From NCBI GenBank assembly GCA_965644315.1, contig CBFFRQ010000022.1, positions 1-54,105 on the forward strand: 54,105 nt of DNA. Reading direction: 5' to 3'. Positions 1 through 54,105 of the stretch are shown piece after piece; position 1 is the stretch's first letter, and each line of letters starts with the position of its first letter. The notes beneath the pieces were generated by a model that had not been told where the DNA came from, ran no database searches, and was given only the letters and a program-made list of their open reading frames with translations. Origin of the DNA: Caecitellus pseudoparvulus. Taxonomy: Eukaryota > Protista > Bigyra: Bicosoecida. Both the position numbers and the translations under genes were made by a program.

Positions 1-598
1 CCGGACACCCAGGTGTCCGGAAACTGGCCTTCGGCCAGTTCTTGTACCCACCGTCAAGGACCTCAATAAACGATATCGTGTGGTCCATAGCAGCGCTTCA
101 TGGGTAGAGTATTTCTTCTTGTGACATCCTCTGTAAATCTACGTTCGTCTGCATGAGCTTCACGTTTGACACCAAATCTTCAGCTGAGCACACAAGCGAC
201 TTTGTGTTCTGCACGATCACCAAAAGGGTTATTGCTGCAATTTTGCACCTGGGCAGGCAAATCTGCCCTACTTAGCATGGTACCAAGCTCAAATACTGCA
301 AAATGTGTGTGACACTGCTTGTACGGCACTGTGTCGGTTGGCGTGGTGATCTGTGGTCTCTGTGTGGTGTCGCCTGCCTCGATGCCCAGAGCTCCGCGTA
401 CACACTCCAGTGCAATGAGCGAAAGCAATGCGGGGTGAAAACAGAATGCAGACACCCTTCGCGGTGAAACCTTGCCCAAATCGCGCAAAAGGGAAGCAGT
501 ATCACGCAGGAGAGGCGCTCTCATTCACCACAAAGACAGCCACGAGCGGACACGCCTGCCAAGCCTGCACAATCACGAGAATGAATCCTTTGCCTCGG

Positions 599-1978
599 TC
601 ATTGAATTTCACAGCCCCGACCTCCTTGCGCCCTCTCACCGCTCCACCGGCCAGCCGATGCGCTTGCCCGCTTCTCACTGACCGGCACAGGTTCCCAGTG
701 CACATCAACCATAAGGAGGGCACAGCTCGTACAGACGAGCATGAGGCGGGCATACTCTTCCTGAAAGTGAGGGGCACCAAGAGCAAGGTCGCCGTCGCCC
801 TCCACAGCCGCTCCGCTGCTCCAGCGCGCACTCATTTCACTGCCAGGTGGCTCGAGATACAGCAGCGTGGAGCGATACATGGCATCTTCCATGTCAAATG
901 GCGTCCACTTCAGCCACTCAATCACCCCAGGAAGACTCATCAGGCGCGTAAACACGCTGTCAGAGTCCAGGGGAGTGCCCCACGGGAAAGTTGAAGGCAA
1001 GCGGACATGGTGAGTTGACCTGGTCACGCAGTCTCTCCCGTACATCTCCCACAGCACGTGCAGCAGCACTCGCGACGGCCGGAGCTCGTACTTGCTCCGC
1101 TGGTGCACGACCCAGTTCAATGGAAGCCGCGGCATCCACAATTCAGATCTTAAAGCGAGCACCTCGGCGAGGTGGGCAGGCTTCAGACCCTCTTTCGCCG
1201 CCTTCATGAGGACATCGAAGCATTGCATGTCAGACTCGTCGGAGTGTTGCACCACATCATCGGCAATGCACTCCACGGCACCTTGCCTCCACACAGGTCG
1301 GGGAAGTGGCCAAGCGCAGACGATGGGAAGACGAGCAACCCAATCAAGAATTGCTTTCGTGTGGTCTTCCGCCAGCTGAACCCCACCCCACGTGCTGTCA
1401 GGGCACTCGTCAGACAGGCTCTCGCTGGCCCGTGCCATGACTTCGTTTAGCAGGTCCAGCGCGACCCTCTGCCTGCGCACATTCGGTTCGCATTTCCTGA
1501 CGCTTCCAGTCACGCCATAAACAGAGACCGAGTACTCGATAGCGTCTGCCAGCTGCACAAGCACTTGGCAGCAGCCCAACGCCAGCTGTACATGCGTCAC
1601 AGCTGGGTGACAGTGTGGGACAAGGAGACTTCCTGAGGCACCTTCTGGGGTGTTTACAAGCCTGGCTTGCAAGGCCGCCGCTGCGCCTTGCTCGGGGAGA
1701 ATGACTGATGCGCCCCCCAAGCTTGAGGGGTGCAGTGGTGCATCCAGCACACACACTGTCTCAGGAAGCGCATACAGAAGGCCGCGACGCACACGCCCCG
1801 GCAGCTCCTTGGCTCGGATTTCGCCCAGAATGCTCTCCAACTGATCGCGCCAGCTGCACGGGACGTGCACGGGCGCCTGAGCGCCTTCCAGAAGAATGTC
1901 TTCCGACGATGTCGAAGAATCTATGTACTCCTCGAGGAAGGGGTGTGACTCCCCCTCGTCTGCAGACTTGGCGGCCAT
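599..1978 (-). CDS. Hypothetical protein (~460 aa), no recognised domain
   Basis: Long uninterrupted ORF (track 599..2038) with protein-like composition. First ATG is at 1978 (MAAKSADEGES). No family recognised. Confidence 0.55.
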   Translation of the reverse strand: MAAKSADEGESHPFLEEYIDSSTSSEDILLEGAQAPVHVPCSWRDQLESILGEIRAKELPGRVRRGLLYALPETVCVLDAPLHPSSLGGASVILPEQGAAAALQARLVNTPEGASGSLLVPHCHPAVTHVQLALGCCQVLVQLADAIEYSVSVYGVTGSVRKCEPNVRRQRVALDLLNEVMARASESLSDECPDSTWGGVQLAEDHTKAILDWVARLPIVCAWPLPRPVWRQGAVECIADDVVQHSDESDMQCFDVLMKAAKEGLKPAHLAEVLALRSELWMPRLPLNWVVHQRSKYELRPSRVLLHVLWEMYGRDCVTRSTHHVRLPSTFPWGTPLDSDSVFTRLMSLPGVIEWLKWTPFDMEDAMYRSTLLYLEPPGSEMSARWSSGAAVEGDGDLALGAPHFQEEYARLMLVCTSCALLMVDVHWEPVPVSEKRASASAGRWSGERAQGGRGCEIQ

Positions 1979-2149
1979 TGCAGAGGCTGCGTTTCCAGCG
2001 CAAATTCCGCAGCAGCACCCGAAACGCGAGGCTAGCACAGAGCCTGGGCTGGACAGGCGGCCCTAACGAGTCTGCAGGAAGTCGTTTGGCGAGTATGGTA
2101 TGAGGCTTGCGTTTGGTGTGTGAGTGGAAGTGGCTCTTGAGTGCGGCAG

Positions 2150-2671
2150 CCAAGTCTGCCAACCTCTGGGTGGCTGGCAGTGACGCAAAGGCAGCACCTG
2201 GGATGCATGTCGCCCCCTTCTGCCATCTGGTACGTCAGGCGGTTGTCCAGTTTGTGCACCATGGCGTCCCACACCCCAACAAAGCCCTGGCTGTTTCCCG
2301 TCACCAGGCGGCTGCCGTCTGGCGTGAAGGCCACGGCTTTGTGCATGGGCGCCGCTCAGGCGCAGCTTGCCAGCAGTCGTCACAGCTGGCTTGTCCACTA
2401 GCTGGCGCAGGCGCGGCGCGACACCTCGACAGACACCGCAGCGACCGCCAGGCGGCAGCATTCCCACGTGCTCCTGCCATTTCAGTGCCTGCCCCACCAG
2501 GCTGAGCAGCTGGGAAGGCGGGGCGGTAGAGACGCCCAGCGCTGGGGGGGCCACGTTCCGAGATCGTTCAGCAGCCAGTGTCGTGGAGGCGAACACCTCT
2601 GACGGACCTGCCTCCCTCACACTCAGCAAGGATTCCAGCGCCTGGTACCGCTTGGGCTGCTGCTATTTCAT
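2150..2671 (-). pseudogene. SMU1: Degenerate internal fragment of WD40 spliceosomal protein SMU1
   Basis: The motifs 'QPKRYQALESLL', 'VSTAPPSQLLSLVGQALKWQEHVGMLPPG' and, in a second frame, 'AVAFTPDGSRLVTGNSQGFVGVWD...LTYQ' match SMU1 ([27 protein letters not shown]...FSPDGQYLVTGS). There is an in-frame TAG at 2665-2663 and a frameshift near 2340. Both ends of the gene are missing. Confidence 0.8.
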
Positions 2672-2904
2672 GTGCTTGCCAGCCAAGGTTGAGCGCAGGC
2701 TGGCCTAAGGGGGGGCGGGTCCACAGGGGAGGGAGGCACCCCCCCCTTACGATGAGGTGTCTGGAATCCCAGCACGAAAGGCTTGGAAGTAACATTCCGG
2801 ACACCTCTGAGATCCCTGGTGGTGCAGTGACACGCAGGTGTGGTGTGGAAAGTGGCCGCCTCCTGTGGAGCCCCAAGCGGTGCAGAAAAATGCAGCCTGT
2901 CCAC

Positions 2905-5900
2905 CTACTCCTCCCTGCCTCGCACGTGCTGCCCCCTGGTCCTCACGTCCAGCTCTGCATCCCAACGGCTTTGCTCGACACGAAGAGCCTCCCGCACTGT
3001 GGAGAGAACAGGCGCCGCGTGCGCGGGCAAGCCTCGCGTGTCCACCGCCAGATGCTGCACGGCAGCCACCACCCCGTCCACCCCCCCCGCCGCCAGCAGC
3101 TGCATGAGTGCAAGACCGCCCGCCCGCCACGCCGCGGCAGAGTGGTCGCCTCGCAGGGCACGAACGATCCGCACGCCCTCTGCAGGCCCAGCAGGTGCCT
3201 GTGCGGCGCGCAGCCCCCGCAGGCGGGAGAGCAGGTGTGGGTCGTCCAGGCTCAGATCACCTCCCAGTCCACTTGCACCCTCCCCGCCCTCTGCATGGAC
3301 TGCAGGGGGCGTGCTTCGCCCCACACGCCGGGGCTGCAGGAGCGCTGCCCCCTTGGCTGCTGCAGCGTACCACCCCTCGTACCGGGGGTGTGTGCCGGGC
3401 GGCATGCTCACGGGTGTCCGGGCGGCCGCCGCCTCTGCTGCAGCGCGTGCTGCCCGGCGCTTGATGCCTGCCAGGATGCGTTCCTGCTGCGCCACCGCCG
3501 ACTGCTTGGTGGGCAGCCCGGACAGCGCCACGGCTCGGCCCGTGTCGGATACATGCCGGCCTGCCACGCCTGCTGCCGCCAGCGCCGCGCCGTGCACAGA
3601 CACTTGCCTGCCCAGGGCACGGCGCTTGGCGGTCCGCTTGGCATCGTGCAGGACCTGCGCTTTCAGGGGCGGCGGTAGGGCGTGCAGGACGTCCAGGTCC
3701 ACCCTGGCGTCGGCCAGGGCGGCTGTTTGGGAGGCGGTGAAGGCGCCCCCCTCCGCCCCACCTCGCCTGTGCGAGACTCGCAGGACAGACATGCTGGTCT
3801 GCCGCGGCTTCCCAGCCCGCCGTGGTGGGGGTGGAGCCATTGCCTTGCGCTGGCCGACATGGCTCACGTCAGGCTCCGTGCGAGGGGGCGCTGTGGAGCC
3901 CAGTGCTTCAAGCACCTGCGCTTTCACGCTGGGGTCCAGACAAGCCCACACGTCGTCAGTGAAGCCATCTGGCGCAGGGGGGTCCACGTCACCCTCCTGC
4001 ACCCCCTCTGCCTGCGGGGACGCAGGGCGGGGCTGGGACTCCATGGCCACCACACTGGCCCCATCTGACTCGGACTCACTACTGCTGGCCCCAGGTGACG
4101 CGTGCGAGCCAGCATGACTCGGCGGGCATGTCTCTGTATCGGAGTCAGAGCTGACTTCAATGGCGCTGTCAGGGGTGCTCTTGCAATCTTGCCGCTGTTG
4201 CCGTTCCTGCCGCTGCGCCCAGAATGCCGCACGCCGCTTCCGGCGCTCAGCCTCCACGTCATCCAGGTGCAGACGGCGCTGTTTTCGGGTTCCCGCCGAC
4301 ACCGCGTCTGTGCTTGGCGCGCCCCGTGGTCGCTTGGTCCGGGGTGGCGGGGATGGGGTGCCCGGGGAGTCGTCAGTGCCAGCGGTGGCATGCGGTGATT
4401 GGCGTGGGGCAGTGCTGGCGCCCTCCAAGCGCCGTGCCTGCAGCAGCACCGGGAGCAGCCCTGTGTTGCGCCGCCTGCGCGCAACTTGAGCAGTGTACTC
4501 GGCGCGAATGTCGGGCGGCAGGGCCGCCCAGACACCTGGGTCCGCCTGACTGAGTCCAGGGGCCACGTCAGAGGGTGAGAGATCCCCACGCGTATGGGAT
4601 GCTGGCGCCGTGGGGGGTGATGCTGGGACACTGCTCTCGGCAGCACCGCCGCTTGCAGCAGGCGGCAGGGTGGTCTGTGCTGCGTCCCCCCGTGTCGGGC
4701 TGTCCGAGGGGGCGCCAGGTGACGGCGGCTCTGCTTGGTGCAGGCGCACTCGCACGTGCTTGCTCTGCAGCCGTGCAATGGCGATGCCCAGCCCCCGGAC
4801 GTCCTGCACCGGTACGGCCAGCTTGCGCAGCATGCTGGACACAGCGGACAGGACCATGGCGGAGGCCGCCCCCACGCCCCCGTCGTCCTCCTCGCCGCTG
4901 GGCAGAAAGACCGTGTGGCGCACGACCAGGGGCGTGGGCAGGGTCAGGCTGCGAGAGTGGGTATCACAGATGCCGTGCCCCAGGTGTTTGAGGGACTCGC
5001 CCTCCCCTGCACGCCGCTGCATGACTTTCAGCGTCACGTTGCGGGAGGCATACCCACGCACCCGCACATACCCAGGCGCAGGTGAGCCAGACGGGCCACT
5101 TGGCGCTGTGGCGTGCCCTTCATCCATGATGAGGGCCCTGTGTAGGCGGTGCACCGCCTCAGCCACCAGCTCCGCGATGAACGTGTCCAGCTTGCCCTGG
5201 CTCTTGAAACGCAAGCCCCAATTCACCTCGGCCGACACGCTCTTGCGCTGCTTCACAGGTGCAACCGGCACATCGCCGTCATCACCCCTCGCTGCACGGT
5301 ACACGGCCTCGCCCTGCTTGGGCCCAAACCACGCCTGCAGCAGGCCGAGCGGCGTGCCTTGCAGCTGCAGCACCGTCTCCACGCCGCGCTCAGCTTTCAG
5401 GCGTTTCACCGTGGCCCAGCCAATGCCAGGCACGATGGACACGGACATGGGGGCGAGGAACCGCGCCACTGCGCCGTCGTCAGCCCCCAGCATGGCCTGC
5501 CCGTTCGGCTTGGCTTCCCGTGTGCACAGGCGTGCCAGTAGCTTGTTGCGGGCGATGCCGGCGGAGGCCGTGCACCCGCCCGTCGCGGCGTGCACTGCTT
5601 GGCGCAGCCGAGTCACAAAGGCGGCAGGGTCTGGCGTGCCGGTGATGTCCAGGTATGCCTCGTCGCAAGACATGGCTTCCACTGCGCGCACAGTGCCCTG
5701 CAGCGGCGCGTCCAGCAAGACGGTGCCCGAGGGCGACAGCACCCTGAAGTCACCACGCCCGAAACGCACGATGCAGCCGAAGGCCGCGCGGGAAGCCGCA
5801 TCTATGGCGCGGAAGTCGTAGGGCAGGATGACCAGGTCGGGGCACTTGGACACGGCGGGCCGCATCCACATGCCAGCCCGCACGCCAGAGCGCCGGGCGA

Positions 5901-7037
5901 CGTAGTTCGCAGAGCTGATCTCACCCCCCATGCCAAAGCCGCCTGCGAGCCACTGGGCTGCCGCGATGGGCTCCTGCTTCGACCCCGCCGTCCCTGCATG
6001 CGCGACGACGACCGGCGAGTCGGCGTACTGCGGGTATCGCAACAGCATGACTGACGCGAAGAAGCAGTCCATGTCCAAGTGCACGACGGTGCGGGCTGCG
6101 ACAGAGGCAGGGCGCTGCTGGAGTCCAGCGACACCCTGTGCAGGGTTCGCGTCGCTCCAAGCATCCGCCACCTCCCATGCCCCCCCCTCCACCCCCTCGT
6201 CGGCATCCCCCTCCATGTCCACCTCGTCAGGGACGGCAGGGGCCACCACGACGGGGTCTGCACCAGGGCCGCCCTCCTGCCTGTGGGCCTCGTCTGCTTC
6301 GGTCCCCACCAGTCCCTCCCGCACCATGGTGCTGACCTTGGCACGGTATGCTCCGATGAAGTGCAGGCGAGAGGCCTGGTAGTATTGCTGCATGAAGCCT
6401 TCCCCCGTCTCCTGTCCATTGCGAGGGGGGGCCTCCACCATGGCCCGTGCAGGCGCCTTGCGCTGCCGGGCAGGGGGGGGCGGCGGCGCAGCCACCGCAG
6501 GGGCCTTACTGTCCGCGGCCCCCAACATCGCAGCAATGCTGCCTCCCCAGCGCCCGCGGAACGCAGGCAGCAGGTACTCCCGCTCTGGCAGGCGTTTTCC
6601 AGCTTTGATGCTGTCCAGCAGCCAAGATGGGTACACCACTGGCACACACTGCCGCTCAGCGAGCAGCTCCTTCGCCTTGGTGTCAGGCAGCTCCTCAGCC
6701 ACCATGTGCGTGCAGACGGCTTTGGAGTAGTAGTGCTCCACTCGCCCTCCATTGGACGCCACCAGCAGCTTCAGCTCCTCCAGCGGCGGGTGAGTCTGGC
6801 CATTGATATACACCGCCACGCCAGACAACGCGCCTGCCTCGGATGGACCAGCCCTGCAGCGAGCGGGTGTCGACTCCTTGCTTGCGTTTCGCCTGCGTTG
6901 CGTCACATGCCTCACCCGTAGTCAGCCATCTGGTACCGCAGCTTGGCCTGCTTGTGGGCCATGTACGTGCCAAAGTCCCCGCCATGGTGGTGCCCAAGCT
7001 CTGGAACCGCTCGCTCGGCGCGCTTTCGTCGGCTCAT
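2905..7037 (-). CDS. REV1: DNA repair protein REV1 (Y-family deoxycytidyl transferase)
   Basis: Exon 1 (ATG 7037) encodes GGDFGTYMAHKQAKL, followed by a 62-nt GTGAG..GCAG intron at 6915-6854. The protein then shows BRCT (GVAVYINGQTHP...VYPSWLLDSI), N-digit (YYQASRLHFIG), catalytic HLDMDCFFASV, SSANYVARRSG and SCDEAYLD, and three UBM-like motifs (VWAALPPDIRAE, VWACLDPSVKAQV, VLHALPPPLKAQV). Confidence 0.96.
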
Positions 7038-7700
7038 TTCACAACATGCGAGGCACGCAAGCTTGCCTCACGCATCCTGGCTTTGCTGAATGAGCCGGCC
7101 GGCTCAGCAAGCTGCTGTTGCAGAGCCAAGCACAAAGTGAGGTCGCTGCTGCACCATGCAGATGCCAAGCTCCATGGGGACGCGTTTTGGCGCATGCGAG
7201 CGACGGCTTGCCGTGCCTGCTCGACCACGAGACTCGCAGGTTGGCTCCAGCACCCCCCCTCCACAACGTCGGCTGGTGCAGCGTCTGGCAAAGGCATCGC
7301 CACAAAGAAATTCCAAAAGCAGCCCACGACCTCCGCGGGAAGCCTCCCATGTTCACACGTGGCATTGAAATCGCGAGCCGCTCGTGGAAGGGAGCTTGCG
7401 AGACTTCTGTCACCACCACCGACTACGAGGCTGCACTCCAGCCTCACGTGCCCAGCAACCTGGGAACTGAGTGCAAAGGAGCTCTAACATGTGCGTGAAG
7501 TATATTGTGCGCCATGACTTGCCTTCTGCAACCGCGTGCAAGGTCAGAGAGCGCGTCCAGCGTTTTGTGGCACGGCCCAGCGAATCCGTGCGGAATCTGA
7601 CCCCTTTTTGCACGCCGCTTTTGTGCCGTTCCGGGGCGCATTGGTACATTGCATCAGCGTTGTAGATATTTATGACTTGTTTACTCCCAGAAGATCCCAT
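7034..7700 (-). CDS. Possible small hypothetical protein (MGSSGSK start), two overlapping ORFs
   Basis: ORFs 7410..7700 and 7034..7447 overlap in different frames. The first begins with a myristoylation-like MGSSGSK. No homology recognised. Confidence 0.25.
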
Positions 7701-7851
7701 GTGTCCTTGTCAAGGATGCGCGCTGATCTCTGCAAGCGCTGCCTCGCAGTCGCACACGCCACGCACCGCAGCCGCAAGCTGGGCGGCGGCCTTGCGAACC
7801 CTTTCACATTGCGGCTGCATGCCCTGTTTCGCAGACACACTCATGTCTTCA

Positions 7852-9771
7852 ATGAAGTACGCTTCCCTCCTATTCGCGGCTGCTGCGCTGAGCAGCGGGG
7901 CAGCCATGCCGCTTGAGTGGGAGATGGTGGCTGCAAGCGGAGACATCCCCACGGCACGGCGCTCGGCGACGCTGGGCTACGACGCGTGGGGGAAGCAGCT
8001 GGTCCTGTACGGCGGCACTGGCATCGGGGGCATCAGAGAGGACACGTACTTGTTCAACACCTCGACAGGGGTGTGGCGTGACGTCACAGACGAGGTCGGC
8101 ACGCCGCCGCCTCGCCGCTTCGACGCCGTGTTTGGCGTCGCGCAGAGCGCAGAGCTGGGCCTGAACGGCTTCTACGTCGCGACGGGGCTGGGCGACGGGA
8201 ATTTGAATGATGTGTGGGTGTTTAACTTCACCTCCTTGCGGTGGTCGGAGCTCATCACGACTGGCCCTGCGCCGCCGCCACGATACGGCGCTGCCGGTGG
8301 CATTGACCCGACCAACCCACGATACCTGGTGCTGTCTCACGGCCTGGGCAACGGCCCCCGCCTGGACGACGCATACATGCTGGACCTTGTGACGGCAACG
8401 TGGTACAACACGTCCCCCAGCACGGGTGTGCAGCGGCCCTCCCGTCGGTGTCAGGCCGGCGGCGTGGTTGGGCGTGACGGTGCTCTCACCATGCACGGCG
8501 GGTGTGGCAGCGGCGGGTACGGGCCCTGTCCCGGGCAGGACGTGTGGACGTTTGCGTCGGCCCCTCAAGCGGGAGGCTCTGCCACCTCCCGGGGGCCAGG
8601 ACGGTGGACGTCAGTGCCGACGTGTGCGGGACCGCGCAGGTACCCAGCGCTGGCGCAGCTGCCAAACTCCACGCGCCGTGTCTTGAGTTTTGGCGGCGCA
8701 GGGGGGCTGTACGGCTCTGGTGAGCAAGGACAAGTGTCTGTGCTGGACACGCCCAGTGCGCAGTGGAACTTGGTCGTGCCGCGTGGTGCCGCCTTGCCCA
8801 GCATTCGGTCGGCCGCAGCTCCCGCCCTGGCACTCACGCCGCCACCCGCCAGTGGCCAGCACCCTGGCACGGCCCTGGGCGTGTACTTTTTCGGTGGCTC
8901 AGAAGGTTCCACAGAGCTGTGGCTGCTGAAGGGCGACTCCACTGACGGCCTGCGCCAGTTGCCGTGTGAGTCGGCTGCGCCCCTGCGCACGACGCACGGA
9001 CTGCTCATGCTGCTGGGCTGGGGCATTCTGCTCCCTCTGGGCGTCACCATCGCACGGTTTGGGCGCGGGTTGGGGCCGCTGTGGTTCACTCTGCACTGGA
9101 TGCTGCAGGTGGCCGGTGTTGTCCTCATGTTCGCTGCCTTTATTGTGGGCATCCTCATGAACCAGAGCAGCCCCTTCGCCATCTCACTTTCCGCACGCCC
9201 CCACGCCGTCATTGGGCTGCTGGTGGTGGTCCTGGGCCTGCAGCAGGCTGTCAATGGCTGCGCCCGCCCACACGTCACCAAGGGCGTGCCCCCCACCACC
9301 TGCCGCCGCGTGTGGGAGATCGTGCACAAGGTCGGCGGCCGCGTCATGTTGCTGCTGGGCATCATCAACCCATTCTGGGGATTCGCACACCTGGGCCTGG
9401 GTCCGTTCGTCGTTGTCCTGTACAGCATCTGGGTGGGTGTTCTGACTCTGTTCTGGGTCTTTGCCACCCTTGCAGGCTACCCCACCAAGGAAACCAACCC
9501 GAGCGCCATCGCCACCTTCTTCGGCAGCTTGTGGCCCCCCGGCGCGTGCGCTCCGCTGCGTGCCTGGGCCTGTCCACTTCCACAGGTGGGGGCAGTGCAG
9601 AAGCCACAGGACGTGCACCCAGAAGGTGCGGAGGCCACTGTGGATGGGTCGGGGGACTCCATCAAGCAGCGAGTTGTGCGAAAGGAATCGGCGACAGGGC
9701 AGCCTGCTCGACCTGGAGCTGCAGATCACACGGACTCCAGTGTGGAGCTTTCAGTTGTGGCGCGCAGTTGA
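7852..9771 (+). CDS. Kelch-repeat beta-propeller fused to cytochrome b561-type transmembrane domain
   Basis: Signal peptide MKYASLLFAAAALSSGAA. Kelch-like repeats (PTARRSATL..LVLYGG..DTYLFN..W; PPPRYGAAGG; PSRRCQAGG..HGG). Four b561 heme histidines in THGLLMLLGWGILLPLG, WFTLHWMLQ, PHAVIGL and WEIVHKVGGR. Confidence 0.88.
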   Translation: MKYASLLFAAAALSSGAAMPLEWEMVAASGDIPTARRSATLGYDAWGKQLVLYGGTGIGGIREDTYLFNTSTGVWRDVTDEVGTPPPRRFDAVFGVAQSAELGLNGFYVATGLGDGNLNDVWVFNFTSLRWSELITTGPAPPPRYGAAGGIDPTNPRYLVLSHGLGNGPRLDDAYMLDLVTATWYNTSPSTGVQRPSRRCQAGGVVGRDGALTMHGGCGSGGYGPCPGQDVWTFASAPQAGGSATSRGPGRWTSVPTCAGPRRYPALAQLPNSTRRVLSFGGAGGLYGSGEQGQVSVLDTPSAQWNLVVPRGAALPSIRSAAAPALALTPPPASGQHPGTALGVYFFGGSEGSTELWLLKGDSTDGLRQLPCESAAPLRTTHGLLMLLGWGILLPLGVTIARFGRGLGPLWFTLHWMLQVAGVVLMFAAFIVGILMNQSSPFAISLSARPHAVIGLLVVVLGLQQAVNGCARPHVTKGVPPTTCRRVWEIVHKVGGRVMLLLGIINPFWGFAHLGLGPFVVVLYSIWVGVLTLFWVFATLAGYPTKETNPSAIATFFGSLWPPGACAPLRAWACPLPQVGAVQKPQDVHPEGAEATVDGSGDSIKQRVVRKESATGQPARPGAADHTDSSVELSVVARS

Positions 9772-10045
9772 TGGTCAGGCGCTATCTTCCGGTCTGCACA
9801 CACTTGCAGGACGCTTTTTGCGTGGGGGACTCACGCCCGGCTGATGCTGCGCCGGCATTCGAAGCTGGACCTTCGTGCGGTGCGATGCGAATTCAAAATC
9901 CTTCAGAACTCCGCTTGATGCTTCCTCGAGGGGGAGGAGGGACACCCTCCAAGCGCCACGCAGCATCGGAGCTGGCGTTTTGACCCGCCACTTGCAACGG
10001 CAGAGCCAGCGCAAAGAGCACCTGGGGCACTTGGTGCGCCGCGAC

Positions 10046-11647
10046 ATGGCGAACGCATCTTCCGAAGCTGCACAGGTGGCACCCACTTCGCTTCAAACTG
10101 CACTGTTGAACAAGTATGCTTCTCCAGACAGCTTTAACCCAGCCTTCCTGCTGGACATCCCGGCACGGAGTTTCGGGTCGAAACGGCAGCCGCCGGCGAG
10201 GCTCCTCGCCCGCCAGAAGAAGAAAGATTCAGCAAGCGAGGGAGCTACAGGCACTCTGAAGCTATCATCTTCATCTCTCCTTCAAAAGCTGCAGTCGGCA
10301 AGCTTGCCAGGGGAATCCATTTGCAGGATTGACCCGGAGCCGTGCCTTGGCGTGTTGCTGCCTCGCCTGCGGTCCCTGGACCTGCAAGGCAATGCCTTGG
10401 CCCTCGCAGATGCATACACGATACTGAGCAGCTGCGCGGCATTGCAAACGCTGGACCTGGGCAGGAACGCGCTGGGTGGCCCTGTCCCCGACGTGGAGCC
10501 TCCTGCGCTGCTACACTTGGCAACGCTGGCGATGAACCACACTGGCATTTCTCAAGAGGCTACGCTGCACCTTCTCACCCACGCAGAACATCTGACAGCC
10601 TTGCATGTTGGTGGTAATGGGTGGACCTCTCTTTCAGCGCTGTCTGAGGCTGGGCGGCATATGCCAGCTCTCACGCACCTGCACCTCGCCAGCAGCCCAC
10701 TGACCAGCTTGTTGGACACTATCGCGCAGGCTGCCGCTGCATGGCCCTCCTTGCGTCATCTGGACCTCGCTGCTTCGACTTTCTCTGCACGCTGCCTGCC
10801 GACCAGCACGGCAGGCGCCGATTCACATGGCACTGCCATCACACTCAGTCCGCCACTGATAGGATCCCTGACGTCACTCTGCGCTGACGACTGCGACGTG
10901 CAGACTTGGGCAGAGGTGGACTTCCTGGGGCAGCTGCCCCTGGCCTGCATCAGGCTGCAGCGCATCCCCGCCCTGCAGCCTGTCGTGCATGGGGCTGCGC
11001 TGGCCACGGCGCTGGACGGGGATGCCGGCCAAGCCTGCCGAGGTACGAGGGGGCTGTGGATGGACCGTGCGGCGCTGTGCGGCGCCAAGCCAGCCGAGCA
11101 GGCCCTGAGGCAGCTTGTGCTGGCGAGGCTGCCCCACTGCACCAGCTTGAACGGCAGCGCCGTGTCGGAGTCGGAGCGCAGTGCTGCCGAGCGGTTCGCG
11201 CTGCGGTACACGTCGCAGTGGGCTGCAGACGGCGCCCCAGGCCTGCCCCATGCCATGACATGCGCCATGGCGGCCCCGCTGCGGCAGCCAGAGTGGGTGG
11301 CAGCGCATGGCGAGCTGGGCCCTCTGGCTGCTGTGGACATGTCGGCGCCGGCCCCAGTGCACTTTGAGGTGCGGTTCGGGTGGGAGAGCGGGGGGCAGGA
11401 ACAAGCCCCGCTGCCCACCACGTCTGTGGTTGCCGTTGAAACGGGGCAAACCATCGGGGAGGTGAAGGGCGCGCTGCTCGGGAGACTGCCGCAGGAGTTG
11501 CAAGCTCTGCCCTGCCGCTTGATGTACCTGGATGTGGCGGCGGCAGCGGTGTACGGGGAGCAGGAGCTGAGCATGGACAGCATGCTGCTATCTTCACACC
11601 GGCCCTGTGATGGCGACGTGCTGACGGTGCTGTTGCAGGGGCCCTGA
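10046..11647 (+). CDS. TBCEL: Tubulin-specific chaperone cofactor E-like protein (LRR + ubiquitin-like)
   Basis: SLQTALLNKY N-terminus, LRRs (LRSLDLQGN, LQTLDLGRN), LRR cap RQLVLARLPHCTSLNGSAVSESERSAAERFALRY, HGELGPLAAVDM and a C-terminal Ubl ending DGDVLTV. There is no CAP-Gly domain, which favours TBCEL over TBCE. Confidence 0.85.
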   Translation: MANASSEAAQVAPTSLQTALLNKYASPDSFNPAFLLDIPARSFGSKRQPPARLLARQKKKDSASEGATGTLKLSSSSLLQKLQSASLPGESICRIDPEPCLGVLLPRLRSLDLQGNALALADAYTILSSCAALQTLDLGRNALGGPVPDVEPPALLHLATLAMNHTGISQEATLHLLTHAEHLTALHVGGNGWTSLSALSEAGRHMPALTHLHLASSPLTSLLDTIAQAAAAWPSLRHLDLAASTFSARCLPTSTAGADSHGTAITLSPPLIGSLTSLCADDCDVQTWAEVDFLGQLPLACIRLQRIPALQPVVHGAALATALDGDAGQACRGTRGLWMDRAALCGAKPAEQALRQLVLARLPHCTSLNGSAVSESERSAAERFALRYTSQWAADGAPGLPHAMTCAMAAPLRQPEWVAAHGELGPLAAVDMSAPAPVHFEVRFGWESGGQEQAPLPTTSVVAVETGQTIGEVKGALLGRLPQELQALPCRLMYLDVAAAAVYGEQELSMDSMLLSSHRPCDGDVLTVLLQGP

Positions 11648-11692
11648 GATCCCCCGCCCATCAGGGTGAAGCTCATGCATTGCGCGTGACAC

Positions 11693-12383
11693 TCAGCGGT
11701 GCCTACACAGCGTCTTGTTGGTGGTCGGAGCCCTGCTGGTACTGGTCCCCATCCTTGGTCGCGTTTCCGTCTGCTGCAGACATGCCGTAGTACTCCTCAG
11801 TCGCTGGCTGTGCATCTCCGCCTGCGCGCAGAGAGCGGGGAGCAGTTGGGCGTTTGCGGTGCAGTCAGGCCAGCCGGTGGAGGTCGCGGGCACCCAGCAC
11901 GTACCAGCTGCAGTGACCCACAAACCTCCCAATTCAGTGAAGCACTGGTATGTGTACCATGCCATGGGGACCTGTGTGGCGTCGCGGTGCGGCACAGGGC
12001 GAGTTGCGAGGCATCGAAGGTGGGCGTGGGCCGAATTCCGCAACGAGCCACGGCGTTGCGCGCACCTTTGCGAGCAAGTTCAAGATGGTCATGACAACGC
12101 CGAAGCCAGCAGTGCTCAGGTACAGGCTGGGGCCATTTGAGTGCAGGGAGCTGAGCACAGCATTGCCTGAGATGGAGAGCCAGCAGATGTCTGCCACGAC
12201 CGAAACCAGGAGGCCCACGAGGCCGACGAGCAGAGCTCGCGGGATGCGTGTGTACAGCCCGAGGCCCAGGTACAGCGGAAGGATAATGTTGTAGGAAGGC
12301 GTGCCCCCAATGGATGCCAGGATCATCAGCATGGCAGACGCACCCAGCAGCGTGTCTAGGATGGCTTGGTTGGTCCAGGCCAT
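11693..12383 (-). CDS. AGTRAP-like small multi-pass membrane protein
   Basis: Three to four hydrophobic segments. ADICWLSI...FGVVMTILNLLAK is spliced (intron 12065-11972) to VPMAWYTYQCFTELGG, resembling AGTRAP (RFGVGMAILSLLLKP...YRERGG). The 3' end is uncertain. Confidence 0.6.
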
Positions 12384-12545
12384 GCTTGCTGGTGGGGTGC
12401 AAGGCAACTAGGAGGAGGGAGGTGCTCAAGTGGGTGGAGGGGCCAGTGAAAAACACAAGTCGTGGAGTTCATTGAGAGGGAGTGCTTTGTTCAGTTTTGT
12501 CCGTGCCGCAGAGTGGCAGAGGGTGGTGCTCGAGGCAAGGGAGAG

Positions 12546-12977
12546 CTAAACCCCCGCTGCAAGCCTCCTATTTGTGTTCAGCCGCGTAGTCCAGGGCGGC
12601 TGCCAGCCAATTCTTGAAGAACTGGACGCGACTGGTGTCAGAGGAGAGGCTGGGAAGGTGAGCCAAGGCTTGGGTCTCAAAGCAGGCAATGCCCCGAGCA
12701 CAGTGGTGCTGCGCGAGAGCTGCGTTTCGGCATCGCAACGCAGCGTGTAATCCTGCGGCGTGGCGGCGAGCAGTGGCGGGGTGCACTGACCAAGAGTGCT
12801 TGCTTCTGCAGATGGCGGTTCTTCTGCGTGCTGCGCGAACATGAGTTGCGGCCGCCCCTGTGCCGTGCGCAGGAAGGCATCAGCTGGCCGCTCCTCAAAC
12901 CTCAAGCGCTCCTCCTCAAGGTACACGCGCTGGTACCCCGGAGGCAGGTTCAGTGCAGGGCTGCTTTGCTTTGCCAT
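12546..12977 (-). CDS. Hypothetical protein (143 aa)
   Basis: ATG in gccATGG context; the ORF fills the gap between two genes. No family recognised. Confidence 0.35.
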   Translation of the reverse strand: MAKQSSPALNLPPGYQRVYLEEERLRFEERPADAFLRTAQGRPQLMFAQHAEEPPSAEASTLGQCTPPLLAATPQDYTLRCDAETQLSRSTTVLGALPALRPKPWLTFPASPLTPVASSSSRIGWQPPWTTRLNTNRRLAAGV

Positions 12978-13045
12978 GGCGGGAGGTGAAATGGCTGGAG
13001 ATTCCTGCGCTCAGGAACCTTGGACGCATGTTGGTCAAGGTGCAT

Positions 13046-14707
13046 TTATTGGGACGCTGGCGGTGTTGGGTGCAGGAAGGGCAGCACTGCAATGTCGGGC
13101 ACAGCCAGCGTGGACCTCTTGAGCATCACGTCGACTGTCTGACTGGGCCCTCCGCTCGGCAAGAGGAACCAGTCAGCCGTCCAGGCAGCGCCGCCCTGGC
13201 ACCCTTGCAACAGCTGGATGCTGGACGCGACGGCTGGGTCCCCTGACACGTCCACCTCGCTCGGCTGCATGTCCGTCTGCGCACCTTTGAGAGTGGCAAT
13301 GCCGCCTTCTTGCGCCATTTCCTCCACCACTGCCACGGTGTTCCAGCGAATGCCAGCGGCAGCCGCCACGTCCCCGTGCAAGTGGTCTCCGCAGTACCAG
13401 ATGGAGTCAGCGACGGGCGAAGGCGTTGAGACAGCGGCGGGGGTGCCGTCGGTGGCAGGGCTCACGGCATCTTCCATGGCATCCTGCAGCCCCTCTGCAA
13501 TGGGGTTGGGGTGTGCGCCGTGCTGCCCTGCCACGTGGCCCCCTGCGCTGAGAACTGTGCCGTCCTGCGCCAACTGCACCGTGACGGGGCCGCCGCCGTC
13601 GCCTGCCTGCTGCAGGCCAGCCACCCACGCCTCCACCAGGGACGCCGAGCCGTTCACGTACAGCTGTGTGGAAGGCAGGGACACGGATGTCACCGCTTCA
13701 CCCGCCCGTGCGCCGGCGGCGTCAGGGCGACACAGGGGGGCCACTTTTGTGAAGAAGGCGCCTTTGCAGGCGTCCATGATGATCAAATCGAAGCACTCCC
13801 GCCAGTCCTGCCCCAGCGTGAAGGCGAGGAGGAACTGGGCAAACTCCAAGCAGGAATTGGTGGCCAGGAAGGTGTGCTGGCCCCTGTGACGGCGGCGCTT
13901 CAGCCATGTCGCGAGGGCGGGGCGTGGCAGCAGGTACGCCTCGGGGTGGTCCTGCAACGCAGGAAAGAAGGTGCCCCTGCGTGGTGTGAAGGCGTCCACG
14001 TTGTTGAACTCGTGCTCGAACGCCGCAAACAAGTCTGCAGCAAGGAATTCATACCCCGAGTCGCCGTCGCTTCGGCTGGGCGGCTGCCAGGTAGAGTCGG
14101 CGAGCTGCACTGCGTGCGCGAGCAGGGCCGCTGCGGGAATATCAAAGTAGGTGAGGAAGACGAGGAAGGCGGGGTGCCGGCGCATGGCGCGCAGATCGTC
14201 AAAGTGCTGCCAGGGCGCTTCTCCATACAGCTCAGCTATGGCGGTGTCCGGCAGGCTCGCCAGGCCGTGCCATGCCTGCGCGACGCGGCCTTGGGCGTCC
14301 AGGCGCAGCAAGTTCCCTGAGCTGAACTCAAACACGATGCCCTTGCACTGCAGGTCCACGCGAGCATCAGCTTTGGACAGACTGGCTGGCCAGGCCTTGT
14401 GCTCCACGAGGAAAGCAGCCAAACCACGGAAGATGAGCTCGCTCAGGGCTGGCCGGGTGTACCGCGCAAGGCAGTGATCTGTTGGGCAGCGTGAGCGCAG
14501 GCATTGCTGAGCAGCGAGCAGGCGCTGGCTCGCACGCAACCCACCCAAGTCGAAGCCAATGACACGCGCATCTCGGAAGTCTGCGCCTTTACGAGTCAGT
14601 GCTGCCACGCTCGTCAGACCAGGGGCTGCTGTGGCCGCCATGGCGTGGCAGGCGTGTCGAGGAAGCGTGCGGAATGCGGAAATCGCGCAGCGTGCCCGGC
14701 CCAGCAT
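13046..14707 (-). CDS. NT5DC1: 5'-nucleotidase domain-containing protein (NT5DC1-like, HAD superfamily)
   Basis: Removing an in-frame 66-nt intron (14544-14479) restores HAD motif I, IGFDLDHCLARY. Also present: FLATNS (motif II), ACKGAFF, YCGDHLHGDV (motif IV) and WNTVAVVEE. Confidence 0.88.
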   Translation of the reverse strand: MLGRARCAISAFRTLPRHACHAMAATAAPGLTSVAALTRKGADFRDARVIGFDLGGLRASQRLLAAQQCLRSRCPTDHCLARYTRPALSELIFRGLAAFLVEHKAWPASLSKADARVDLQCKGIVFEFSSGNLLRLDAQGRVAQAWHGLASLPDTAIAELYGEAPWQHFDDLRAMRRHPAFLVFLTYFDIPAAALLAHAVQLADSTWQPPSRSDGDSGYEFLAADLFAAFEHEFNNVDAFTPRRGTFFPALQDHPEAYLLPRPALATWLKRRRHRGQHTFLATNSCLEFAQFLLAFTLGQDWRECFDLIIMDACKGAFFTKVAPLCRPDAAGARAGEAVTSVSLPSTQLYVNGSASLVEAWVAGLQQAGDGGGPVTVQLAQDGTVLSAGGHVAGQHGAHPNPIAEGLQDAMEDAVSPATDGTPAAVSTPSPVADSIWYCGDHLHGDVAAAAGIRWNTVAVVEEMAQEGGIATLKGAQTDMQPSEVDVSGDPAVASSIQLLQGCQGGAAWTADWFLLPSGGPSQTVDVMLKRSTLAVPDIAVLPFLHPTPPASQ

Positions 14708-14844
14708 GAGCCGTCTTGCGTCCGTAGTGACGAGAAGGAGGTGTGTGGTGGAGAGAAGGAATGCTGGGAATGTGCAAAATCTGTGGATTTGAGCAGGTGC
14801 AGACTGTGCCGTCTGAGCACGGCACCCAACGCGTGTGCATCACG

Positions 14845-16960
14845 CTACCCAAGCAACGTGTCCTGTTCGCCGCCAGCATCAGAAGCATCCCCTGGCGGCG
14901 AGTAGGAGGAGGCACCCGACCCTAGGCTGTCCGCCAGGGCGGCGTCTCCATCTTCGTCGCTGGTCGCGGGCACTGGCACCGCGAGCGGCAGGCCACCCTT
15001 CTTGCGCACTGGGGGCGGGCCATGTGGCGCCAGGTCCACTCCGGCTGGGGACCCCGCCGCGGCCGTGCCATCCAGCAGCCGCGTGAGGTCTGCCGCGTCG
15101 TCGTCCTCGATGCCCAGGGTGCCACCGCCTGCCCCCTGCAGGTCCAGCTTGCCCCGTGCCGCCGCCAGACGCAGCTTGCTGAAGCGCACCGAGTACAGGA
15201 AGTAGATAACGAGGCCGACGAGGGTCCAGGCGCCCAGGCGAAGCCAGGCAGAGGGGTCCAGCCCCGCCATCATGACCAGGTTCACGGCAATGCCCAGGCA
15301 GGGCACGAAGGGCACGGCGGGGCACTGGAAGGTGGGCGGCACGTTCACGGGGGGAAACGCCCACCACATGTACAGGCACAGGGCCAGCGCTGCGACGGCC
15401 AGGGCCACCGTGACGCCCAGGGGGAAGCCCGAGTGGAAGCCCACGCCCGCCATGAAGCAGCAGAGGCAGAAGGCACCCATGGCCCCGAACAACTGGGGCC
15501 CATTGTTCCGGCTACGGCCACGCAGGATGACCACCCCCGCATCCACGATGGTGAAGGCGAAGAGCGTGCCGACGCTGATGGCGTCGGCAAGGGCCTCCAG
15601 GGACACGAAGAAGGCGATGGCGGCGGTGATGGCGCCGGTGATGAGGGTGCCTGCCACGGGGACGTAGTTGGCGTTGAGCTGGGAAAAGAGCGGGAACAGT
15701 AGGCCATCCGCTGACATGCGGTAGAAGACACGGGGCTGGCCCAGGAGGCAGGTGAAGGTGGCGGTGGTGAGGCCGAAGATGGAGCCCACTGTGACGATGT
15801 AGGAGGCCCACTCCATGCCGGCCTTGCGGAAGGCGTAGGCGAGGGGGGCGGGCTGCTCCGCCAGCGCCGTGAAGGGCACCATGCCCGTGACCACCAGGCA
15901 CACGGCGACGTAGATGACACCAGAGATGGCCAGGGAGCCGATGATGCCGATGGGCATGTCGCGCTGGGGCTTCTTGACCTCCTCCGCCAGGCTGGACACC
16001 ATGTCGAAGCCCAGGAAGCTGAAGAAGACGACGCCGGCCCCCGACACGATGCTGGCAGGGCCGTACGGCACGAAGCTGTCGTTCACCACCGTCCAGTTGT
16101 CCGTGTCCACTGTCGTGGCGCCGGCGACGACGACGAAGGTGAGGATGAGCACGTTCAGGATGGTGATGACGACGTTCATGGTGCTGCTCTCCTTGATGCC
16201 CACCAGCATCACCCCCGAGCACAGCAGCACGATGAGGGCTGCGAAGATGGACAGCTGGAAGTCCTCACTGAGCGGGATGGTGGCCAGCCAGGAGGGCATG
16301 TGCACGCCGAAGGTGCCCCACAGCGTCAGCCAGTAGTCAGCCCAGCTGCGGGCGATGGCTGCTGCGGAGATGGCGTACTCCAGCGTCAAGTTCCACCCAA
16401 TCATCCACGCTGCCAGCTCGCCGAAAGACGTGTACGCGTACGTGTACGCGGAGCCGGCAATGGGCACGCGGGCAGCGAATTCAGAGTAAGAGAGGCCTGT
16501 GAAAATACAGGCCACAGCCCCCAACAAGAAGGAAAAGAGCAGGGAGGGTCCTGGGCGTGTGCGAGGGACGGCGCAGTGTGGGTGGGCGGACCGAATTCCG
16601 CAGGCCTCCGCCGCGCACCTGCCACCTTGACCCCTGGGCCGATGAGAGAGTAGATGCCGGCACCTGGGCGGAAATGAGTGTATGTGAAGGTTGGGCCGCG
16701 CACGTGCCTTGCCGGCCCGCGCCTGGACACTCACCAACAGTGCAGCCGACGCCATACCCAATGAGGTCGATGATGCCCAGAGTCTTCTTCAGGGACACGC
16801 CGTCAGGGTCACTCTTCTCCTCTGCCGTGCGCTCCTTGAGCAGGTCCTGCACCGGCTTCAACCGCAGCAAGTTCGCCATGGAGTACATGTCGCAGGAGAA
16901 GGCCGTGGAGGCACGGCGCGACCCCATGAGTGGCGTGGCGGTGGCATCCACGCCCGCCAT
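14845..16960 (-). CDS. Cationic amino-acid transporter (APC superfamily, CAT/SLC7-like)
   Basis: LKKTLGIIDLIGYGVGCTVG|AGIYSLIG..VAG|PSLLFSF after introns 16734-16664 and 16618-16551. Further motifs: YSEFAARVPIAGSAYTY, GWNLTLEY, FFSFLGFD..AEEVKKPQRDMPIGI and FQCPAVPFVP. Confidence 0.95.
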
Positions 16961-17220
16961 GCTGCCTGGCGCTGGCGAGGCCCGTGGTGCAGAGCGGTCA
17001 CCGGCGTGGATTCAGGGAGGAGCCAGGGCACATGCAGGGAAGGACAGGTACGAGTGGGGAAGGGGCGCCACGTGCTGCACACCGTGGGCGTGCTGGGCTC
17101 GCTGGGGCGTTGGTGTGGCGAATTGTGCTCACGTAGCCCAAGTGCCGGGGCGCGTGGTGGGTGCCGCAACGCCAATCAGGCGCCACCCACCCGCAAGACC
17201 AGCCAGTGTGAAGCTCAGGC

Positions 17221-19038
17221 TCACCCCGTCTTCTCAGCAGCTGGCTCACCTTCGCTCAGGGGTGAGCGGGGGGACACCGGTGCGGGCTGGACGCCGCCTC
17301 GGCCGTGCGGCTGGTCAGGCCCTTGCTCCCTGGCCAGCGACGCACGGTGCGCAGTGCCTGGCCCAAGCCGTGTCTGGGAGTGCGCGAGGCCGCCTGTTGC
17401 GCCTGGGCCATGCGTTGCCCCGTGCCGCTGGCCCTGTGCAGGTGCCAGGGGAGCGCGGAAGCGGTGCCCGCCTGGCCCGCGGTTTGCTGGGGCAGGAGCC
17501 CATCCTGCCGTGGGGTCCGGGGGCAGGACAAAGTGCAGGATCGGCTCCCATGCACCTGCGGTGTGCAGGGCCATCCCGACAGCGCCCAGGCCGGCGAGGA
17601 AGAACACTGTGGAGAAGCCCAGAACACCCACCGCTGCGGAGAGCAGGAAGAAGTGGTGCAGCCAGTAGGACAGGCCCGTGAGCTGTGCCTGGATGACCAG
17701 GCGCCCCGCTACGACTGGGACGGCAGGGGTGGACACGTGCGCTGTCAGGTGGGCGAGGGGCGTGTCCACCGTCTCCACCCAGGACTCGAAGCAGGTGGCG
17801 GCCAGGGTGGTGGTGTCCGCCACCAGCCCCAGCAGCACAGGCACCAGAGTGACCGCCTCTCGTGCCGCCATGGCGAGGTCGGAGTAATACGGCAGGGCAA
17901 GGGGCTGGCTGCAGTGCCCCAGGGGGGGCGCGCCGCCCCTCCCTGCCAGGGTGACGTCCAGCATGAACGTGCCCACATCGCGCACAGCCCTTGTCACTGG
18001 CACGTCCAACTCCACCTGCAGTGTGTACCCCTGCCCTGGGACCAGCAGCCGCTGCGCATCCACCCCTGCCGTGTCCGCACCAGGCAGGGCCCAGGTGCGG
18101 CGGCGGGTGAGCAGGTTCACCCGGGCTGTTGGGCGCCGACGCCGGGCCAGGGCCTCTGCGGTGGCCTGCGCCAAGGCCGCCGCTTGCTGTGCCTGAGACG
18201 TCGCCGCTTGCAGCATGTCCAGGGTGGAGGACGCGTGCAGGCCCCCTCCGAGGGGGGACGCACCCCCCCCTCGCCCAACCGAGCTTGTGGATCCCCCCTG
18301 CACAGTGTCTTGTGCAGAGCCCCAGTCTGCCCCCTCCCTGCTCTGGTCGCTTCCCAGCAACCATGATACCCATGAGGTCTCTTGTGTGGGCGTCTCTATC
18401 TCACGCCCCGCCTCTGTGCTTGCGGGCGCTGCCTGGACACGGGCCTCCAGCAGGACTGGGGTGCCGTCCGGGTCCACTTGGGCGGCTTGGACCTGGGGGT
18501 CAGATGGACTGCTCGTCGGCAATGTGGAGTCAGGCCTTTCATCTGGTGCAGCAGCGGCAGCGGCAGCGGCAGTGGTGCTGGGTTGAGGGGGCTGGCTCGA
18601 GTCGCCTGGCGGGCACTGCACTGCCTGCTGCCGCAGTGGGCGCAGGGCATCGGCGACCTCGGCCCGCACAGAGGCAAGCAGAGCCTGCACAGCATCAGGC
18701 GCCACCCCTGGGGCGGGGTTGGGTGCGCCTGCGGCCCAGGCGGTGCCCAGTGCCTCGGCAGCAGCCACCTTGGCTGCCGAGTCCGAGGCTGCTGAGAACA
18801 GCTGCGCCTGGAACGCACCAGTGGCTGCGAGGTGCTGCTGCGCCAGCTCCACCGTGTGGGCGTCGGACACGTTGAAGTACAGGGGGAACGAGTGCAGCGT
18901 CGTCGGCATCACGGCGTAGTGCAGGAGGGAGAAGGAGGCAGCGCCAGCCACCAAGCTGCCTGCCAGCAAAGCCGTCACTACGCACGACACAGCACACAGC
19001 ACGGTGAGGAGACGGAGGAAAATTCCACAGCTCTGCAT
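17221..19038 (-). CDS. Seipin (BSCL2 / adipose-regulatory protein family)
   Basis: N-terminal TM followed by HSFPLYFN, then LLVPGQGYTLQVELDVP..RDVGTFML, LPYYSDL and IQAQLTGLSYWLHHFFLLSAAVGV before the second TM. A long low-complexity insert lies in the lumenal domain. Confidence 0.85.
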   Translation of the reverse strand: MQSCGIFLRLLTVLCAVSCVVTALLAGSLVAGAASFSLLHYAVMPTTLHSFPLYFNVSDAHTVELAQQHLAATGAFQAQLFSAASDSAAKVAAAEALGTAWAAGAPNPAPGVAPDAVQALLASVRAEVADALRPLRQQAVQCPPGDSSQPPQPSTTAAAAAAAAPDERPDSTLPTSSPSDPQVQAAQVDPDGTPVLLEARVQAAPASTEAGREIETPTQETSWVSWLLGSDQSREGADWGSAQDTVQGGSTSSVGRGGGASPLGGGLHASSTLDMLQAATSQAQQAAALAQATAEALARRRRPTARVNLLTRRRTWALPGADTAGVDAQRLLVPGQGYTLQVELDVPVTRAVRDVGTFMLDVTLAGRGGAPPLGHCSQPLALPYYSDLAMAAREAVTLVPVLLGLVADTTTLAATCFESWVETVDTPLAHLTAHVSTPAVPVVAGRLVIQAQLTGLSYWLHHFFLLSAAVGVLGFSTVFFLAGLGAVGMALHTAGAWEPILHFVLPPDPTAGWAPAPANRGPGGHRFRAPLAPAQGQRHGATHGPGATGGLAHSQTRLGPGTAHRASLAREQGPDQPHGRGGVQPAPVSPRSPLSEGEPAAEKTG

Positions 19039-19589
19039 AGTGGGCGGGTTATGTCGCGTGCTAGCCGCCGTGGGTTGCCCAGGCTGTGCGATGGCGTCTC
19101 ACAAGGGCTGCTGCGGAAATTGGCGCCTCCACGGCATCTCGCAACGCGACCTCGTAGGGCTTCCACAGTCCCTTCAGCTGCGCGGGAAGCAGAGTCAGGT
19201 ACAATGCATCAAAAGCGAAGTTCTGCCTCCGGATCCACCCCCCCCTTTCTGCATGTCGAGCCCGGCACAGCCGCTCAGGAACCACGCACAAATTCCATCC
19301 TGGCCCTCGAATGCACCTGACCATGTCACAGACACCCAAGCTTGAAGAACGGGCTCAAGGGCCAAATCCTCAACCCTACTGCAAGTCAGCAGTGCGGCTT
19401 CCGGATCACCAAGCAGTTTGTTTCTGCCGCAGGCGTGCAAGTGTAGTGGCTCACGAGTCAAGAGGGGAGAGTCTCCAACTTGACAGACGCCGCTTGCATT
19501 GGCCCGAAAGGTCCTAGGAGCCCACAGCAGCACAGCAAAGTCAGGGTCACTGGCCTGACAGCACGCACTCCACACACGAAAGCCACACT

Positions 19590-21580
19590 TCACACCACCG
19601 GCTCTTCATAGCCCTCGCCGACGTCGAACTCGTTCACGTGCGCCAGGCTTCCACGCACCTGCTTCGAGGGCCGCATGAGCGGGTTCACCGTCTCCCGGCG
19701 CACCATGTCATGCCCCTCGCCCGGCGCAGACGGCAATTCAAAGGCGTCCTCCCCCTCCTCCTCACCCCCCCCCTTGCCCTTGCCCCCCTTGCCGCTGCGG
19801 AACCACTGCGGCCGCAGCCACATGGCCACGCCCAACCCCACTAGACACAGCACGATGAGGGTGCCCACGACAATGCCCACGACCTGCCCTGGTGGCAGGC
19901 CTGCCGGGTCGGTGGGCTTGGCGGCGGGGGCGGGGGGAGGGGTGTGCTGGGGGCGGATGGGGAGACACTGGGTGTCTGCGTCACTGAGGCGGTGGGGGAG
20001 GGCGAGGGTGTGGTGCTGGGCGTGGTGGTTGGGGTGGGCGTGACGGTTGGGGTGGGGCGTGTCGCTCGCCCCAGCAGCACTGCCGCCGCCCCCGTCCTCG
20101 TGGTGTTGGGCTCGATCACCGTGGCCACCGCCCCCGCCAGTACGTCATCATAGCCATCCCCGTTCACATCTCCCACGCCTGCCAGGGCACTGCCCAGGCC
20201 TGCCATCCACTGCGACGACGAAGCTGTGGGTGGGCCCAAGTTGAACCCAGTTGTCGGCAGTAGTTGCGACACGTTGACGACCAGCTGGGCCCATCCATCC
20301 CGCCCGTACAGCGCCAGCACCAGGCCCGAAGCATTGCCCGGCACTGGGTGGGCGGGGTAGCCCAGCAGAATGTCGCTGATGCCGTCAGCGTTGAGGTCTG
20401 CGCCGCTTCCCAGGGTAGCCCCCAGCGTGACTGGCTCCGCACTGCCAGCGGGGGGGTGCAGCACCAGGCCTGAGCCGGCAGTCAAACTGCCGACGCTCAG
20501 GGAAGGCGGGAGGGAGGCGCCGCCAAACAGCACGAACACGACGCCAAGCGCGTCTGCCACAGCCACATCGCCCAGGCCGTCACCTGACACATCGCCGAAG
20601 CTGGCGACACTGGCGCCAAGCCCCTGCGACGTCTTGTTGCCGGTGAGAATGAGTGTGTGGCCGGGGGAGGGCGGGTTCACTGCCATGCTGTTGTTCCACT
20701 GCGCTGCAGGGCGGCCCCAAAACACCACCAGCGCGCCGGCTTGCACGGCTGTCGGGGTGGCGTGCGCCGGCGCACCCAGCACCGCGTCAGCAACGCCGTC
20801 GCCGTTCACGTCAGGCCCACCAGCCACTGCACTGCCCAGTGCCGCGAGACCGTGCAGGGCTGAAGCAAGGGGCAGTTGCAACGTGTCCAAGTCGCTGCTG
20901 CTCGCAAATGTGCCCCCTGCGGCGCCGAACACGACGTGCACGGTGCCTTGCGTTGCGGGGTCAAATTGCGCCGAAGCGGGGGAGCCCACGAGCAAGTCTT
21001 GCCGCCCGTCGACATTCAAATCGCCAGTGAAGGAAATGGAAGTCCCAGCAAGTGCGCTGGGTGCACCCTTCAGCCGGAAGCCGTTGTTGCCGTTCAGCGC
21101 GTTCAGGGAGATGCTGGAGGGCAGCGCGTGAATGCCGCCGCCGTACAGCACAAACACCTCCCCTCGCTGGCTGTCTGCGGTGGGCGCGGCGGCACAGACA
21201 TCTGAAAAACCGTCTTTGTTCAAGTCGCCACCGCCTGCCACCCGCGTCAGCGGGCCGCTGCCCGGCAGGCCCGGCATGGCGAAGCCTGTCGTGGCTGACG
21301 CCGCTCGGCTCGCGGCCGGCACACTGCTGCCGTCGAACGGCAGCCCTCCGCCGTACGCCGCATACACGATGCCATTGCCCTCTGCCGACAGCAGGAGCAA
21401 GTCTCGCTGTCCATCTTTGTTGATGTCGCCGCCCGGGGCCAGCGCGCTGCCCAGGCTGCTGTGGCTGGCACTGCCAGTCAATTGCAAGTTGAAAGTCACT
21501 TGCGGAAGGGCGGAAGCCAGCCTTGTGCAGCCAAGCAATACGGCAGCACAGAGCAGCCTCCCACGCCAGGCACAGCGCAT
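19590..21580 (-). CDS. FG-GAP / integrin-alpha beta-propeller cell-surface protein with PT-rich stalk and TM (one frameshift)
   Basis: Signal peptide, seven GD(I/L/V)NxDG..D-type repeats (one GDVSGDG), and a TPTPT linker. The TM (VVGIVVGTLIVLCLVGLGVAMWL) and tail lie in another frame; one extra C in the C-run near 19935 joins them. Confidence 0.85.
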
Positions 21581-22008
21581 GGAGGGTGAAATACTATGAC
21601 TGTTTGCAGCAATCATGGCCGTGTGCGGTGTGCAGGTTTCCCTGGCACGCCCGCTCGCCAACTGCACAGGAGCGTGAGGTGTCGCTGCGACAGACCTCGC
21701 CGTGCGAATGCCGCCCGGCCTCAAGAACCACGGCAAATGCCTGAGAGACAGGTGCCTGACAAGGAAAATAGAGCTCTTAACAAGCCCGCGCCGGGGCCTG
21801 CACAAGAGCAAGCGTGCCCAGTGCAGCGTGTTGTGAATTGTTTGCTGGTCCGCGTGGTGTTGCTCGAGTCAGTCGGCCTGGCGTCGGGCACAGCAACCTC
21901 CCCTGCTGCAGCAAGGCCCACACCATGCCTGCACCCTAAACGCGCGCTCTTTTCCCCTTCCTGGGTTGCACAGCGGGCTCTACCCTCGTGAGTGCGCCCC
22001 GTCCCGCC

Positions 22009-22648
22009 TCACACCTGCCCGTCCCCTGGCGCGTCCATGCCCGGGAAACGCGACACCTGTGCCAGTGTCGTGAGGTGGTGCACGCCGGCAGGCAGCAGGG
22101 CGCCGCCAATGCTCCACGTGGGCACTGACGTCACACCCGCCGCTCGGCACTCGTCGGCATACTTGCCACAGTCCACGAACGGCACCGTGTCGGCATGCAA
22201 GCCCAGAAGCACGCGCTGTGTGCGGGTGTGGGGGCAGTCCTCCTTGCCGTACAGCCGTGCACCAGAGCTCTTCAAGTGCTCTGCCACCGCCTGCACCGTG
22301 CGCACTGCGTGGGCGAAGGCAGCCTTGGGCTGTGCACCCTCCACACGCAGGCTGGACACCTGGGTGGTGGGGGTGTACTGGATGTTCTGCGCGCCACACA
22401 GGGCGTTCTCCTTGGTGCTGCCATCACACTGAATGTAGTGGATGCCGGCCATCACCGTCTCGCCCAGCTCCTGCTTCTGCCTGGCAACGGCAGGGCACCT
22501 GAGGGGGAGCAGCGGAAATTGGCTGCGACAAGGTGAGCGGCGCGCCCTCGCTCTAGCGCCAGGGCACGCACGTGCTGGTGCCAAACATGGAGGTTCCAAG
22601 TGCCTCTAACTCGTCCCGCAATCGCTCGTCGGACATCTGCTCCGCCAT
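22009..22648 (-). CDS. Double thioredoxin-fold protein (VKOR/LTO1-type Trx domains), paralog 1
   Basis: Spliced (intron 22571-22499) MFGTSTCPAVARQKQELG..YIQCD..C..TPT. Second domain LYGKEDCPHTRTQ..FVDC..ECRAAGVTSVPTWSIGG resembles the cyanobacterial VKOR Trx domain pattern (YGAxWCPHC..QK..FG..YVEC..C..GI.SYPTW). Confidence 0.8.
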
Positions 22649-22870
22649 GACGAGGGGGCAGCTGTAAGTGTGGGCAGTGCGGAAATCACTTGTGCATCCA
22701 CTGCACGCAGTCGGGGGTGCCGCAGGCAGATCAAGCGCACAGCGGGCATGGGTACTGCGTTGAATAGTAAACACTGAAGTGTAGCGAATTATCGTCTGCG
22801 ATTGTGCCTCCCAAGCTTTAGTGCATTGCTGTAGGCCAGTGCGTGGCCCGCACCCCCTTGCCCGCCAGCG

Positions 22871-23520
22871 TCACTCGGCGGCATCCACCACCTCCACGCC
22901 CGGCATGCGAGACACCTTGGCGAGACGACTGAGGGACATGTACCCTGGCAGCATGGCACCCCCTATGTTCCAGGCAGGGTACTCATTCACGCCTGCTGCG
23001 TCGCACTTGGCTTCCTGTGCCGGCCCTGCGTCACACTGCACATACGGCACAGTGTCCGCATGGGGGCCGAAGATAGCGCGCTGGCGGGTGGTCCAGCCGC
23101 ACCAGGACGTGCCGTACAGCACAGCGCCTGCATCAGCCAGGTGCTGTGCGACGAGGGCCGGCACGGTGAGGGCGTGGTGCAGGTCTGTGCGGTCCAGCGC
23201 GCCCTGGTACACCTCCATGCCAACCAGTGTGGTGGGGGTGGCGGAAATGTTCAGGTCGCGGCACAGGGCCTGATCCTCTGCGCTGCCGTCACACTGCACG
23301 AACTGCACGCCCTGCATGACCGTCTCGCCCAGCGAGCTGACCTGCGTCGCTGTCGCTTCGCAGCTGTGATGGAGGACGTGGGGGAGCGTGCTTGGCTATT
23401 CAACAGTTCAGCGCCTGTGCGATAGCAGTGCGGCACTCACTCGGAGGAGCCGAACATGTATACACCCTGCGCCTTGGCGCGATCACGGAGCTGCTCAGGG
23501 CTCCCTTCTTCCGCAGCCAT
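22871..23520 (-). CDS. Double thioredoxin-fold protein, paralog 2
   Basis: Intron 23440-23364 is at the same position as in paralog 1. Domain 1 reads MFGSSDCEATATQ..FVQCD; domain 2 reads LYGTSWCGWTTRQRAIFG..YVQCD..KCDAAGVNEYPAWNIGG. Confidence 0.8.
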
Positions 23521-23895
23521 GGTGCAGGTGTTGTGGTCCCAACTGCGGAAATCGCTTCTCGGCGCAGCGAGGAATTGCGCGTGCGCACAGACGGCAACGA
23601 GGTCCGAGGTGGAGAAATGGAATGCATGCGCGAAATGGAGGGTTTCTGGCCTTGGTTTTGGAAAGTGTGCGACAACGTCTTCGTGCTTTGGGCCCAGTGC
23701 ACCGGCACCCAAATCCAACAAAGTGGTGACGAGAGACGGCACCCCATGCACTGATGCACAATTCCCAACCCCCCCTTAGCAAGGCAACAGAGATTCGTGC
23801 ACAAAGATTTCAACGATTCCAGTTTCTCCCCTCAAGGCAGTGTGGAGCAAGCAGGGCGCCTGCGGATTTTGGTGCACAAACCCACGCCAAAGAGC

Positions 23896-25708
23896 ATGGC
23901 TGCTGCAGAGGATGTGGCATCGCCCAGCGTGGCAGGCAAGCGCGCAGCAGAGGAGGGGCTCCAGGATGCCCCCTCTTCCAAGGGCGCGCGGACAGGCGCC
24001 GAGGCAGCCCCGTACTCTGGCGACGAAGTTTTCAACCCACACCTGCTGAGGCTGTACTACAGTGCGTGCTGCCACGGCAGGGGGGAGGTGCCAGAAGGTT
24101 ACACTGTACCGAGCTGAAGTGTCCATCGCAGGTCGTTTCTTCCCCTTTGACCACATGTGCCGGTGGATTTCGTACGGGCAGGGTGCGTGCAGGCGGCGTT
24201 TCAACGGGCGGCGCCCAGGCACGTTTGAAACGCCACGCGCCCCGGCTCCCGGCTGTGCAGACCCCCACAGCAAGAACCCGCACGTAGTGAAGGACTACAT
24301 GGCCCGCCGGGAGTGGAACTTCACCATGGAGGGGGACGTCTTCGTGCGGTACTTGAGTTTCAAGGACAAGGCAGACATGAAGGCGCACATCACAGCGAAG
24401 CAGCCGCACAAAATCGACATCGGCGCCGTCTTCTCCGCCCCTGTGCGTGCTCCCCACGCGGCGCGGGCGGCTGCATTCGACGGAGCACGGCAAAACCCTG
24501 CCTGTCCCCCCATATGCAGCCCTCGAAGCACACGACAATGAAGAAGGAGGCCTTCTTCACTGTGGAGCGCGAGCTGGTGTTTGACATTGACCTCACGGAC
24601 TACGACGAAGTGCGCACGTGCTGCAGGTGCGTGCCGCCGCAGCCGCCACCCGCCCGCCACAATGCCATGCTTGCAAACCTCGCCGTCTGCTCAGTGGAGC
24701 AAAGATCTGCCCAAAGTGCTGGCAGTTCATGACAGCGGCGCTGAAGGTCATCGACATTGCGTTGAAAGGTGCGCACTGCTGCCATGCTGCGTTGCCAGCG
24801 CTTGCTCCCGCGACGCACCACCCTCCTGCCGCTACGCCACGCCAGAGGACTTTGGCTTCCAGCATGCAGTGTGGATTTACTCCGGGCGCCGTGGTATCCA
24901 TTGCTGGGTGTGCGATGACGCGGCCCGGGCGCTGAGCAACGACGCACGCACTGCGGTGGTGAACTACCTCACCGCCAACACCGGCACGTCAGACAAGGTA
25001 GCAGACAAACTCAGCAGCATCGACACGACGAGTCCTCTGCACCCCTCCCACGAACGAGCCTTTGAAATCCTGGAGCCGCTCTTCGTGCCCATCATAGGCG
25101 CGGAGGAAGGCCAGGGATTCCTCGGGGAGAACGCCGAGTTGAGATCGCAGGTTCTGGAGCTCGTGCCTGACCACGGCACGCTGCGGGAGTCCCTGGAGGC
25201 CGCCTGGGCCAAGGCTTCGGGGCCTGCACAGCGCTGGCGCCAGCTCAAGTCCCTCGTGCGGCAGGCGCAGGAAGATGCGCAGAAGTCCAGCTCTTCCTGG
25301 CGCACACGCAACGACCTGGACCGCACGGTGTCTGGCATCGTCTTCTACTTCCTGTACCCACGCCTGGACGCCAACGTGTCCAAGCAGCAGAACCATCTCC
25401 TCAAGAGCCCCTTCTGTGTGCACCCAAAGACGGGCCGGGTGTGCGTGCCGGTGAACCCCGCCAAGGCGGACGCCTTCAACCCCTTCGCCGTGCCCACCAT
25501 CCCCCAGCTCATGGAGGAGGCGGCTGCCTTTGACGCAGAGGTGGGCAGTGCCGCCGCAGGCGCCAGTGGCGGCGAGGAGTGGCACAAGACCTCCATGAAG
25601 CCGTACATGGACTACTTCGAGGCGTGGCTGGCGCCGATGGAGGGCAAGGTCAAGCAAGTGCTACGCAAACGCGCAGAGAAGGCCGCAGCCACCTCTGGAG
25701 ACTGGTGA
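23896..25708 (+). CDS. PRIM1: DNA primase small (catalytic) subunit, about 5 introns
   Basis: LLRLYYS|RFFPF, RREWNFT, PHKIDIGAVF, ERELVFDIDLTDYDEVRTCC|SGAKICPKCW, YSGRRGIHCWVCD and YPRLDANVSKQQNHLLKSPFCVHPKTGRVCVP. Confidence 0.97.
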
Positions 25709-25735
25709 ATGAAATGCACGCGGGTGGTGGAGGGC

Positions 25736-26341
25736 TCACGTGGGGGCACCCAGCTGGCCATGCGCCCCAGCACCAGTGTGCAGGTGCCGCATGTGCCGCC
25801 GCAGGGCAGCTCGGTGCTCGCCCTCCAGCACGGCCACGCGCGCGTCCAACTCGCCTTGCATGCGGCGCTGCAAGGCCTCCACCCGTGCCTGCACCTCGGC
25901 TTCCACCTGTGCTTCTGTGGCGGCGCGCAGGGACGCCTGCCACGCCTCGACCGTTGCACGCTCCTGGGCCAGCCGGCGCTCGAAGGCCGCTGCAGCAGCT
26001 GCATGGGCCTCGCGTGCCTGAGTGACATGGTCGGCCAGACGGCGTTTCATTGATTCAACTTGAAGCTCGGCGTCATCAGCCCGTGCCTTGTGTTGGCGGG
26101 CCTCTCGGAGAGCTGCTGCGAGCGAGAGTTTCGCTTGCGTTTCCCGGGCCTCCAACACGCTGCTGTGCTCAGCCACCGCTTGGGCCAGCGCCGCCACCTT
26201 GTCCGTCAAGGACTGCTCCTCCACCCCTTTGATGTCTGCTTCATGCACCGCATTCAGGAGCTGCAGCATGTGGTGTTTGACGCCTTGCTTCGTGTCCCGC
26301 AACGCCAGGCTTGCGTCCGGCTGAGGGGCACCGGCCGCCAT
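25736..26341 (-). CDS. Hypothetical coiled-coil protein (~200 aa)
   Basis: A/E/R/Q-rich heptad-like sequence from ATG 26341. It converges on PRIM1 with a 27-bp gap. Confidence 0.55.
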   Translation of the reverse strand: MAAGAPQPDASLALRDTKQGVKHHMLQLLNAVHEADIKGVEEQSLTDKVAALAQAVAEHSSVLEARETQAKLSLAAALREARQHKARADDAELQVESMKRRLADHVTQAREAHAAAAAAFERRLAQERATVEAWQASLRAATEAQVEAEVQARVEALQRRMQGELDARVAVLEGEHRAALRRHMRHLHTGAGAHGQLGAPT

Positions 26342-26454
26342 GCCAGGCGCAGAGGCCGCCTCGTGGCAGCAGGGCCGGTGGACAAGCGAACCCACGTGGG
26401 ACAGTGCTTCATGTGGGTATTGTTTGTGAATTGTGCGGCGCCTGCTGTTCTGCG

Positions 26455-28182
26455 TCACGCCGGCGTGAGGGGCTGCACTGGGGAGCCGCCCACCGCAGAC
26501 GCCACCACCCGCACCAAGCGCTCCACAGCGGCTGACGCGAGGTGGAAGGGGCCTGGCAAGCCCGCTCCCTCCTGGCTGTGTGCCAGCTGCACCCCCTGCC
26601 AGGCCACCGCTGCGACGAATAGCGCCAGGAGAAGGGCAATGCCCCACAACGCCAGGTTGCTGCGGCGCACTCGAGGCCAGAGGAGGATGCTGTGGTCAGC
26701 GCTGGCGGTCAAGAGGTGTGCGCCATCTGGCGTGTACGCCAGGCCCAACGCGCCGAAGGAGTGCGTGGTCTGGTACGCGCCCACATACGCCAGGTCTGGC
26801 AGCGCATACTCGTAGACACGTCGATCTGCACAGGCGATGGCGACAGCACCACCGCCACACGTGACAGTGCTTGTGGCAGCGGCACGGGGTGTCACCACCT
26901 TGCTCACATCAGCATGCCAGGCCCACTCCCCCAGCACTCGGCTCAGAGCAGGCTGCGTTTCCTCGGCTGTCGAGGCCGGCGCAGGCAGGGGAGTCAACAC
27001 ACCATCCGCGTCTGCACGGCTAGCGCCTTGCACGGGCTTGTGCATGATGGTGATTTCGTTGTCCACTCCCCGGGGACCAAAGGTGCTGGGAAACGTACTC
27101 TGCGGTGCTTCAGTCAGTGTCCACAGCGAGGCAAGCGCTCCGCCCTGCGAGAGAAGGGTGGGCGTGGCCGCTGCGTTTCGCTGCGCAACGCGTCACCGCG
27201 CCGCCTGCCACGCACGAATTGGGACGTCTCCAGTGTCAAGAGGGTGTCTTCCAGGAAGTGCAGACTGACATACTTGAATGATCCGGGCGTTGTGTGGCGC
27301 TGCTTGCGCCCAGGGCGTGGCGGCGCTGGCTTGGTGATGTGTGCCGATGCCTGGCAGGGCAGCGTCCAGGAGAAGACATCCCCCTCCACCGCCCCGCGCA
27401 GCTGCGGCAAGCTCCAAATGCGGCACGTGCCATCCATGCTGCCAGAGGCCACCAGCCCCCCGATGGCGTTCACAGCCAGGGACACGACGGGTGCGGAGTG
27501 CCCCGTGCACTCTGCCACCAGCCGTGGACAGTCCGCCGGGCCGTCCACCTCACCCCCCACGTGCCACACCCGGACAACGCCGTCAGCGCCGCCAGACACC
27601 AGGCACGTGTGCTCCCATCCCCACGCCAGGGCGTTGACGTCGGGCGTGTCGGAGGTAGCAAAGTCCGCTGGGAAACGCACCACTTCCTGCAGTCTGTGGC
27701 GCAAGTCAGGCGAGCGTGCAGCGGCAGTGCCGCCCCGTGACACGCCAGCTCTCATACCTGCCACTCTCGCCGTCGCGGGTGAACACGACGATGCTGTCTC
27801 CAGCCGCCCCTGCCACGCGCTTGCCCTGCGAAAGTCGCCATGGAAGGTGCAGAAGTGGTTGCCACGTCGGCTGCGCCGGCACGCACGTCCTCTGACACTG
27901 CCACGTGCGTGATGAAGGTGCTGCCCGAGAGGAACGCAGTGCCTTTCGCCAGCTCCACTTTGTTGGTGCCGGTGTTCTCCACGTGCACCATGGTCTGTGG
28001 AGCAAGGCAGCGGCGGTTGCGGAATTTGCACGCCTCTCGCAGCGGTCGAATGCCCGCCTGCGCACCAGGGCATTCTCAATTCCAGTCTTGGAGCTGCCAC
28101 CGCCTGAAACAGCCAGTGTACCACCTGCGAGGGGCACCAGCTGGAAGACTGGTGCCCCCATGGAGGCGCTGGACAGCGCCAT
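26455..28182 (-). CDS. SEC12: SEC12/PREB-like WD40 Sar1 GEF with C-terminal TM (multi-exon)
   Basis: K-loop AVSGGGSSKTGIENAL, WD repeats (LVSGGADGVVRVW, GHSAPVVSLAV..VASGSMDGTCRIW, LLTASADHSILLW) and TM LALWGIALLLALFVAAVAW. Exons are joined by GTGCGC/GTGCGT/GTATGA..CAG introns. Confidence 0.85.
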
Positions 28183-28809
28183 GGCTTTGTTGTGGCTTGG
28201 GACAGAGCAGGTCCCACCACGCCAATGAATATCGTGTGGGCAAGGAAGGGTGACGGAGCCACACTGCCAGACACGACAAGGCCGCAACCCTTACACACAA
28301 AAGTGCGGGCACAGCAAAGCGGGCGGTTTTGCCCCGTCCAGTGCCGTGCATGGACAGCGCTGCTCGGAGCGCACGAGTCCACCCCCTCCATCGCACTCCG
28401 CGCCTTGGCGCAGCTCCCGTCAGCACTCGAACGGGGATCTTGCGGATGTCCAGATAGCTTGTTCCGCACCTCTCTTGGTGCGTCACGGATTGGTGGATCA
28501 AGGCGAGATACCAACGGCTTGTGTCAATCCTGTGAGATCAACACATCGACTTAGAATCTTTCTATGTTTGCGCTAGTTGACTGTCGGGAAAAAGAGAATG
28601 TACCATGCCTGAGGAACTGTTTTAGCCATTTTGGCGAGATCAACGAGCCGAACCTTGATTTTTTGCCCCAGGCGTTAGTGAGAAAGGGGTCGCACGCTGT
28701 CGAGACAGGAAATCAACCCTGAGAGAGTCAGCACTGCAAGAGCGGCGATTAGGACTCTGGAAATCAAGCATTGGTACAATTATTCGGGTGTTGTGGCATT
28801 TTCGAGGCA

Positions 28810-30612
28810 ATGGAGTCCACCCAATCACGCTTGGTGCAGCCGAGCGTTTCTGTCACCCCGACAACGGCAGCATCCGTTGAGCGACGGGCCTCTGCGCCAC
28901 ATTCTGCATGTTGCGTGATTCAACATGTCGGTCACAAGTTGTTCAAAAGGGTATACCATAAAACACAAAAGCTGCGGGGCACGAAACGTCGCAACATCGA
29001 CCGCAACGACTCGATGGAGGGGGCCAGGCTGCACCCCAAAATCCGCAAGGGGACACCCACCTACGAATTCCTCACATCGGGCGAGTGCCTCACCTTCATG
29101 CGCATGAGAGCAAGAAATTTAGCCAAAGCCCTCTCTGGCTTGATATCGGACAGCTTCTTGAGGTGGAACGCCCTCAGGGACATCCAGAATGGGCGTGAAG
29201 CCGACCTCTTGCTCGGGGTGATGATGGTGTGTGCCGGGCGCAACCGCCAAGAGATCACGTCTAGGCTGAGCATTGCCGCTACTACTCTCCAAGACAGCAT
29301 TCCTCGGTTGATTCCAGTGCTGAAGACCTTCTTTTACAAAGCGCTGCCCTGGGCAGTGCTTCCAGAGCACCGCAGAGAGGCGCTTTCCTTCCATGGTGGA
29401 CTGGCTCCAGGGCTGGTAGGGTTCGTAGACGGCCTGACATGGGAGACGAAAGCAACTTCTTCAGACAAAGAGAACCGCATCTGGTACAGCAACCACCACT
29501 CGATGTACGGGTACAACTTTCTGTTGTTCTGCAGTGTTTCGGGGAGGGTTATATGGATCGAACCCATGGGCAAGGGCAACACAGTGTCTGAGATTGCAGC
29601 CGCGCGACGAGCAACCGAGCGCATGCTGCGCTCAGGCGCCATCAAGCAAGGCGAGTACTTTGTCGGTGACGGTGTATTCCAGGGAGTCAGGCCTGCTGTG
29701 CGGCACCTTCCGGGCAACAAGGCGTTGGAGAAGATGGCGGCCCGAGTTCAGTCTCTGTGGGTCTCCTCGCCAGCCCCTGGCTCTCTGCATTCTCCACGGG
29801 ACTTGGCAAGAGCAACGGCTTCCGCCCTGGCACACAAAACTGTGCAGCGTGAGATCTTCGTGTCAGGTCGCCAGGTTGTCGAGAACTGTGTGAAGGAGTT
29901 CAAGACGGTGTGTGGTCTCGTCCGATCGTCCAGTGTCAGACCATTGCAAGCGCAAACCAAGGAAAAAGAGATCAGAGACATGGGGTACATTACTGCTGGG
30001 ATGCTCGCTTTCCAACAAGCAGAGGGGCACCGGGTTCCTCGGTCAGAGCAGTGGCTCCACATCCGCGGTTCGCGTCAGCCAGCACTCGTCCTGTTTGAGC
30101 TGTTTGCATCCTTGGCTGGAGATTGTCCTGCTTCTAATCGCCGTGACAGTGAACTTGACGCAAGCCTTCCGAGCGGCATCGCGAAACGAAGGAGCGTATC
30201 TTTTCTTCATGACGTCTTACGGCTGCTTCGCGGGGCCGAGTTGGGTACGGCCGGGAGGCCTTCACTGGAACGAAGCGATATTGAGGCTGCTACTCAGCTG
30301 CAGCAAGTGCTCGCCTGGTCGGAACAAGGGAACTTGTCTCCTCTTGTAAGTGGCATTTTGTGCGGTGGTCTCACAGAACTTGGCAGGCTGAAAAAGCAGC
30401 GCAGGCAGGTAGCTGTCTCGCCACGCTCTGGTGTCGCATCCCCTGGGGGGCCTCCTCTCCTGGCATCATGGCATCGCCACACTCTCCACCTGGATACTGC
30501 CGCCCCGCCAAGACTGACGACGACAAGGTACGCCCACAGGAAGTCATGGATCTTGAAAAGCTGTGGGGTGCTGCAGCAGACAAGGCTGCTCTTGCCGGCA
30601 AGCCAGTTGTAG
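28810..30612 (+). CDS. DDE transposase (HTH_Tnp_4 + DDE_Tnp_4-like)
   Basis: HTH LLLGVMMVCAGRNRQEITSRLSIAATTLQDSI; catalytic GFVDG, WYSNHHSMYGYNF, FVGDGVFQG and RQVVENCVKEFK. Start is uncertain (track 28771; first ATG 28810). Confidence 0.88.
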   Translation: MESTQSRLVQPSVSVTPTTAASVERRASAPHSACCVIQHVGHKLFKRVYHKTQKLRGTKRRNIDRNDSMEGARLHPKIRKGTPTYEFLTSGECLTFMRMRARNLAKALSGLISDSFLRWNALRDIQNGREADLLLGVMMVCAGRNRQEITSRLSIAATTLQDSIPRLIPVLKTFFYKALPWAVLPEHRREALSFHGGLAPGLVGFVDGLTWETKATSSDKENRIWYSNHHSMYGYNFLLFCSVSGRVIWIEPMGKGNTVSEIAAARRATERMLRSGAIKQGEYFVGDGVFQGVRPAVRHLPGNKALEKMAARVQSLWVSSPAPGSLHSPRDLARATASALAHKTVQREIFVSGRQVVENCVKEFKTVCGLVRSSSVRPLQAQTKEKEIRDMGYITAGMLAFQQAEGHRVPRSEQWLHIRGSRQPALVLFELFASLAGDCPASNRRDSELDASLPSGIAKRRSVSFLHDVLRLLRGAELGTAGRPSLERSDIEAATQLQQVLAWSEQGNLSPLVSGILCGGLTELGRLKKQRRQVAVSPRSGVASPGGPPLLASWHRHTLHLDTAAPPRLTTTRYAHRKSWILKSCGVLQQTRLLLPASQL

Positions 30613-30953
30613 TCGGCAAGTACAATCATGATCCTGAGCTGTCCTACCCTCGTGGGATCGTCTACGCTCTTATTGAACCCACTCGAGACACCGCCACTTT
30701 TGAGGAGTCAGAAGAGGCGTATGATGTGTGGTACTATGACAAGTACGGAGATGAACTCCTCGAGACCCTCCCTGATGGGCAGACCGGAGGGCACTTGCTC
30801 ACATCCCTCCTTGAAGCAGAGACCCGCGACGTGGCAAAGAAAGACTACACGTGGCTCCCACCAGAGCACTTCAAGGAGGACTTTGACGGGAGTCAGCTTG
30901 TCGCGTACATGATGGATTGTCAGTCCTACAACTACGGCTACGTGAACGAGTGA
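30387..30953 (+). CDS. Probable spliced C-terminal exon of the transposase (acidic/aromatic domain)
   Basis: A GTAAGT donor at 30346 and a TGGCAG acceptor at 30386 join the transposase in frame to track ORF 30360..30953, which has globular composition. Confidence 0.5.
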   Translation, partial: AEKAAQAGSCLATLWCRIPWGASSPGIMASPHSPPGYCRPAKTDDDKVRPQEVMDLEKLWGAAADKAALAGKPVVVGKYNHDPELSYPRGIVYALIEPTRDTATFEESEEAYDVWYYDKYGDELLETLPDGQTGGHLLTSLLEAETRDVAKKDYTWLPPEHFKEDFDGSQLVAYMMDCQSYNYGYVNE

Positions 30954-30958
30954 AACAA

Positions 30959-32380
30959 TCACGGGGAGTCAGAGTGCCCTCGGCGGCGTCTGTTGTATCT
31001 CGCTACGTCTTGGAGAAATGCATCTCCTGTGCTTGGCACGTTGTCAGTGAAGTTTGGGCGAGTTCTCTTGTGACCGCCAATGGTGGGGCGGTCCGAAGCC
31101 TCGGGTGAAGGAGTTGGGGCGGGACCACCTAATCCTTCTTGCCGCATCGCACCAGAAGAGCTCGGTGGGGCACGAGAAGAAGATGGTGACCTCGAAGCAC
31201 TTGCAGTGTCAGCGGGAATGTGCCCAGTTTGTGAAGAAGCTATGACACTGAGGAGCTCCACAGCTCTCCTCTGATCTGCCCGGCCCTGGTCCACTTTGTC
31301 CACGAGCAGCACGAGCATCTCTGCCATTTTCTCGAATGGTGCAAGAAGGGCAATCGCATCACGAGCAAAAGCATTTACTGCCGAAGAAATGCCCATCCCC
31401 ACCAGCGCCGATTGACGCGCAGCTTCTGCTCGGGCAGCACGTTGCGCATCGGGCTCCACGGGCTCTTCCCCAGGCTGTGACTGTCCGGCCAGATCGTGCG
31501 AGTCATGAGGCAGATGAGGATTCTCGAGCAACGCGCTGTGGCTTTGGGTGCTACTCGCAAAAGACGAATCCAAGGAGCTCTCTCCGCTGCCCTCAACTGG
31601 ACCCAGCCCTCCGGTGGGCGGCGTGGGTTGGGGGGCGGGTGCTTGCCCCAGAGATATCCCGAGGGAGGGGACAGTAGGAACGTTGCTGGCACTTCCTTGC
31701 GATTCTTGACTTACAGCTGACCCTTGGATTCCGGGTGGCCCCAGTGAACCCTGCTGGGTGTGGAGTGTTTGCATCGGCAAGCCAACAGCGTGGCTCTGGA
31801 CCTGCGTGAAGGTTGCCAGGCTCGCACGAGGGGCGTTGTGGAGGTCCAAGAGTCTGCGGACCAACCACATGTCAATGAGAGCATGAAAGGAAATAGGTAC
31901 GATGTCCTCGTAAACACGGAACATGGTCTGCACCATGTCCGCGACGGTTGGGTAAACAGTCCGGCTGGTGCTCGGTAGGCCTCGCATGGCACATGCCTTG
32001 TCCCACAGCTCAGTGAACACGTCTTGGAACTCAGCGTGTGCCTTGTTCAGGTTCTTCCTTGTTGCATGGTAAAACATGCAGTGGGTAGCATGAAACACGG
32101 CTGATGCATGTGCCTTGCACTTCGGCCGGGAGCACAGTCCATGACTGTCCAGCTTCTGGAAGGAGAATTCGGGGATGAGAGCGGGGTCCAATACAAAGAC
32201 GGGGGCATTTCTGTTCGAAAGGCGCAGGATTGCGTCGCCCAGGATGTGTCCATCCACGGGGATGCCCAATTCAGAGAGCATGGTAGCTGGACTTTGTAGG
32301 TTGTTTGCACCACTCGGGTCAAAGGGGCGCTCCCGAGACAGACAAGAGAAGGAAAGTGAGCCAGGAGTTGTGCCCAACAT
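30959..32380 (-). CDS. Transposon accessory ORF2 (unknown; Cys/His cluster, low-complexity middle, coiled coil)
   Basis: Long ORF inside the TIRs, convergent with the transposase (stops 5 bp apart if the extra exon is used). It contains HGLCSRPKCKAH..HATHC. Confidence 0.7.
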   Translation of the reverse strand: MLGTTPGSLSFSCLSRERPFDPSGANNLQSPATMLSELGIPVDGHILGDAILRLSNRNAPVFVLDPALIPEFSFQKLDSHGLCSRPKCKAHASAVFHATHCMFYHATRKNLNKAHAEFQDVFTELWDKACAMRGLPSTSRTVYPTVADMVQTMFRVYEDIVPISFHALIDMWLVRRLLDLHNAPRASLATFTQVQSHAVGLPMQTLHTQQGSLGPPGIQGSAVSQESQGSASNVPTVPSLGISLGQAPAPQPTPPTGGLGPVEGSGESSLDSSFASSTQSHSALLENPHLPHDSHDLAGQSQPGEEPVEPDAQRAARAEAARQSALVGMGISSAVNAFARDAIALLAPFEKMAEMLVLLVDKVDQGRADQRRAVELLSVIASSQTGHIPADTASASRSPSSSRAPPSSSGAMRQEGLGGPAPTPSPEASDRPTIGGHKRTRPNFTDNVPSTGDAFLQDVARYNRRRRGHSDSP

Positions 32381-33336
32381 GCCCCCCGTCACCGGGGCGT
32401 CCTTTGTGTTGTAGAGAATCGCCTATTTGGCAAAGGAGGGGGGGAAGTGTGACGGTATGCGTAGCGATTTCCGCACACCGTTTCAAACCCTCACAGCTGC
32501 AAGAATGGTGTGCTCCGGTGGACTCAATGCAGTCCCCCTTTGTGACTTCGCACGCCGATCTAGCCTCCCTTGGGCTTGAAGTCCCGCCTGCTTTCACGGT
32601 AGGGGAGACCTTGACCTGTGAGCAACGCTCAAAATCTTGCCGTTATGCTCACCATTCAAACTGTGCTCGAGACTTGCTGAGGAAAGTACCAAGACCAAGG
32701 CACTGAGTGGCAATTCAGTGCAAAGCGGAGAAACAGATGAGTATCCGTTTTAGGCGAACGAGCGGGCCTACGTTGCGCTGGGGCAGGGCTGCCGATCGAG
32801 ACACGAGCACAAACGGCTACAAACACCCGCGTACTGCCGCACCCTCAGTTGCACGAAAAAAAGAACACCCAACAAGGCATACATGAGTGGATGGGAGGCG
32901 CTGGTAAATTCATATTGCACAACACCTCCTCACTGTGGAAATCGACTCCGCTGGTGACAAATCACAGGGGCCCCTGGAGTTCAAACCAACCCTGATCCAC
33001 CAATCCGTGACGCACCTCTTGCTGAGATGATGCGCACCGCATCGAGCGGAGCGGGGCACCCTTCATATGTCTTGCACCAAATTGCTCTTCATCCATTTCC
33101 CACTCTCACTTGTGGTGTCATTGGGCATGCGGACATCAGCGTGCATTGTGCCTTGTCTCCAGTCTTGGCCGCGACAGGTGAGCTTGCACTGGTGCAAGTG
33201 CGGAAGTTGCTCCCTCGCACGTCAGCTGCGACAGCGCCTTCCCGCCACACCAATGCACGCGTCCACTGCCATCACCCCGCAGGAGTCGGCTTTACAGCAC
33301 AGCTACGCCTGACTAGACCCTCTGCCATCCGTTGCC

Positions 33337-36255
33337 ATGGTGCGTGGGTGTAGGCATGGTGCCTCGCTTTCGCCAGCACTTGCGACAGAGCATGTCGCAC
33401 ACACACCACAGCACACAGCGCCCTGCCCGTCCCCCACGCCTCAGGCAGCAGCAACAGGACAAGTCATGGAGCGCAGTGCACCACCCACTACAGGCACCGA
33501 CGACACGCAGGCTGAGGTGGTGGCGGCATGCTTGCGCAAGGTGAAGTGCTTGCCGGGAGGAGTCATGGACCACGGTCCAGCACTGCGAGGACTGGCAGCC
33601 ATTGGGCGTGGCGAAGCGCCGGCTGCAGGCGACGCCCCATCGGCCATGAGCCTGGTGGAGCTGGAGGCTGCACTGCGTGACGCGGGGAGTGCGCTGTTGG
33701 AGCAGGCTGGGCTGTTGGCGGGGCAGCATGAGCGAGGTGGTGTATGTGCTGCGCTGCAGTACCTGTCATTTCGGTGCTTCTGCGCGGTGGATGTGCTGCA
33801 CCAAGCGGCGAGCGGTGTGAGTAACGATGCAGTGCCGGAGGGTGAGGCACTGTGGGGCGCCATTGTGGGTGCTTGGGGCAGTGTGCGGAGCGGTGTGAAT
33901 GTGGAGGGTGCGCTGGCTGACCTGACGCGATGGTGGCAAGGCTTCAAGGTGACGGGTGTGGATGTGGCTGGTCAGGGTGGCCCCGTCACACATGATGCTG
34001 GTGGCGAGGCAGCGATGGATGCGGCTCTGGCTGGCATGCGTCAGCAGGCTGGTTGGCTGCGAGGCGAGGCGGCAGGTGAGCTGAGGAGTGAGAGTGCTGC
34101 GGAGCACTTGGAGAGTGCAGCGAGCGCAGTGGAGGAGTTGCGTGGGCTGTTGGGGTGTGCGCCGGTGATGAGTGGTCGGAAGGTGAAGGTTGTGGGTGGG
34201 TTGGACTTGTCGGGCGGCTTGGAGTGCCTGAACGGCAAGGAAGTGAGTGTGTACAGTGGGCGGGTTGAGATCGTGGATGAGGATGTGGGTGGAGCTGGGG
34301 ATGTGGAGCAGTGGGCAGCGAGTGTGGAGGCGGGTGCAAGCGCACTTGCCACGAGTGTTGGCGCCGTGAAGCGTGGCGAAGCGGCTCGCATCGCCCATGG
34401 ACTGCCTCGGATGGCGCAGACTCCACGCAGAGCAGCACTAGCACACAGCAGTACAGCAGGCCGAGCTGATGAGCCACTCGGTCAGAGGAGCATGGTGACG
34501 GTGCAGGCGCAGTGTGAGGCGGGGTGGCCGTTGAGGGTGTTCCTGGAGGACGAAGGGTGGGGCGATGTTGGGCTGGATGTGAAGCAGCGCGTGGCTGTGA
34601 GGATGTTGGGTGTGTGTGCTGTGGCGGAGGCGTGTGGAGTGAGTCTGAGTGGTGTGGGTGTGGGGAGCTTTGTGGTGGTGGGTGTGGGGAGTGGCAGTGT
34701 TGGTGATCTGGTGGGGTCACTGGATGGGGGTGGGTGTGAGGTGGTGTTGAGTGCATGTGGCGGTGTGTGGGACACAGGTGGCTCTGATGGCGGCTGCCGT
34801 GGTGGTGAGGGTGATGGTGTGTTGAGTGTGCTGCGTGAGGTGCTTGATGTGGGAGGTGGTGCGTTGGGTTGCGGATCGGGCGCTGTGTCAAGCTTTGTGG
34901 GGAGCAGTGAAGGTGGTGAACATGCATTGACGAGCGCGTTGGAGGTGTTGGCGCGGGGAGGGAGTGGTTGCTGCATGGGTGCATATGCGATGGCGTGTGA
35001 GGGAAGTGGGGGTGGACTGGGTCACCTGGAAGGTGTGGAAAGTGAAGTGCGGGGTGTGCTTGATCGGGAGCAGGCAGGTGGTGCGGCAGGTCAGGCGGAG
35101 ACAGCTGACGCAGAGGCTGTACCGGCTACAGAGTCGAATATAGCTGCCGAGCAAGTGAAGTTCAGCGAGGAGAACACCACAGCGTTTGTGGAAGCGTGCA
35201 AGGAGGGTGAGCTTGCGAGAGTGCGCGAGTTGCTGTCATTGACGGGGGATGAGGCAGTGAATGTGCATGTGGAAGGAAATGTTGAGCTCCGGCCAGGGGT
35301 TTGCAGACAGGGCCCTGAGGCCGCTTTCCGAGTGGCATGCTACAATGGCCACACAGACATCGTGCGTGAGCTGCTGGGCCTCACTGGGGCGCGGGAGGTG
35401 GATGTACACGCGGCGGATGAGGATGGACCTGAGGCCGCCTTCCGATGGGCATGCCGCATGGGCCGCACAGATGTCGTGCGTGAGATGCTGGGCCTGACTG
35501 GGGCGCGGGAAGTGGATGTGCACGCGGCGGATGAGGGTGGACGTGAGGCTGGCTTCCGATGGGCATGCTACAATGGCCACACAGATGTCGTGCGTGAGCT
35601 GCTGGGCCTGACTGGGGCGTGGGAAGTGGATGTACACGCGGCGCCATGGGGTAGAGCTGAGGCCGCCTTCCGATATGCATGCCGCTATGGCCGCACAGAC
35701 ATCGTGCGTGAGCTGCTGGGCCTGACTGGGGCGCGGGCAGTGGATGTGCACGCGGCGGATGGGGATGGACCTGAGGCCGCCTTCCGATGGGCATGCCGCT
35801 GGGGCCACACAAACATCGTGCGTGAGCTGCTGGGCCTGACTGGGGCGCGGGAGGTGGATGTGCATGCGGCGGCTTGGGGTGGACCTGAGGCAGCCTTCCG
35901 AGGCGCATGCGAGAATGGCCACACAGACATCGTGCGTGAGCTGCTGGGCCTCACTGGGGCGCGGGAGGTGGATGTACACGCGGCGGATGAGGATGGACCT
36001 GAGGCCGCCTTCCGATGGGCATGCCGCATGGGCCGCACAGATGTCGTGCGTGAGCTGCTGGGCCTCACTGGGGCGCGGGAAGTGGATGTGCACGCGGCGG
36101 ATGGGGATGGACCTGAGGCCGCCTTCCGATGGGCATGCACCGAGGGCCACACAGACATCGTGCGTGAGCTGCTGGGCCTGACGGGGCACCGCAGGATCCC
36201 AGACAGCGTGCGACAGGAAGCCACCAAGTTTTCGAGCTTGAAGGAGTTGATTTGA
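33337..36255 (+). CDS. Helical domain + pseudokinase-like + ankyrin-repeat protein, copy 1 (8 repeats)
   Basis: 972-codon ORF with a probable in-frame intron right after the ATG (33340-33444, GTGCGT..CCTCAG). It has an ANK cap and eight 38-aa repeats GPEAAFRxACxxGHTDIVRELLGLTGAREVDVHAAxxx (the last truncated by the C-cap). Confidence 0.92.
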   Translation: MVRGCRHGASLSPALATEHVAHTPQHTAPCPSPTPQAAATGQVMERSAPPTTGTDDTQAEVVAACLRKVKCLPGGVMDHGPALRGLAAIGRGEAPAAGDAPSAMSLVELEAALRDAGSALLEQAGLLAGQHERGGVCAALQYLSFRCFCAVDVLHQAASGVSNDAVPEGEALWGAIVGAWGSVRSGVNVEGALADLTRWWQGFKVTGVDVAGQGGPVTHDAGGEAAMDAALAGMRQQAGWLRGEAAGELRSESAAEHLESAASAVEELRGLLGCAPVMSGRKVKVVGGLDLSGGLECLNGKEVSVYSGRVEIVDEDVGGAGDVEQWAASVEAGASALATSVGAVKRGEAARIAHGLPRMAQTPRRAALAHSSTAGRADEPLGQRSMVTVQAQCEAGWPLRVFLEDEGWGDVGLDVKQRVAVRMLGVCAVAEACGVSLSGVGVGSFVVVGVGSGSVGDLVGSLDGGGCEVVLSACGGVWDTGGSDGGCRGGEGDGVLSVLREVLDVGGGALGCGSGAVSSFVGSSEGGEHALTSALEVLARGGSGCCMGAYAMACEGSGGGLGHLEGVESEVRGVLDREQAGGAAGQAETADAEAVPATESNIAAEQVKFSEENTTAFVEACKEGELARVRELLSLTGDEAVNVHVEGNVELRPGVCRQGPEAAFRVACYNGHTDIVRELLGLTGAREVDVHAADEDGPEAAFRWACRMGRTDVVREMLGLTGAREVDVHAADEGGREAGFRWACYNGHTDVVRELLGLTGAWEVDVHAAPWGRAEAAFRYACRYGRTDIVRELLGLTGARAVDVHAADGDGPEAAFRWACRWGHTNIVRELLGLTGAREVDVHAAAWGGPEAAFRGACENGHTDIVRELLGLTGAREVDVHAADEDGPEAAFRWACRMGRTDVVRELLGLTGAREVDVHAADGDGPEAAFRWACTEGHTDIVRELLGLTGHRRIPDSVRQEATKFSSLKELI
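35311..36190 (+). repeat. 114-bp coding tandem repeat (ankyrin), 8 copies
   Basis: Period of 114 bp (ggccctgagg at 35311, ggacctgagg at 35425, and so on). Confidence 0.95.
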
Positions 36256-36397
36256 TCCCAAGCTTCAAACACAGACCAATGCACCATGTGACAAACCTGG
36301 CACGCACCTCAGACCAGCACACCTGCCCCACCTCCACCTCTGCCCATACCGCACCACATTCCACCGCACCACAATCCACCCCACACACCACACCGCA

Positions 36398-37420
36398 TCA
36401 CACCTCATCACCATTCCCACGCACCCCACCCCCCCCCTCACCTTCACTGCACTCCCCTCCGCACCGCACCAACGCCTCCCACACCCGCTTCCTGCCCTTC
36501 CCACCACCGCCTCGCAGCACCTTCAGCTTGTCCATGCGCATCGCCACGTGGCGCTTCTTCGCCTGCGCCTTCCGGCTCAGACACCCTGCAGCTGCTGCCG
36601 GCTTTACCACCGCCCCCTGCGCCACCTGCTTCGCCCGCCGCTCCTTCGCCGCCGCCCTGGCCCGCCACTCGCCGTTGTACACCGTCAGGAACACATCTGC
36701 ACCCATGGCAGCCTGCACACCCTCCATGACCTCCGACGCCAAGCCACCTGCCTCCGACGCAGCGGCCACCTGCTTTGCCTGCTCTGACCAGGATGGCGCG
36801 TCGGCCAGGCGGGGGTCGCTGGCCACGTGCTCTGCCGCCTGCACAGTGCGGAACACTGCCCGTGCCACCAGCACCACGTACCGCTGCAGGTCTGCCTGTG
36901 GCAAGTGCCCAGCCATGGCCCCGAACACGTTCAGCGCCGCTGTAGCTGGCGGCCCGCCCTTGTGCACTGCCGTGTTGCTGAGGCGCTGCAGCAGCCAGAA
37001 CAGCGGGTCCCGCGCACCGCCGCCGTCGTCGTCATGGGCGGTGTGTGTGGAGGGCGAGCTGTCACGCTGCACCGCCTTGCCGCCCACCACCTCCACGCCA
37101 CCCACGAGCAGGGTGAACTTGCCAGCCAAGCGAGTCGTGCGCTGGGCGAGGTAGGGCGGGATGGTGTTGCGGGAGCTGGGCGGCGTCGTGGCGTACAGCC
37201 CCACCGCCGTGAACAGCAACACCGGCGCCAGAGCCGTGCCCTGCTCCCTGCTCAGCGCCCCGTCCGCCAGCTGCACACAGGCTGCCCGGGCCAGGGCGAA
37301 CAGGCGCTCATACCCAGCCAGCCACGCCGCCACGCCAGGCGGTGGGGGGCAGCTCCCCACGCTCGCCACTGCCACGGTGTTCAGGACGGCGCCCAGCCAC
37401 CTGGCTGCCGGCTCCCGTAC
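36398..37420 (-). pseudogene. UTP20: UTP20 C-terminal fragment, copy 1
   Basis: LFWLLQRLS..ALNVFGAMA..LASEVME..GADVFLTVY..RAAAKERRAKQ..AVVKPAAAA..KAQAKKR parallels the UTP20 C-terminus (LLWLIQKLS..IFKFLGAVA..LSQEIIE..RALRKKRKA..VTNPDIAA). It is truncated at the array junction. Confidence 0.75.
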
Positions 37421-37845
37421 CTGCCACTCTCGCCGTCGCGGTTGAACACGACGATGCTGTCTCCAGCCGCCCCTGCCACGCGCTTGCCCTGCGAAAGTCG
37501 CCGTGGAAGGTGCAAAAGTGGTTGCCACGTCGGCTGCGCCGGCACGCACGTCCTCCGACACTGCCACGTGCGTGATGAAGGTGCTGCCCGAGAGGAAGGC
37601 AGTGCCTTTCGCCAGCTCCACTTTGTTGGTGCCAGTGTTCTCCACGTGCACCATGGTCTGTGGAGCACAGCAGCGGCGGTTGCGGAATTTGCACGCCTCT
37701 CGCAGCCGTCGAATGCCCGCCTGCGCACCAGGGCATTCTCAATGCCAGTCTTGGAGCTGCCACCGCCTGAAACAGCCAGAGTTCCACCTGCGAGGGGCAC
37801 CAGCTGGAAGACTGGTGCCCCCATGGAGGCGCTGGACAGCACCAT
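37418..37845 (-). pseudogene. SEC12: SEC12 5' fragment (exons 1-3), copy 2
   Basis: Near-identical to 27755-28182 and truncated at the junction. Confidence 0.9.
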
Positions 37846-38462
37846 GGCTTTGTTGTGGCTTGGGACAGAGCAGTCGCCACCACGCCAATGAATATCGTGT
37901 GGGCAAGGAAGGGTGACGGAGCCACACTGCCAGACACGACAAGGCCGCAACCCTTACACACATGTGGGGGCACAGCAGAGCGGGCGGTTTTGCCCCGCCC
38001 AGTGCCGTGCACGGACAGCGCTGCTCGGAGCGCACGAGTCGACCCCCTCCATCGCACTCCGCGCCTTGACGCAGCTCCCGTCAGCACTCGAACGGGGATC
38101 TTGCGGATGTCCAGATAGCTTGTTCCGCACCTCTCTTGCTGAGATGATGCGCACCGCATCGAGCGGAGCGGGGCACCCTTCACATGTCTTGCACCAAATT
38201 GCTCCTCATCCATTTCCCACTCTCACTTGTGGGTTCATTGGGCATCCGGACATCAGCGTGTCTTCTGCCTTGTCTCCAGTCTTGGCCGCCCTGTTCGCCA
38301 CAGGTGAGCGTGCACTGGTGCAAGTGCGGAAGTTGCTCCCTCGCACGTCAGCTGCGACAGCGCCTCCCCACGGCACCAACACACGCGTCCACTGCCATCA
38401 CCCCGCAGGAGTCGGCTTTACAGCACAGCTGCGCCTGACTAGACCCCCTGCCGTCCATTGCC

Positions 38463-40919
38463 ATGGTGCGTGGGTGTAGCCATGGTGCCTCGCTTTCGCC
38501 AGCACTTGCGACAAAGCGTGTCGCACACACACCACAGCACACAGCGCCCTGCCCCTCCCCCACGCCTCAGGCAGCAGCAACAAGTCAAGCCACGGAGGGC
38601 AGTACAGCGCCCACTGCAGGCATCGACGACGCACAGGCTGAGGTGGTGGCGGCATGCTTGCGCAAGATGAAGTGCTTGCCGGGCAGCGTCATGGACCACG
38701 GCCCAGCACTGCGAGGACTGGCAGCCATTGGGCGTGGCGAAGCGCCGGCTGCAGGCGACGCCCCATCGGCCATGAGCCTGGTGGATCTGGAGGCTGCACT
38801 GCGTGATGCGGGGAGTGCGCTGTTGGAGCAGGCTGGGCTGTTGGCGGGGCAGCGTGAGCGAGGTGATGTGTGTGCTGCGCTGCAGTACCTGTCGTTCCGG
38901 TGCTTCTGCGCGGTGGATGTGCTTCATCAAGCGGCATCTGGTGTGAGTGCCGATGCGGTGCCGGAGGGCGACGCACTGTGGGGCGCCATTGTGGGTGCTT
39001 GGGGCAATGTACGGGCCGGTGTGAACGTGGAGGGTGCGCTGGCTGATCTGACACGATGGTGGCAAGGCTTCGAGGGGGGGGATGTGTATGTGGCTGGTGA
39101 GGGAGGCTCTTTCACACACGATGCCGGTGGCGAGGCAGCGGTGGAGGCGGCTCTGGCTGGCATGCGGCAGCAGGCTGGTTGGCTGCGAGGCGAGGCTGCA
39201 GGCGAATTGAGGAGTGAGAGTGCTGCGAAGCACTTGGAGTGTGCTGCAAGTGCAGTGGAGGAGCTGCGTGGGCTGTTGGGGTGTGGCCCAGTGATGAGTG
39301 GTCGGAAGGTGAAGGCTGTGCGCGGGTTGGACTTGTCGGGCGGCTTGGAGTGTCTGAATGGCAAGGATGTGAGTGTGTACAGTGGACGGGTTGAGATCGT
39401 GGATGAGGATGTTGGAGGAGCTGGGGATGTGGAGCAGTGGGCAGCGAGTGTGGAGGCGGGTGCGAGGGCGCTTGCCACGAGTGTTGGCGCCGTGAAGCGT
39501 GGCGAAGCGGCTCGCATCGCGCATGGCCTGCCGCGGATGGCGCAGACTCCACGCAGAGCAGCACTAGCACACAGCAGTACAGCAGGCAGGGCTGATGAGC
39601 CACTCGGTCAGAGGAGCATGGTGACGGTGCAGGTGCAGTGTGAGGCGGGGTGGCCGCTGAGGGTGTTCCTGGAGGATGAAGCGTGGGGCGATGTTGGGCT
39701 GGAGGTGAAGCAGCGCGTGGCTGTGAGGGTGCTGGGTGTGTGTGCTGTGGCGGAGGCATGTGGGGTGGATGTGAGTGGCGTGTGTGTGGGGAGCTTCGTG
39801 GTGGTGGGTGTGGAGAGTGGGAGTGTGGGTGATCTGGTGGGCGCACTGGATGGGGGTGGGTGTGAGGTGGTGTTGAGTGCATGTGGCAGTGTGTGGGGCA
39901 CAGGTCGCCTTGATGGTGTCAGAGGTGATGGTGGTGGTGTGTTGGGTGTGCTGCGTGAGGTGCTTGGCGTGGGAGGTGGTGCGTTGGGTGGCGGACCGGG
40001 CGTTGGATCAAGCTTCGTTGACAGCGGTGAAGGTGGTGAGCATGCACTGACAAGCGCGTTGGAGGTGTTGGGGCGGGGAGGGAGTGGTTGCTGCATGGGT
40101 GCATATGCGATGGCGTGTGAAGGAAGTGGAGGTGGAGTGGGTCATCTGGAAGGTGTGGAAAGTGCTGTGCGGAGTGTGCTTGATGGTGAGCAGGCAGCTG
40201 GTGCGGCGGGTCAGGCGCATACAGCTGACGCTGAGGCTGTACCGGCTACAGAGTCGGAGATTGCTGCCGAGCAAGTGAAGTTCAGCGAGGAGAACACCAC
40301 AGCGTTTGTGGAAGCGTGCAAGGATGGGGAACTTGCGAGAGTGCGCGAGTTGCTTGCATTGACGGGGGATGAGGCAGTGAATGTACATGCGGAAGGAAGT
40401 GTTGAGGTCTTGCCTGGGTTTCACAAACAGGGCCCTGAGGCCGCTTTCCGAGCGGCATGCCGCAATGGCCACACAGACATCGTGCGTGAGCTGCTGGGCC
40501 TCACTGGGGCGCGGGAGGTGGATGTGCATGCGGCGGATGGGGGTGGGCCTGAGGCCGCCTTCCGAGGCGCATGCCGCTATGGCCGCACAGACATCGTGCG
40601 TGAGCTGTTGGACCTGACTGGGGCACGGGCAGTGAATGTGCACGCGGCGGATGGGGCTGGACCTGAGGCCGCCTTCCGACTGGCATGCCGCTGGGGCTAC
40701 ACAGACATCTTGCGTGAGCTGCTGGCCCTCACTGGGGCGCGGGCAGTGGATGTGCACGCAGCGGATAAGCATGGCCCCGAGGCTGCCTTCCGATGGGCAT
40801 GCCGTGAAGGCTACACAGACATCGTGTGTGAGCTGCTGGGGCTGACTGGGCATCGCAGGATCCCAGACAGCGTGCGACAGGAAGCCACCAAGTTTTCGAG
40901 CTTGAAGGAGTTGATTTGA
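38463..40919 (+). CDS. Helical domain + pseudokinase-like + ankyrin-repeat protein, copy 2 (4 repeats)
   Basis: Paralog of 33337..36255; 114-bp repeats start at 40431. Confidence 0.92.
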   Translation: MVRGCSHGASLSPALATKRVAHTPQHTAPCPSPTPQAAATSQATEGSTAPTAGIDDAQAEVVAACLRKMKCLPGSVMDHGPALRGLAAIGRGEAPAAGDAPSAMSLVDLEAALRDAGSALLEQAGLLAGQRERGDVCAALQYLSFRCFCAVDVLHQAASGVSADAVPEGDALWGAIVGAWGNVRAGVNVEGALADLTRWWQGFEGGDVYVAGEGGSFTHDAGGEAAVEAALAGMRQQAGWLRGEAAGELRSESAAKHLECAASAVEELRGLLGCGPVMSGRKVKAVRGLDLSGGLECLNGKDVSVYSGRVEIVDEDVGGAGDVEQWAASVEAGARALATSVGAVKRGEAARIAHGLPRMAQTPRRAALAHSSTAGRADEPLGQRSMVTVQVQCEAGWPLRVFLEDEAWGDVGLEVKQRVAVRVLGVCAVAEACGVDVSGVCVGSFVVVGVESGSVGDLVGALDGGGCEVVLSACGSVWGTGRLDGVRGDGGGVLGVLREVLGVGGGALGGGPGVGSSFVDSGEGGEHALTSALEVLGRGGSGCCMGAYAMACEGSGGGVGHLEGVESAVRSVLDGEQAAGAAGQAHTADAEAVPATESEIAAEQVKFSEENTTAFVEACKDGELARVRELLALTGDEAVNVHAEGSVEVLPGFHKQGPEAAFRAACRNGHTDIVRELLGLTGAREVDVHAADGGGPEAAFRGACRYGRTDIVRELLDLTGARAVNVHAADGAGPEAAFRLACRWGYTDILRELLALTGARAVDVHAADKHGPEAAFRWACREGYTDIVCELLGLTGHRRIPDSVRQEATKFSSLKELI

Positions 40920-41092
40920 TCTCAAGCTTCAAGCACAGACCAATGCACCATTTCCCATTACCTGACGCATGCCTCAGACCAGCACACCTGCCCCACCTCC
41001 ACCTCTGCCCATACCGCACCACAATCCACCGCACACACCACACCGCATCACACCTCATCACCATCCCCACGCACCCCAACCCCCCCTCACCT

Positions 41093-42067
41093 TCACTGCA
41101 CTCCCCTCCGCACCGCACCAACGCCTCCCACACCCGCTTCCTGCACTTCCCACCACCGCCTACGCACCACCTTCAGCTTGTCCATGCGCATCACAACGTG
41201 GTGCTTATTCGCCTGTGCCTTCCGACTCCGACACCCTGCTGCTGCTGCCGGGTTCACCACCGCCTCCTGCGCCACCTGCTTCGCCCGCCGCTCCTTCGCC
41301 GCTGCCCTGGCTCGTCGCTCGCCGTTGTACGCCGTCAGGAACACATCTGCGCCCACGGGGCCCTGCACCGCCTCCATGACCTCCGACGCCAAGGCACCTG
41401 CCTCCGCCGCAGCGGCCGCCTGCTGGCCTTGCTCTGACCAGGATGGCGCATCGGCCAGGCGGGGGTCGCTGGCCACGTGCTCTGCCGCCTGCACAGTGCA
41501 GAACACTGCCCGTGCCACCGGCACCACGTAGCGCTGCAGGTTCGCCTGCGTCAAGTGCCCAGCCATGGCCCCGAACACGTTCAGCGCCGCTGTAGCTGGC
41601 GGCCCGCCCTTGTGCACTGCCGTGTTGCTGAGGCGCTGCAGCAGCCAGAACAGCAGGTCCCGCGCACTGCCGTCGTTGTCGTGGGCGGTGTGTGTGGAGG
41701 GCGAGCTGTTTCGCTGCACCGCCTTGCTGCCCACCACCTCCACGCCACCCACGAGCAGGGTGCACTTGCCGGCCAAGCGAGCAGTGCGCTGGGCGAGGTG
41801 GGGCGGGATGGTGTTTCGGGAGCTGGGCGGCGTCGTGGCGTGCAGCCCCACCGCCGTGAACAGCAGCACCGACGCCAAAGCCGTGCCGTGCTCCCTGCTC
41901 AGCGTCCCGTCCGTCAGCTGCACACAGGCTGCCCCGGTCAGGGCGAACAGGCGCTCATCCCCAGCCAGCCACGCCGCCACGCCAGGCGGTGGGGGGCAGC
42001 TCCCCACGCTCGCCACTGCCACGGTGTTCAGGACGGCGCCCAGCCACCTGGCTGCCGGCTCCCGTAC
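41093..42067 (-). pseudogene. UTP20: UTP20 C-terminal fragment, copy 2
   Basis: Paralog of 36398..37420 with a frameshifted tail (RRRWWEVQ instead of RGGGGKGRK). Confidence 0.75.
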
Positions 42068-42492
42068 CTGCCACTGTCGCCGTCGCGGGTGAACACGACG
42101 ATGCTGTCTCCAGCCGCCCCTGCCACGCGCTTGCCCTGCGAAAGTCGCCGAGGGAGGTGCAAAAGTGGTTGCCACGTCGGCTGCGCCGGCACGCACGTCC
42201 TCCGACACTGCCACGTGCGTGATGAAGGTGCTGCCCGAGAGGAAGGCAGTGCCTTTCGCCAGCTCCACTTTGTTGGCGCCGGTGTTCTCCACGTGCACCA
42301 TGGTCTGGGGAGCACAGCAGCGGCGGTTGCGGAATTTGCACGCCTCTCGCAGCCGTCGAATGCCCGCCTGCGCACCAGAGCATTCTCAATGCCAGTCTTG
42401 GAGCTGCCACCGCCTGAAACAGCCAGAGTACCACCTGCAAGGGGCACCAGCTGGAAGACGGGTGCCCCCATGGAGGCGCTGGACAGCGCCAT
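42065..42492 (-). pseudogene. SEC12: SEC12 5' fragment, copy 3
   Basis: MALSSASMGAPVFQLVPLAGGTLAVSGGGSSKTGIENAL, truncated at the junction. Confidence 0.9.
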
Positions 42493-43101
42493 GGCTTTGT
42501 TGTGGCTTGGGACAGAGCAATCGCCACCACGCCAATGAATATCGTGTGGGCAAGGAAGGGTGACGGAGCCGCACTGCCAGACACAACAAGGCCGCAGCCC
42601 TTACACGCAAAGTGCGGGCACAGCAAAGCGGGCGGTTTTGCCCCGCCCAGTGCCGTGTATGGACAGCGCTGCTCGGAGCACACGAGTCGACCCCCTCCAT
42701 CGCACTCCGCGCCTTGGCGCAGCTCCCGTCAGCACTCGAACGGGGATCTTGCGGGTGTCCAGATAGCTTGTTCCGCACCTTTCCTGCTGAGATGATGGGC
42801 ACCGCATCGAGCGGAGCGGGACACCCTTCACATGTCTTGCACCAAATTGCTCCTCATCCATTTCCCACTCTCACTTGTGGGTTCATTGGGCATCCGGAAA
42901 TCAGCGTGCATTGTGCCTTGTCTCCACTTCTGGCTGACACAGGTGAGCGTGCACTGGTGCAAGTGCGGAAGTTGCTCCCTCACAAGTCAAGCACGACAGC
43001 GCCTTCCCACCACACCACTGCAACTGTCCACTGCCATCACCCCGCAGGAGTCGGCTTTACAGCACAGCTACGCCTGACTAGACCCCCTACCGTCCATCGC
43101 C

Positions 43102-45786
43102 ATGGTGCGTGGGTGTAGCCATGGTGCCTCGCTTTCGCCAGCACTTGCGACAAAGCGTGTCGCACACACACCACAGCACACAGCCCCCTGCCCCTCCCCG
43201 ACGCCTCAGGCAGCAGCAACAAGTCAAGCCATGGAGGGCGCTGCATCAGCCACTGCAGGCATCGATGACACACAGGCTGAGGTGGTGGCGGCATGCTTGG
43301 GCAAGTTGAAGTGCTTGCCGGGCAGCGTCATGGACCACGGACCAGCACTGCGAGGACTGGCAGCCATTGGGCGTGGCGAAGCGCCTGCTGCAGGCGACGC
43401 CCCATCGGCCATGAGCCTGGTGGAGCTGGAAGCTGCACTGCGTGATGCGGGGAGTGCGCTGTTGGAGCAGGCTGGGCTGTTGGCAGGGCAGCATGAGCGA
43501 GGTGGTGTGTGTGCTGCGCTGCAGTACCTGTCGTTCCGGTGCTTCTGCGCGGTGGATGTGCTGCATCAGGCGGTGTCTGGCGTGAGTGTCGATGCGGTGC
43601 CGGAGGGCGACGCACTGTGGGGCGCCATTGTGGGTGCTTGGGGCAGTGTGCGGAGCGGTGTGAACGTGGAGGGTGCGCTGGCTGATCTGACGCGATGGTG
43701 GCAAGGCTTCGAAGTGGCAGATGTGGATGTGGCTGGTGAGGGTGGCCCACTCACACATGATGCTGGTGGCGAGGCGGCGACGGATGCGGCTCTGGCTGGC
43801 ATGCGTCAGCAGGCTGAGTGGCTGCGAGGCGAGGCGGCAGGCGAGTTGAGGAGTGAGAGTGCTGCGAAGCACTTGGAGTGTGCTGCAAGTGCAGTGGAGG
43901 AGCTGCGTGGGTTGTTGGGGTGTGCGCCTGCGATGAGTGGTCGGAAGGTGAAGGCTGTGCGTGGCTTGGACTTGCCAGGCGACTTGGAGTGCCTGAACGG
44001 CAAGGGTGTGAGTGTGTACAGTGGGCGGGTTGAGATCGTGGATGAGGATGTGGGTGGATCTGGTGATGTGGAACAGTGGGCAGCAAGTGTGGAGGCGGGT
44101 GCGACAGCCCTTGCCACGAGTGTTGGCGCTGTGAAGCGTGGCGAAGCGGCTCGCATCGCGCATGGACTGCCGCGGATGGCGCAGACACCACGCAGAGCAG
44201 CACTCGCACACAATACTTCAGCTGGCCGAGCTGATGAGCCACTCGGCCAGAGGAGCATGGTGACGGTGCAGGTGCAGTGTGAGGCGGGGTGGCCGCTGAG
44301 GGTGTTCCTGGAGGACGAAGCGTGGGGCGATGTCGGGCTGGAGGTGAAGCAGCGCGTGGCTGTGAGGGTGCTGGGTGTGTGTGCTGTGGCGGAGGCGTGT
44401 GGAGTGGAGGTGGGTGATGTGGGTGTGGGGAGCTTTGTGGTGGTTGGTGTGGGGAGTGGCAGTGTGGGTGATCTGGTGGGGTCACTGGAGGGGGGTGGGA
44501 TTGAGGTGGTGTTGAGTGCATGTGGCGGTGTGTGGGGCACAGGTGGCTCTGATGGGGGCAGCGGTGATGTGAAGGGTGTGTTGAGTGTGCTGCGTGAGGT
44601 GCTTGGTGTGGGAGGTGGTGCGTTGGGTGGCGGACCGGGCGTTAGGTCAAGCTTCGTAGGCAGCAGTGAAGGTGGTGAGCATGCACTGTCAGGCGCGTTG
44701 GAGGTGTTGGGGAGGGCAGGGAGCGGTTGCTGCATGGGTGCATATGCGATGGCGTGTGAAGGAAGTGGAGGTGGAGTGGGTCACCTGGAAGGTGTGGAAA
44801 GTGCTGTGCGGAGTGTGCTTGATGGTGAGCAGGCGGCTGCTGCGGCAGGGCAGGCGGAGACAGCTCAAGCTGAGGCTGTACCGGCTACAGAGTCGGAGGT
44901 TGCTGCGGAGCAAGTGAAGTTCAGCGAGGAGAACACCACAGCGTTTGTGGAAGCGTGCAAGGATGGGGAGCTTGCGAGAGTGCGCGAGTTGCTGGCATTG
45001 ACGGGGGATGAGGCAGTGGATGTGCATGCGGAAGGATGTGTTGAGGTCTGGCCTTGGTTTCACAAACAGGGCCCTGAGGCTGCCTTCCGATGGGCATGCG
45101 GCAATGGCCACACAGACGTCGTGCGTGAGCTGCTGGGCCTGACTGGGGCGCGGGAGGTGGATGTGCACGCGGCGGATGGGGGTGGACCTGAGGCTGGCTT
45201 CCGGGGCGCATACCTCATGGGCCACACTGACATCGTGCGTGAGCTGCTGGGCCTCACCGGGGTGCGGGAGGTGGATGTGCATGCGGCGGATGGGGGTGGA
45301 CCTGAGGCTGGCTTCCGACAGGCATGCTCCGAAGGCCACACAGACATCGTGCGTGAGCTGTTGGGCCTGACTGGGGCGCGGGAGGTGGATGTGCACGCGG
45401 CTGCTCGGGGTGGGCCTGAGGCTGGCTTCCGAGCAGCATGCTTCAATGGCCACACAGACATCGTGCGTGAGCTGCTGGGCCTGACCGGGGCGCGGGAGGT
45501 GGATGTGCACGCAGCGGATCGGGATGGACCTGAGGCTGGCTTCCGATGGGCATGCGGCAATGGCCACACAGACATCGTGCGTGAGCTGCTGGGCCTGACC
45601 GGGGCGCGGGAGGTGGATGTGCATGCGGCGGATGGGGATGGACCTGAGGCCGCCTTCCGACGGGCATGCGAGAATGGCCACACAGACATTGTGCGTGAGC
45701 TGCTGGGCCTGACGGGGCACCGCCGGATCCCAGACAGCGTGCGACAGGAAGCCACCAAGTTTGAGAGCTTGAAGGAGTTGATTTAA
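43102..45786 (+). CDS. Helical domain + pseudokinase-like + ankyrin-repeat protein, copy 3 (6 repeats)
   Basis: Paralog of copies 1 and 2; 114-bp repeats start at 45070. Confidence 0.92.
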   Translation: MVRGCSHGASLSPALATKRVAHTPQHTAPCPSPTPQAAATSQAMEGAASATAGIDDTQAEVVAACLGKLKCLPGSVMDHGPALRGLAAIGRGEAPAAGDAPSAMSLVELEAALRDAGSALLEQAGLLAGQHERGGVCAALQYLSFRCFCAVDVLHQAVSGVSVDAVPEGDALWGAIVGAWGSVRSGVNVEGALADLTRWWQGFEVADVDVAGEGGPLTHDAGGEAATDAALAGMRQQAEWLRGEAAGELRSESAAKHLECAASAVEELRGLLGCAPAMSGRKVKAVRGLDLPGDLECLNGKGVSVYSGRVEIVDEDVGGSGDVEQWAASVEAGATALATSVGAVKRGEAARIAHGLPRMAQTPRRAALAHNTSAGRADEPLGQRSMVTVQVQCEAGWPLRVFLEDEAWGDVGLEVKQRVAVRVLGVCAVAEACGVEVGDVGVGSFVVVGVGSGSVGDLVGSLEGGGIEVVLSACGGVWGTGGSDGGSGDVKGVLSVLREVLGVGGGALGGGPGVRSSFVGSSEGGEHALSGALEVLGRAGSGCCMGAYAMACEGSGGGVGHLEGVESAVRSVLDGEQAAAAAGQAETAQAEAVPATESEVAAEQVKFSEENTTAFVEACKDGELARVRELLALTGDEAVDVHAEGCVEVWPWFHKQGPEAAFRWACGNGHTDVVRELLGLTGAREVDVHAADGGGPEAGFRGAYLMGHTDIVRELLGLTGVREVDVHAADGGGPEAGFRQACSEGHTDIVRELLGLTGAREVDVHAAARGGPEAGFRAACFNGHTDIVRELLGLTGAREVDVHAADRDGPEAGFRWACGNGHTDIVRELLGLTGAREVDVHAADGDGPEAAFRRACENGHTDIVRELLGLTGHRRIPDSVRQEATKFESLKELI

Positions 45787-45971
45787 TCCCAAGCTTGAAG
45801 CACAGACCAATGCACCATTCGACAAACCTGACACGCACCTCAGACCAGCACACCTGCCCCACCTCCACCTCTGCCCATACCGCACTACATTCCACCGCAC
45901 ACACCACACCGCACACACCACACCGCATCACACCTCATCACCATTCCCACGCACCCCACGCCCCCTCACCT

Positions 45972-46946
45972 TCACTGCACTCCCCTCCGCACCGCACCAA
46001 CGCCTCCCACACCCGCTTCCTGCACTTCGCACCACCGCCTCCGCAGCACCTTCAGTTTGCCCATGCGTTTCGCCACGTGGTGCTTCTTCGCCTGCACCTT
46101 CCGACTTCGACACCCTGCAGCTGCTGCCGGGTTCACCACCGCCTCCTGCGCCACCTGCTTCGCCCGCCGCTCCTTCGCCGCTGCCCTGGCCCGCCGCTCG
46201 CCGTTGTACGCCGTCAGGAACACATCTGCACCCATGGCACCCTGCACACCCTCCATGACCTCCCACGCCAAGGCACCTGCCTCCGACGCAGCGGCCGCCT
46301 GCTGTGCCTGCTCTGACCAAGATGGCGCATCGGCCAGGCGGGGGTCGCTGGCCACGTGCTCTGCCGCCTGCACAGTGCGCAACACTGCCCGTGCCACCGG
46401 CACCACGAAGCGCTGCAGGTCTGCCTGCGGCACCTGCCCAGCCATGGCCCCGAACACGTTCAGCACCGTGGTGGCCCCTGGCCCGCCCTTGTGCACTGCC
46501 GTGTTGCTGAGGCGCTGCAGCAGCCAGAACAGCGGGTCCCGCGCACCACCACCGTCGTCGTGGGCGGTGTGTGTGGAGGGCGAGCTGTCACGCTGCACCG
46601 CCTTGCCGCCCACCACCTCCATGCCACCCACGAGCAGGGTGCACTTGCCGATCAAGTAAGCAGTGCGCTGGGCGAGGTGGGGCGGGATGGTGTTGCGGGG
46701 GGTTGGCGGCGTCGTGGCGTAAAGCCCCACCGCCGTGAACAGCAGCACTGCCGCCAAAGCCGTGCCATGCTCCCTGCTCAGTGCCCCGTCCGCCAGCTGC
46801 ACACAGGCTGCCCGGGCCAGGGCGAACAGGCGCTCATCCCCAGCCAGCCACGCCGCCACGCCAGGTGGTGGGGGGCAGCTCCCCACGCTCGCCACTGCCA
46901 CGGTGTTCAGGGCGGCGCCCAGCCACCTGGCTGCCGGCTCCCGTAC
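45972..46946 (-). pseudogene. UTP20: UTP20 C-terminal fragment, copy 3
   Basis: Paralog of copies 1 and 2. Confidence 0.75.
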
Positions 46947-47232
46947 CTGCCACTCTCGCCGTCGCGGTTGAACACGACGATGCTGTCTCCAGCCGCCCCT
47001 GCCACGCGCTTACCCTGCGAAAGTCGCCGAGGAAGGTGTAAAAGTGGTTGCCCCGAGGTTGCCGGCACCCCAGCCGGCAACCATGTTTCCCGGCAGGAGG
47101 GGCGGCGGGCAGTCCCACGCTAGTGGCACAATTGTCCCCCGCCGCCCCAACGCAGAGTAGACGACGGCAGGACCGGGCATGACAAAACCAGTCATTAGCC
47201 GGCCTCGTCACTCTCTTTCCTTTTTTTTCGAG

Positions 47233-49317
47233 ATGGCATCGGATGATCCAGCTTCCAGCGACACGGAGGGCGGAAGCTGGGAGGACATCCACGACAAAAT
47301 GATGTCTGTCAACTCCGCCAAGCAAGCCAAGGCGCTCATAACGGAGCAGGAGTTCGAGTACTGGCTGAAGTGGGCGGATTCTGAGGATTTTGGTAAGATG
47401 GAGGCCGCTTGGCGCCTCCGGGAGGTGCCCGAGGGATTCCGGGCAGATCGCATGCGATCCCTCATTGCGGGCAGAGCTTTCCGCCTCCCCGCTGACGGTG
47501 CCCCTCATCGCGCAGGCGGCTCACCACGGGGGCACGGCACGAAGCGAACCCGTCCGCGCGGTGCGAGCAGTGGCACGCCCTACGGCCCGCACCTACCCCC
47601 GCGCCCGACCCAGCCGGACGCAGTCGCAGGCGACCTCCCGCAAGATCCCGCCACAGTGCTTACGTGGTTCCTGCAGAGGGGAGCGACGGTGCCGAGCGAG
47701 GACGTCGCCGTGCAGCTGCAGTTCTACGTGGGCTTGGCAACGGAGGAGACATCGCCGTACGCCCTCTCCGCTTGGCCTCCACGGCGCTTCGCCGCATGGT
47801 GCAGACTCAACGGTATTCCCCCCGACCTCACCCCCGACGACATCGTGATGCATTTGCAGCGGGTCCTGGAGGCCGCGCTGGCGGGCGACGACGACTTTGG
47901 CGACGACGATGCCGGCGCCCCGTTCTTTCCCGTTTTCCCGGGCACCACACCGGATGCCGCCCGGTTACAGCCCCGTGCGGCGGCCCCGGGTCACCCCCCG
48001 GCCTCCAAGAGGCACAGGGCGGCCTATAGCCCGCAGCCCCCCCCTCCCCCGTGGGGCGGCGGAGCCTCGCCGGCAGTCCACCCCGAAGGCGGGTCGGCTG
48101 TTTTCGGTCACATGGGGGAGAACAGCGGTCGGTCGTCGCCAGCCGACGAGGTACTGGTCACTGTAGGCGCGCTGCGGGTCATTGGGCCGACCGCACACCC
48201 CTCGTCGGCGGTGGCCCGGGACCGCCTGTCAGCCTTGGGGGCAGTTTTCGCTGCGGGGACCACAGACGCCTTGACCACGGTGGCTGTCGAGATGGCTGAG
48301 GCTGCTGCACGAGAGGTGCCCGCAGCAACGGGCCCAGTGCCGTCAGGTACGTTCCTGTCCCGCCAGCTCCCCCCCCACTCGCCCCGCGTGCCCGCTCCCG
48401 GCGACCCGTCCTGGCTCACAGCCCCCGGCGATGAGGTAGCCCCGCCGTCCGCGTCGGTCATGATGGACGACGCTATGGACGTAGTGACTGCTGTACGCCT
48501 GGTGCAAGGGAGGGTGGAAGTTACAGTTGACCCAACCCATCTAGTGGCAGTAACTGGGGCGGGTGCCCTGTCGGCATGCCACATGCTGGGCAACCGTGGG
48601 GGCGCTTGGTGGCTTGCTGCGATGACCAGGGACTTGCTGACGGCGCCTTCCGACGACCTCCACCGCTCCCTCCGAGCGTTCTGGTGGAAGTGGGCGTCCG
48701 AGGTGCCCGCCCTGGCAGACCAGCGGGGCCTGTGCCGAGCCATGGCGTGCGCACTCCTGATCACAATCGCAGTGCGGGCCGTGGCGCAGACCGCCGCTGC
48801 GTTGCCCGAAGGCCAGCGCAGGCGATGGGCCCAGCTGACGTGGGCCTCCTGGGTGGCCACGTTCCGCACTAACGCCACCATTGTCATGATGGCGTCGGCG
48901 ACGGGGCAAGCACTGGTGGCCAGCTCGCTGGCGCGCGAGGCATGGGCGGCCGGGGCCGCCGCCACACCGATGCCAGGTGCGGGGGGCGGCCCGGCGCAAA
49001 CCCCCGCTCGTGGCCCTCCCGCGGGGCTGTACCGGCAGGACGACCCGAGCACATTCGTGTGGTGCCCCGGGTGCGTCGGATCCGACCGGCGGCGCCGGTC
49101 GCTGGCATCCTGCCCACGCCTGGCCCAGCATGTGGCCCACCTGCGCCGGACCCACACAGTCGGAGGTAAGCCCGCAGAACTTACCCAGGCGCAGGCAGTG
49201 GCCATGCTGGTGCGCCAGTGGGAGCGGAAGGTGGCATCCAAGGGACGTGACTTCCAGCGGCGCATGCAGCCCCGCGCTGTCACCACGGCCATGGTGGAGG
49301 CAGCTCTCAGCCTCTAG
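47233..49317 (+). CDS. Ngaro ORF1 (Gag-like)
   Basis: ATG immediately after repeat A1. Pro/Ala-rich, with a C-terminal WCPGC..CPRLAQHVAHLRRTH zinc-finger-like motif. The assignment rests on its position in the element. Confidence 0.8.
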   Translation: MASDDPASSDTEGGSWEDIHDKMMSVNSAKQAKALITEQEFEYWLKWADSEDFGKMEAAWRLREVPEGFRADRMRSLIAGRAFRLPADGAPHRAGGSPRGHGTKRTRPRGASSGTPYGPHLPPRPTQPDAVAGDLPQDPATVLTWFLQRGATVPSEDVAVQLQFYVGLATEETSPYALSAWPPRRFAAWCRLNGIPPDLTPDDIVMHLQRVLEAALAGDDDFGDDDAGAPFFPVFPGTTPDAARLQPRAAAPGHPPASKRHRAAYSPQPPPPPWGGGASPAVHPEGGSAVFGHMGENSGRSSPADEVLVTVGALRVIGPTAHPSSAVARDRLSALGAVFAAGTTDALTTVAVEMAEAAAREVPAATGPVPSGTFLSRQLPPHSPRVPAPGDPSWLTAPGDEVAPPSASVMMDDAMDVVTAVRLVQGRVEVTVDPTHLVAVTGAGALSACHMLGNRGGAWWLAAMTRDLLTAPSDDLHRSLRAFWWKWASEVPALADQRGLCRAMACALLITIAVRAVAQTAAALPEGQRRRWAQLTWASWVATFRTNATIVMMASATGQALVASSLAREAWAAGAAATPMPGAGGGPAQTPARGPPAGLYRQDDPSTFVWCPGCVGSDRRRRSLASCPRLAQHVAHLRRTHTVGGKPAELTQAQAVAMLVRQWERKVASKGRDFQRRMQPRAVTTAMVEAALSL

Positions 49318-51537
49318 GAGGTGGGCCGGAGCGCGGTGGTGAGAGCGACCACGGGGTACCGGGCCGTGCCCGTGGAGTGGAGGGCTGCCGCCCCGCTCTC
49401 GACAGACCACCGCGCCATGGCCGTGCTCATCGAATCAATGGTCCAGCAGCTGCATGGGGACCGTTGTTGGACTCCACCGGGGCTCTTCGAGGACATCTTG
49501 CGTGGGGGCTTGGACTGGGGCCCCCACCCCGTGGTCTCATACTGGGGTTGCCAGGAGGCCCACGCTGACGTGTGTCCCGCATGCGGCGAGACCACTTCCA
49601 GATTACGGCAGCTTGAGCGGTGCGCAGCCATGCGACTGCTCACCGTGGTCACGCTGCGCGGGTGGGACCCCGCTTGGCTGCTGTTCCGCCGCCCCCCGGC
49701 AGCGGCATCCCCGTCCTCGGCATACGTGCTGCAGCCGCACGACGAGCGGGCGGTGGCAGCGGCCTATGACGCCTTCGCGGCTGCGCGCGTGCTGCAGCCG
49801 GTCACCCCCCAGCAGCTGCAGCAGCACCGAAAGATGGGGGGGCCAGCCGCTTCTGCCTTCGTTGTCACGACATGGGCCCCCCAGCCGGGCGTCAGCGACG
49901 AAGCTCTGCGACAGTGGGCTGCTGCGAACCCAGGCGAGGCGGTGCAGGCCGCCAGCTCTTCCCGCGCGCCCGCCCGCCCGAGCCGCCTGTTCCGGGCCAA
50001 GCAGCGGGTGGTGTACGATCTGGCAGCCGTCAACCAGGCCTCAGTGAGCCCCCCATTCCACTACCCCACGCTGGAGAGCTGGGCGCTGCGCCTCCCGCCG
50101 AACTCGGACTGTGTTGTCCTGGACGTGGAAGCAGGGTACACGGCCATCCCCATCGCTCCGTCGGGCGCCGGACTGTTCACCATGCTCGCCCAGGGCAGGC
50201 CAGCCTTCCGCATGCTTCGGATGGCCTTCGGGTACAGCCCGGCCGGGGCCATTTTCTGCTTTTTTTCTGGACTTCTGGGCGCCAAGATCGAAGCGGCGTT
50301 CCCAGCAGGGCATGTGGTTGTGTACGTAGACGACGTCGGGCTTGGGGGAGCTACGTTGGGGCCACGGCCATCGATCGTGCCCAAGATAACTCAACTGTTC
50401 GAGGACGTGGGCTTCCGGGTGTCGCGCAAGAAGACGCAAGGGCCACAGCGCGTCGTTCAGTACTTGGGGATGGTGGTCAGGTGTGCCCCGTGTGGGGTGT
50501 ACCTTGAGTGTCCTCAAGCCAAACGAACTCAGCTGCGGTGGCAGCTGGCCGCGGTCCTTAATCGCCTCGGCGCTTGCTCCACCATCCCCAAGCGCGTTTT
50601 CGCCGCGGTCACAGGGCGCTTGCACGGCCTGTCGGCCGTGGTGCCCCACGCAAAACAAACGCTGTCGCTCTTGTACGACACCATGCGCACACACAAGTAC
50701 CGCGTCGGCCCCCCCGGCGCTCTCGTGCCTGTCCCCCCGGCGTCGCACGGGGCCCTGCGGACCCTCCTTGAGGCCCTCGGTGGGCCGTTATCGACGGGCC
50801 CGATGCGCCCGCTCTCCCCACTGTCAAGCAGGTGGCGCGCCGCCCTCTTTGGCTCGTGCGACGCGTCGGGGGAAGGCGGGCTGGGGGCAACAGTGTCGAG
50901 GTGGGCAGGGCCAGGAGAACGCACAGACTCCGCTTGGTACGCGTCCATGCGCATCCCCGGCACAGCCCCGGGCGAGGAGCTCGTGGGAGCCTCCACGATG
51001 CTGGAGCTGTACGCAATCGCCTTGGCTATGGCAATGGCGCGGCATGTTTTTCCCGAGCCGGGGCCGCTGCTGCTATGCCTAGCTGCGGACAGCCAGGCAG
51101 CGGTGGCGCTGGCGCGACGAGGGTACAGCAAGCACAGCCGTGAACTCACGCGCGTCTGCGGGGTCCTCGAGCGGGTTTCCCGCGTTTTGGACGTCCACTT
51201 GGCGCCTCGGTGGATCCCGAGGAGCCTGAATTGGCGGGCGGACGCCCTCAGCCACCCCGAAAGGGTGGATAGCAGCACACCGGCAGCGCTCGGCCTCCCG
51301 CCAGGGCAACCAGCCGAGCTGGAGGTATCAGCAGGGGGAAGCAGCGCCGCTGAGCGGTGGCATGATGTGTCCCTAGACGTAGGGCCGTCGGGAAAGGCCG
51401 GGGCGGGCACCGCGTGGATTCACTCAGCTCAACTCTCCGTCGCCCTGCACAGACACACTCTGGATAAGGAAGCAGACCTTCTGGCAGATGATCAGGGCCA
51501 TCCCCGCGTCCCCGATCAGCAGGATTCACCAACATAG
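49318..51537 (+). CDS. Ngaro ORF2: reverse transcriptase + RNase H
   Basis: RT motifs KQRVVYDLAAVN, VLDVEAGYTAIPI, RMAFGYSPAGAIF, VYVDD and KKTQGPQRVVQYLGM. RNase H motifs SCDASG, LELYAI, ADSQAAV and WIPRSLNWRADALS. Confidence 0.95.
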   Translation, partial: EVGRSAVVRATTGYRAVPVEWRAAAPLSTDHRAMAVLIESMVQQLHGDRCWTPPGLFEDILRGGLDWGPHPVVSYWGCQEAHADVCPACGETTSRLRQLERCAAMRLLTVVTLRGWDPAWLLFRRPPAAASPSSAYVLQPHDERAVAAAYDAFAAARVLQPVTPQQLQQHRKMGGPAASAFVVTTWAPQPGVSDEALRQWAAANPGEAVQAASSSRAPARPSRLFRAKQRVVYDLAAVNQASVSPPFHYPTLESWALRLPPNSDCVVLDVEAGYTAIPIAPSGAGLFTMLAQGRPAFRMLRMAFGYSPAGAIFCFFSGLLGAKIEAAFPAGHVVVYVDDVGLGGATLGPRPSIVPKITQLFEDVGFRVSRKKTQGPQRVVQYLGMVVRCAPCGVYLECPQAKRTQLRWQLAAVLNRLGACSTIPKRVFAAVTGRLHGLSAVVPHAKQTLSLLYDTMRTHKYRVGPPGALVPVPPASHGALRTLLEALGGPLSTGPMRPLSPLSSRWRAALFGSCDASGEGGLGATVSRWAGPGERTDSAWYASMRIPGTAPGEELVGASTMLELYAIALAMAMARHVFPEPGPLLLCLAADSQAAVALARRGYSKHSRELTRVCGVLERVSRVLDVHLAPRWIPRSLNWRADALSHPERVDSSTPAALGLPPGQPAELEVSAGGSSAAERWHDVSLDVGPSGKAGAGTAWIHSAQLSVALHRHTLDKEADLLADDQGHPRVPDQQDSPT

Positions 51538-52357
51538 GCTGGCAAAGGGGACGGTGGTCAAGTACGTTCGCGCGGTTGCTGGCCTGATCAGGGCCGCTCC
51601 AGCACCCCGGGACAGGGCGCGGACCATGGTGGGCATCTTAACGGGCGGCGTGGCCGCAGGCAGATGGGCCCCCCATCGGGCGAAGCAGATCCTGGCGCAA
51701 TGGGTCGGTGGTTTTAGGTATCTGGGCCTGCCAATCCCGTCGCTAGCCCCGCTGGGGCTCACAGTCGGCAGCATCTGCCGGGCAATCCGCCGGCTCCACC
51801 GAGGGAGAGGGGAGCAACACCGCCGCCCTATCAGCAAAGAACAAGTCATGGAGGCCATGAAGCGGGCATGGGACGGGCCACACCTCGGGAGGCATGCCCC
51901 AACTGCCGCCGCAGCTATCTACATCGGCTTTCATGGCATGTGCAGGCCGGGAGAGCTCCGGGGCCTGCGATGGGAGGAGTTGCACTTCGGGCGGGCGGGC
52001 CCCCTGCAGTGGGTGGAGGCCAGGGTCACGGATAAAACGCACCTGAGTGCAAACCGCCACATCCAGGTGGTGCGCCAGGCCGAGTGGGCGGGGGCCTTCG
52101 ACCGCCTCCGGGAGCAGGCCCGGGACAAGCGGGGAAGCCTGCTCCCAAGGTGGGCGTGGCTCAGCCTGCAAGGCATCCTGAAGGCTGTAGCGGGCGTGTC
52201 CTTGGCCCACCTGAGACCCGGGGGCAATATGTTCTGGACAGGCCGGGCCCCCGACGTCTTGGTGGAGCACGCGGCGGGCTGGGCGGCTGGCTCCCCCACC
52301 CGGGCACGATACTACACCCAGGGGGGGAGGGGGCGAGGCTGTGGCACGAGGCCATGA
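51488..52357 (+). CDS. Ngaro ORF3: tyrosine recombinase
   Basis: IGFHGMCRPGEL (Arg), DKT (Lys), AHLRPGG (HxxR-like box), AGW and RARYY (Tyr). It overlaps the end of ORF2. Confidence 0.9.
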   Translation: MIRAIPASPISRIHQHRLAKGTVVKYVRAVAGLIRAAPAPRDRARTMVGILTGGVAAGRWAPHRAKQILAQWVGGFRYLGLPIPSLAPLGLTVGSICRAIRRLHRGRGEQHRRPISKEQVMEAMKRAWDGPHLGRHAPTAAAAIYIGFHGMCRPGELRGLRWEELHFGRAGPLQWVEARVTDKTHLSANRHIQVVRQAEWAGAFDRLREQARDKRGSLLPRWAWLSLQGILKAVAGVSLAHLRPGGNMFWTGRAPDVLVEHAAGWAAGSPTRARYYTQGGRGRGCGTRP

Positions 52358-53852
52358 CACCCAGGGGAGGAAGCAAGCATTGAAAAGTATTGGCGGGTGC
52401 CGCAAGGAGGCGTCCCCTCCCCCAAGAGATGCAGCGAGCCCTGGTGGCCGCTGGCATAGAGGGGGGAGGGGACGGCCTCGAGGCGGGCCCAGTTCAATGC
52501 ATTTCGATTGCCACGCACAACGCACCAACACGAGGGAACCGAGGTTGCCGGCACCCCAGCCGGCAACCATGTTCCCGGCAGGAGGGGCGGCGGGCAGTCC
52601 CACGCTAGTGGCACAATTGTCCCCCGCCGCCCCAACGCAGAGTAGACGACGGCAGGACCGGGCGACAAAACCGTCATTGCCGGCCTCGTCACTCTCTTCC
52701 TTTTTCTTTTTCTCGATTGGCGGGCGCAGGGCAACAGGCGCTCATCCCCAGCCAGCCACCGTCACCCGCTGTCCTCCTCCTTTCCCATTGCAGGTGCCCA
52801 GGAGGCGCCCCCCCAGGATGCCGGCCCCGTGGCCGCTGGCATAGAGGGGGGAGGGGACGGCCTCGAGGCGGGCCCAGTTCAATGCATTTCGATTGCCACG
52901 CACAACGCACCAACACGAGGGAAACGTCGGCTGCGCCGGCACGCACGTCCTCCGACACTGCCACGTGCGTGATGAAGGTGCTGCCCGAGAGGAAGGCAGT
53001 GCCTTTCGCCAGCTCCACTTTGTTGGCGCCGGTGTTCTCCACGTGCACCATGGTCTGTGGAGCACAGCAGCGGCGGTTGCGGAATTTGCACGCCACTCGC
53101 AGTGGTCGAATGCCCGCCTGCGCACCAGGGCATTCTGAATTCCAGTCTTGGAGCTGCCACCGCCTGAAACAGCCAGAGTTCCACCTGCAAGGGGCACCAG
53201 TTGGAAGACAGGTGCCCCCATGGAGGCGTTGGACAGCGCCATGGCTTTGTTGTGGCTTGGGGCAGAGCAGTCGCCACCACGCCAATGAATATCGTGTGGG
53301 CAAGGAAGTGTGACGGAGCCACACTGCCAGACACGTCAAGGCCGCAACCCTTACACACAAAAGTGCGGGCACAGCAGAGCGGGCGGTTTTGCCCCGCCCA
53401 GTGCCGTGTATGGACAGCGTTGCTCGGAGCGCACGAGTCGACCCCCTCTATCGCACTCCGCGCCTTGGCGCAGCTCCCGTCAGCACTCGAACGGGGATCT
53501 TGCGGATGTCCAGATAGCTAGTTCCGCACCTCTCTTGCTGAGATGATGGGCACCGCATCGAGCGGAGCGGGACACCCTTCCCATGTCTTGCACCAAATTG
53601 CTCCTCATCCATTTCCCACTCTTACTTGTGGTGTCATTGGGCATCCGGACATCAGCGTGCATTGTGCCTTGTCTCCACTTCTGGCCGCCACAGGTGAGCG
53701 TGCACTGGTGCAAGTGCGGAAGTTGCTCCCTCACAAGTCAAGCACGACAGCGCCTTCCCACGGCACCAACACACATGTCCACTGCCATCACCCCGCAGGA
53801 GTCGGCTTTACAGCACTGCCATACCTGGCAAGATCCCCTACCGTCCATCGCC

Positions 53853-54105
53853 ATGGTGCGTGGGCGTGGGCATGGTGCCTCGCTTTCGCCAGCACTTGCG
53901 ACAAAGCGTGTCGCGCACACGCCACAGCACACAGCGCCCTGCCCCTCCCCGACGCCTCAGGCAGCAGCAACAGGACAAGCCATGGAGGGCAGTGCAGTGC
54001 CCACTGCAGGCATCGACGACGCACAGGCTGAGGTTGTGGCGGCATGCTTGCGCAAGGTGAAGTGCTTGCCGGGCAGCGTCATGGACCACGGCCCAGCACT
54101 GCGAG
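53853..54105 (+). CDS. Ankyrin/pseudokinase gene copy 4, 5' end only
   Basis: ATG GTG CGT ... AEVVAACLRKVKCLPGSVMDHGPALR in the same frame as copies 1-3; cut by the window end. Confidence 0.85.
   Translation, partial: MVRGRGHGASLSPALATKRVAHTPQHTAPCPSPTPQAAATGQAMEGSAVPTAGIDDAQAEVVAACLRKVKCLPGSVMDHGPALR

What the first reader, a model, noticed from the sequence alone, without database searches (positions are those of the whole stretch)
33445..35100. Domain upstream of the ankyrins looks like a helical bundle plus dead kinase (MLKL-like layout with a sensor attached)
Seen: about 240 aa of amphipathic helices, followed by motifs in kinase order. These are VSVYSGRV (beta2), GAVKR (VAVK lysine, 34363-34374), MVTVQAQCEAGWPLRVFL (hinge/alphaD), KQRVAVRMLGVCAVAEACGVSLSGVGVGSFVV (alphaE and catalytic loop, with HRD and N lost) and VVLSACGG (in place of KLxDFG). 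Established: N-terminal helical bundle + pseudokinase is the architecture of the MLKL cell-death executioner, and kinase + ankyrin occurs in RIPK4/ANKK1. Inference: a single-chain sensor-switch-effector, which I do not know as a described family. The kinase resemblance is by eye and weak.
Basis: inference. Interest (0 to 1): 0.78.

Follow-up and report, generated by a model that had tools for sequence, protein, structure and literature searches.

The report
Dead-kinase ankyrin sensor with MLKL-like layout
A marine eukaryote, likely a protist, carries tandem copies of a gene whose protein is predicted to fold as a helical bundle plus a kinase domain lacking all catalytic residues, followed by ankyrin repeats that vary at their predicted binding face; it is likely an all-in-one sensor of foreign molecules, and a cell-killing role like that of animal MLKL is untested.

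Summary

The domain looks dead: no conserved strand lysine, no HRD Asp, no DFG Asp.

Upstream are a six-helix bundle and a two-helix hairpin, placed like MLKL's 4HB and brace. The bundle could not be tied to the MLKL/HeLo fold. Its acidic charge and lack of an N-terminal hydrophobic helix count against that.

The window holds three full tandem copies and a cut fourth. Bundle and pseudokinase are under purifying selection. The near-identical ankyrin repeats vary in number (8/4/6) and at the predicted binding face, as in fungal NLR repeats. Spliced contigs of close relatives confirm a 105-nt intron after the ATG.

The family is a sequence orphan (19 clusters among 1.84 billion proteins). Best reading: an all-in-one non-self sensor; direct MLKL-type killing about 25%. 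The layout has fungal precedents; the family itself was not found in print.

The parts
33221..33282 (+). 62-nt GT..AG intron in the 5' untranslated region
   Evidence: joint 33220->33283 in contigs of runs X11 and X16, not in X14
33337..33339 (+). start codon (end of first coding exon), copy 1
   Evidence: sequence; same arrangement in all four copies
33340..33444 (+). 105-nt GT..AG intron directly after the ATG; protein then begins with about 23 flexible residues; spliced product 937 aa
   Evidence: joint skipping 105 nt in X11 and X16, matching loose ends in X11 and X13, intron covered by contigs of DNA run X14; length
33511..33951 (+). N-terminal helical bundle (model 1-147; helices 2-10, 21-32, 48-69, 73-100, 111-123, 131-147); fold family unassigned
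   Evidence: AF2 block pLDDT 86-96 over residues 1-140; pN/pS 0.21-0.37 between copies; no Pfam or Atlas family
33997..34152 (+). two-helix hairpin (model 163-191, 194-214) in the place of MLKL's brace
   Evidence: pN/pS 0.14-0.23
34144..35019 (+). protein-kinase-fold pseudokinase (model ~212-503): no conserved strand Lys, HRD site reads L-S-G, DFG site reads A-C-G, 34-residue alphaC-like helix, short activation segment without APE, reduced C-lobe
35182..36255 (+). ankyrin array of copy 1: one capping repeat, 8 near-identical 38-aa units from 35311, stop TGA at 36253-36255
   Evidence: Pfam Ank_2 E 4.6e-29; unit table
38463..40919 (+). copy 2 (783 aa spliced, 4 regular ankyrin units)
43102..45786 (+). 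copy 3 (859 aa spliced, 6 regular ankyrin units)
53853..54105 (+). start of copy 4, cut by the window end
36398..37738 (-). passenger fragment resembling the UTP20 C-terminus, carried in each tandem unit (also 41093-42385, 45972-47009); used as a near-neutral control
   Evidence: Pfam UTP20_C E 0.67, 7e-05, 7e-04, all below the curated cut-off; pN/pS 0.56-0.60

Best explanation
These genes encode a helical bundle, a predicted dead kinase domain and variable ankyrin repeats, and likely act as all-in-one non-self sensors. Shown: three intact tandem copies, purifying selection on bundle and pseudokinase, ankyrin units that differ in number and at a few positions, spliced transcripts in close relatives. 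Predicted: kinase fold, compact packing of bundle and pseudokinase (pTM 0.87), no phosphotransfer and probably no ATP binding. Inferred: the ankyrins bind a changing foreign ligand (a virus, symbiont, prey-derived or allelic protein); the pseudokinase is a conformational latch rather than an enzyme; binding releases the bundle, which is the output domain. With no conserved activation-loop Ser/Thr, the attached repeats, not an upstream RIPK3-like kinase, would be the trigger. The output is the weakest step: about even odds, given this model, between direct membrane damage and recruiting a partner.
Against: No ligand, phenotype or partner is known. The 4btf hit is weak (E 0.015, rmsd 22.3), and RNase L, GRK2 and MEK1 also align over 371-438 columns, so extension into helices is not MLKL-specific. 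MLKL is tied with ALK, FGFR and others within 1 Z unit. Residues 1-147 are net acidic in copies 1-3 (-4, -6, -7; range -9 to +3 in 22 rows) and their most hydrophobic stretch is internal, near residue 78; a basic lipid-binding patch in MLKL and an N-terminal hydrophobic helix in HeLo are recalled, not read here. One relative (P0151) has the module at its C-terminus after about 1,118 aa, and one cluster (P0014, 4 members) has no repeats at all. The ankyrin sites were picked after seeing their variability and the 153 unit pairs are not independent, so the ratios are inflated.
Confidence: 0.5

Rival explanations
1. Scaffold or decoy without an effector of its own: bundle plus pseudokinase form one rigid interaction unit that binds or inhibits another protein (a host receptor or kinase, or an invader's effector), with ankyrins giving specificity.
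For: pTM 0.87 over the whole 520 aa suggests one rigid unit. The module occurs alone (P0014 cluster) and at the C-terminus of a larger protein (P0151). No effector family was matched for the bundle in 15 of 15 rows.
Against: The bundle is as conserved as the pseudokinase, and its helix order copies MLKL's bundle-brace-pseudokinase (PMC11476962 passages). Tight packing is also the auto-repressed state of plant MLKL (10.1101/681015 passages).
Confidence: 0.3
2. Selfish or conflict gene not aimed at pathogens: an allorecognition or poison-antidote gene spread by tandem duplication among transposons.
For: Tandem 4.6-5.1 kb units with a passenger fragment and two transposon insertions. Fungal incompatibility genes show the same repeat behaviour (PMC4986451 passages).
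Against: Nothing here separates pathogen-driven from self-driven diversification. No antidote-like partner gene lies in the unit.
Confidence: 0.1
3. Offensive effector used on prey or a host.
For: ANK proteins are often used in inter-organism interactions (PMC4986451 passages).
Against: The spliced N-terminus is short, polar and low in complexity, not a hydrophobic leader by eye; no signal-peptide predictor was run.
Confidence: 0.06
4. Atypical active kinase with migrated catalytic residues.
For: The alphaC-like Glu is kept in 19 of 22 rows. WNK kinases are active without the usual lysine (PMC4718504 passages).
Against: No conserved Lys in any N-lobe strand and no conserved Asp in the catalytic loop or DFG region (at most 4 of 22 at any position).
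Confidence: 0.04

Closest known systems
MLKL (animal; 4HB + two-helix brace + pseudokinase)
   Different: No detectable sequence link; beta3 Lys not kept (MLKL keeps it, PMC4718504); no conserved activation-loop Ser/Thr; bundle acidic with two long and four short helices; ankyrin array fused at the C-terminus.
Plant MLKLs (AtMLKL1-3) and fungal HELL-domain kinases/pseudokinases
   Same: Helical bundle + brace + (pseudo)kinase outside animals (10.1101/681015, PMC12881547, passages).
   Different: Their bundles were identified as HeLo by HMM or structure; here no HeLo-type Pfam family matched any of 15 rows at E <= 10. Plant MLKLs end in a Ser-rich tail, not repeats.
Glomeromycotina MLKL-family homologues with Sel1 repeats
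   Same: MLKL-type protein carrying repeats, in a lineage-specific expansion (PMC8778642, one passage); two relatives here carry Sel1 (P0011 strong, P0149 weak).
   Different: Those were found by sequence homology to MLKL; this family shows none. The passage read does not give their domain order or catalytic state.
Fungal NLRs with high-internal-conservation ANK repeats
   Same: Effector-switch-repeat order, near-identical repeats, repeat-number variation, variable sites on the binding face (PMC4986451).
   Different: The switch is a pseudokinase, not a NACHT/NB-ARC NTPase.
RNase L (ANK + pseudokinase + RNase)
   Same: One chain with ankyrin sensor, pseudokinase and effector (PMC4718504 passages).
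   Different: Reverse order, enzymatic effector, canonical ATP binding, fixed small-molecule ligand.
RIPK4 / ANKK1 (recalled)
   Same: Kinase domain followed by C-terminal ankyrins.
   Different: Recalled as having canonical kinase motifs and no N-terminal helical bundle; not checked in a call.

Membership tests
Protein-kinase-fold pseudokinase | bilobed protein-kinase fold | tested here: met
Protein-kinase-fold pseudokinase | loss of VAIK Lys, HRD Asp or DFG Asp (PMC4718504) | tested here: met
   all three absent as conserved residues; registers inferred from secondary-structure order, not from a residue-level alignment
MLKL | N-terminal four-helix bundle homologous to MLKL 4HB/HeLo | tested here: inconclusive
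   helical bundle present; Foldseek 4btf E 0.015 over 394 columns, rmsd 22.3; the kinase domain filled the VIA lists; the bundle was not folded alone
MLKL | two-helix brace between bundle and pseudokinase | tested here: met
   helices 163-191 and 194-214; position and secondary structure only
MLKL | C-terminal pseudokinase | tested here: met
MLKL | beta3 lysine kept; cation-independent ATP binding | tested here: not met
   no conserved Lys at positions 222-255; binding itself not testable
MLKL | activation-loop Ser/Thr phospho-switch | tested here: not met
   Ser/Thr in at most 10 of 21 rows at any position 417-437; segment only 14-26 aa
MLKL | N-terminal domain alone kills cells (PMC11476962) | not testable with these tools
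   needs expression
NLR (fungal, HiC repeats) | central NACHT/NB-ARC NTPase | tested here: not met
   Pfam finds only ankyrins; the central domain is kinase-fold
NLR (fungal, HiC repeats) | repeats at least 85% identical over 100 aa, variable in number, variable on the binding face | tested here: met
   90/100 in copies 1 and 3, 80/100 in copy 2; 8/4/6 units between paralogues, alleles not compared; sites 8, 11, 12, 14, 36-38
RIPK4/ANKK1 | canonical kinase motifs before C-terminal ankyrins (recalled) | tested here: not met
   catalytic motifs absent
RNase L | N-terminal ANK, pseudokinase, C-terminal RNase domain | tested here: not met
   order reversed and no nuclease domain

The most novel reading that the evidence does not exclude
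A protist necroptosis receptor in one chain: hypervariable ankyrins recognise an invader and directly trip a nucleotide-free pseudokinase latch, which unleashes a membrane-disrupting bundle unrelated in sequence to 4HB/HeLo. This would be an NLR-like immune receptor with a dead kinase in place of the NTPase, invented independently in a unicellular lineage.
Probability: 0.25. Interest if true: 0.85.

Novelty: new variant of a known kind. Interest (0 to 1): 0.62.

Why it matters
Cell-autonomous defence in single-celled eukaryotes is largely unknown (PMC10945749, listing only). This family offers an expressed, expanding, diversifying receptor candidate whose parts can be tested separately in yeast. 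It is also a kinase fold that Pfam, HMMER and a profile comparison all missed, so sequence-based kinome surveys would not count it. If the bundle kills, it adds an independent origin of the MLKL layout with the sensor fused in place of an upstream kinase.

Tried and rejected
Sequence routes to the kinase or bundle all failed. Pfam on the 545-aa region gave 0 families at E <= 1. On 15 aligned members it gave 5 unrelated weak families, best E 0.007. The profile against PDB sequences gave 2 chance hits. hhalign of the kinase region against 20 TKL-type kinases (from 20 of 49 viral-contig loci) scored 12.9, within 60 column-shuffled controls (14.7 +/- 2.3). Because that positive control failed, I did not try a profile test of the bundle against HeLo-type families.

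No related loci were found in metagenome or viral contigs. No whole genome is held, so genome-wide copy number is unknown; summed contig depth is no copy number and was not used. The run search listed no holder on record as RNA.

REV1 did not place the organism: best hit 55% unnamed, best named hits 27-37%. Two fragments are labelled Symbiodinium sp. KB8 on contigs of 1.3 and 3.4 kb; whether they belong to that alga or a co-occurring eukaryote was not tested.

Rejected: GAVKR as VAVK; the upstream 'MVRG' as a conserved N-terminus (it is ATG plus the splice donor); artefact or pseudogene (open frames, purifying selection, splicing). A by-eye likeness of WGAIV (115-119) to the Bcl-2 BH1 motif (recalled) found no Pfam support and was dropped.

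Full report
Setting. The window is GC-rich, intron-poor eukaryotic DNA with housekeeping genes such as REV1, seipin, an amino-acid permease and the small primase subunit. Named holders of the stretch are marine and seawater metagenomes. The organism could not be placed; 'protist' is an inference. The finding lies in ORF 33313-36255. Two more full copies (38439-40919, 43078-45786; 87% identical) and the start of a fourth at 53853 follow in 4.6-5.1 kb tandem units about 90% alike.

Gene structure. All four copies have an ATG followed by a 105-nt GT..AG segment. Contigs of three seawater runs labelled metatranscriptomic (X11, X13, X16; one study; the tool marks them 'RNA? probably DNA') and one DNA run (X14) were laid on 33000-34300 at 85% likeness. 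A joint skipping exactly these 105 nt appears in X11 and X16, matching loose ends in X11 and X13, and none in X14, whose contigs cover the intron. A second 62-nt intron shows in the 5' UTR. Most laid contigs are 85-99% alike, so they are relatives or paralogues, not this copy. The family is thus transcribed and spliced, on the evidence of one study. Copy 1 is 937 aa after splicing.

Family. The pre-ankyrin region found 11 of 7,990 scored candidates and 6 of 7,999 shorter ones. A profile of 15 rows found 19 of 1.84 billion representatives, all at E <= 1e-30 and none between that and 1e-3: a closed family. C-termini vary: ankyrin arrays, ankyrin plus Sel1 (P0011, nine Sel1 stretches; P0149, one weak), or nothing (P0014 and three cluster members end at the same residue; contigs up to 30.7 kb). 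In P0151 the module ends a 1,608-aa protein. These are automatic gene calls, so their N-termini and the P0151 fusion are unverified. A tree of the 20 near-complete rows groups the window copies with P0004 (99/95), which points to recent local duplication.

Catalytic state. By order of elements in the model: three strands (226-228, 238-241, 245-255), a 34-residue alphaC-like helix (262-295), two long strands, a hinge (Q-x-x-C-E-x-G-W-P-L, invariant or nearly so), alphaD, alphaE (355-374), catalytic loop, beta7, an inserted helix, beta8 and a short segment leading to three C-lobe helices. The HRD site reads L-S-G, with Asp in 3 of 22 rows; the following Asn site is Ser in 21 of 22. The DFG site reads A-C-G/S, with Asp in 0 of 21. 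Lys is kept in at most 9 of 22 rows at any position from 222 to 255. The activation segment is 14-26 aa, with APE in 0 of 21 rows and no conserved Ser/Thr. These registers are inferred, as no tool printed residue pairs.

The bundle. Residues 1-147 form six helices, two of them long (22 and 28 aa); two further helices (163-191, 194-214) lead into the kinase domain. That is the order of MLKL: four-helix bundle, two-helix brace, pseudokinase (PMC11476962, passages). But the kinase domain filled both VIA lists and the bundle was never folded alone, so its fold is unassigned. It is mostly acidic and its hydrophobic maximum is an internal helix.

Selection. Nei-Gojobori proportions between the three copies: bundle 0.21-0.37, hairpin 0.14-0.23, kinase core 0.21-0.39; the distal C-lobe (0.51-0.69) and linkers (0.35-0.90) are not significantly below 1. 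The passenger UTP20-like fragment gives 0.56-0.60. The 18 ankyrin units (8, 4, 6) are almost fixed except at positions 8, 11, 12, 14 and 36-38, with pN/pS 2.0 and 6.9 there against 0.22 elsewhere. Sites were chosen after inspection and pairs are not independent, so this is a pattern, not a test. The sites lie at the end of the first helix and in the turn, the face reported as variable in fungal NLR ANK repeats (PMC4986451, passages).

Mechanism. Most likely (0.5) a one-chain non-self sensor: variable ankyrins recognise, the pseudokinase latches, the bundle acts. Direct MLKL-type membrane damage is about 0.25 overall. The main rival (0.3) is a scaffold or decoy with no effector of its own.

Prior art. 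Eight full-text searches listed no description of this family; I saw listings with abstract starts, and read keyword passages only of PMC11476962, 10.1101/681015, PMC4718504, PMC4986451, PMC8778642 and PMC12881547. No supplements were opened; those of the fungal surveys may list further architectures. The layout has precedents: MLKL-family homologues with Sel1 repeats in Glomeromycotina, fungal HELL kinases, and RNase L in reverse order. Verdict: a real, expressed pseudokinase-ankyrin family that works plausibly like an MLKL/NLR hybrid but is not shown to be an MLKL; new variant of a known kind; interest 0.62.

Noticed in passing
window 28477-33016: PIF/Harbinger-like DNA transposon: DDE_Tnp_4 ORF 28753-30612 (+), second ORF 30959-32422 (-), 27-nt terminal inverted repeats, apparent 4-bp target duplication; inserted upstream of copy 1. 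A 4-bp duplication is unusual for this superfamily (recalled).
   Followed up: partly
window 47053-52923: Retroelement between copies 3 and 4: gag-like ORF 47161-49317, reverse transcriptase 49318-51537 (RVT_1 E 1.7e-07), ORF 51383-52357 with tyrosine-recombinase-like motifs by eye but no Pfam hit, and a 177-nt direct repeat at 47053 and 52539; likely DIRS/Ngaro type.
   Followed up: partly
window 36398-37738, 41093-42385, 45972-47009 (-): UTP20 C-terminus-like fragment carried in each tandem unit; a further partial copy of the unit's upstream part at 27744-28477 abuts a WD40 gene.
   Followed up: partly
protein P0151: 1,608-aa relative with the module at its C-terminus; its first 1,118 aa have no Pfam family and begin with a short glycine-loop-like motif by eye.
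   Followed up: no
window 33511-35070, model positions 79, 89, 312, 335, 369, 375, 409, 416, 488: Many Cys and one His are kept in 85-100% of rows; a metal site or redox role was not tested.
   Followed up: no
The best ESM Atlas hits (0.92-0.93) are unnamed clusters of about 270 aa, mostly bacterial (Minisyncoccota, Saccharimonadota where known); they may be other unrecognised kinase-fold proteins.
   Followed up: no
window 7666-9771 (+): Kelch propeller fused to a cytochrome b561-like membrane domain.
   Followed up: no

What the first reader, a model, noticed from the sequence alone, without database searches (positions are those of the whole stretch)
33337..54105. Tandem array of ankyrin-repeat genes hypervariable at ligand-contact positions: a natural DARPin-like receptor library
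Seen in sequence: three complete paralogs have 8, 4 and 6 near-identical 114-bp repeats. The scaffold (EAAFR.AC..GHTDIVRELLGLTGAREVDVHAA) is almost invariant, but three sites change radically. The residue after FR is V/W/Y/G/A/L/Q/R; the two after AC are YN/RM/RY/RW/EN/TE/RN/RE/GN/LM/SE/FN; the loop triplet is DED/DEG/PWG/DGD/AWG/DGG/DGA/DKH/ARG/DRD. The loop after the N-cap also differs (NVELRPGVCRQ / SVEVLPGFHKQ / CVEVWPWFHKQ). Established: the helix-1 end and beta-turn form the ankyrin binding face and are the positions randomised in designed ankyrin proteins. High internal repeat conservation with a few hypervariable codons typifies fungal NLR sensor domains such as HET-E. Inference: this is a rapidly diversifying non-self recognition system (e.g. 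against viruses or symbionts) in a protist, with no NACHT or NB-ARC domain.
Basis: partly seen in the sequence, partly recalled or inferred. Interest (0 to 1): 0.92.

Follow-up and report, generated by a model that had tools for sequence, protein, structure and literature searches.

The report
Pseudokinase receptors with hypervariable ankyrin sensors
A marine single-celled eukaryote carries a tandem array of genes that join an unknown helical domain and a catalytically dead kinase to ankyrin repeats whose binding face is being diversified by natural selection, which makes them strong but untested candidates for a protist immune receptor that works without the usual nucleotide-binding switch.

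Summary
Observation confirmed: three genes with 8, 4 and 6 38-aa ankyrin repeats, plus a fourth cut by the contig end. Over 251 repeats from this genome a codon mixture model finds positive selection at five sites (8, 11, 12, 37, 38; 2dlnL 258 to 1457; scaffold omega 0.25) and in the N-cap loop. All five lie on the ankyrin binding face. The finding itself left out the N-terminal 600 aa: AlphaFold (pLDDT 84) gives a helical domain with no PDB match, then a protein-kinase fold (Z 13.6) lacking the catalytic Lys, Asp and Asp. About 77 near-complete copies (alleles included) occur in the genome, none outside this stramenopile lineage; older relatives carry Sel1 repeats instead. The probable second haplotype (flank 96-97% identical) has 11, 6 and 13 repeats at the same positions, with different contact residues. 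Best reading (0.55): an intracellular non-self receptor in which a pseudokinase replaces the NOD switch. It is not an NLR, and MLKL homology of the helical domain was not found. Ligand, expression and output are unshown. This scan reported the same family before on other contigs (s1-652547, s1-641844); I found no paper describing it.

The parts
33337..36255 (+). Gene 1 (972 aa): leader, helical domain, pseudokinase, linker, N-cap with inserted loop, 8 ankyrin repeats (35311-36186), C-cap
38463..40919 (+). Gene 2 (818 aa), same layout, 4 repeats (40431-40850)
43102..45786 (+). Gene 3 (894 aa), same layout, 6 repeats (45070-45718); used for modelling
43264..43926 (+). Gene 3 helical domain (aa 55-275): bundle of about six helices plus two long helices leading into the kinase fold; no specific PDB match; omega about 0.43
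43909..44781 (+). Gene 3 pseudokinase domain (about aa 270-560): kinase fold, no beta3 Lys, no conserved catalytic Asp, no DFG Asp
45037..45069 (+). Gene 3 inserted loop after the N-cap (aa 646-656), positively selected (omega 4-9 at 646, 649, 650, 652-654)
45070..45718 (+). Gene 3 ankyrin array; positively selected repeat positions 8, 11, 12, 37, 38
53853..54105 (+). Start of a fourth copy, in frame up to the contig end
36300..37400 (-). 3' piece of UTP20 carried downstream of each copy (also 40965-42047, 45832-46926); the full-length UTP20 lies next to a family member on C43
37407..38141 (-). Copy of the 5' part of the WD40 gene at 27744-28480 (also 42054-42789, and split 46933-47055 / 52924-53540); with the UTP20 piece it forms the spacer of the tandem unit
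47053..52926 (+). Ngaro-type tyrosine-recombinase retrotransposon inserted in the third spacer: A1-[ORFs]-B1 A2 B2 repeats, RT ORF 49321-51537, recombinase-like ORF 51488-52357
28481..33010 (+). PIF/Harbinger-like DNA transposon with terminal inverted repeats and DDE_Tnp_4 transposase, upstream of gene 1; absent at the matching site on C79

Best explanation
These are cytoplasmic, germline-encoded non-self receptors. The ankyrin array, with five variable residues per repeat plus a variable N-cap loop, forms the binding surface, and new specificities arise by point substitution under positive selection, repeat gain and loss by unequal crossover, and exchange of repeats between genes (shown). The catalytically dead kinase domain takes the place that a NACHT/NB-ARC switch has in NLRs: ligand binding to the ankyrins would release or re-pair the pseudokinase and expose the N-terminal helical domain, which would oligomerise or recruit a partner to start defence such as cell death (inferred by analogy with MLKL and fungal effector-repeat fusions). 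The likely selecting agents are intracellular parasites such as giant viruses or bacteria (inferred).
For: Positive selection at five sites on both trees and, for the first repeat, on an independent tree from the N-terminal region; third codon positions stay ancestral while first and second vary, so selection rather than targeted mutagenesis; sites map to ankyrin positions 2, 3, 10, 13, 14, i.e. beta-turn and helix 1; 233 different five-residue combinations in 257 repeats and linkage decaying within a repeat, p=0.001; kinase fold without catalytic residues; about 77 near-complete copies, all but two without a stop in the domain; sensor swapped to Sel1 repeats in older relatives; probable alleles differ in repeat number and contact residues; no signal peptide or clear membrane helix; same evolutionary pattern as fungal NLR ANK domains (PMC4986451).
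Against: No ligand, phenotype or confirmed transcript. The helical domain matches no MLKL, HeLo or RPW8 structure (best Z 6.8 on a helical hairpin, 5.4 on generic bundles), so the output step has no direct support. Motif mapping in the kinase rests on secondary structure and alignment, not on model coordinates. Recombination inflates tree-based omega. The purifying signal in the N-terminal region (omega 0.40-0.45) is only a little below that of the UTP20 passenger piece (0.54).
Confidence: 0.55

Rival explanations
1. Direct restriction factors or substrate adaptors: the ankyrins bind and block, or deliver for degradation, a parasite protein, and the helical-pseudokinase part is a passive scaffold rather than a signalling switch.
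For: Same selection signature expected. The genome also has ankyrin-only genes with the same repeats and no pseudokinase, and a chimera with the other class's C-cap. No known executor fold found.
Against: A 500-aa two-domain module kept intact in about 77 copies and re-used with Sel1 repeats looks like a dedicated output module.
Confidence: 0.2
2. Allorecognition or internal genetic conflict: the variable surfaces recognise polymorphic proteins of the same species or of selfish elements (mating or fusion barriers, drive, transposon products).
For: Probable alleles are far more divergent (about 9% in the N-terminal region) than their flanks (3-4%); fungal het genes of this type act in allorecognition (PMC12881547); Ngaro elements crowd the arrays.
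Against: Dozens of loci with hundreds of different surfaces fit many foreign targets better than one self locus; no linked partner gene was found.
Confidence: 0.12
3. Offensive effectors used on prey or host cells.
For: Ankyrin proteins are common in symbiont and parasite effector sets (PMC4986451 discussion); the organism is a probable heterotrophic stramenopile.
Against: No signal peptide or membrane anchor; 800-1900 aa proteins.
Confidence: 0.07
4. No selection for diversity: a freely duplicating segment with mutational hot spots or gene conversion, partly pseudogenised.
For: The unit spreads with a UTP20 fragment that also shows omega below 1; several copies are broken by Ngaro; no RNA proof.
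Against: Synonymous diversity at the five codons is ordinary (pS 0.32 vs 0.30) while nonsynonymous is 0.55 vs 0.08; passenger shows only a weak omega>1 class (2dlnL 10) against 258+ for the repeats; passenger is broken in 5 of 15 copies over 0.9 kb, whereas 42 of 47 young copies keep the 1.5-kb domain in one frame.
Confidence: 0.06

Closest known systems
Fungal NLRs with highly conserved ANK/TPR/WD repeats (HET-E/HNWD family; Podospora Pa_3_8560), PMC4986451
   Same: High internal repeat conservation, repeat-number polymorphism, five positively selected positions on the concave ANK face, interchangeable repeat types, intracellular.
   Different: No NACHT or NB-ARC domain; a pseudokinase sits in the middle; repeats are 38 aa; a single-celled stramenopile rather than a filamentous fungus.
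MLKL and MLKL-like proteins (animal, plant; fungal HeLo-like-kinase fusions), PMC13519141, PMC12881547
   Same: Helical bundle, two long connecting helices, then a pseudokinase; rat MLKL pseudokinase is among the tied top structural matches (Z 13.5).
   Different: Helical domain shows no match to the MLKL four-helix bundle or HeLo; the kinase match is not specific to MLKL; MLKL has no C-terminal variable sensor.
Fungal NOD-less effector-repeat fusions (S8 or CHAT protease fused to WD40, TPR or ANK), PMC12881547
   Same: Output domain fused directly to a repeat sensor without a NOD.
   Different: Output here is a helical domain plus pseudokinase, not a protease.
Brown algal ROCO and NB-TPR candidate receptors, PMC11378527
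   Same: Stramenopile gene family with shuffled repeats under diversifying selection at the concave face.
   Different: Those use LRR/TPR exons and a GTPase or NB-ARC switch; the genes here are single ORFs with ankyrins and a pseudokinase.
Designed ankyrin libraries (DARPin, ANK-N5C), PMC4308713
   Same: Fixed scaffold and caps; variable positions 2, 3, 10, 13, 14 coincide with randomised ones.
   Different: Natural; 38-aa repeat; position 5 equivalent is fixed (Pro); an extra variable loop after the N-cap.

Membership tests
NLR/STAND receptor | Central NACHT or NB-ARC domain | tested here: not met
   No Pfam hit in the three genes; the central region folds as a kinase; genome NACHT hits are elsewhere
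NLR/STAND receptor (fungal HiC type) | Repeats with high internal conservation (about 85%) | tested here: met
   88-91% to the gene consensus, 80-85% pairwise
NLR/STAND receptor (fungal HiC type) | Positive selection on the binding face | tested here: met
NLR/STAND receptor (fungal HiC type) | Repeat-number polymorphism between alleles | tested here: met
   8/4/6 against 11/6/13 repeats on C79, collinear at 96-97% over window 3000-28480; allelism is inferred from collinearity
NLR/STAND receptor | Ligand-triggered oligomerisation and defence output | not testable with these tools
   needs experiment
Pseudokinase | Protein-kinase fold | tested here: met
   Z 13.6, rmsd 4.0, 235 aligned; all top 50 matches are kinases; Foldseek, atlas and viral searches agree
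Pseudokinase | Missing VAIK Lys, HRD Asp or DFG Asp (PMC13519141) | tested here: met
   No Lys in beta3, Asp at the catalytic position in 1 of 16 rows, Ala (Ser in two rows) for the DFG Asp; mapping inferred from strands and alignment
MLKL family | N-terminal four-helix bundle homologous to MLKL/HeLo/RPW8 | tested here: not met
   No such entry among the top 50 of three structure searches, no Pfam or atlas hit; weak matches do not exclude remote homology
MLKL family | Brace helices between bundle and pseudokinase | tested here: inconclusive
   Two long helices (model 167-188, 198-218) sit in that place
MLKL family | Phosphorylation-triggered membrane permeabilisation | not testable with these tools
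   needs experiment
Ankyrin repeat protein | Ankyrin profile match | tested here: met
   Ank_2 E 4e-29 to 1e-12; PDB ankyrin matches
Diversity-generating retroelement target | Adenine-specific variation copied from a template repeat | tested here: not met
   All four bases vary at the variable codons, whose commonest states (TGG, CGC, GCC, GGG) are adenine-free; the nearby RT belongs to Ngaro
Ngaro retrotransposon (insert) | Split direct repeats A1-[ORFs]-B1A2B2, RT, tyrosine recombinase (PMC8547959) | tested here: met
   the recombinase ORF had no Pfam hit and is assigned by position and motifs

The most novel reading that the evidence does not exclude
A class of single-chain immune receptor in a unicellular eukaryote in which a pseudokinase replaces the nucleotide-binding switch, with interchangeable hypervariable sensors (ankyrin or Sel1) and a new helical executor domain, giving a heterotrophic flagellate a recombining repertoire of hundreds of binding surfaces against giant viruses or bacteria.
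Probability: 0.4. Interest if true: 0.9.

Novelty: new variant of a known kind. Interest (0 to 1): 0.72.

Why it matters
How single-celled eukaryotes detect viruses and other parasites is largely unknown (stated in the abstract of PMC10945749). This family gives concrete, testable candidates: the contact residues are pinpointed, alleles differ, and the modules can be expressed separately. If the pseudokinase is the switch, NLR-like logic has been reinvented without a NOD domain. It is also a natural 38-aa ankyrin scaffold that converged on the positions engineers randomise, with an extra variable loop.

Tried and rejected
Sequence searches of the N-terminal region (Pfam single and alignment, PDB sequence profile, atlas features for the helical part) gave nothing; only structure revealed the kinase. 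MLKL/HeLo identity of the helical domain was searched three ways and not found. Viral origin of the module: only generic weak kinase matches. Targeted mutagenesis (DGR-like) rejected. My first guess that the organism is Cafeteria burkhardae was dropped: a window permease is only 51% identical to its Cafeteria match; a Symbiomonas guess could not be tested. The UTP20 piece was tried as a neutral control but has omega about 0.54, so it is an imperfect one. Expression: no run on record as RNA holds the gene well; weak contig matches in runs guessed to be RNA prove nothing. Paper searches found no description of this family.

Full report
Observation. Three + strand ORFs (33337-36255, 972 aa; 38463-40919, 818 aa; 43102-45786, 894 aa) end in 8, 4 and 6 repeats of exactly 114 bp that match ankyrin profiles. 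A fourth copy begins at 53853 and is cut by the contig end. Within a gene the scaffold is 88-94% identical between repeats and the five variable positions 26-30%.

Organism. A 30.6-Mb, GC-rich eukaryote. The best named relatives of a window permease are Cafeteria (51%) and oomycetes, and near-identical DNA is in marine metagenomes. I read this as a marine heterotrophic stramenopile that is not Cafeteria; the species is not determined.

Selection on the repeats. From the window and 50 fetched loci I extracted 257 full 38-aa repeats of 44 genes. Five positions (8, 11, 12, 37, 38) have entropy 2.7-3.2 bits, with up to 19 amino acids. Without a tree, pN at these codons is 0.55 against a scaffold pS of 0.30 and pN of 0.08; among repeats differing by at most 2 scaffold bases the ratio is 8.6; the 15 window repeats alone give 2.9. 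Synonymous diversity at the five codons is ordinary and their third bases stay mostly ancestral, so this is amino-acid-level selection and not a mutational hot spot or DGR-like process. IQ-TREE gives omega 2.7-6.1 for these codons and 0.25-0.26 for the scaffold. A site-mixture model of my own over all 38 codons, which avoids picking sites afterwards, prefers an omega>1 class (2dlnL 258 and 1457 on two trees) and assigns the same five sites on both; position 23 appears on one tree only. Using only the first repeat on a tree built from the N-terminal region gives the same sites (2dlnL 87), and the inserted loop after the N-cap carries the highest omega values of that region. Recombination inflates such estimates, so the tree-free result is the safer one.

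Position on the fold. Alignment to the solved ANK-N5C protein places the sites at ankyrin positions 2, 3 (beta-turn), 10, 13 and 14 (helix 1). PMC4308713 randomises 2, 3, 5, 10, 13 and 33 and shows them forming one binding surface; position 14 is randomised in classic DARPins (my knowledge). I could not read model coordinates, so this mapping is by alignment.

Diversification. There are 233 different five-residue combinations in 257 repeats. Near-identical repeats occur mostly within genes, some between genes, and linkage decays with distance inside the repeat (p=0.001). Blocks of repeats are duplicated within genes. A second class of ankyrin-only genes uses the same repeats with another C-cap, and one gene joins the N-terminal module to that other cap. 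C79 is collinear with window 3000-28480 at 96-97%, most likely the other haplotype. Its first three genes have 11, 6 and 13 repeats with different contact residues, and their N-terminal regions differ from the window's positional counterparts by 9-13%.

The N-terminal 600 residues. No sequence library matches them. AlphaFold on a 16-sequence alignment gives pLDDT 83.7, pTM 0.85. Model residues about 216-505 (gene 3 aa 270-560) match protein kinases: best Z 13.6, with ALK, a rice receptor-like kinase, MLKL, IRAK4 and RIPK2 tied; Foldseek, atlas and viral searches point the same way, more weakly. The beta3 strand has no Lys, the catalytic-loop Asp is present in 1 of 16 rows, and the DFG Asp is replaced, so it is a pseudokinase by the definition in PMC13519141. 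The helical part, modelled alone (pLDDT 86), gives only generic bundle and hairpin matches (Z at most 6.8) and no MLKL, HeLo or RPW8 entry. The layout resembles MLKL, but homology of the bundle is not shown. There is no signal peptide.

Family. The module has 84 profile matches in the genome, about 77 near-complete (alleles included), with identities down to 36%. An exhaustive search of 1.8 billion representatives finds only 20 proteins, none named; those traced come from marine metagenome assemblies. Two carry Sel1 repeats after the module and one has the module at the C-terminus of a 1608-aa protein. Omega is 0.40-0.45 in both domains. Of 47 young copies 42 keep the domain in one frame; the others are cut by Ngaro insertions or a contig end.

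Origin of the array. Each unit is gene + 3' piece of UTP20 + 5' piece of the neighbouring WD40 gene. The intact UTP20 lies tail to tail with a family member on C43, and about 35 copies genome-wide carry the UTP20 piece, so the young clade probably spread from that locus by segmental duplication. The piece is broken in 5 of 15 copies but still has omega 0.54; I cannot explain this, and it weakens low omega alone as proof of function. A Harbinger-like element (28481-33010) and a Ngaro element (47053-52926) are later insertions.

Mechanism. Shown: a variable binding face under positive selection, repeat turnover, a conserved helical plus pseudokinase module, exchangeable sensors. Inferred: ligand binding flips the pseudokinase and frees the helical domain as output (0.55). 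Rivals: direct restriction or adaptor function (0.2), allorecognition or internal conflict (0.12), offensive effector (0.07), no selection (0.06). Transcription is not shown: no holder is on record as RNA, and contig matches in guessed RNA runs are weak.

Comparison and verdict. It evolves like fungal NLR ANK domains (PMC4986451) and brown algal ROCO repeats (PMC11378527) but fails NLR membership for lack of a NOD; NOD-less repeat fusions and HeLo-like-kinase proteins are known in fungi (PMC12881547). I found no paper on a helical-pseudokinase-hypervariable ankyrin family. The scan's own notes had already proposed the pseudokinase on other contigs; I tested it independently here and it held. 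Verdict: real, a new variant of repeat-based non-self sensors, interest 0.72.

Noticed in passing
window 47053-52926; also C21, C71, C72, C79, C142: About 10 of 23 near-identical Ngaro copies lie in these gene arrays, which cover under 1% of the genome; several interrupt family genes. Targeting or tolerance is unresolved.
   Followed up: partly
window 36300-37400 and about 35 copies: The UTP20 3' piece travelling with each gene has omega about 0.54, lowest nearest the ankyrin gene; possible gene conversion from the intact UTP20 or a function of its own.
   Followed up: partly
window 49315-49321: Ngaro ORF1 and the RT ORF are in frame across a single TAG, a candidate for readthrough.
   Followed up: no
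window 28481-33010: Harbinger-like transposon with about 20-bp inverted repeats, present here and absent at the matching site on C79.
   Followed up: partly
L007, L014, L016, L018, L019: Ankyrin-only genes with the same 38-aa repeats, a short N-terminus and a different basic C-cap; up to about 25 repeats.
   Followed up: partly
P0017 (1608 aa); P0007, P0023: Relatives with the module at the C-terminus behind 1100 unannotated residues, or followed by Sel1 repeats.
   Followed up: no
L043, L045 repeat arrays: The long variable loop also occurs inside some arrays as 47-49-aa repeats.
   Followed up: no
window 33337-33470 (leader): Several copies have stops in the first 30 codons, so the true start may be a later Met; gene 2 lacks Met44.
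   Followed up: partly
window 34000-35000, 39000-40000, 44000-45000: GC skew near 0.5 over the Gly/Val-rich pseudokinase C-lobe.
   Followed up: no
window 1-2830: Two dispersed repeat families (1-525 and 526-2820) with many copies at 70-85% identity genome-wide.
   Followed up: no
P0034: A protein in the 90% cluster of the window's 5'-nucleotidase is filed under Symbiodinium sp. KB8, which suggests this organism is a contaminant of that assembly.
   Followed up: no
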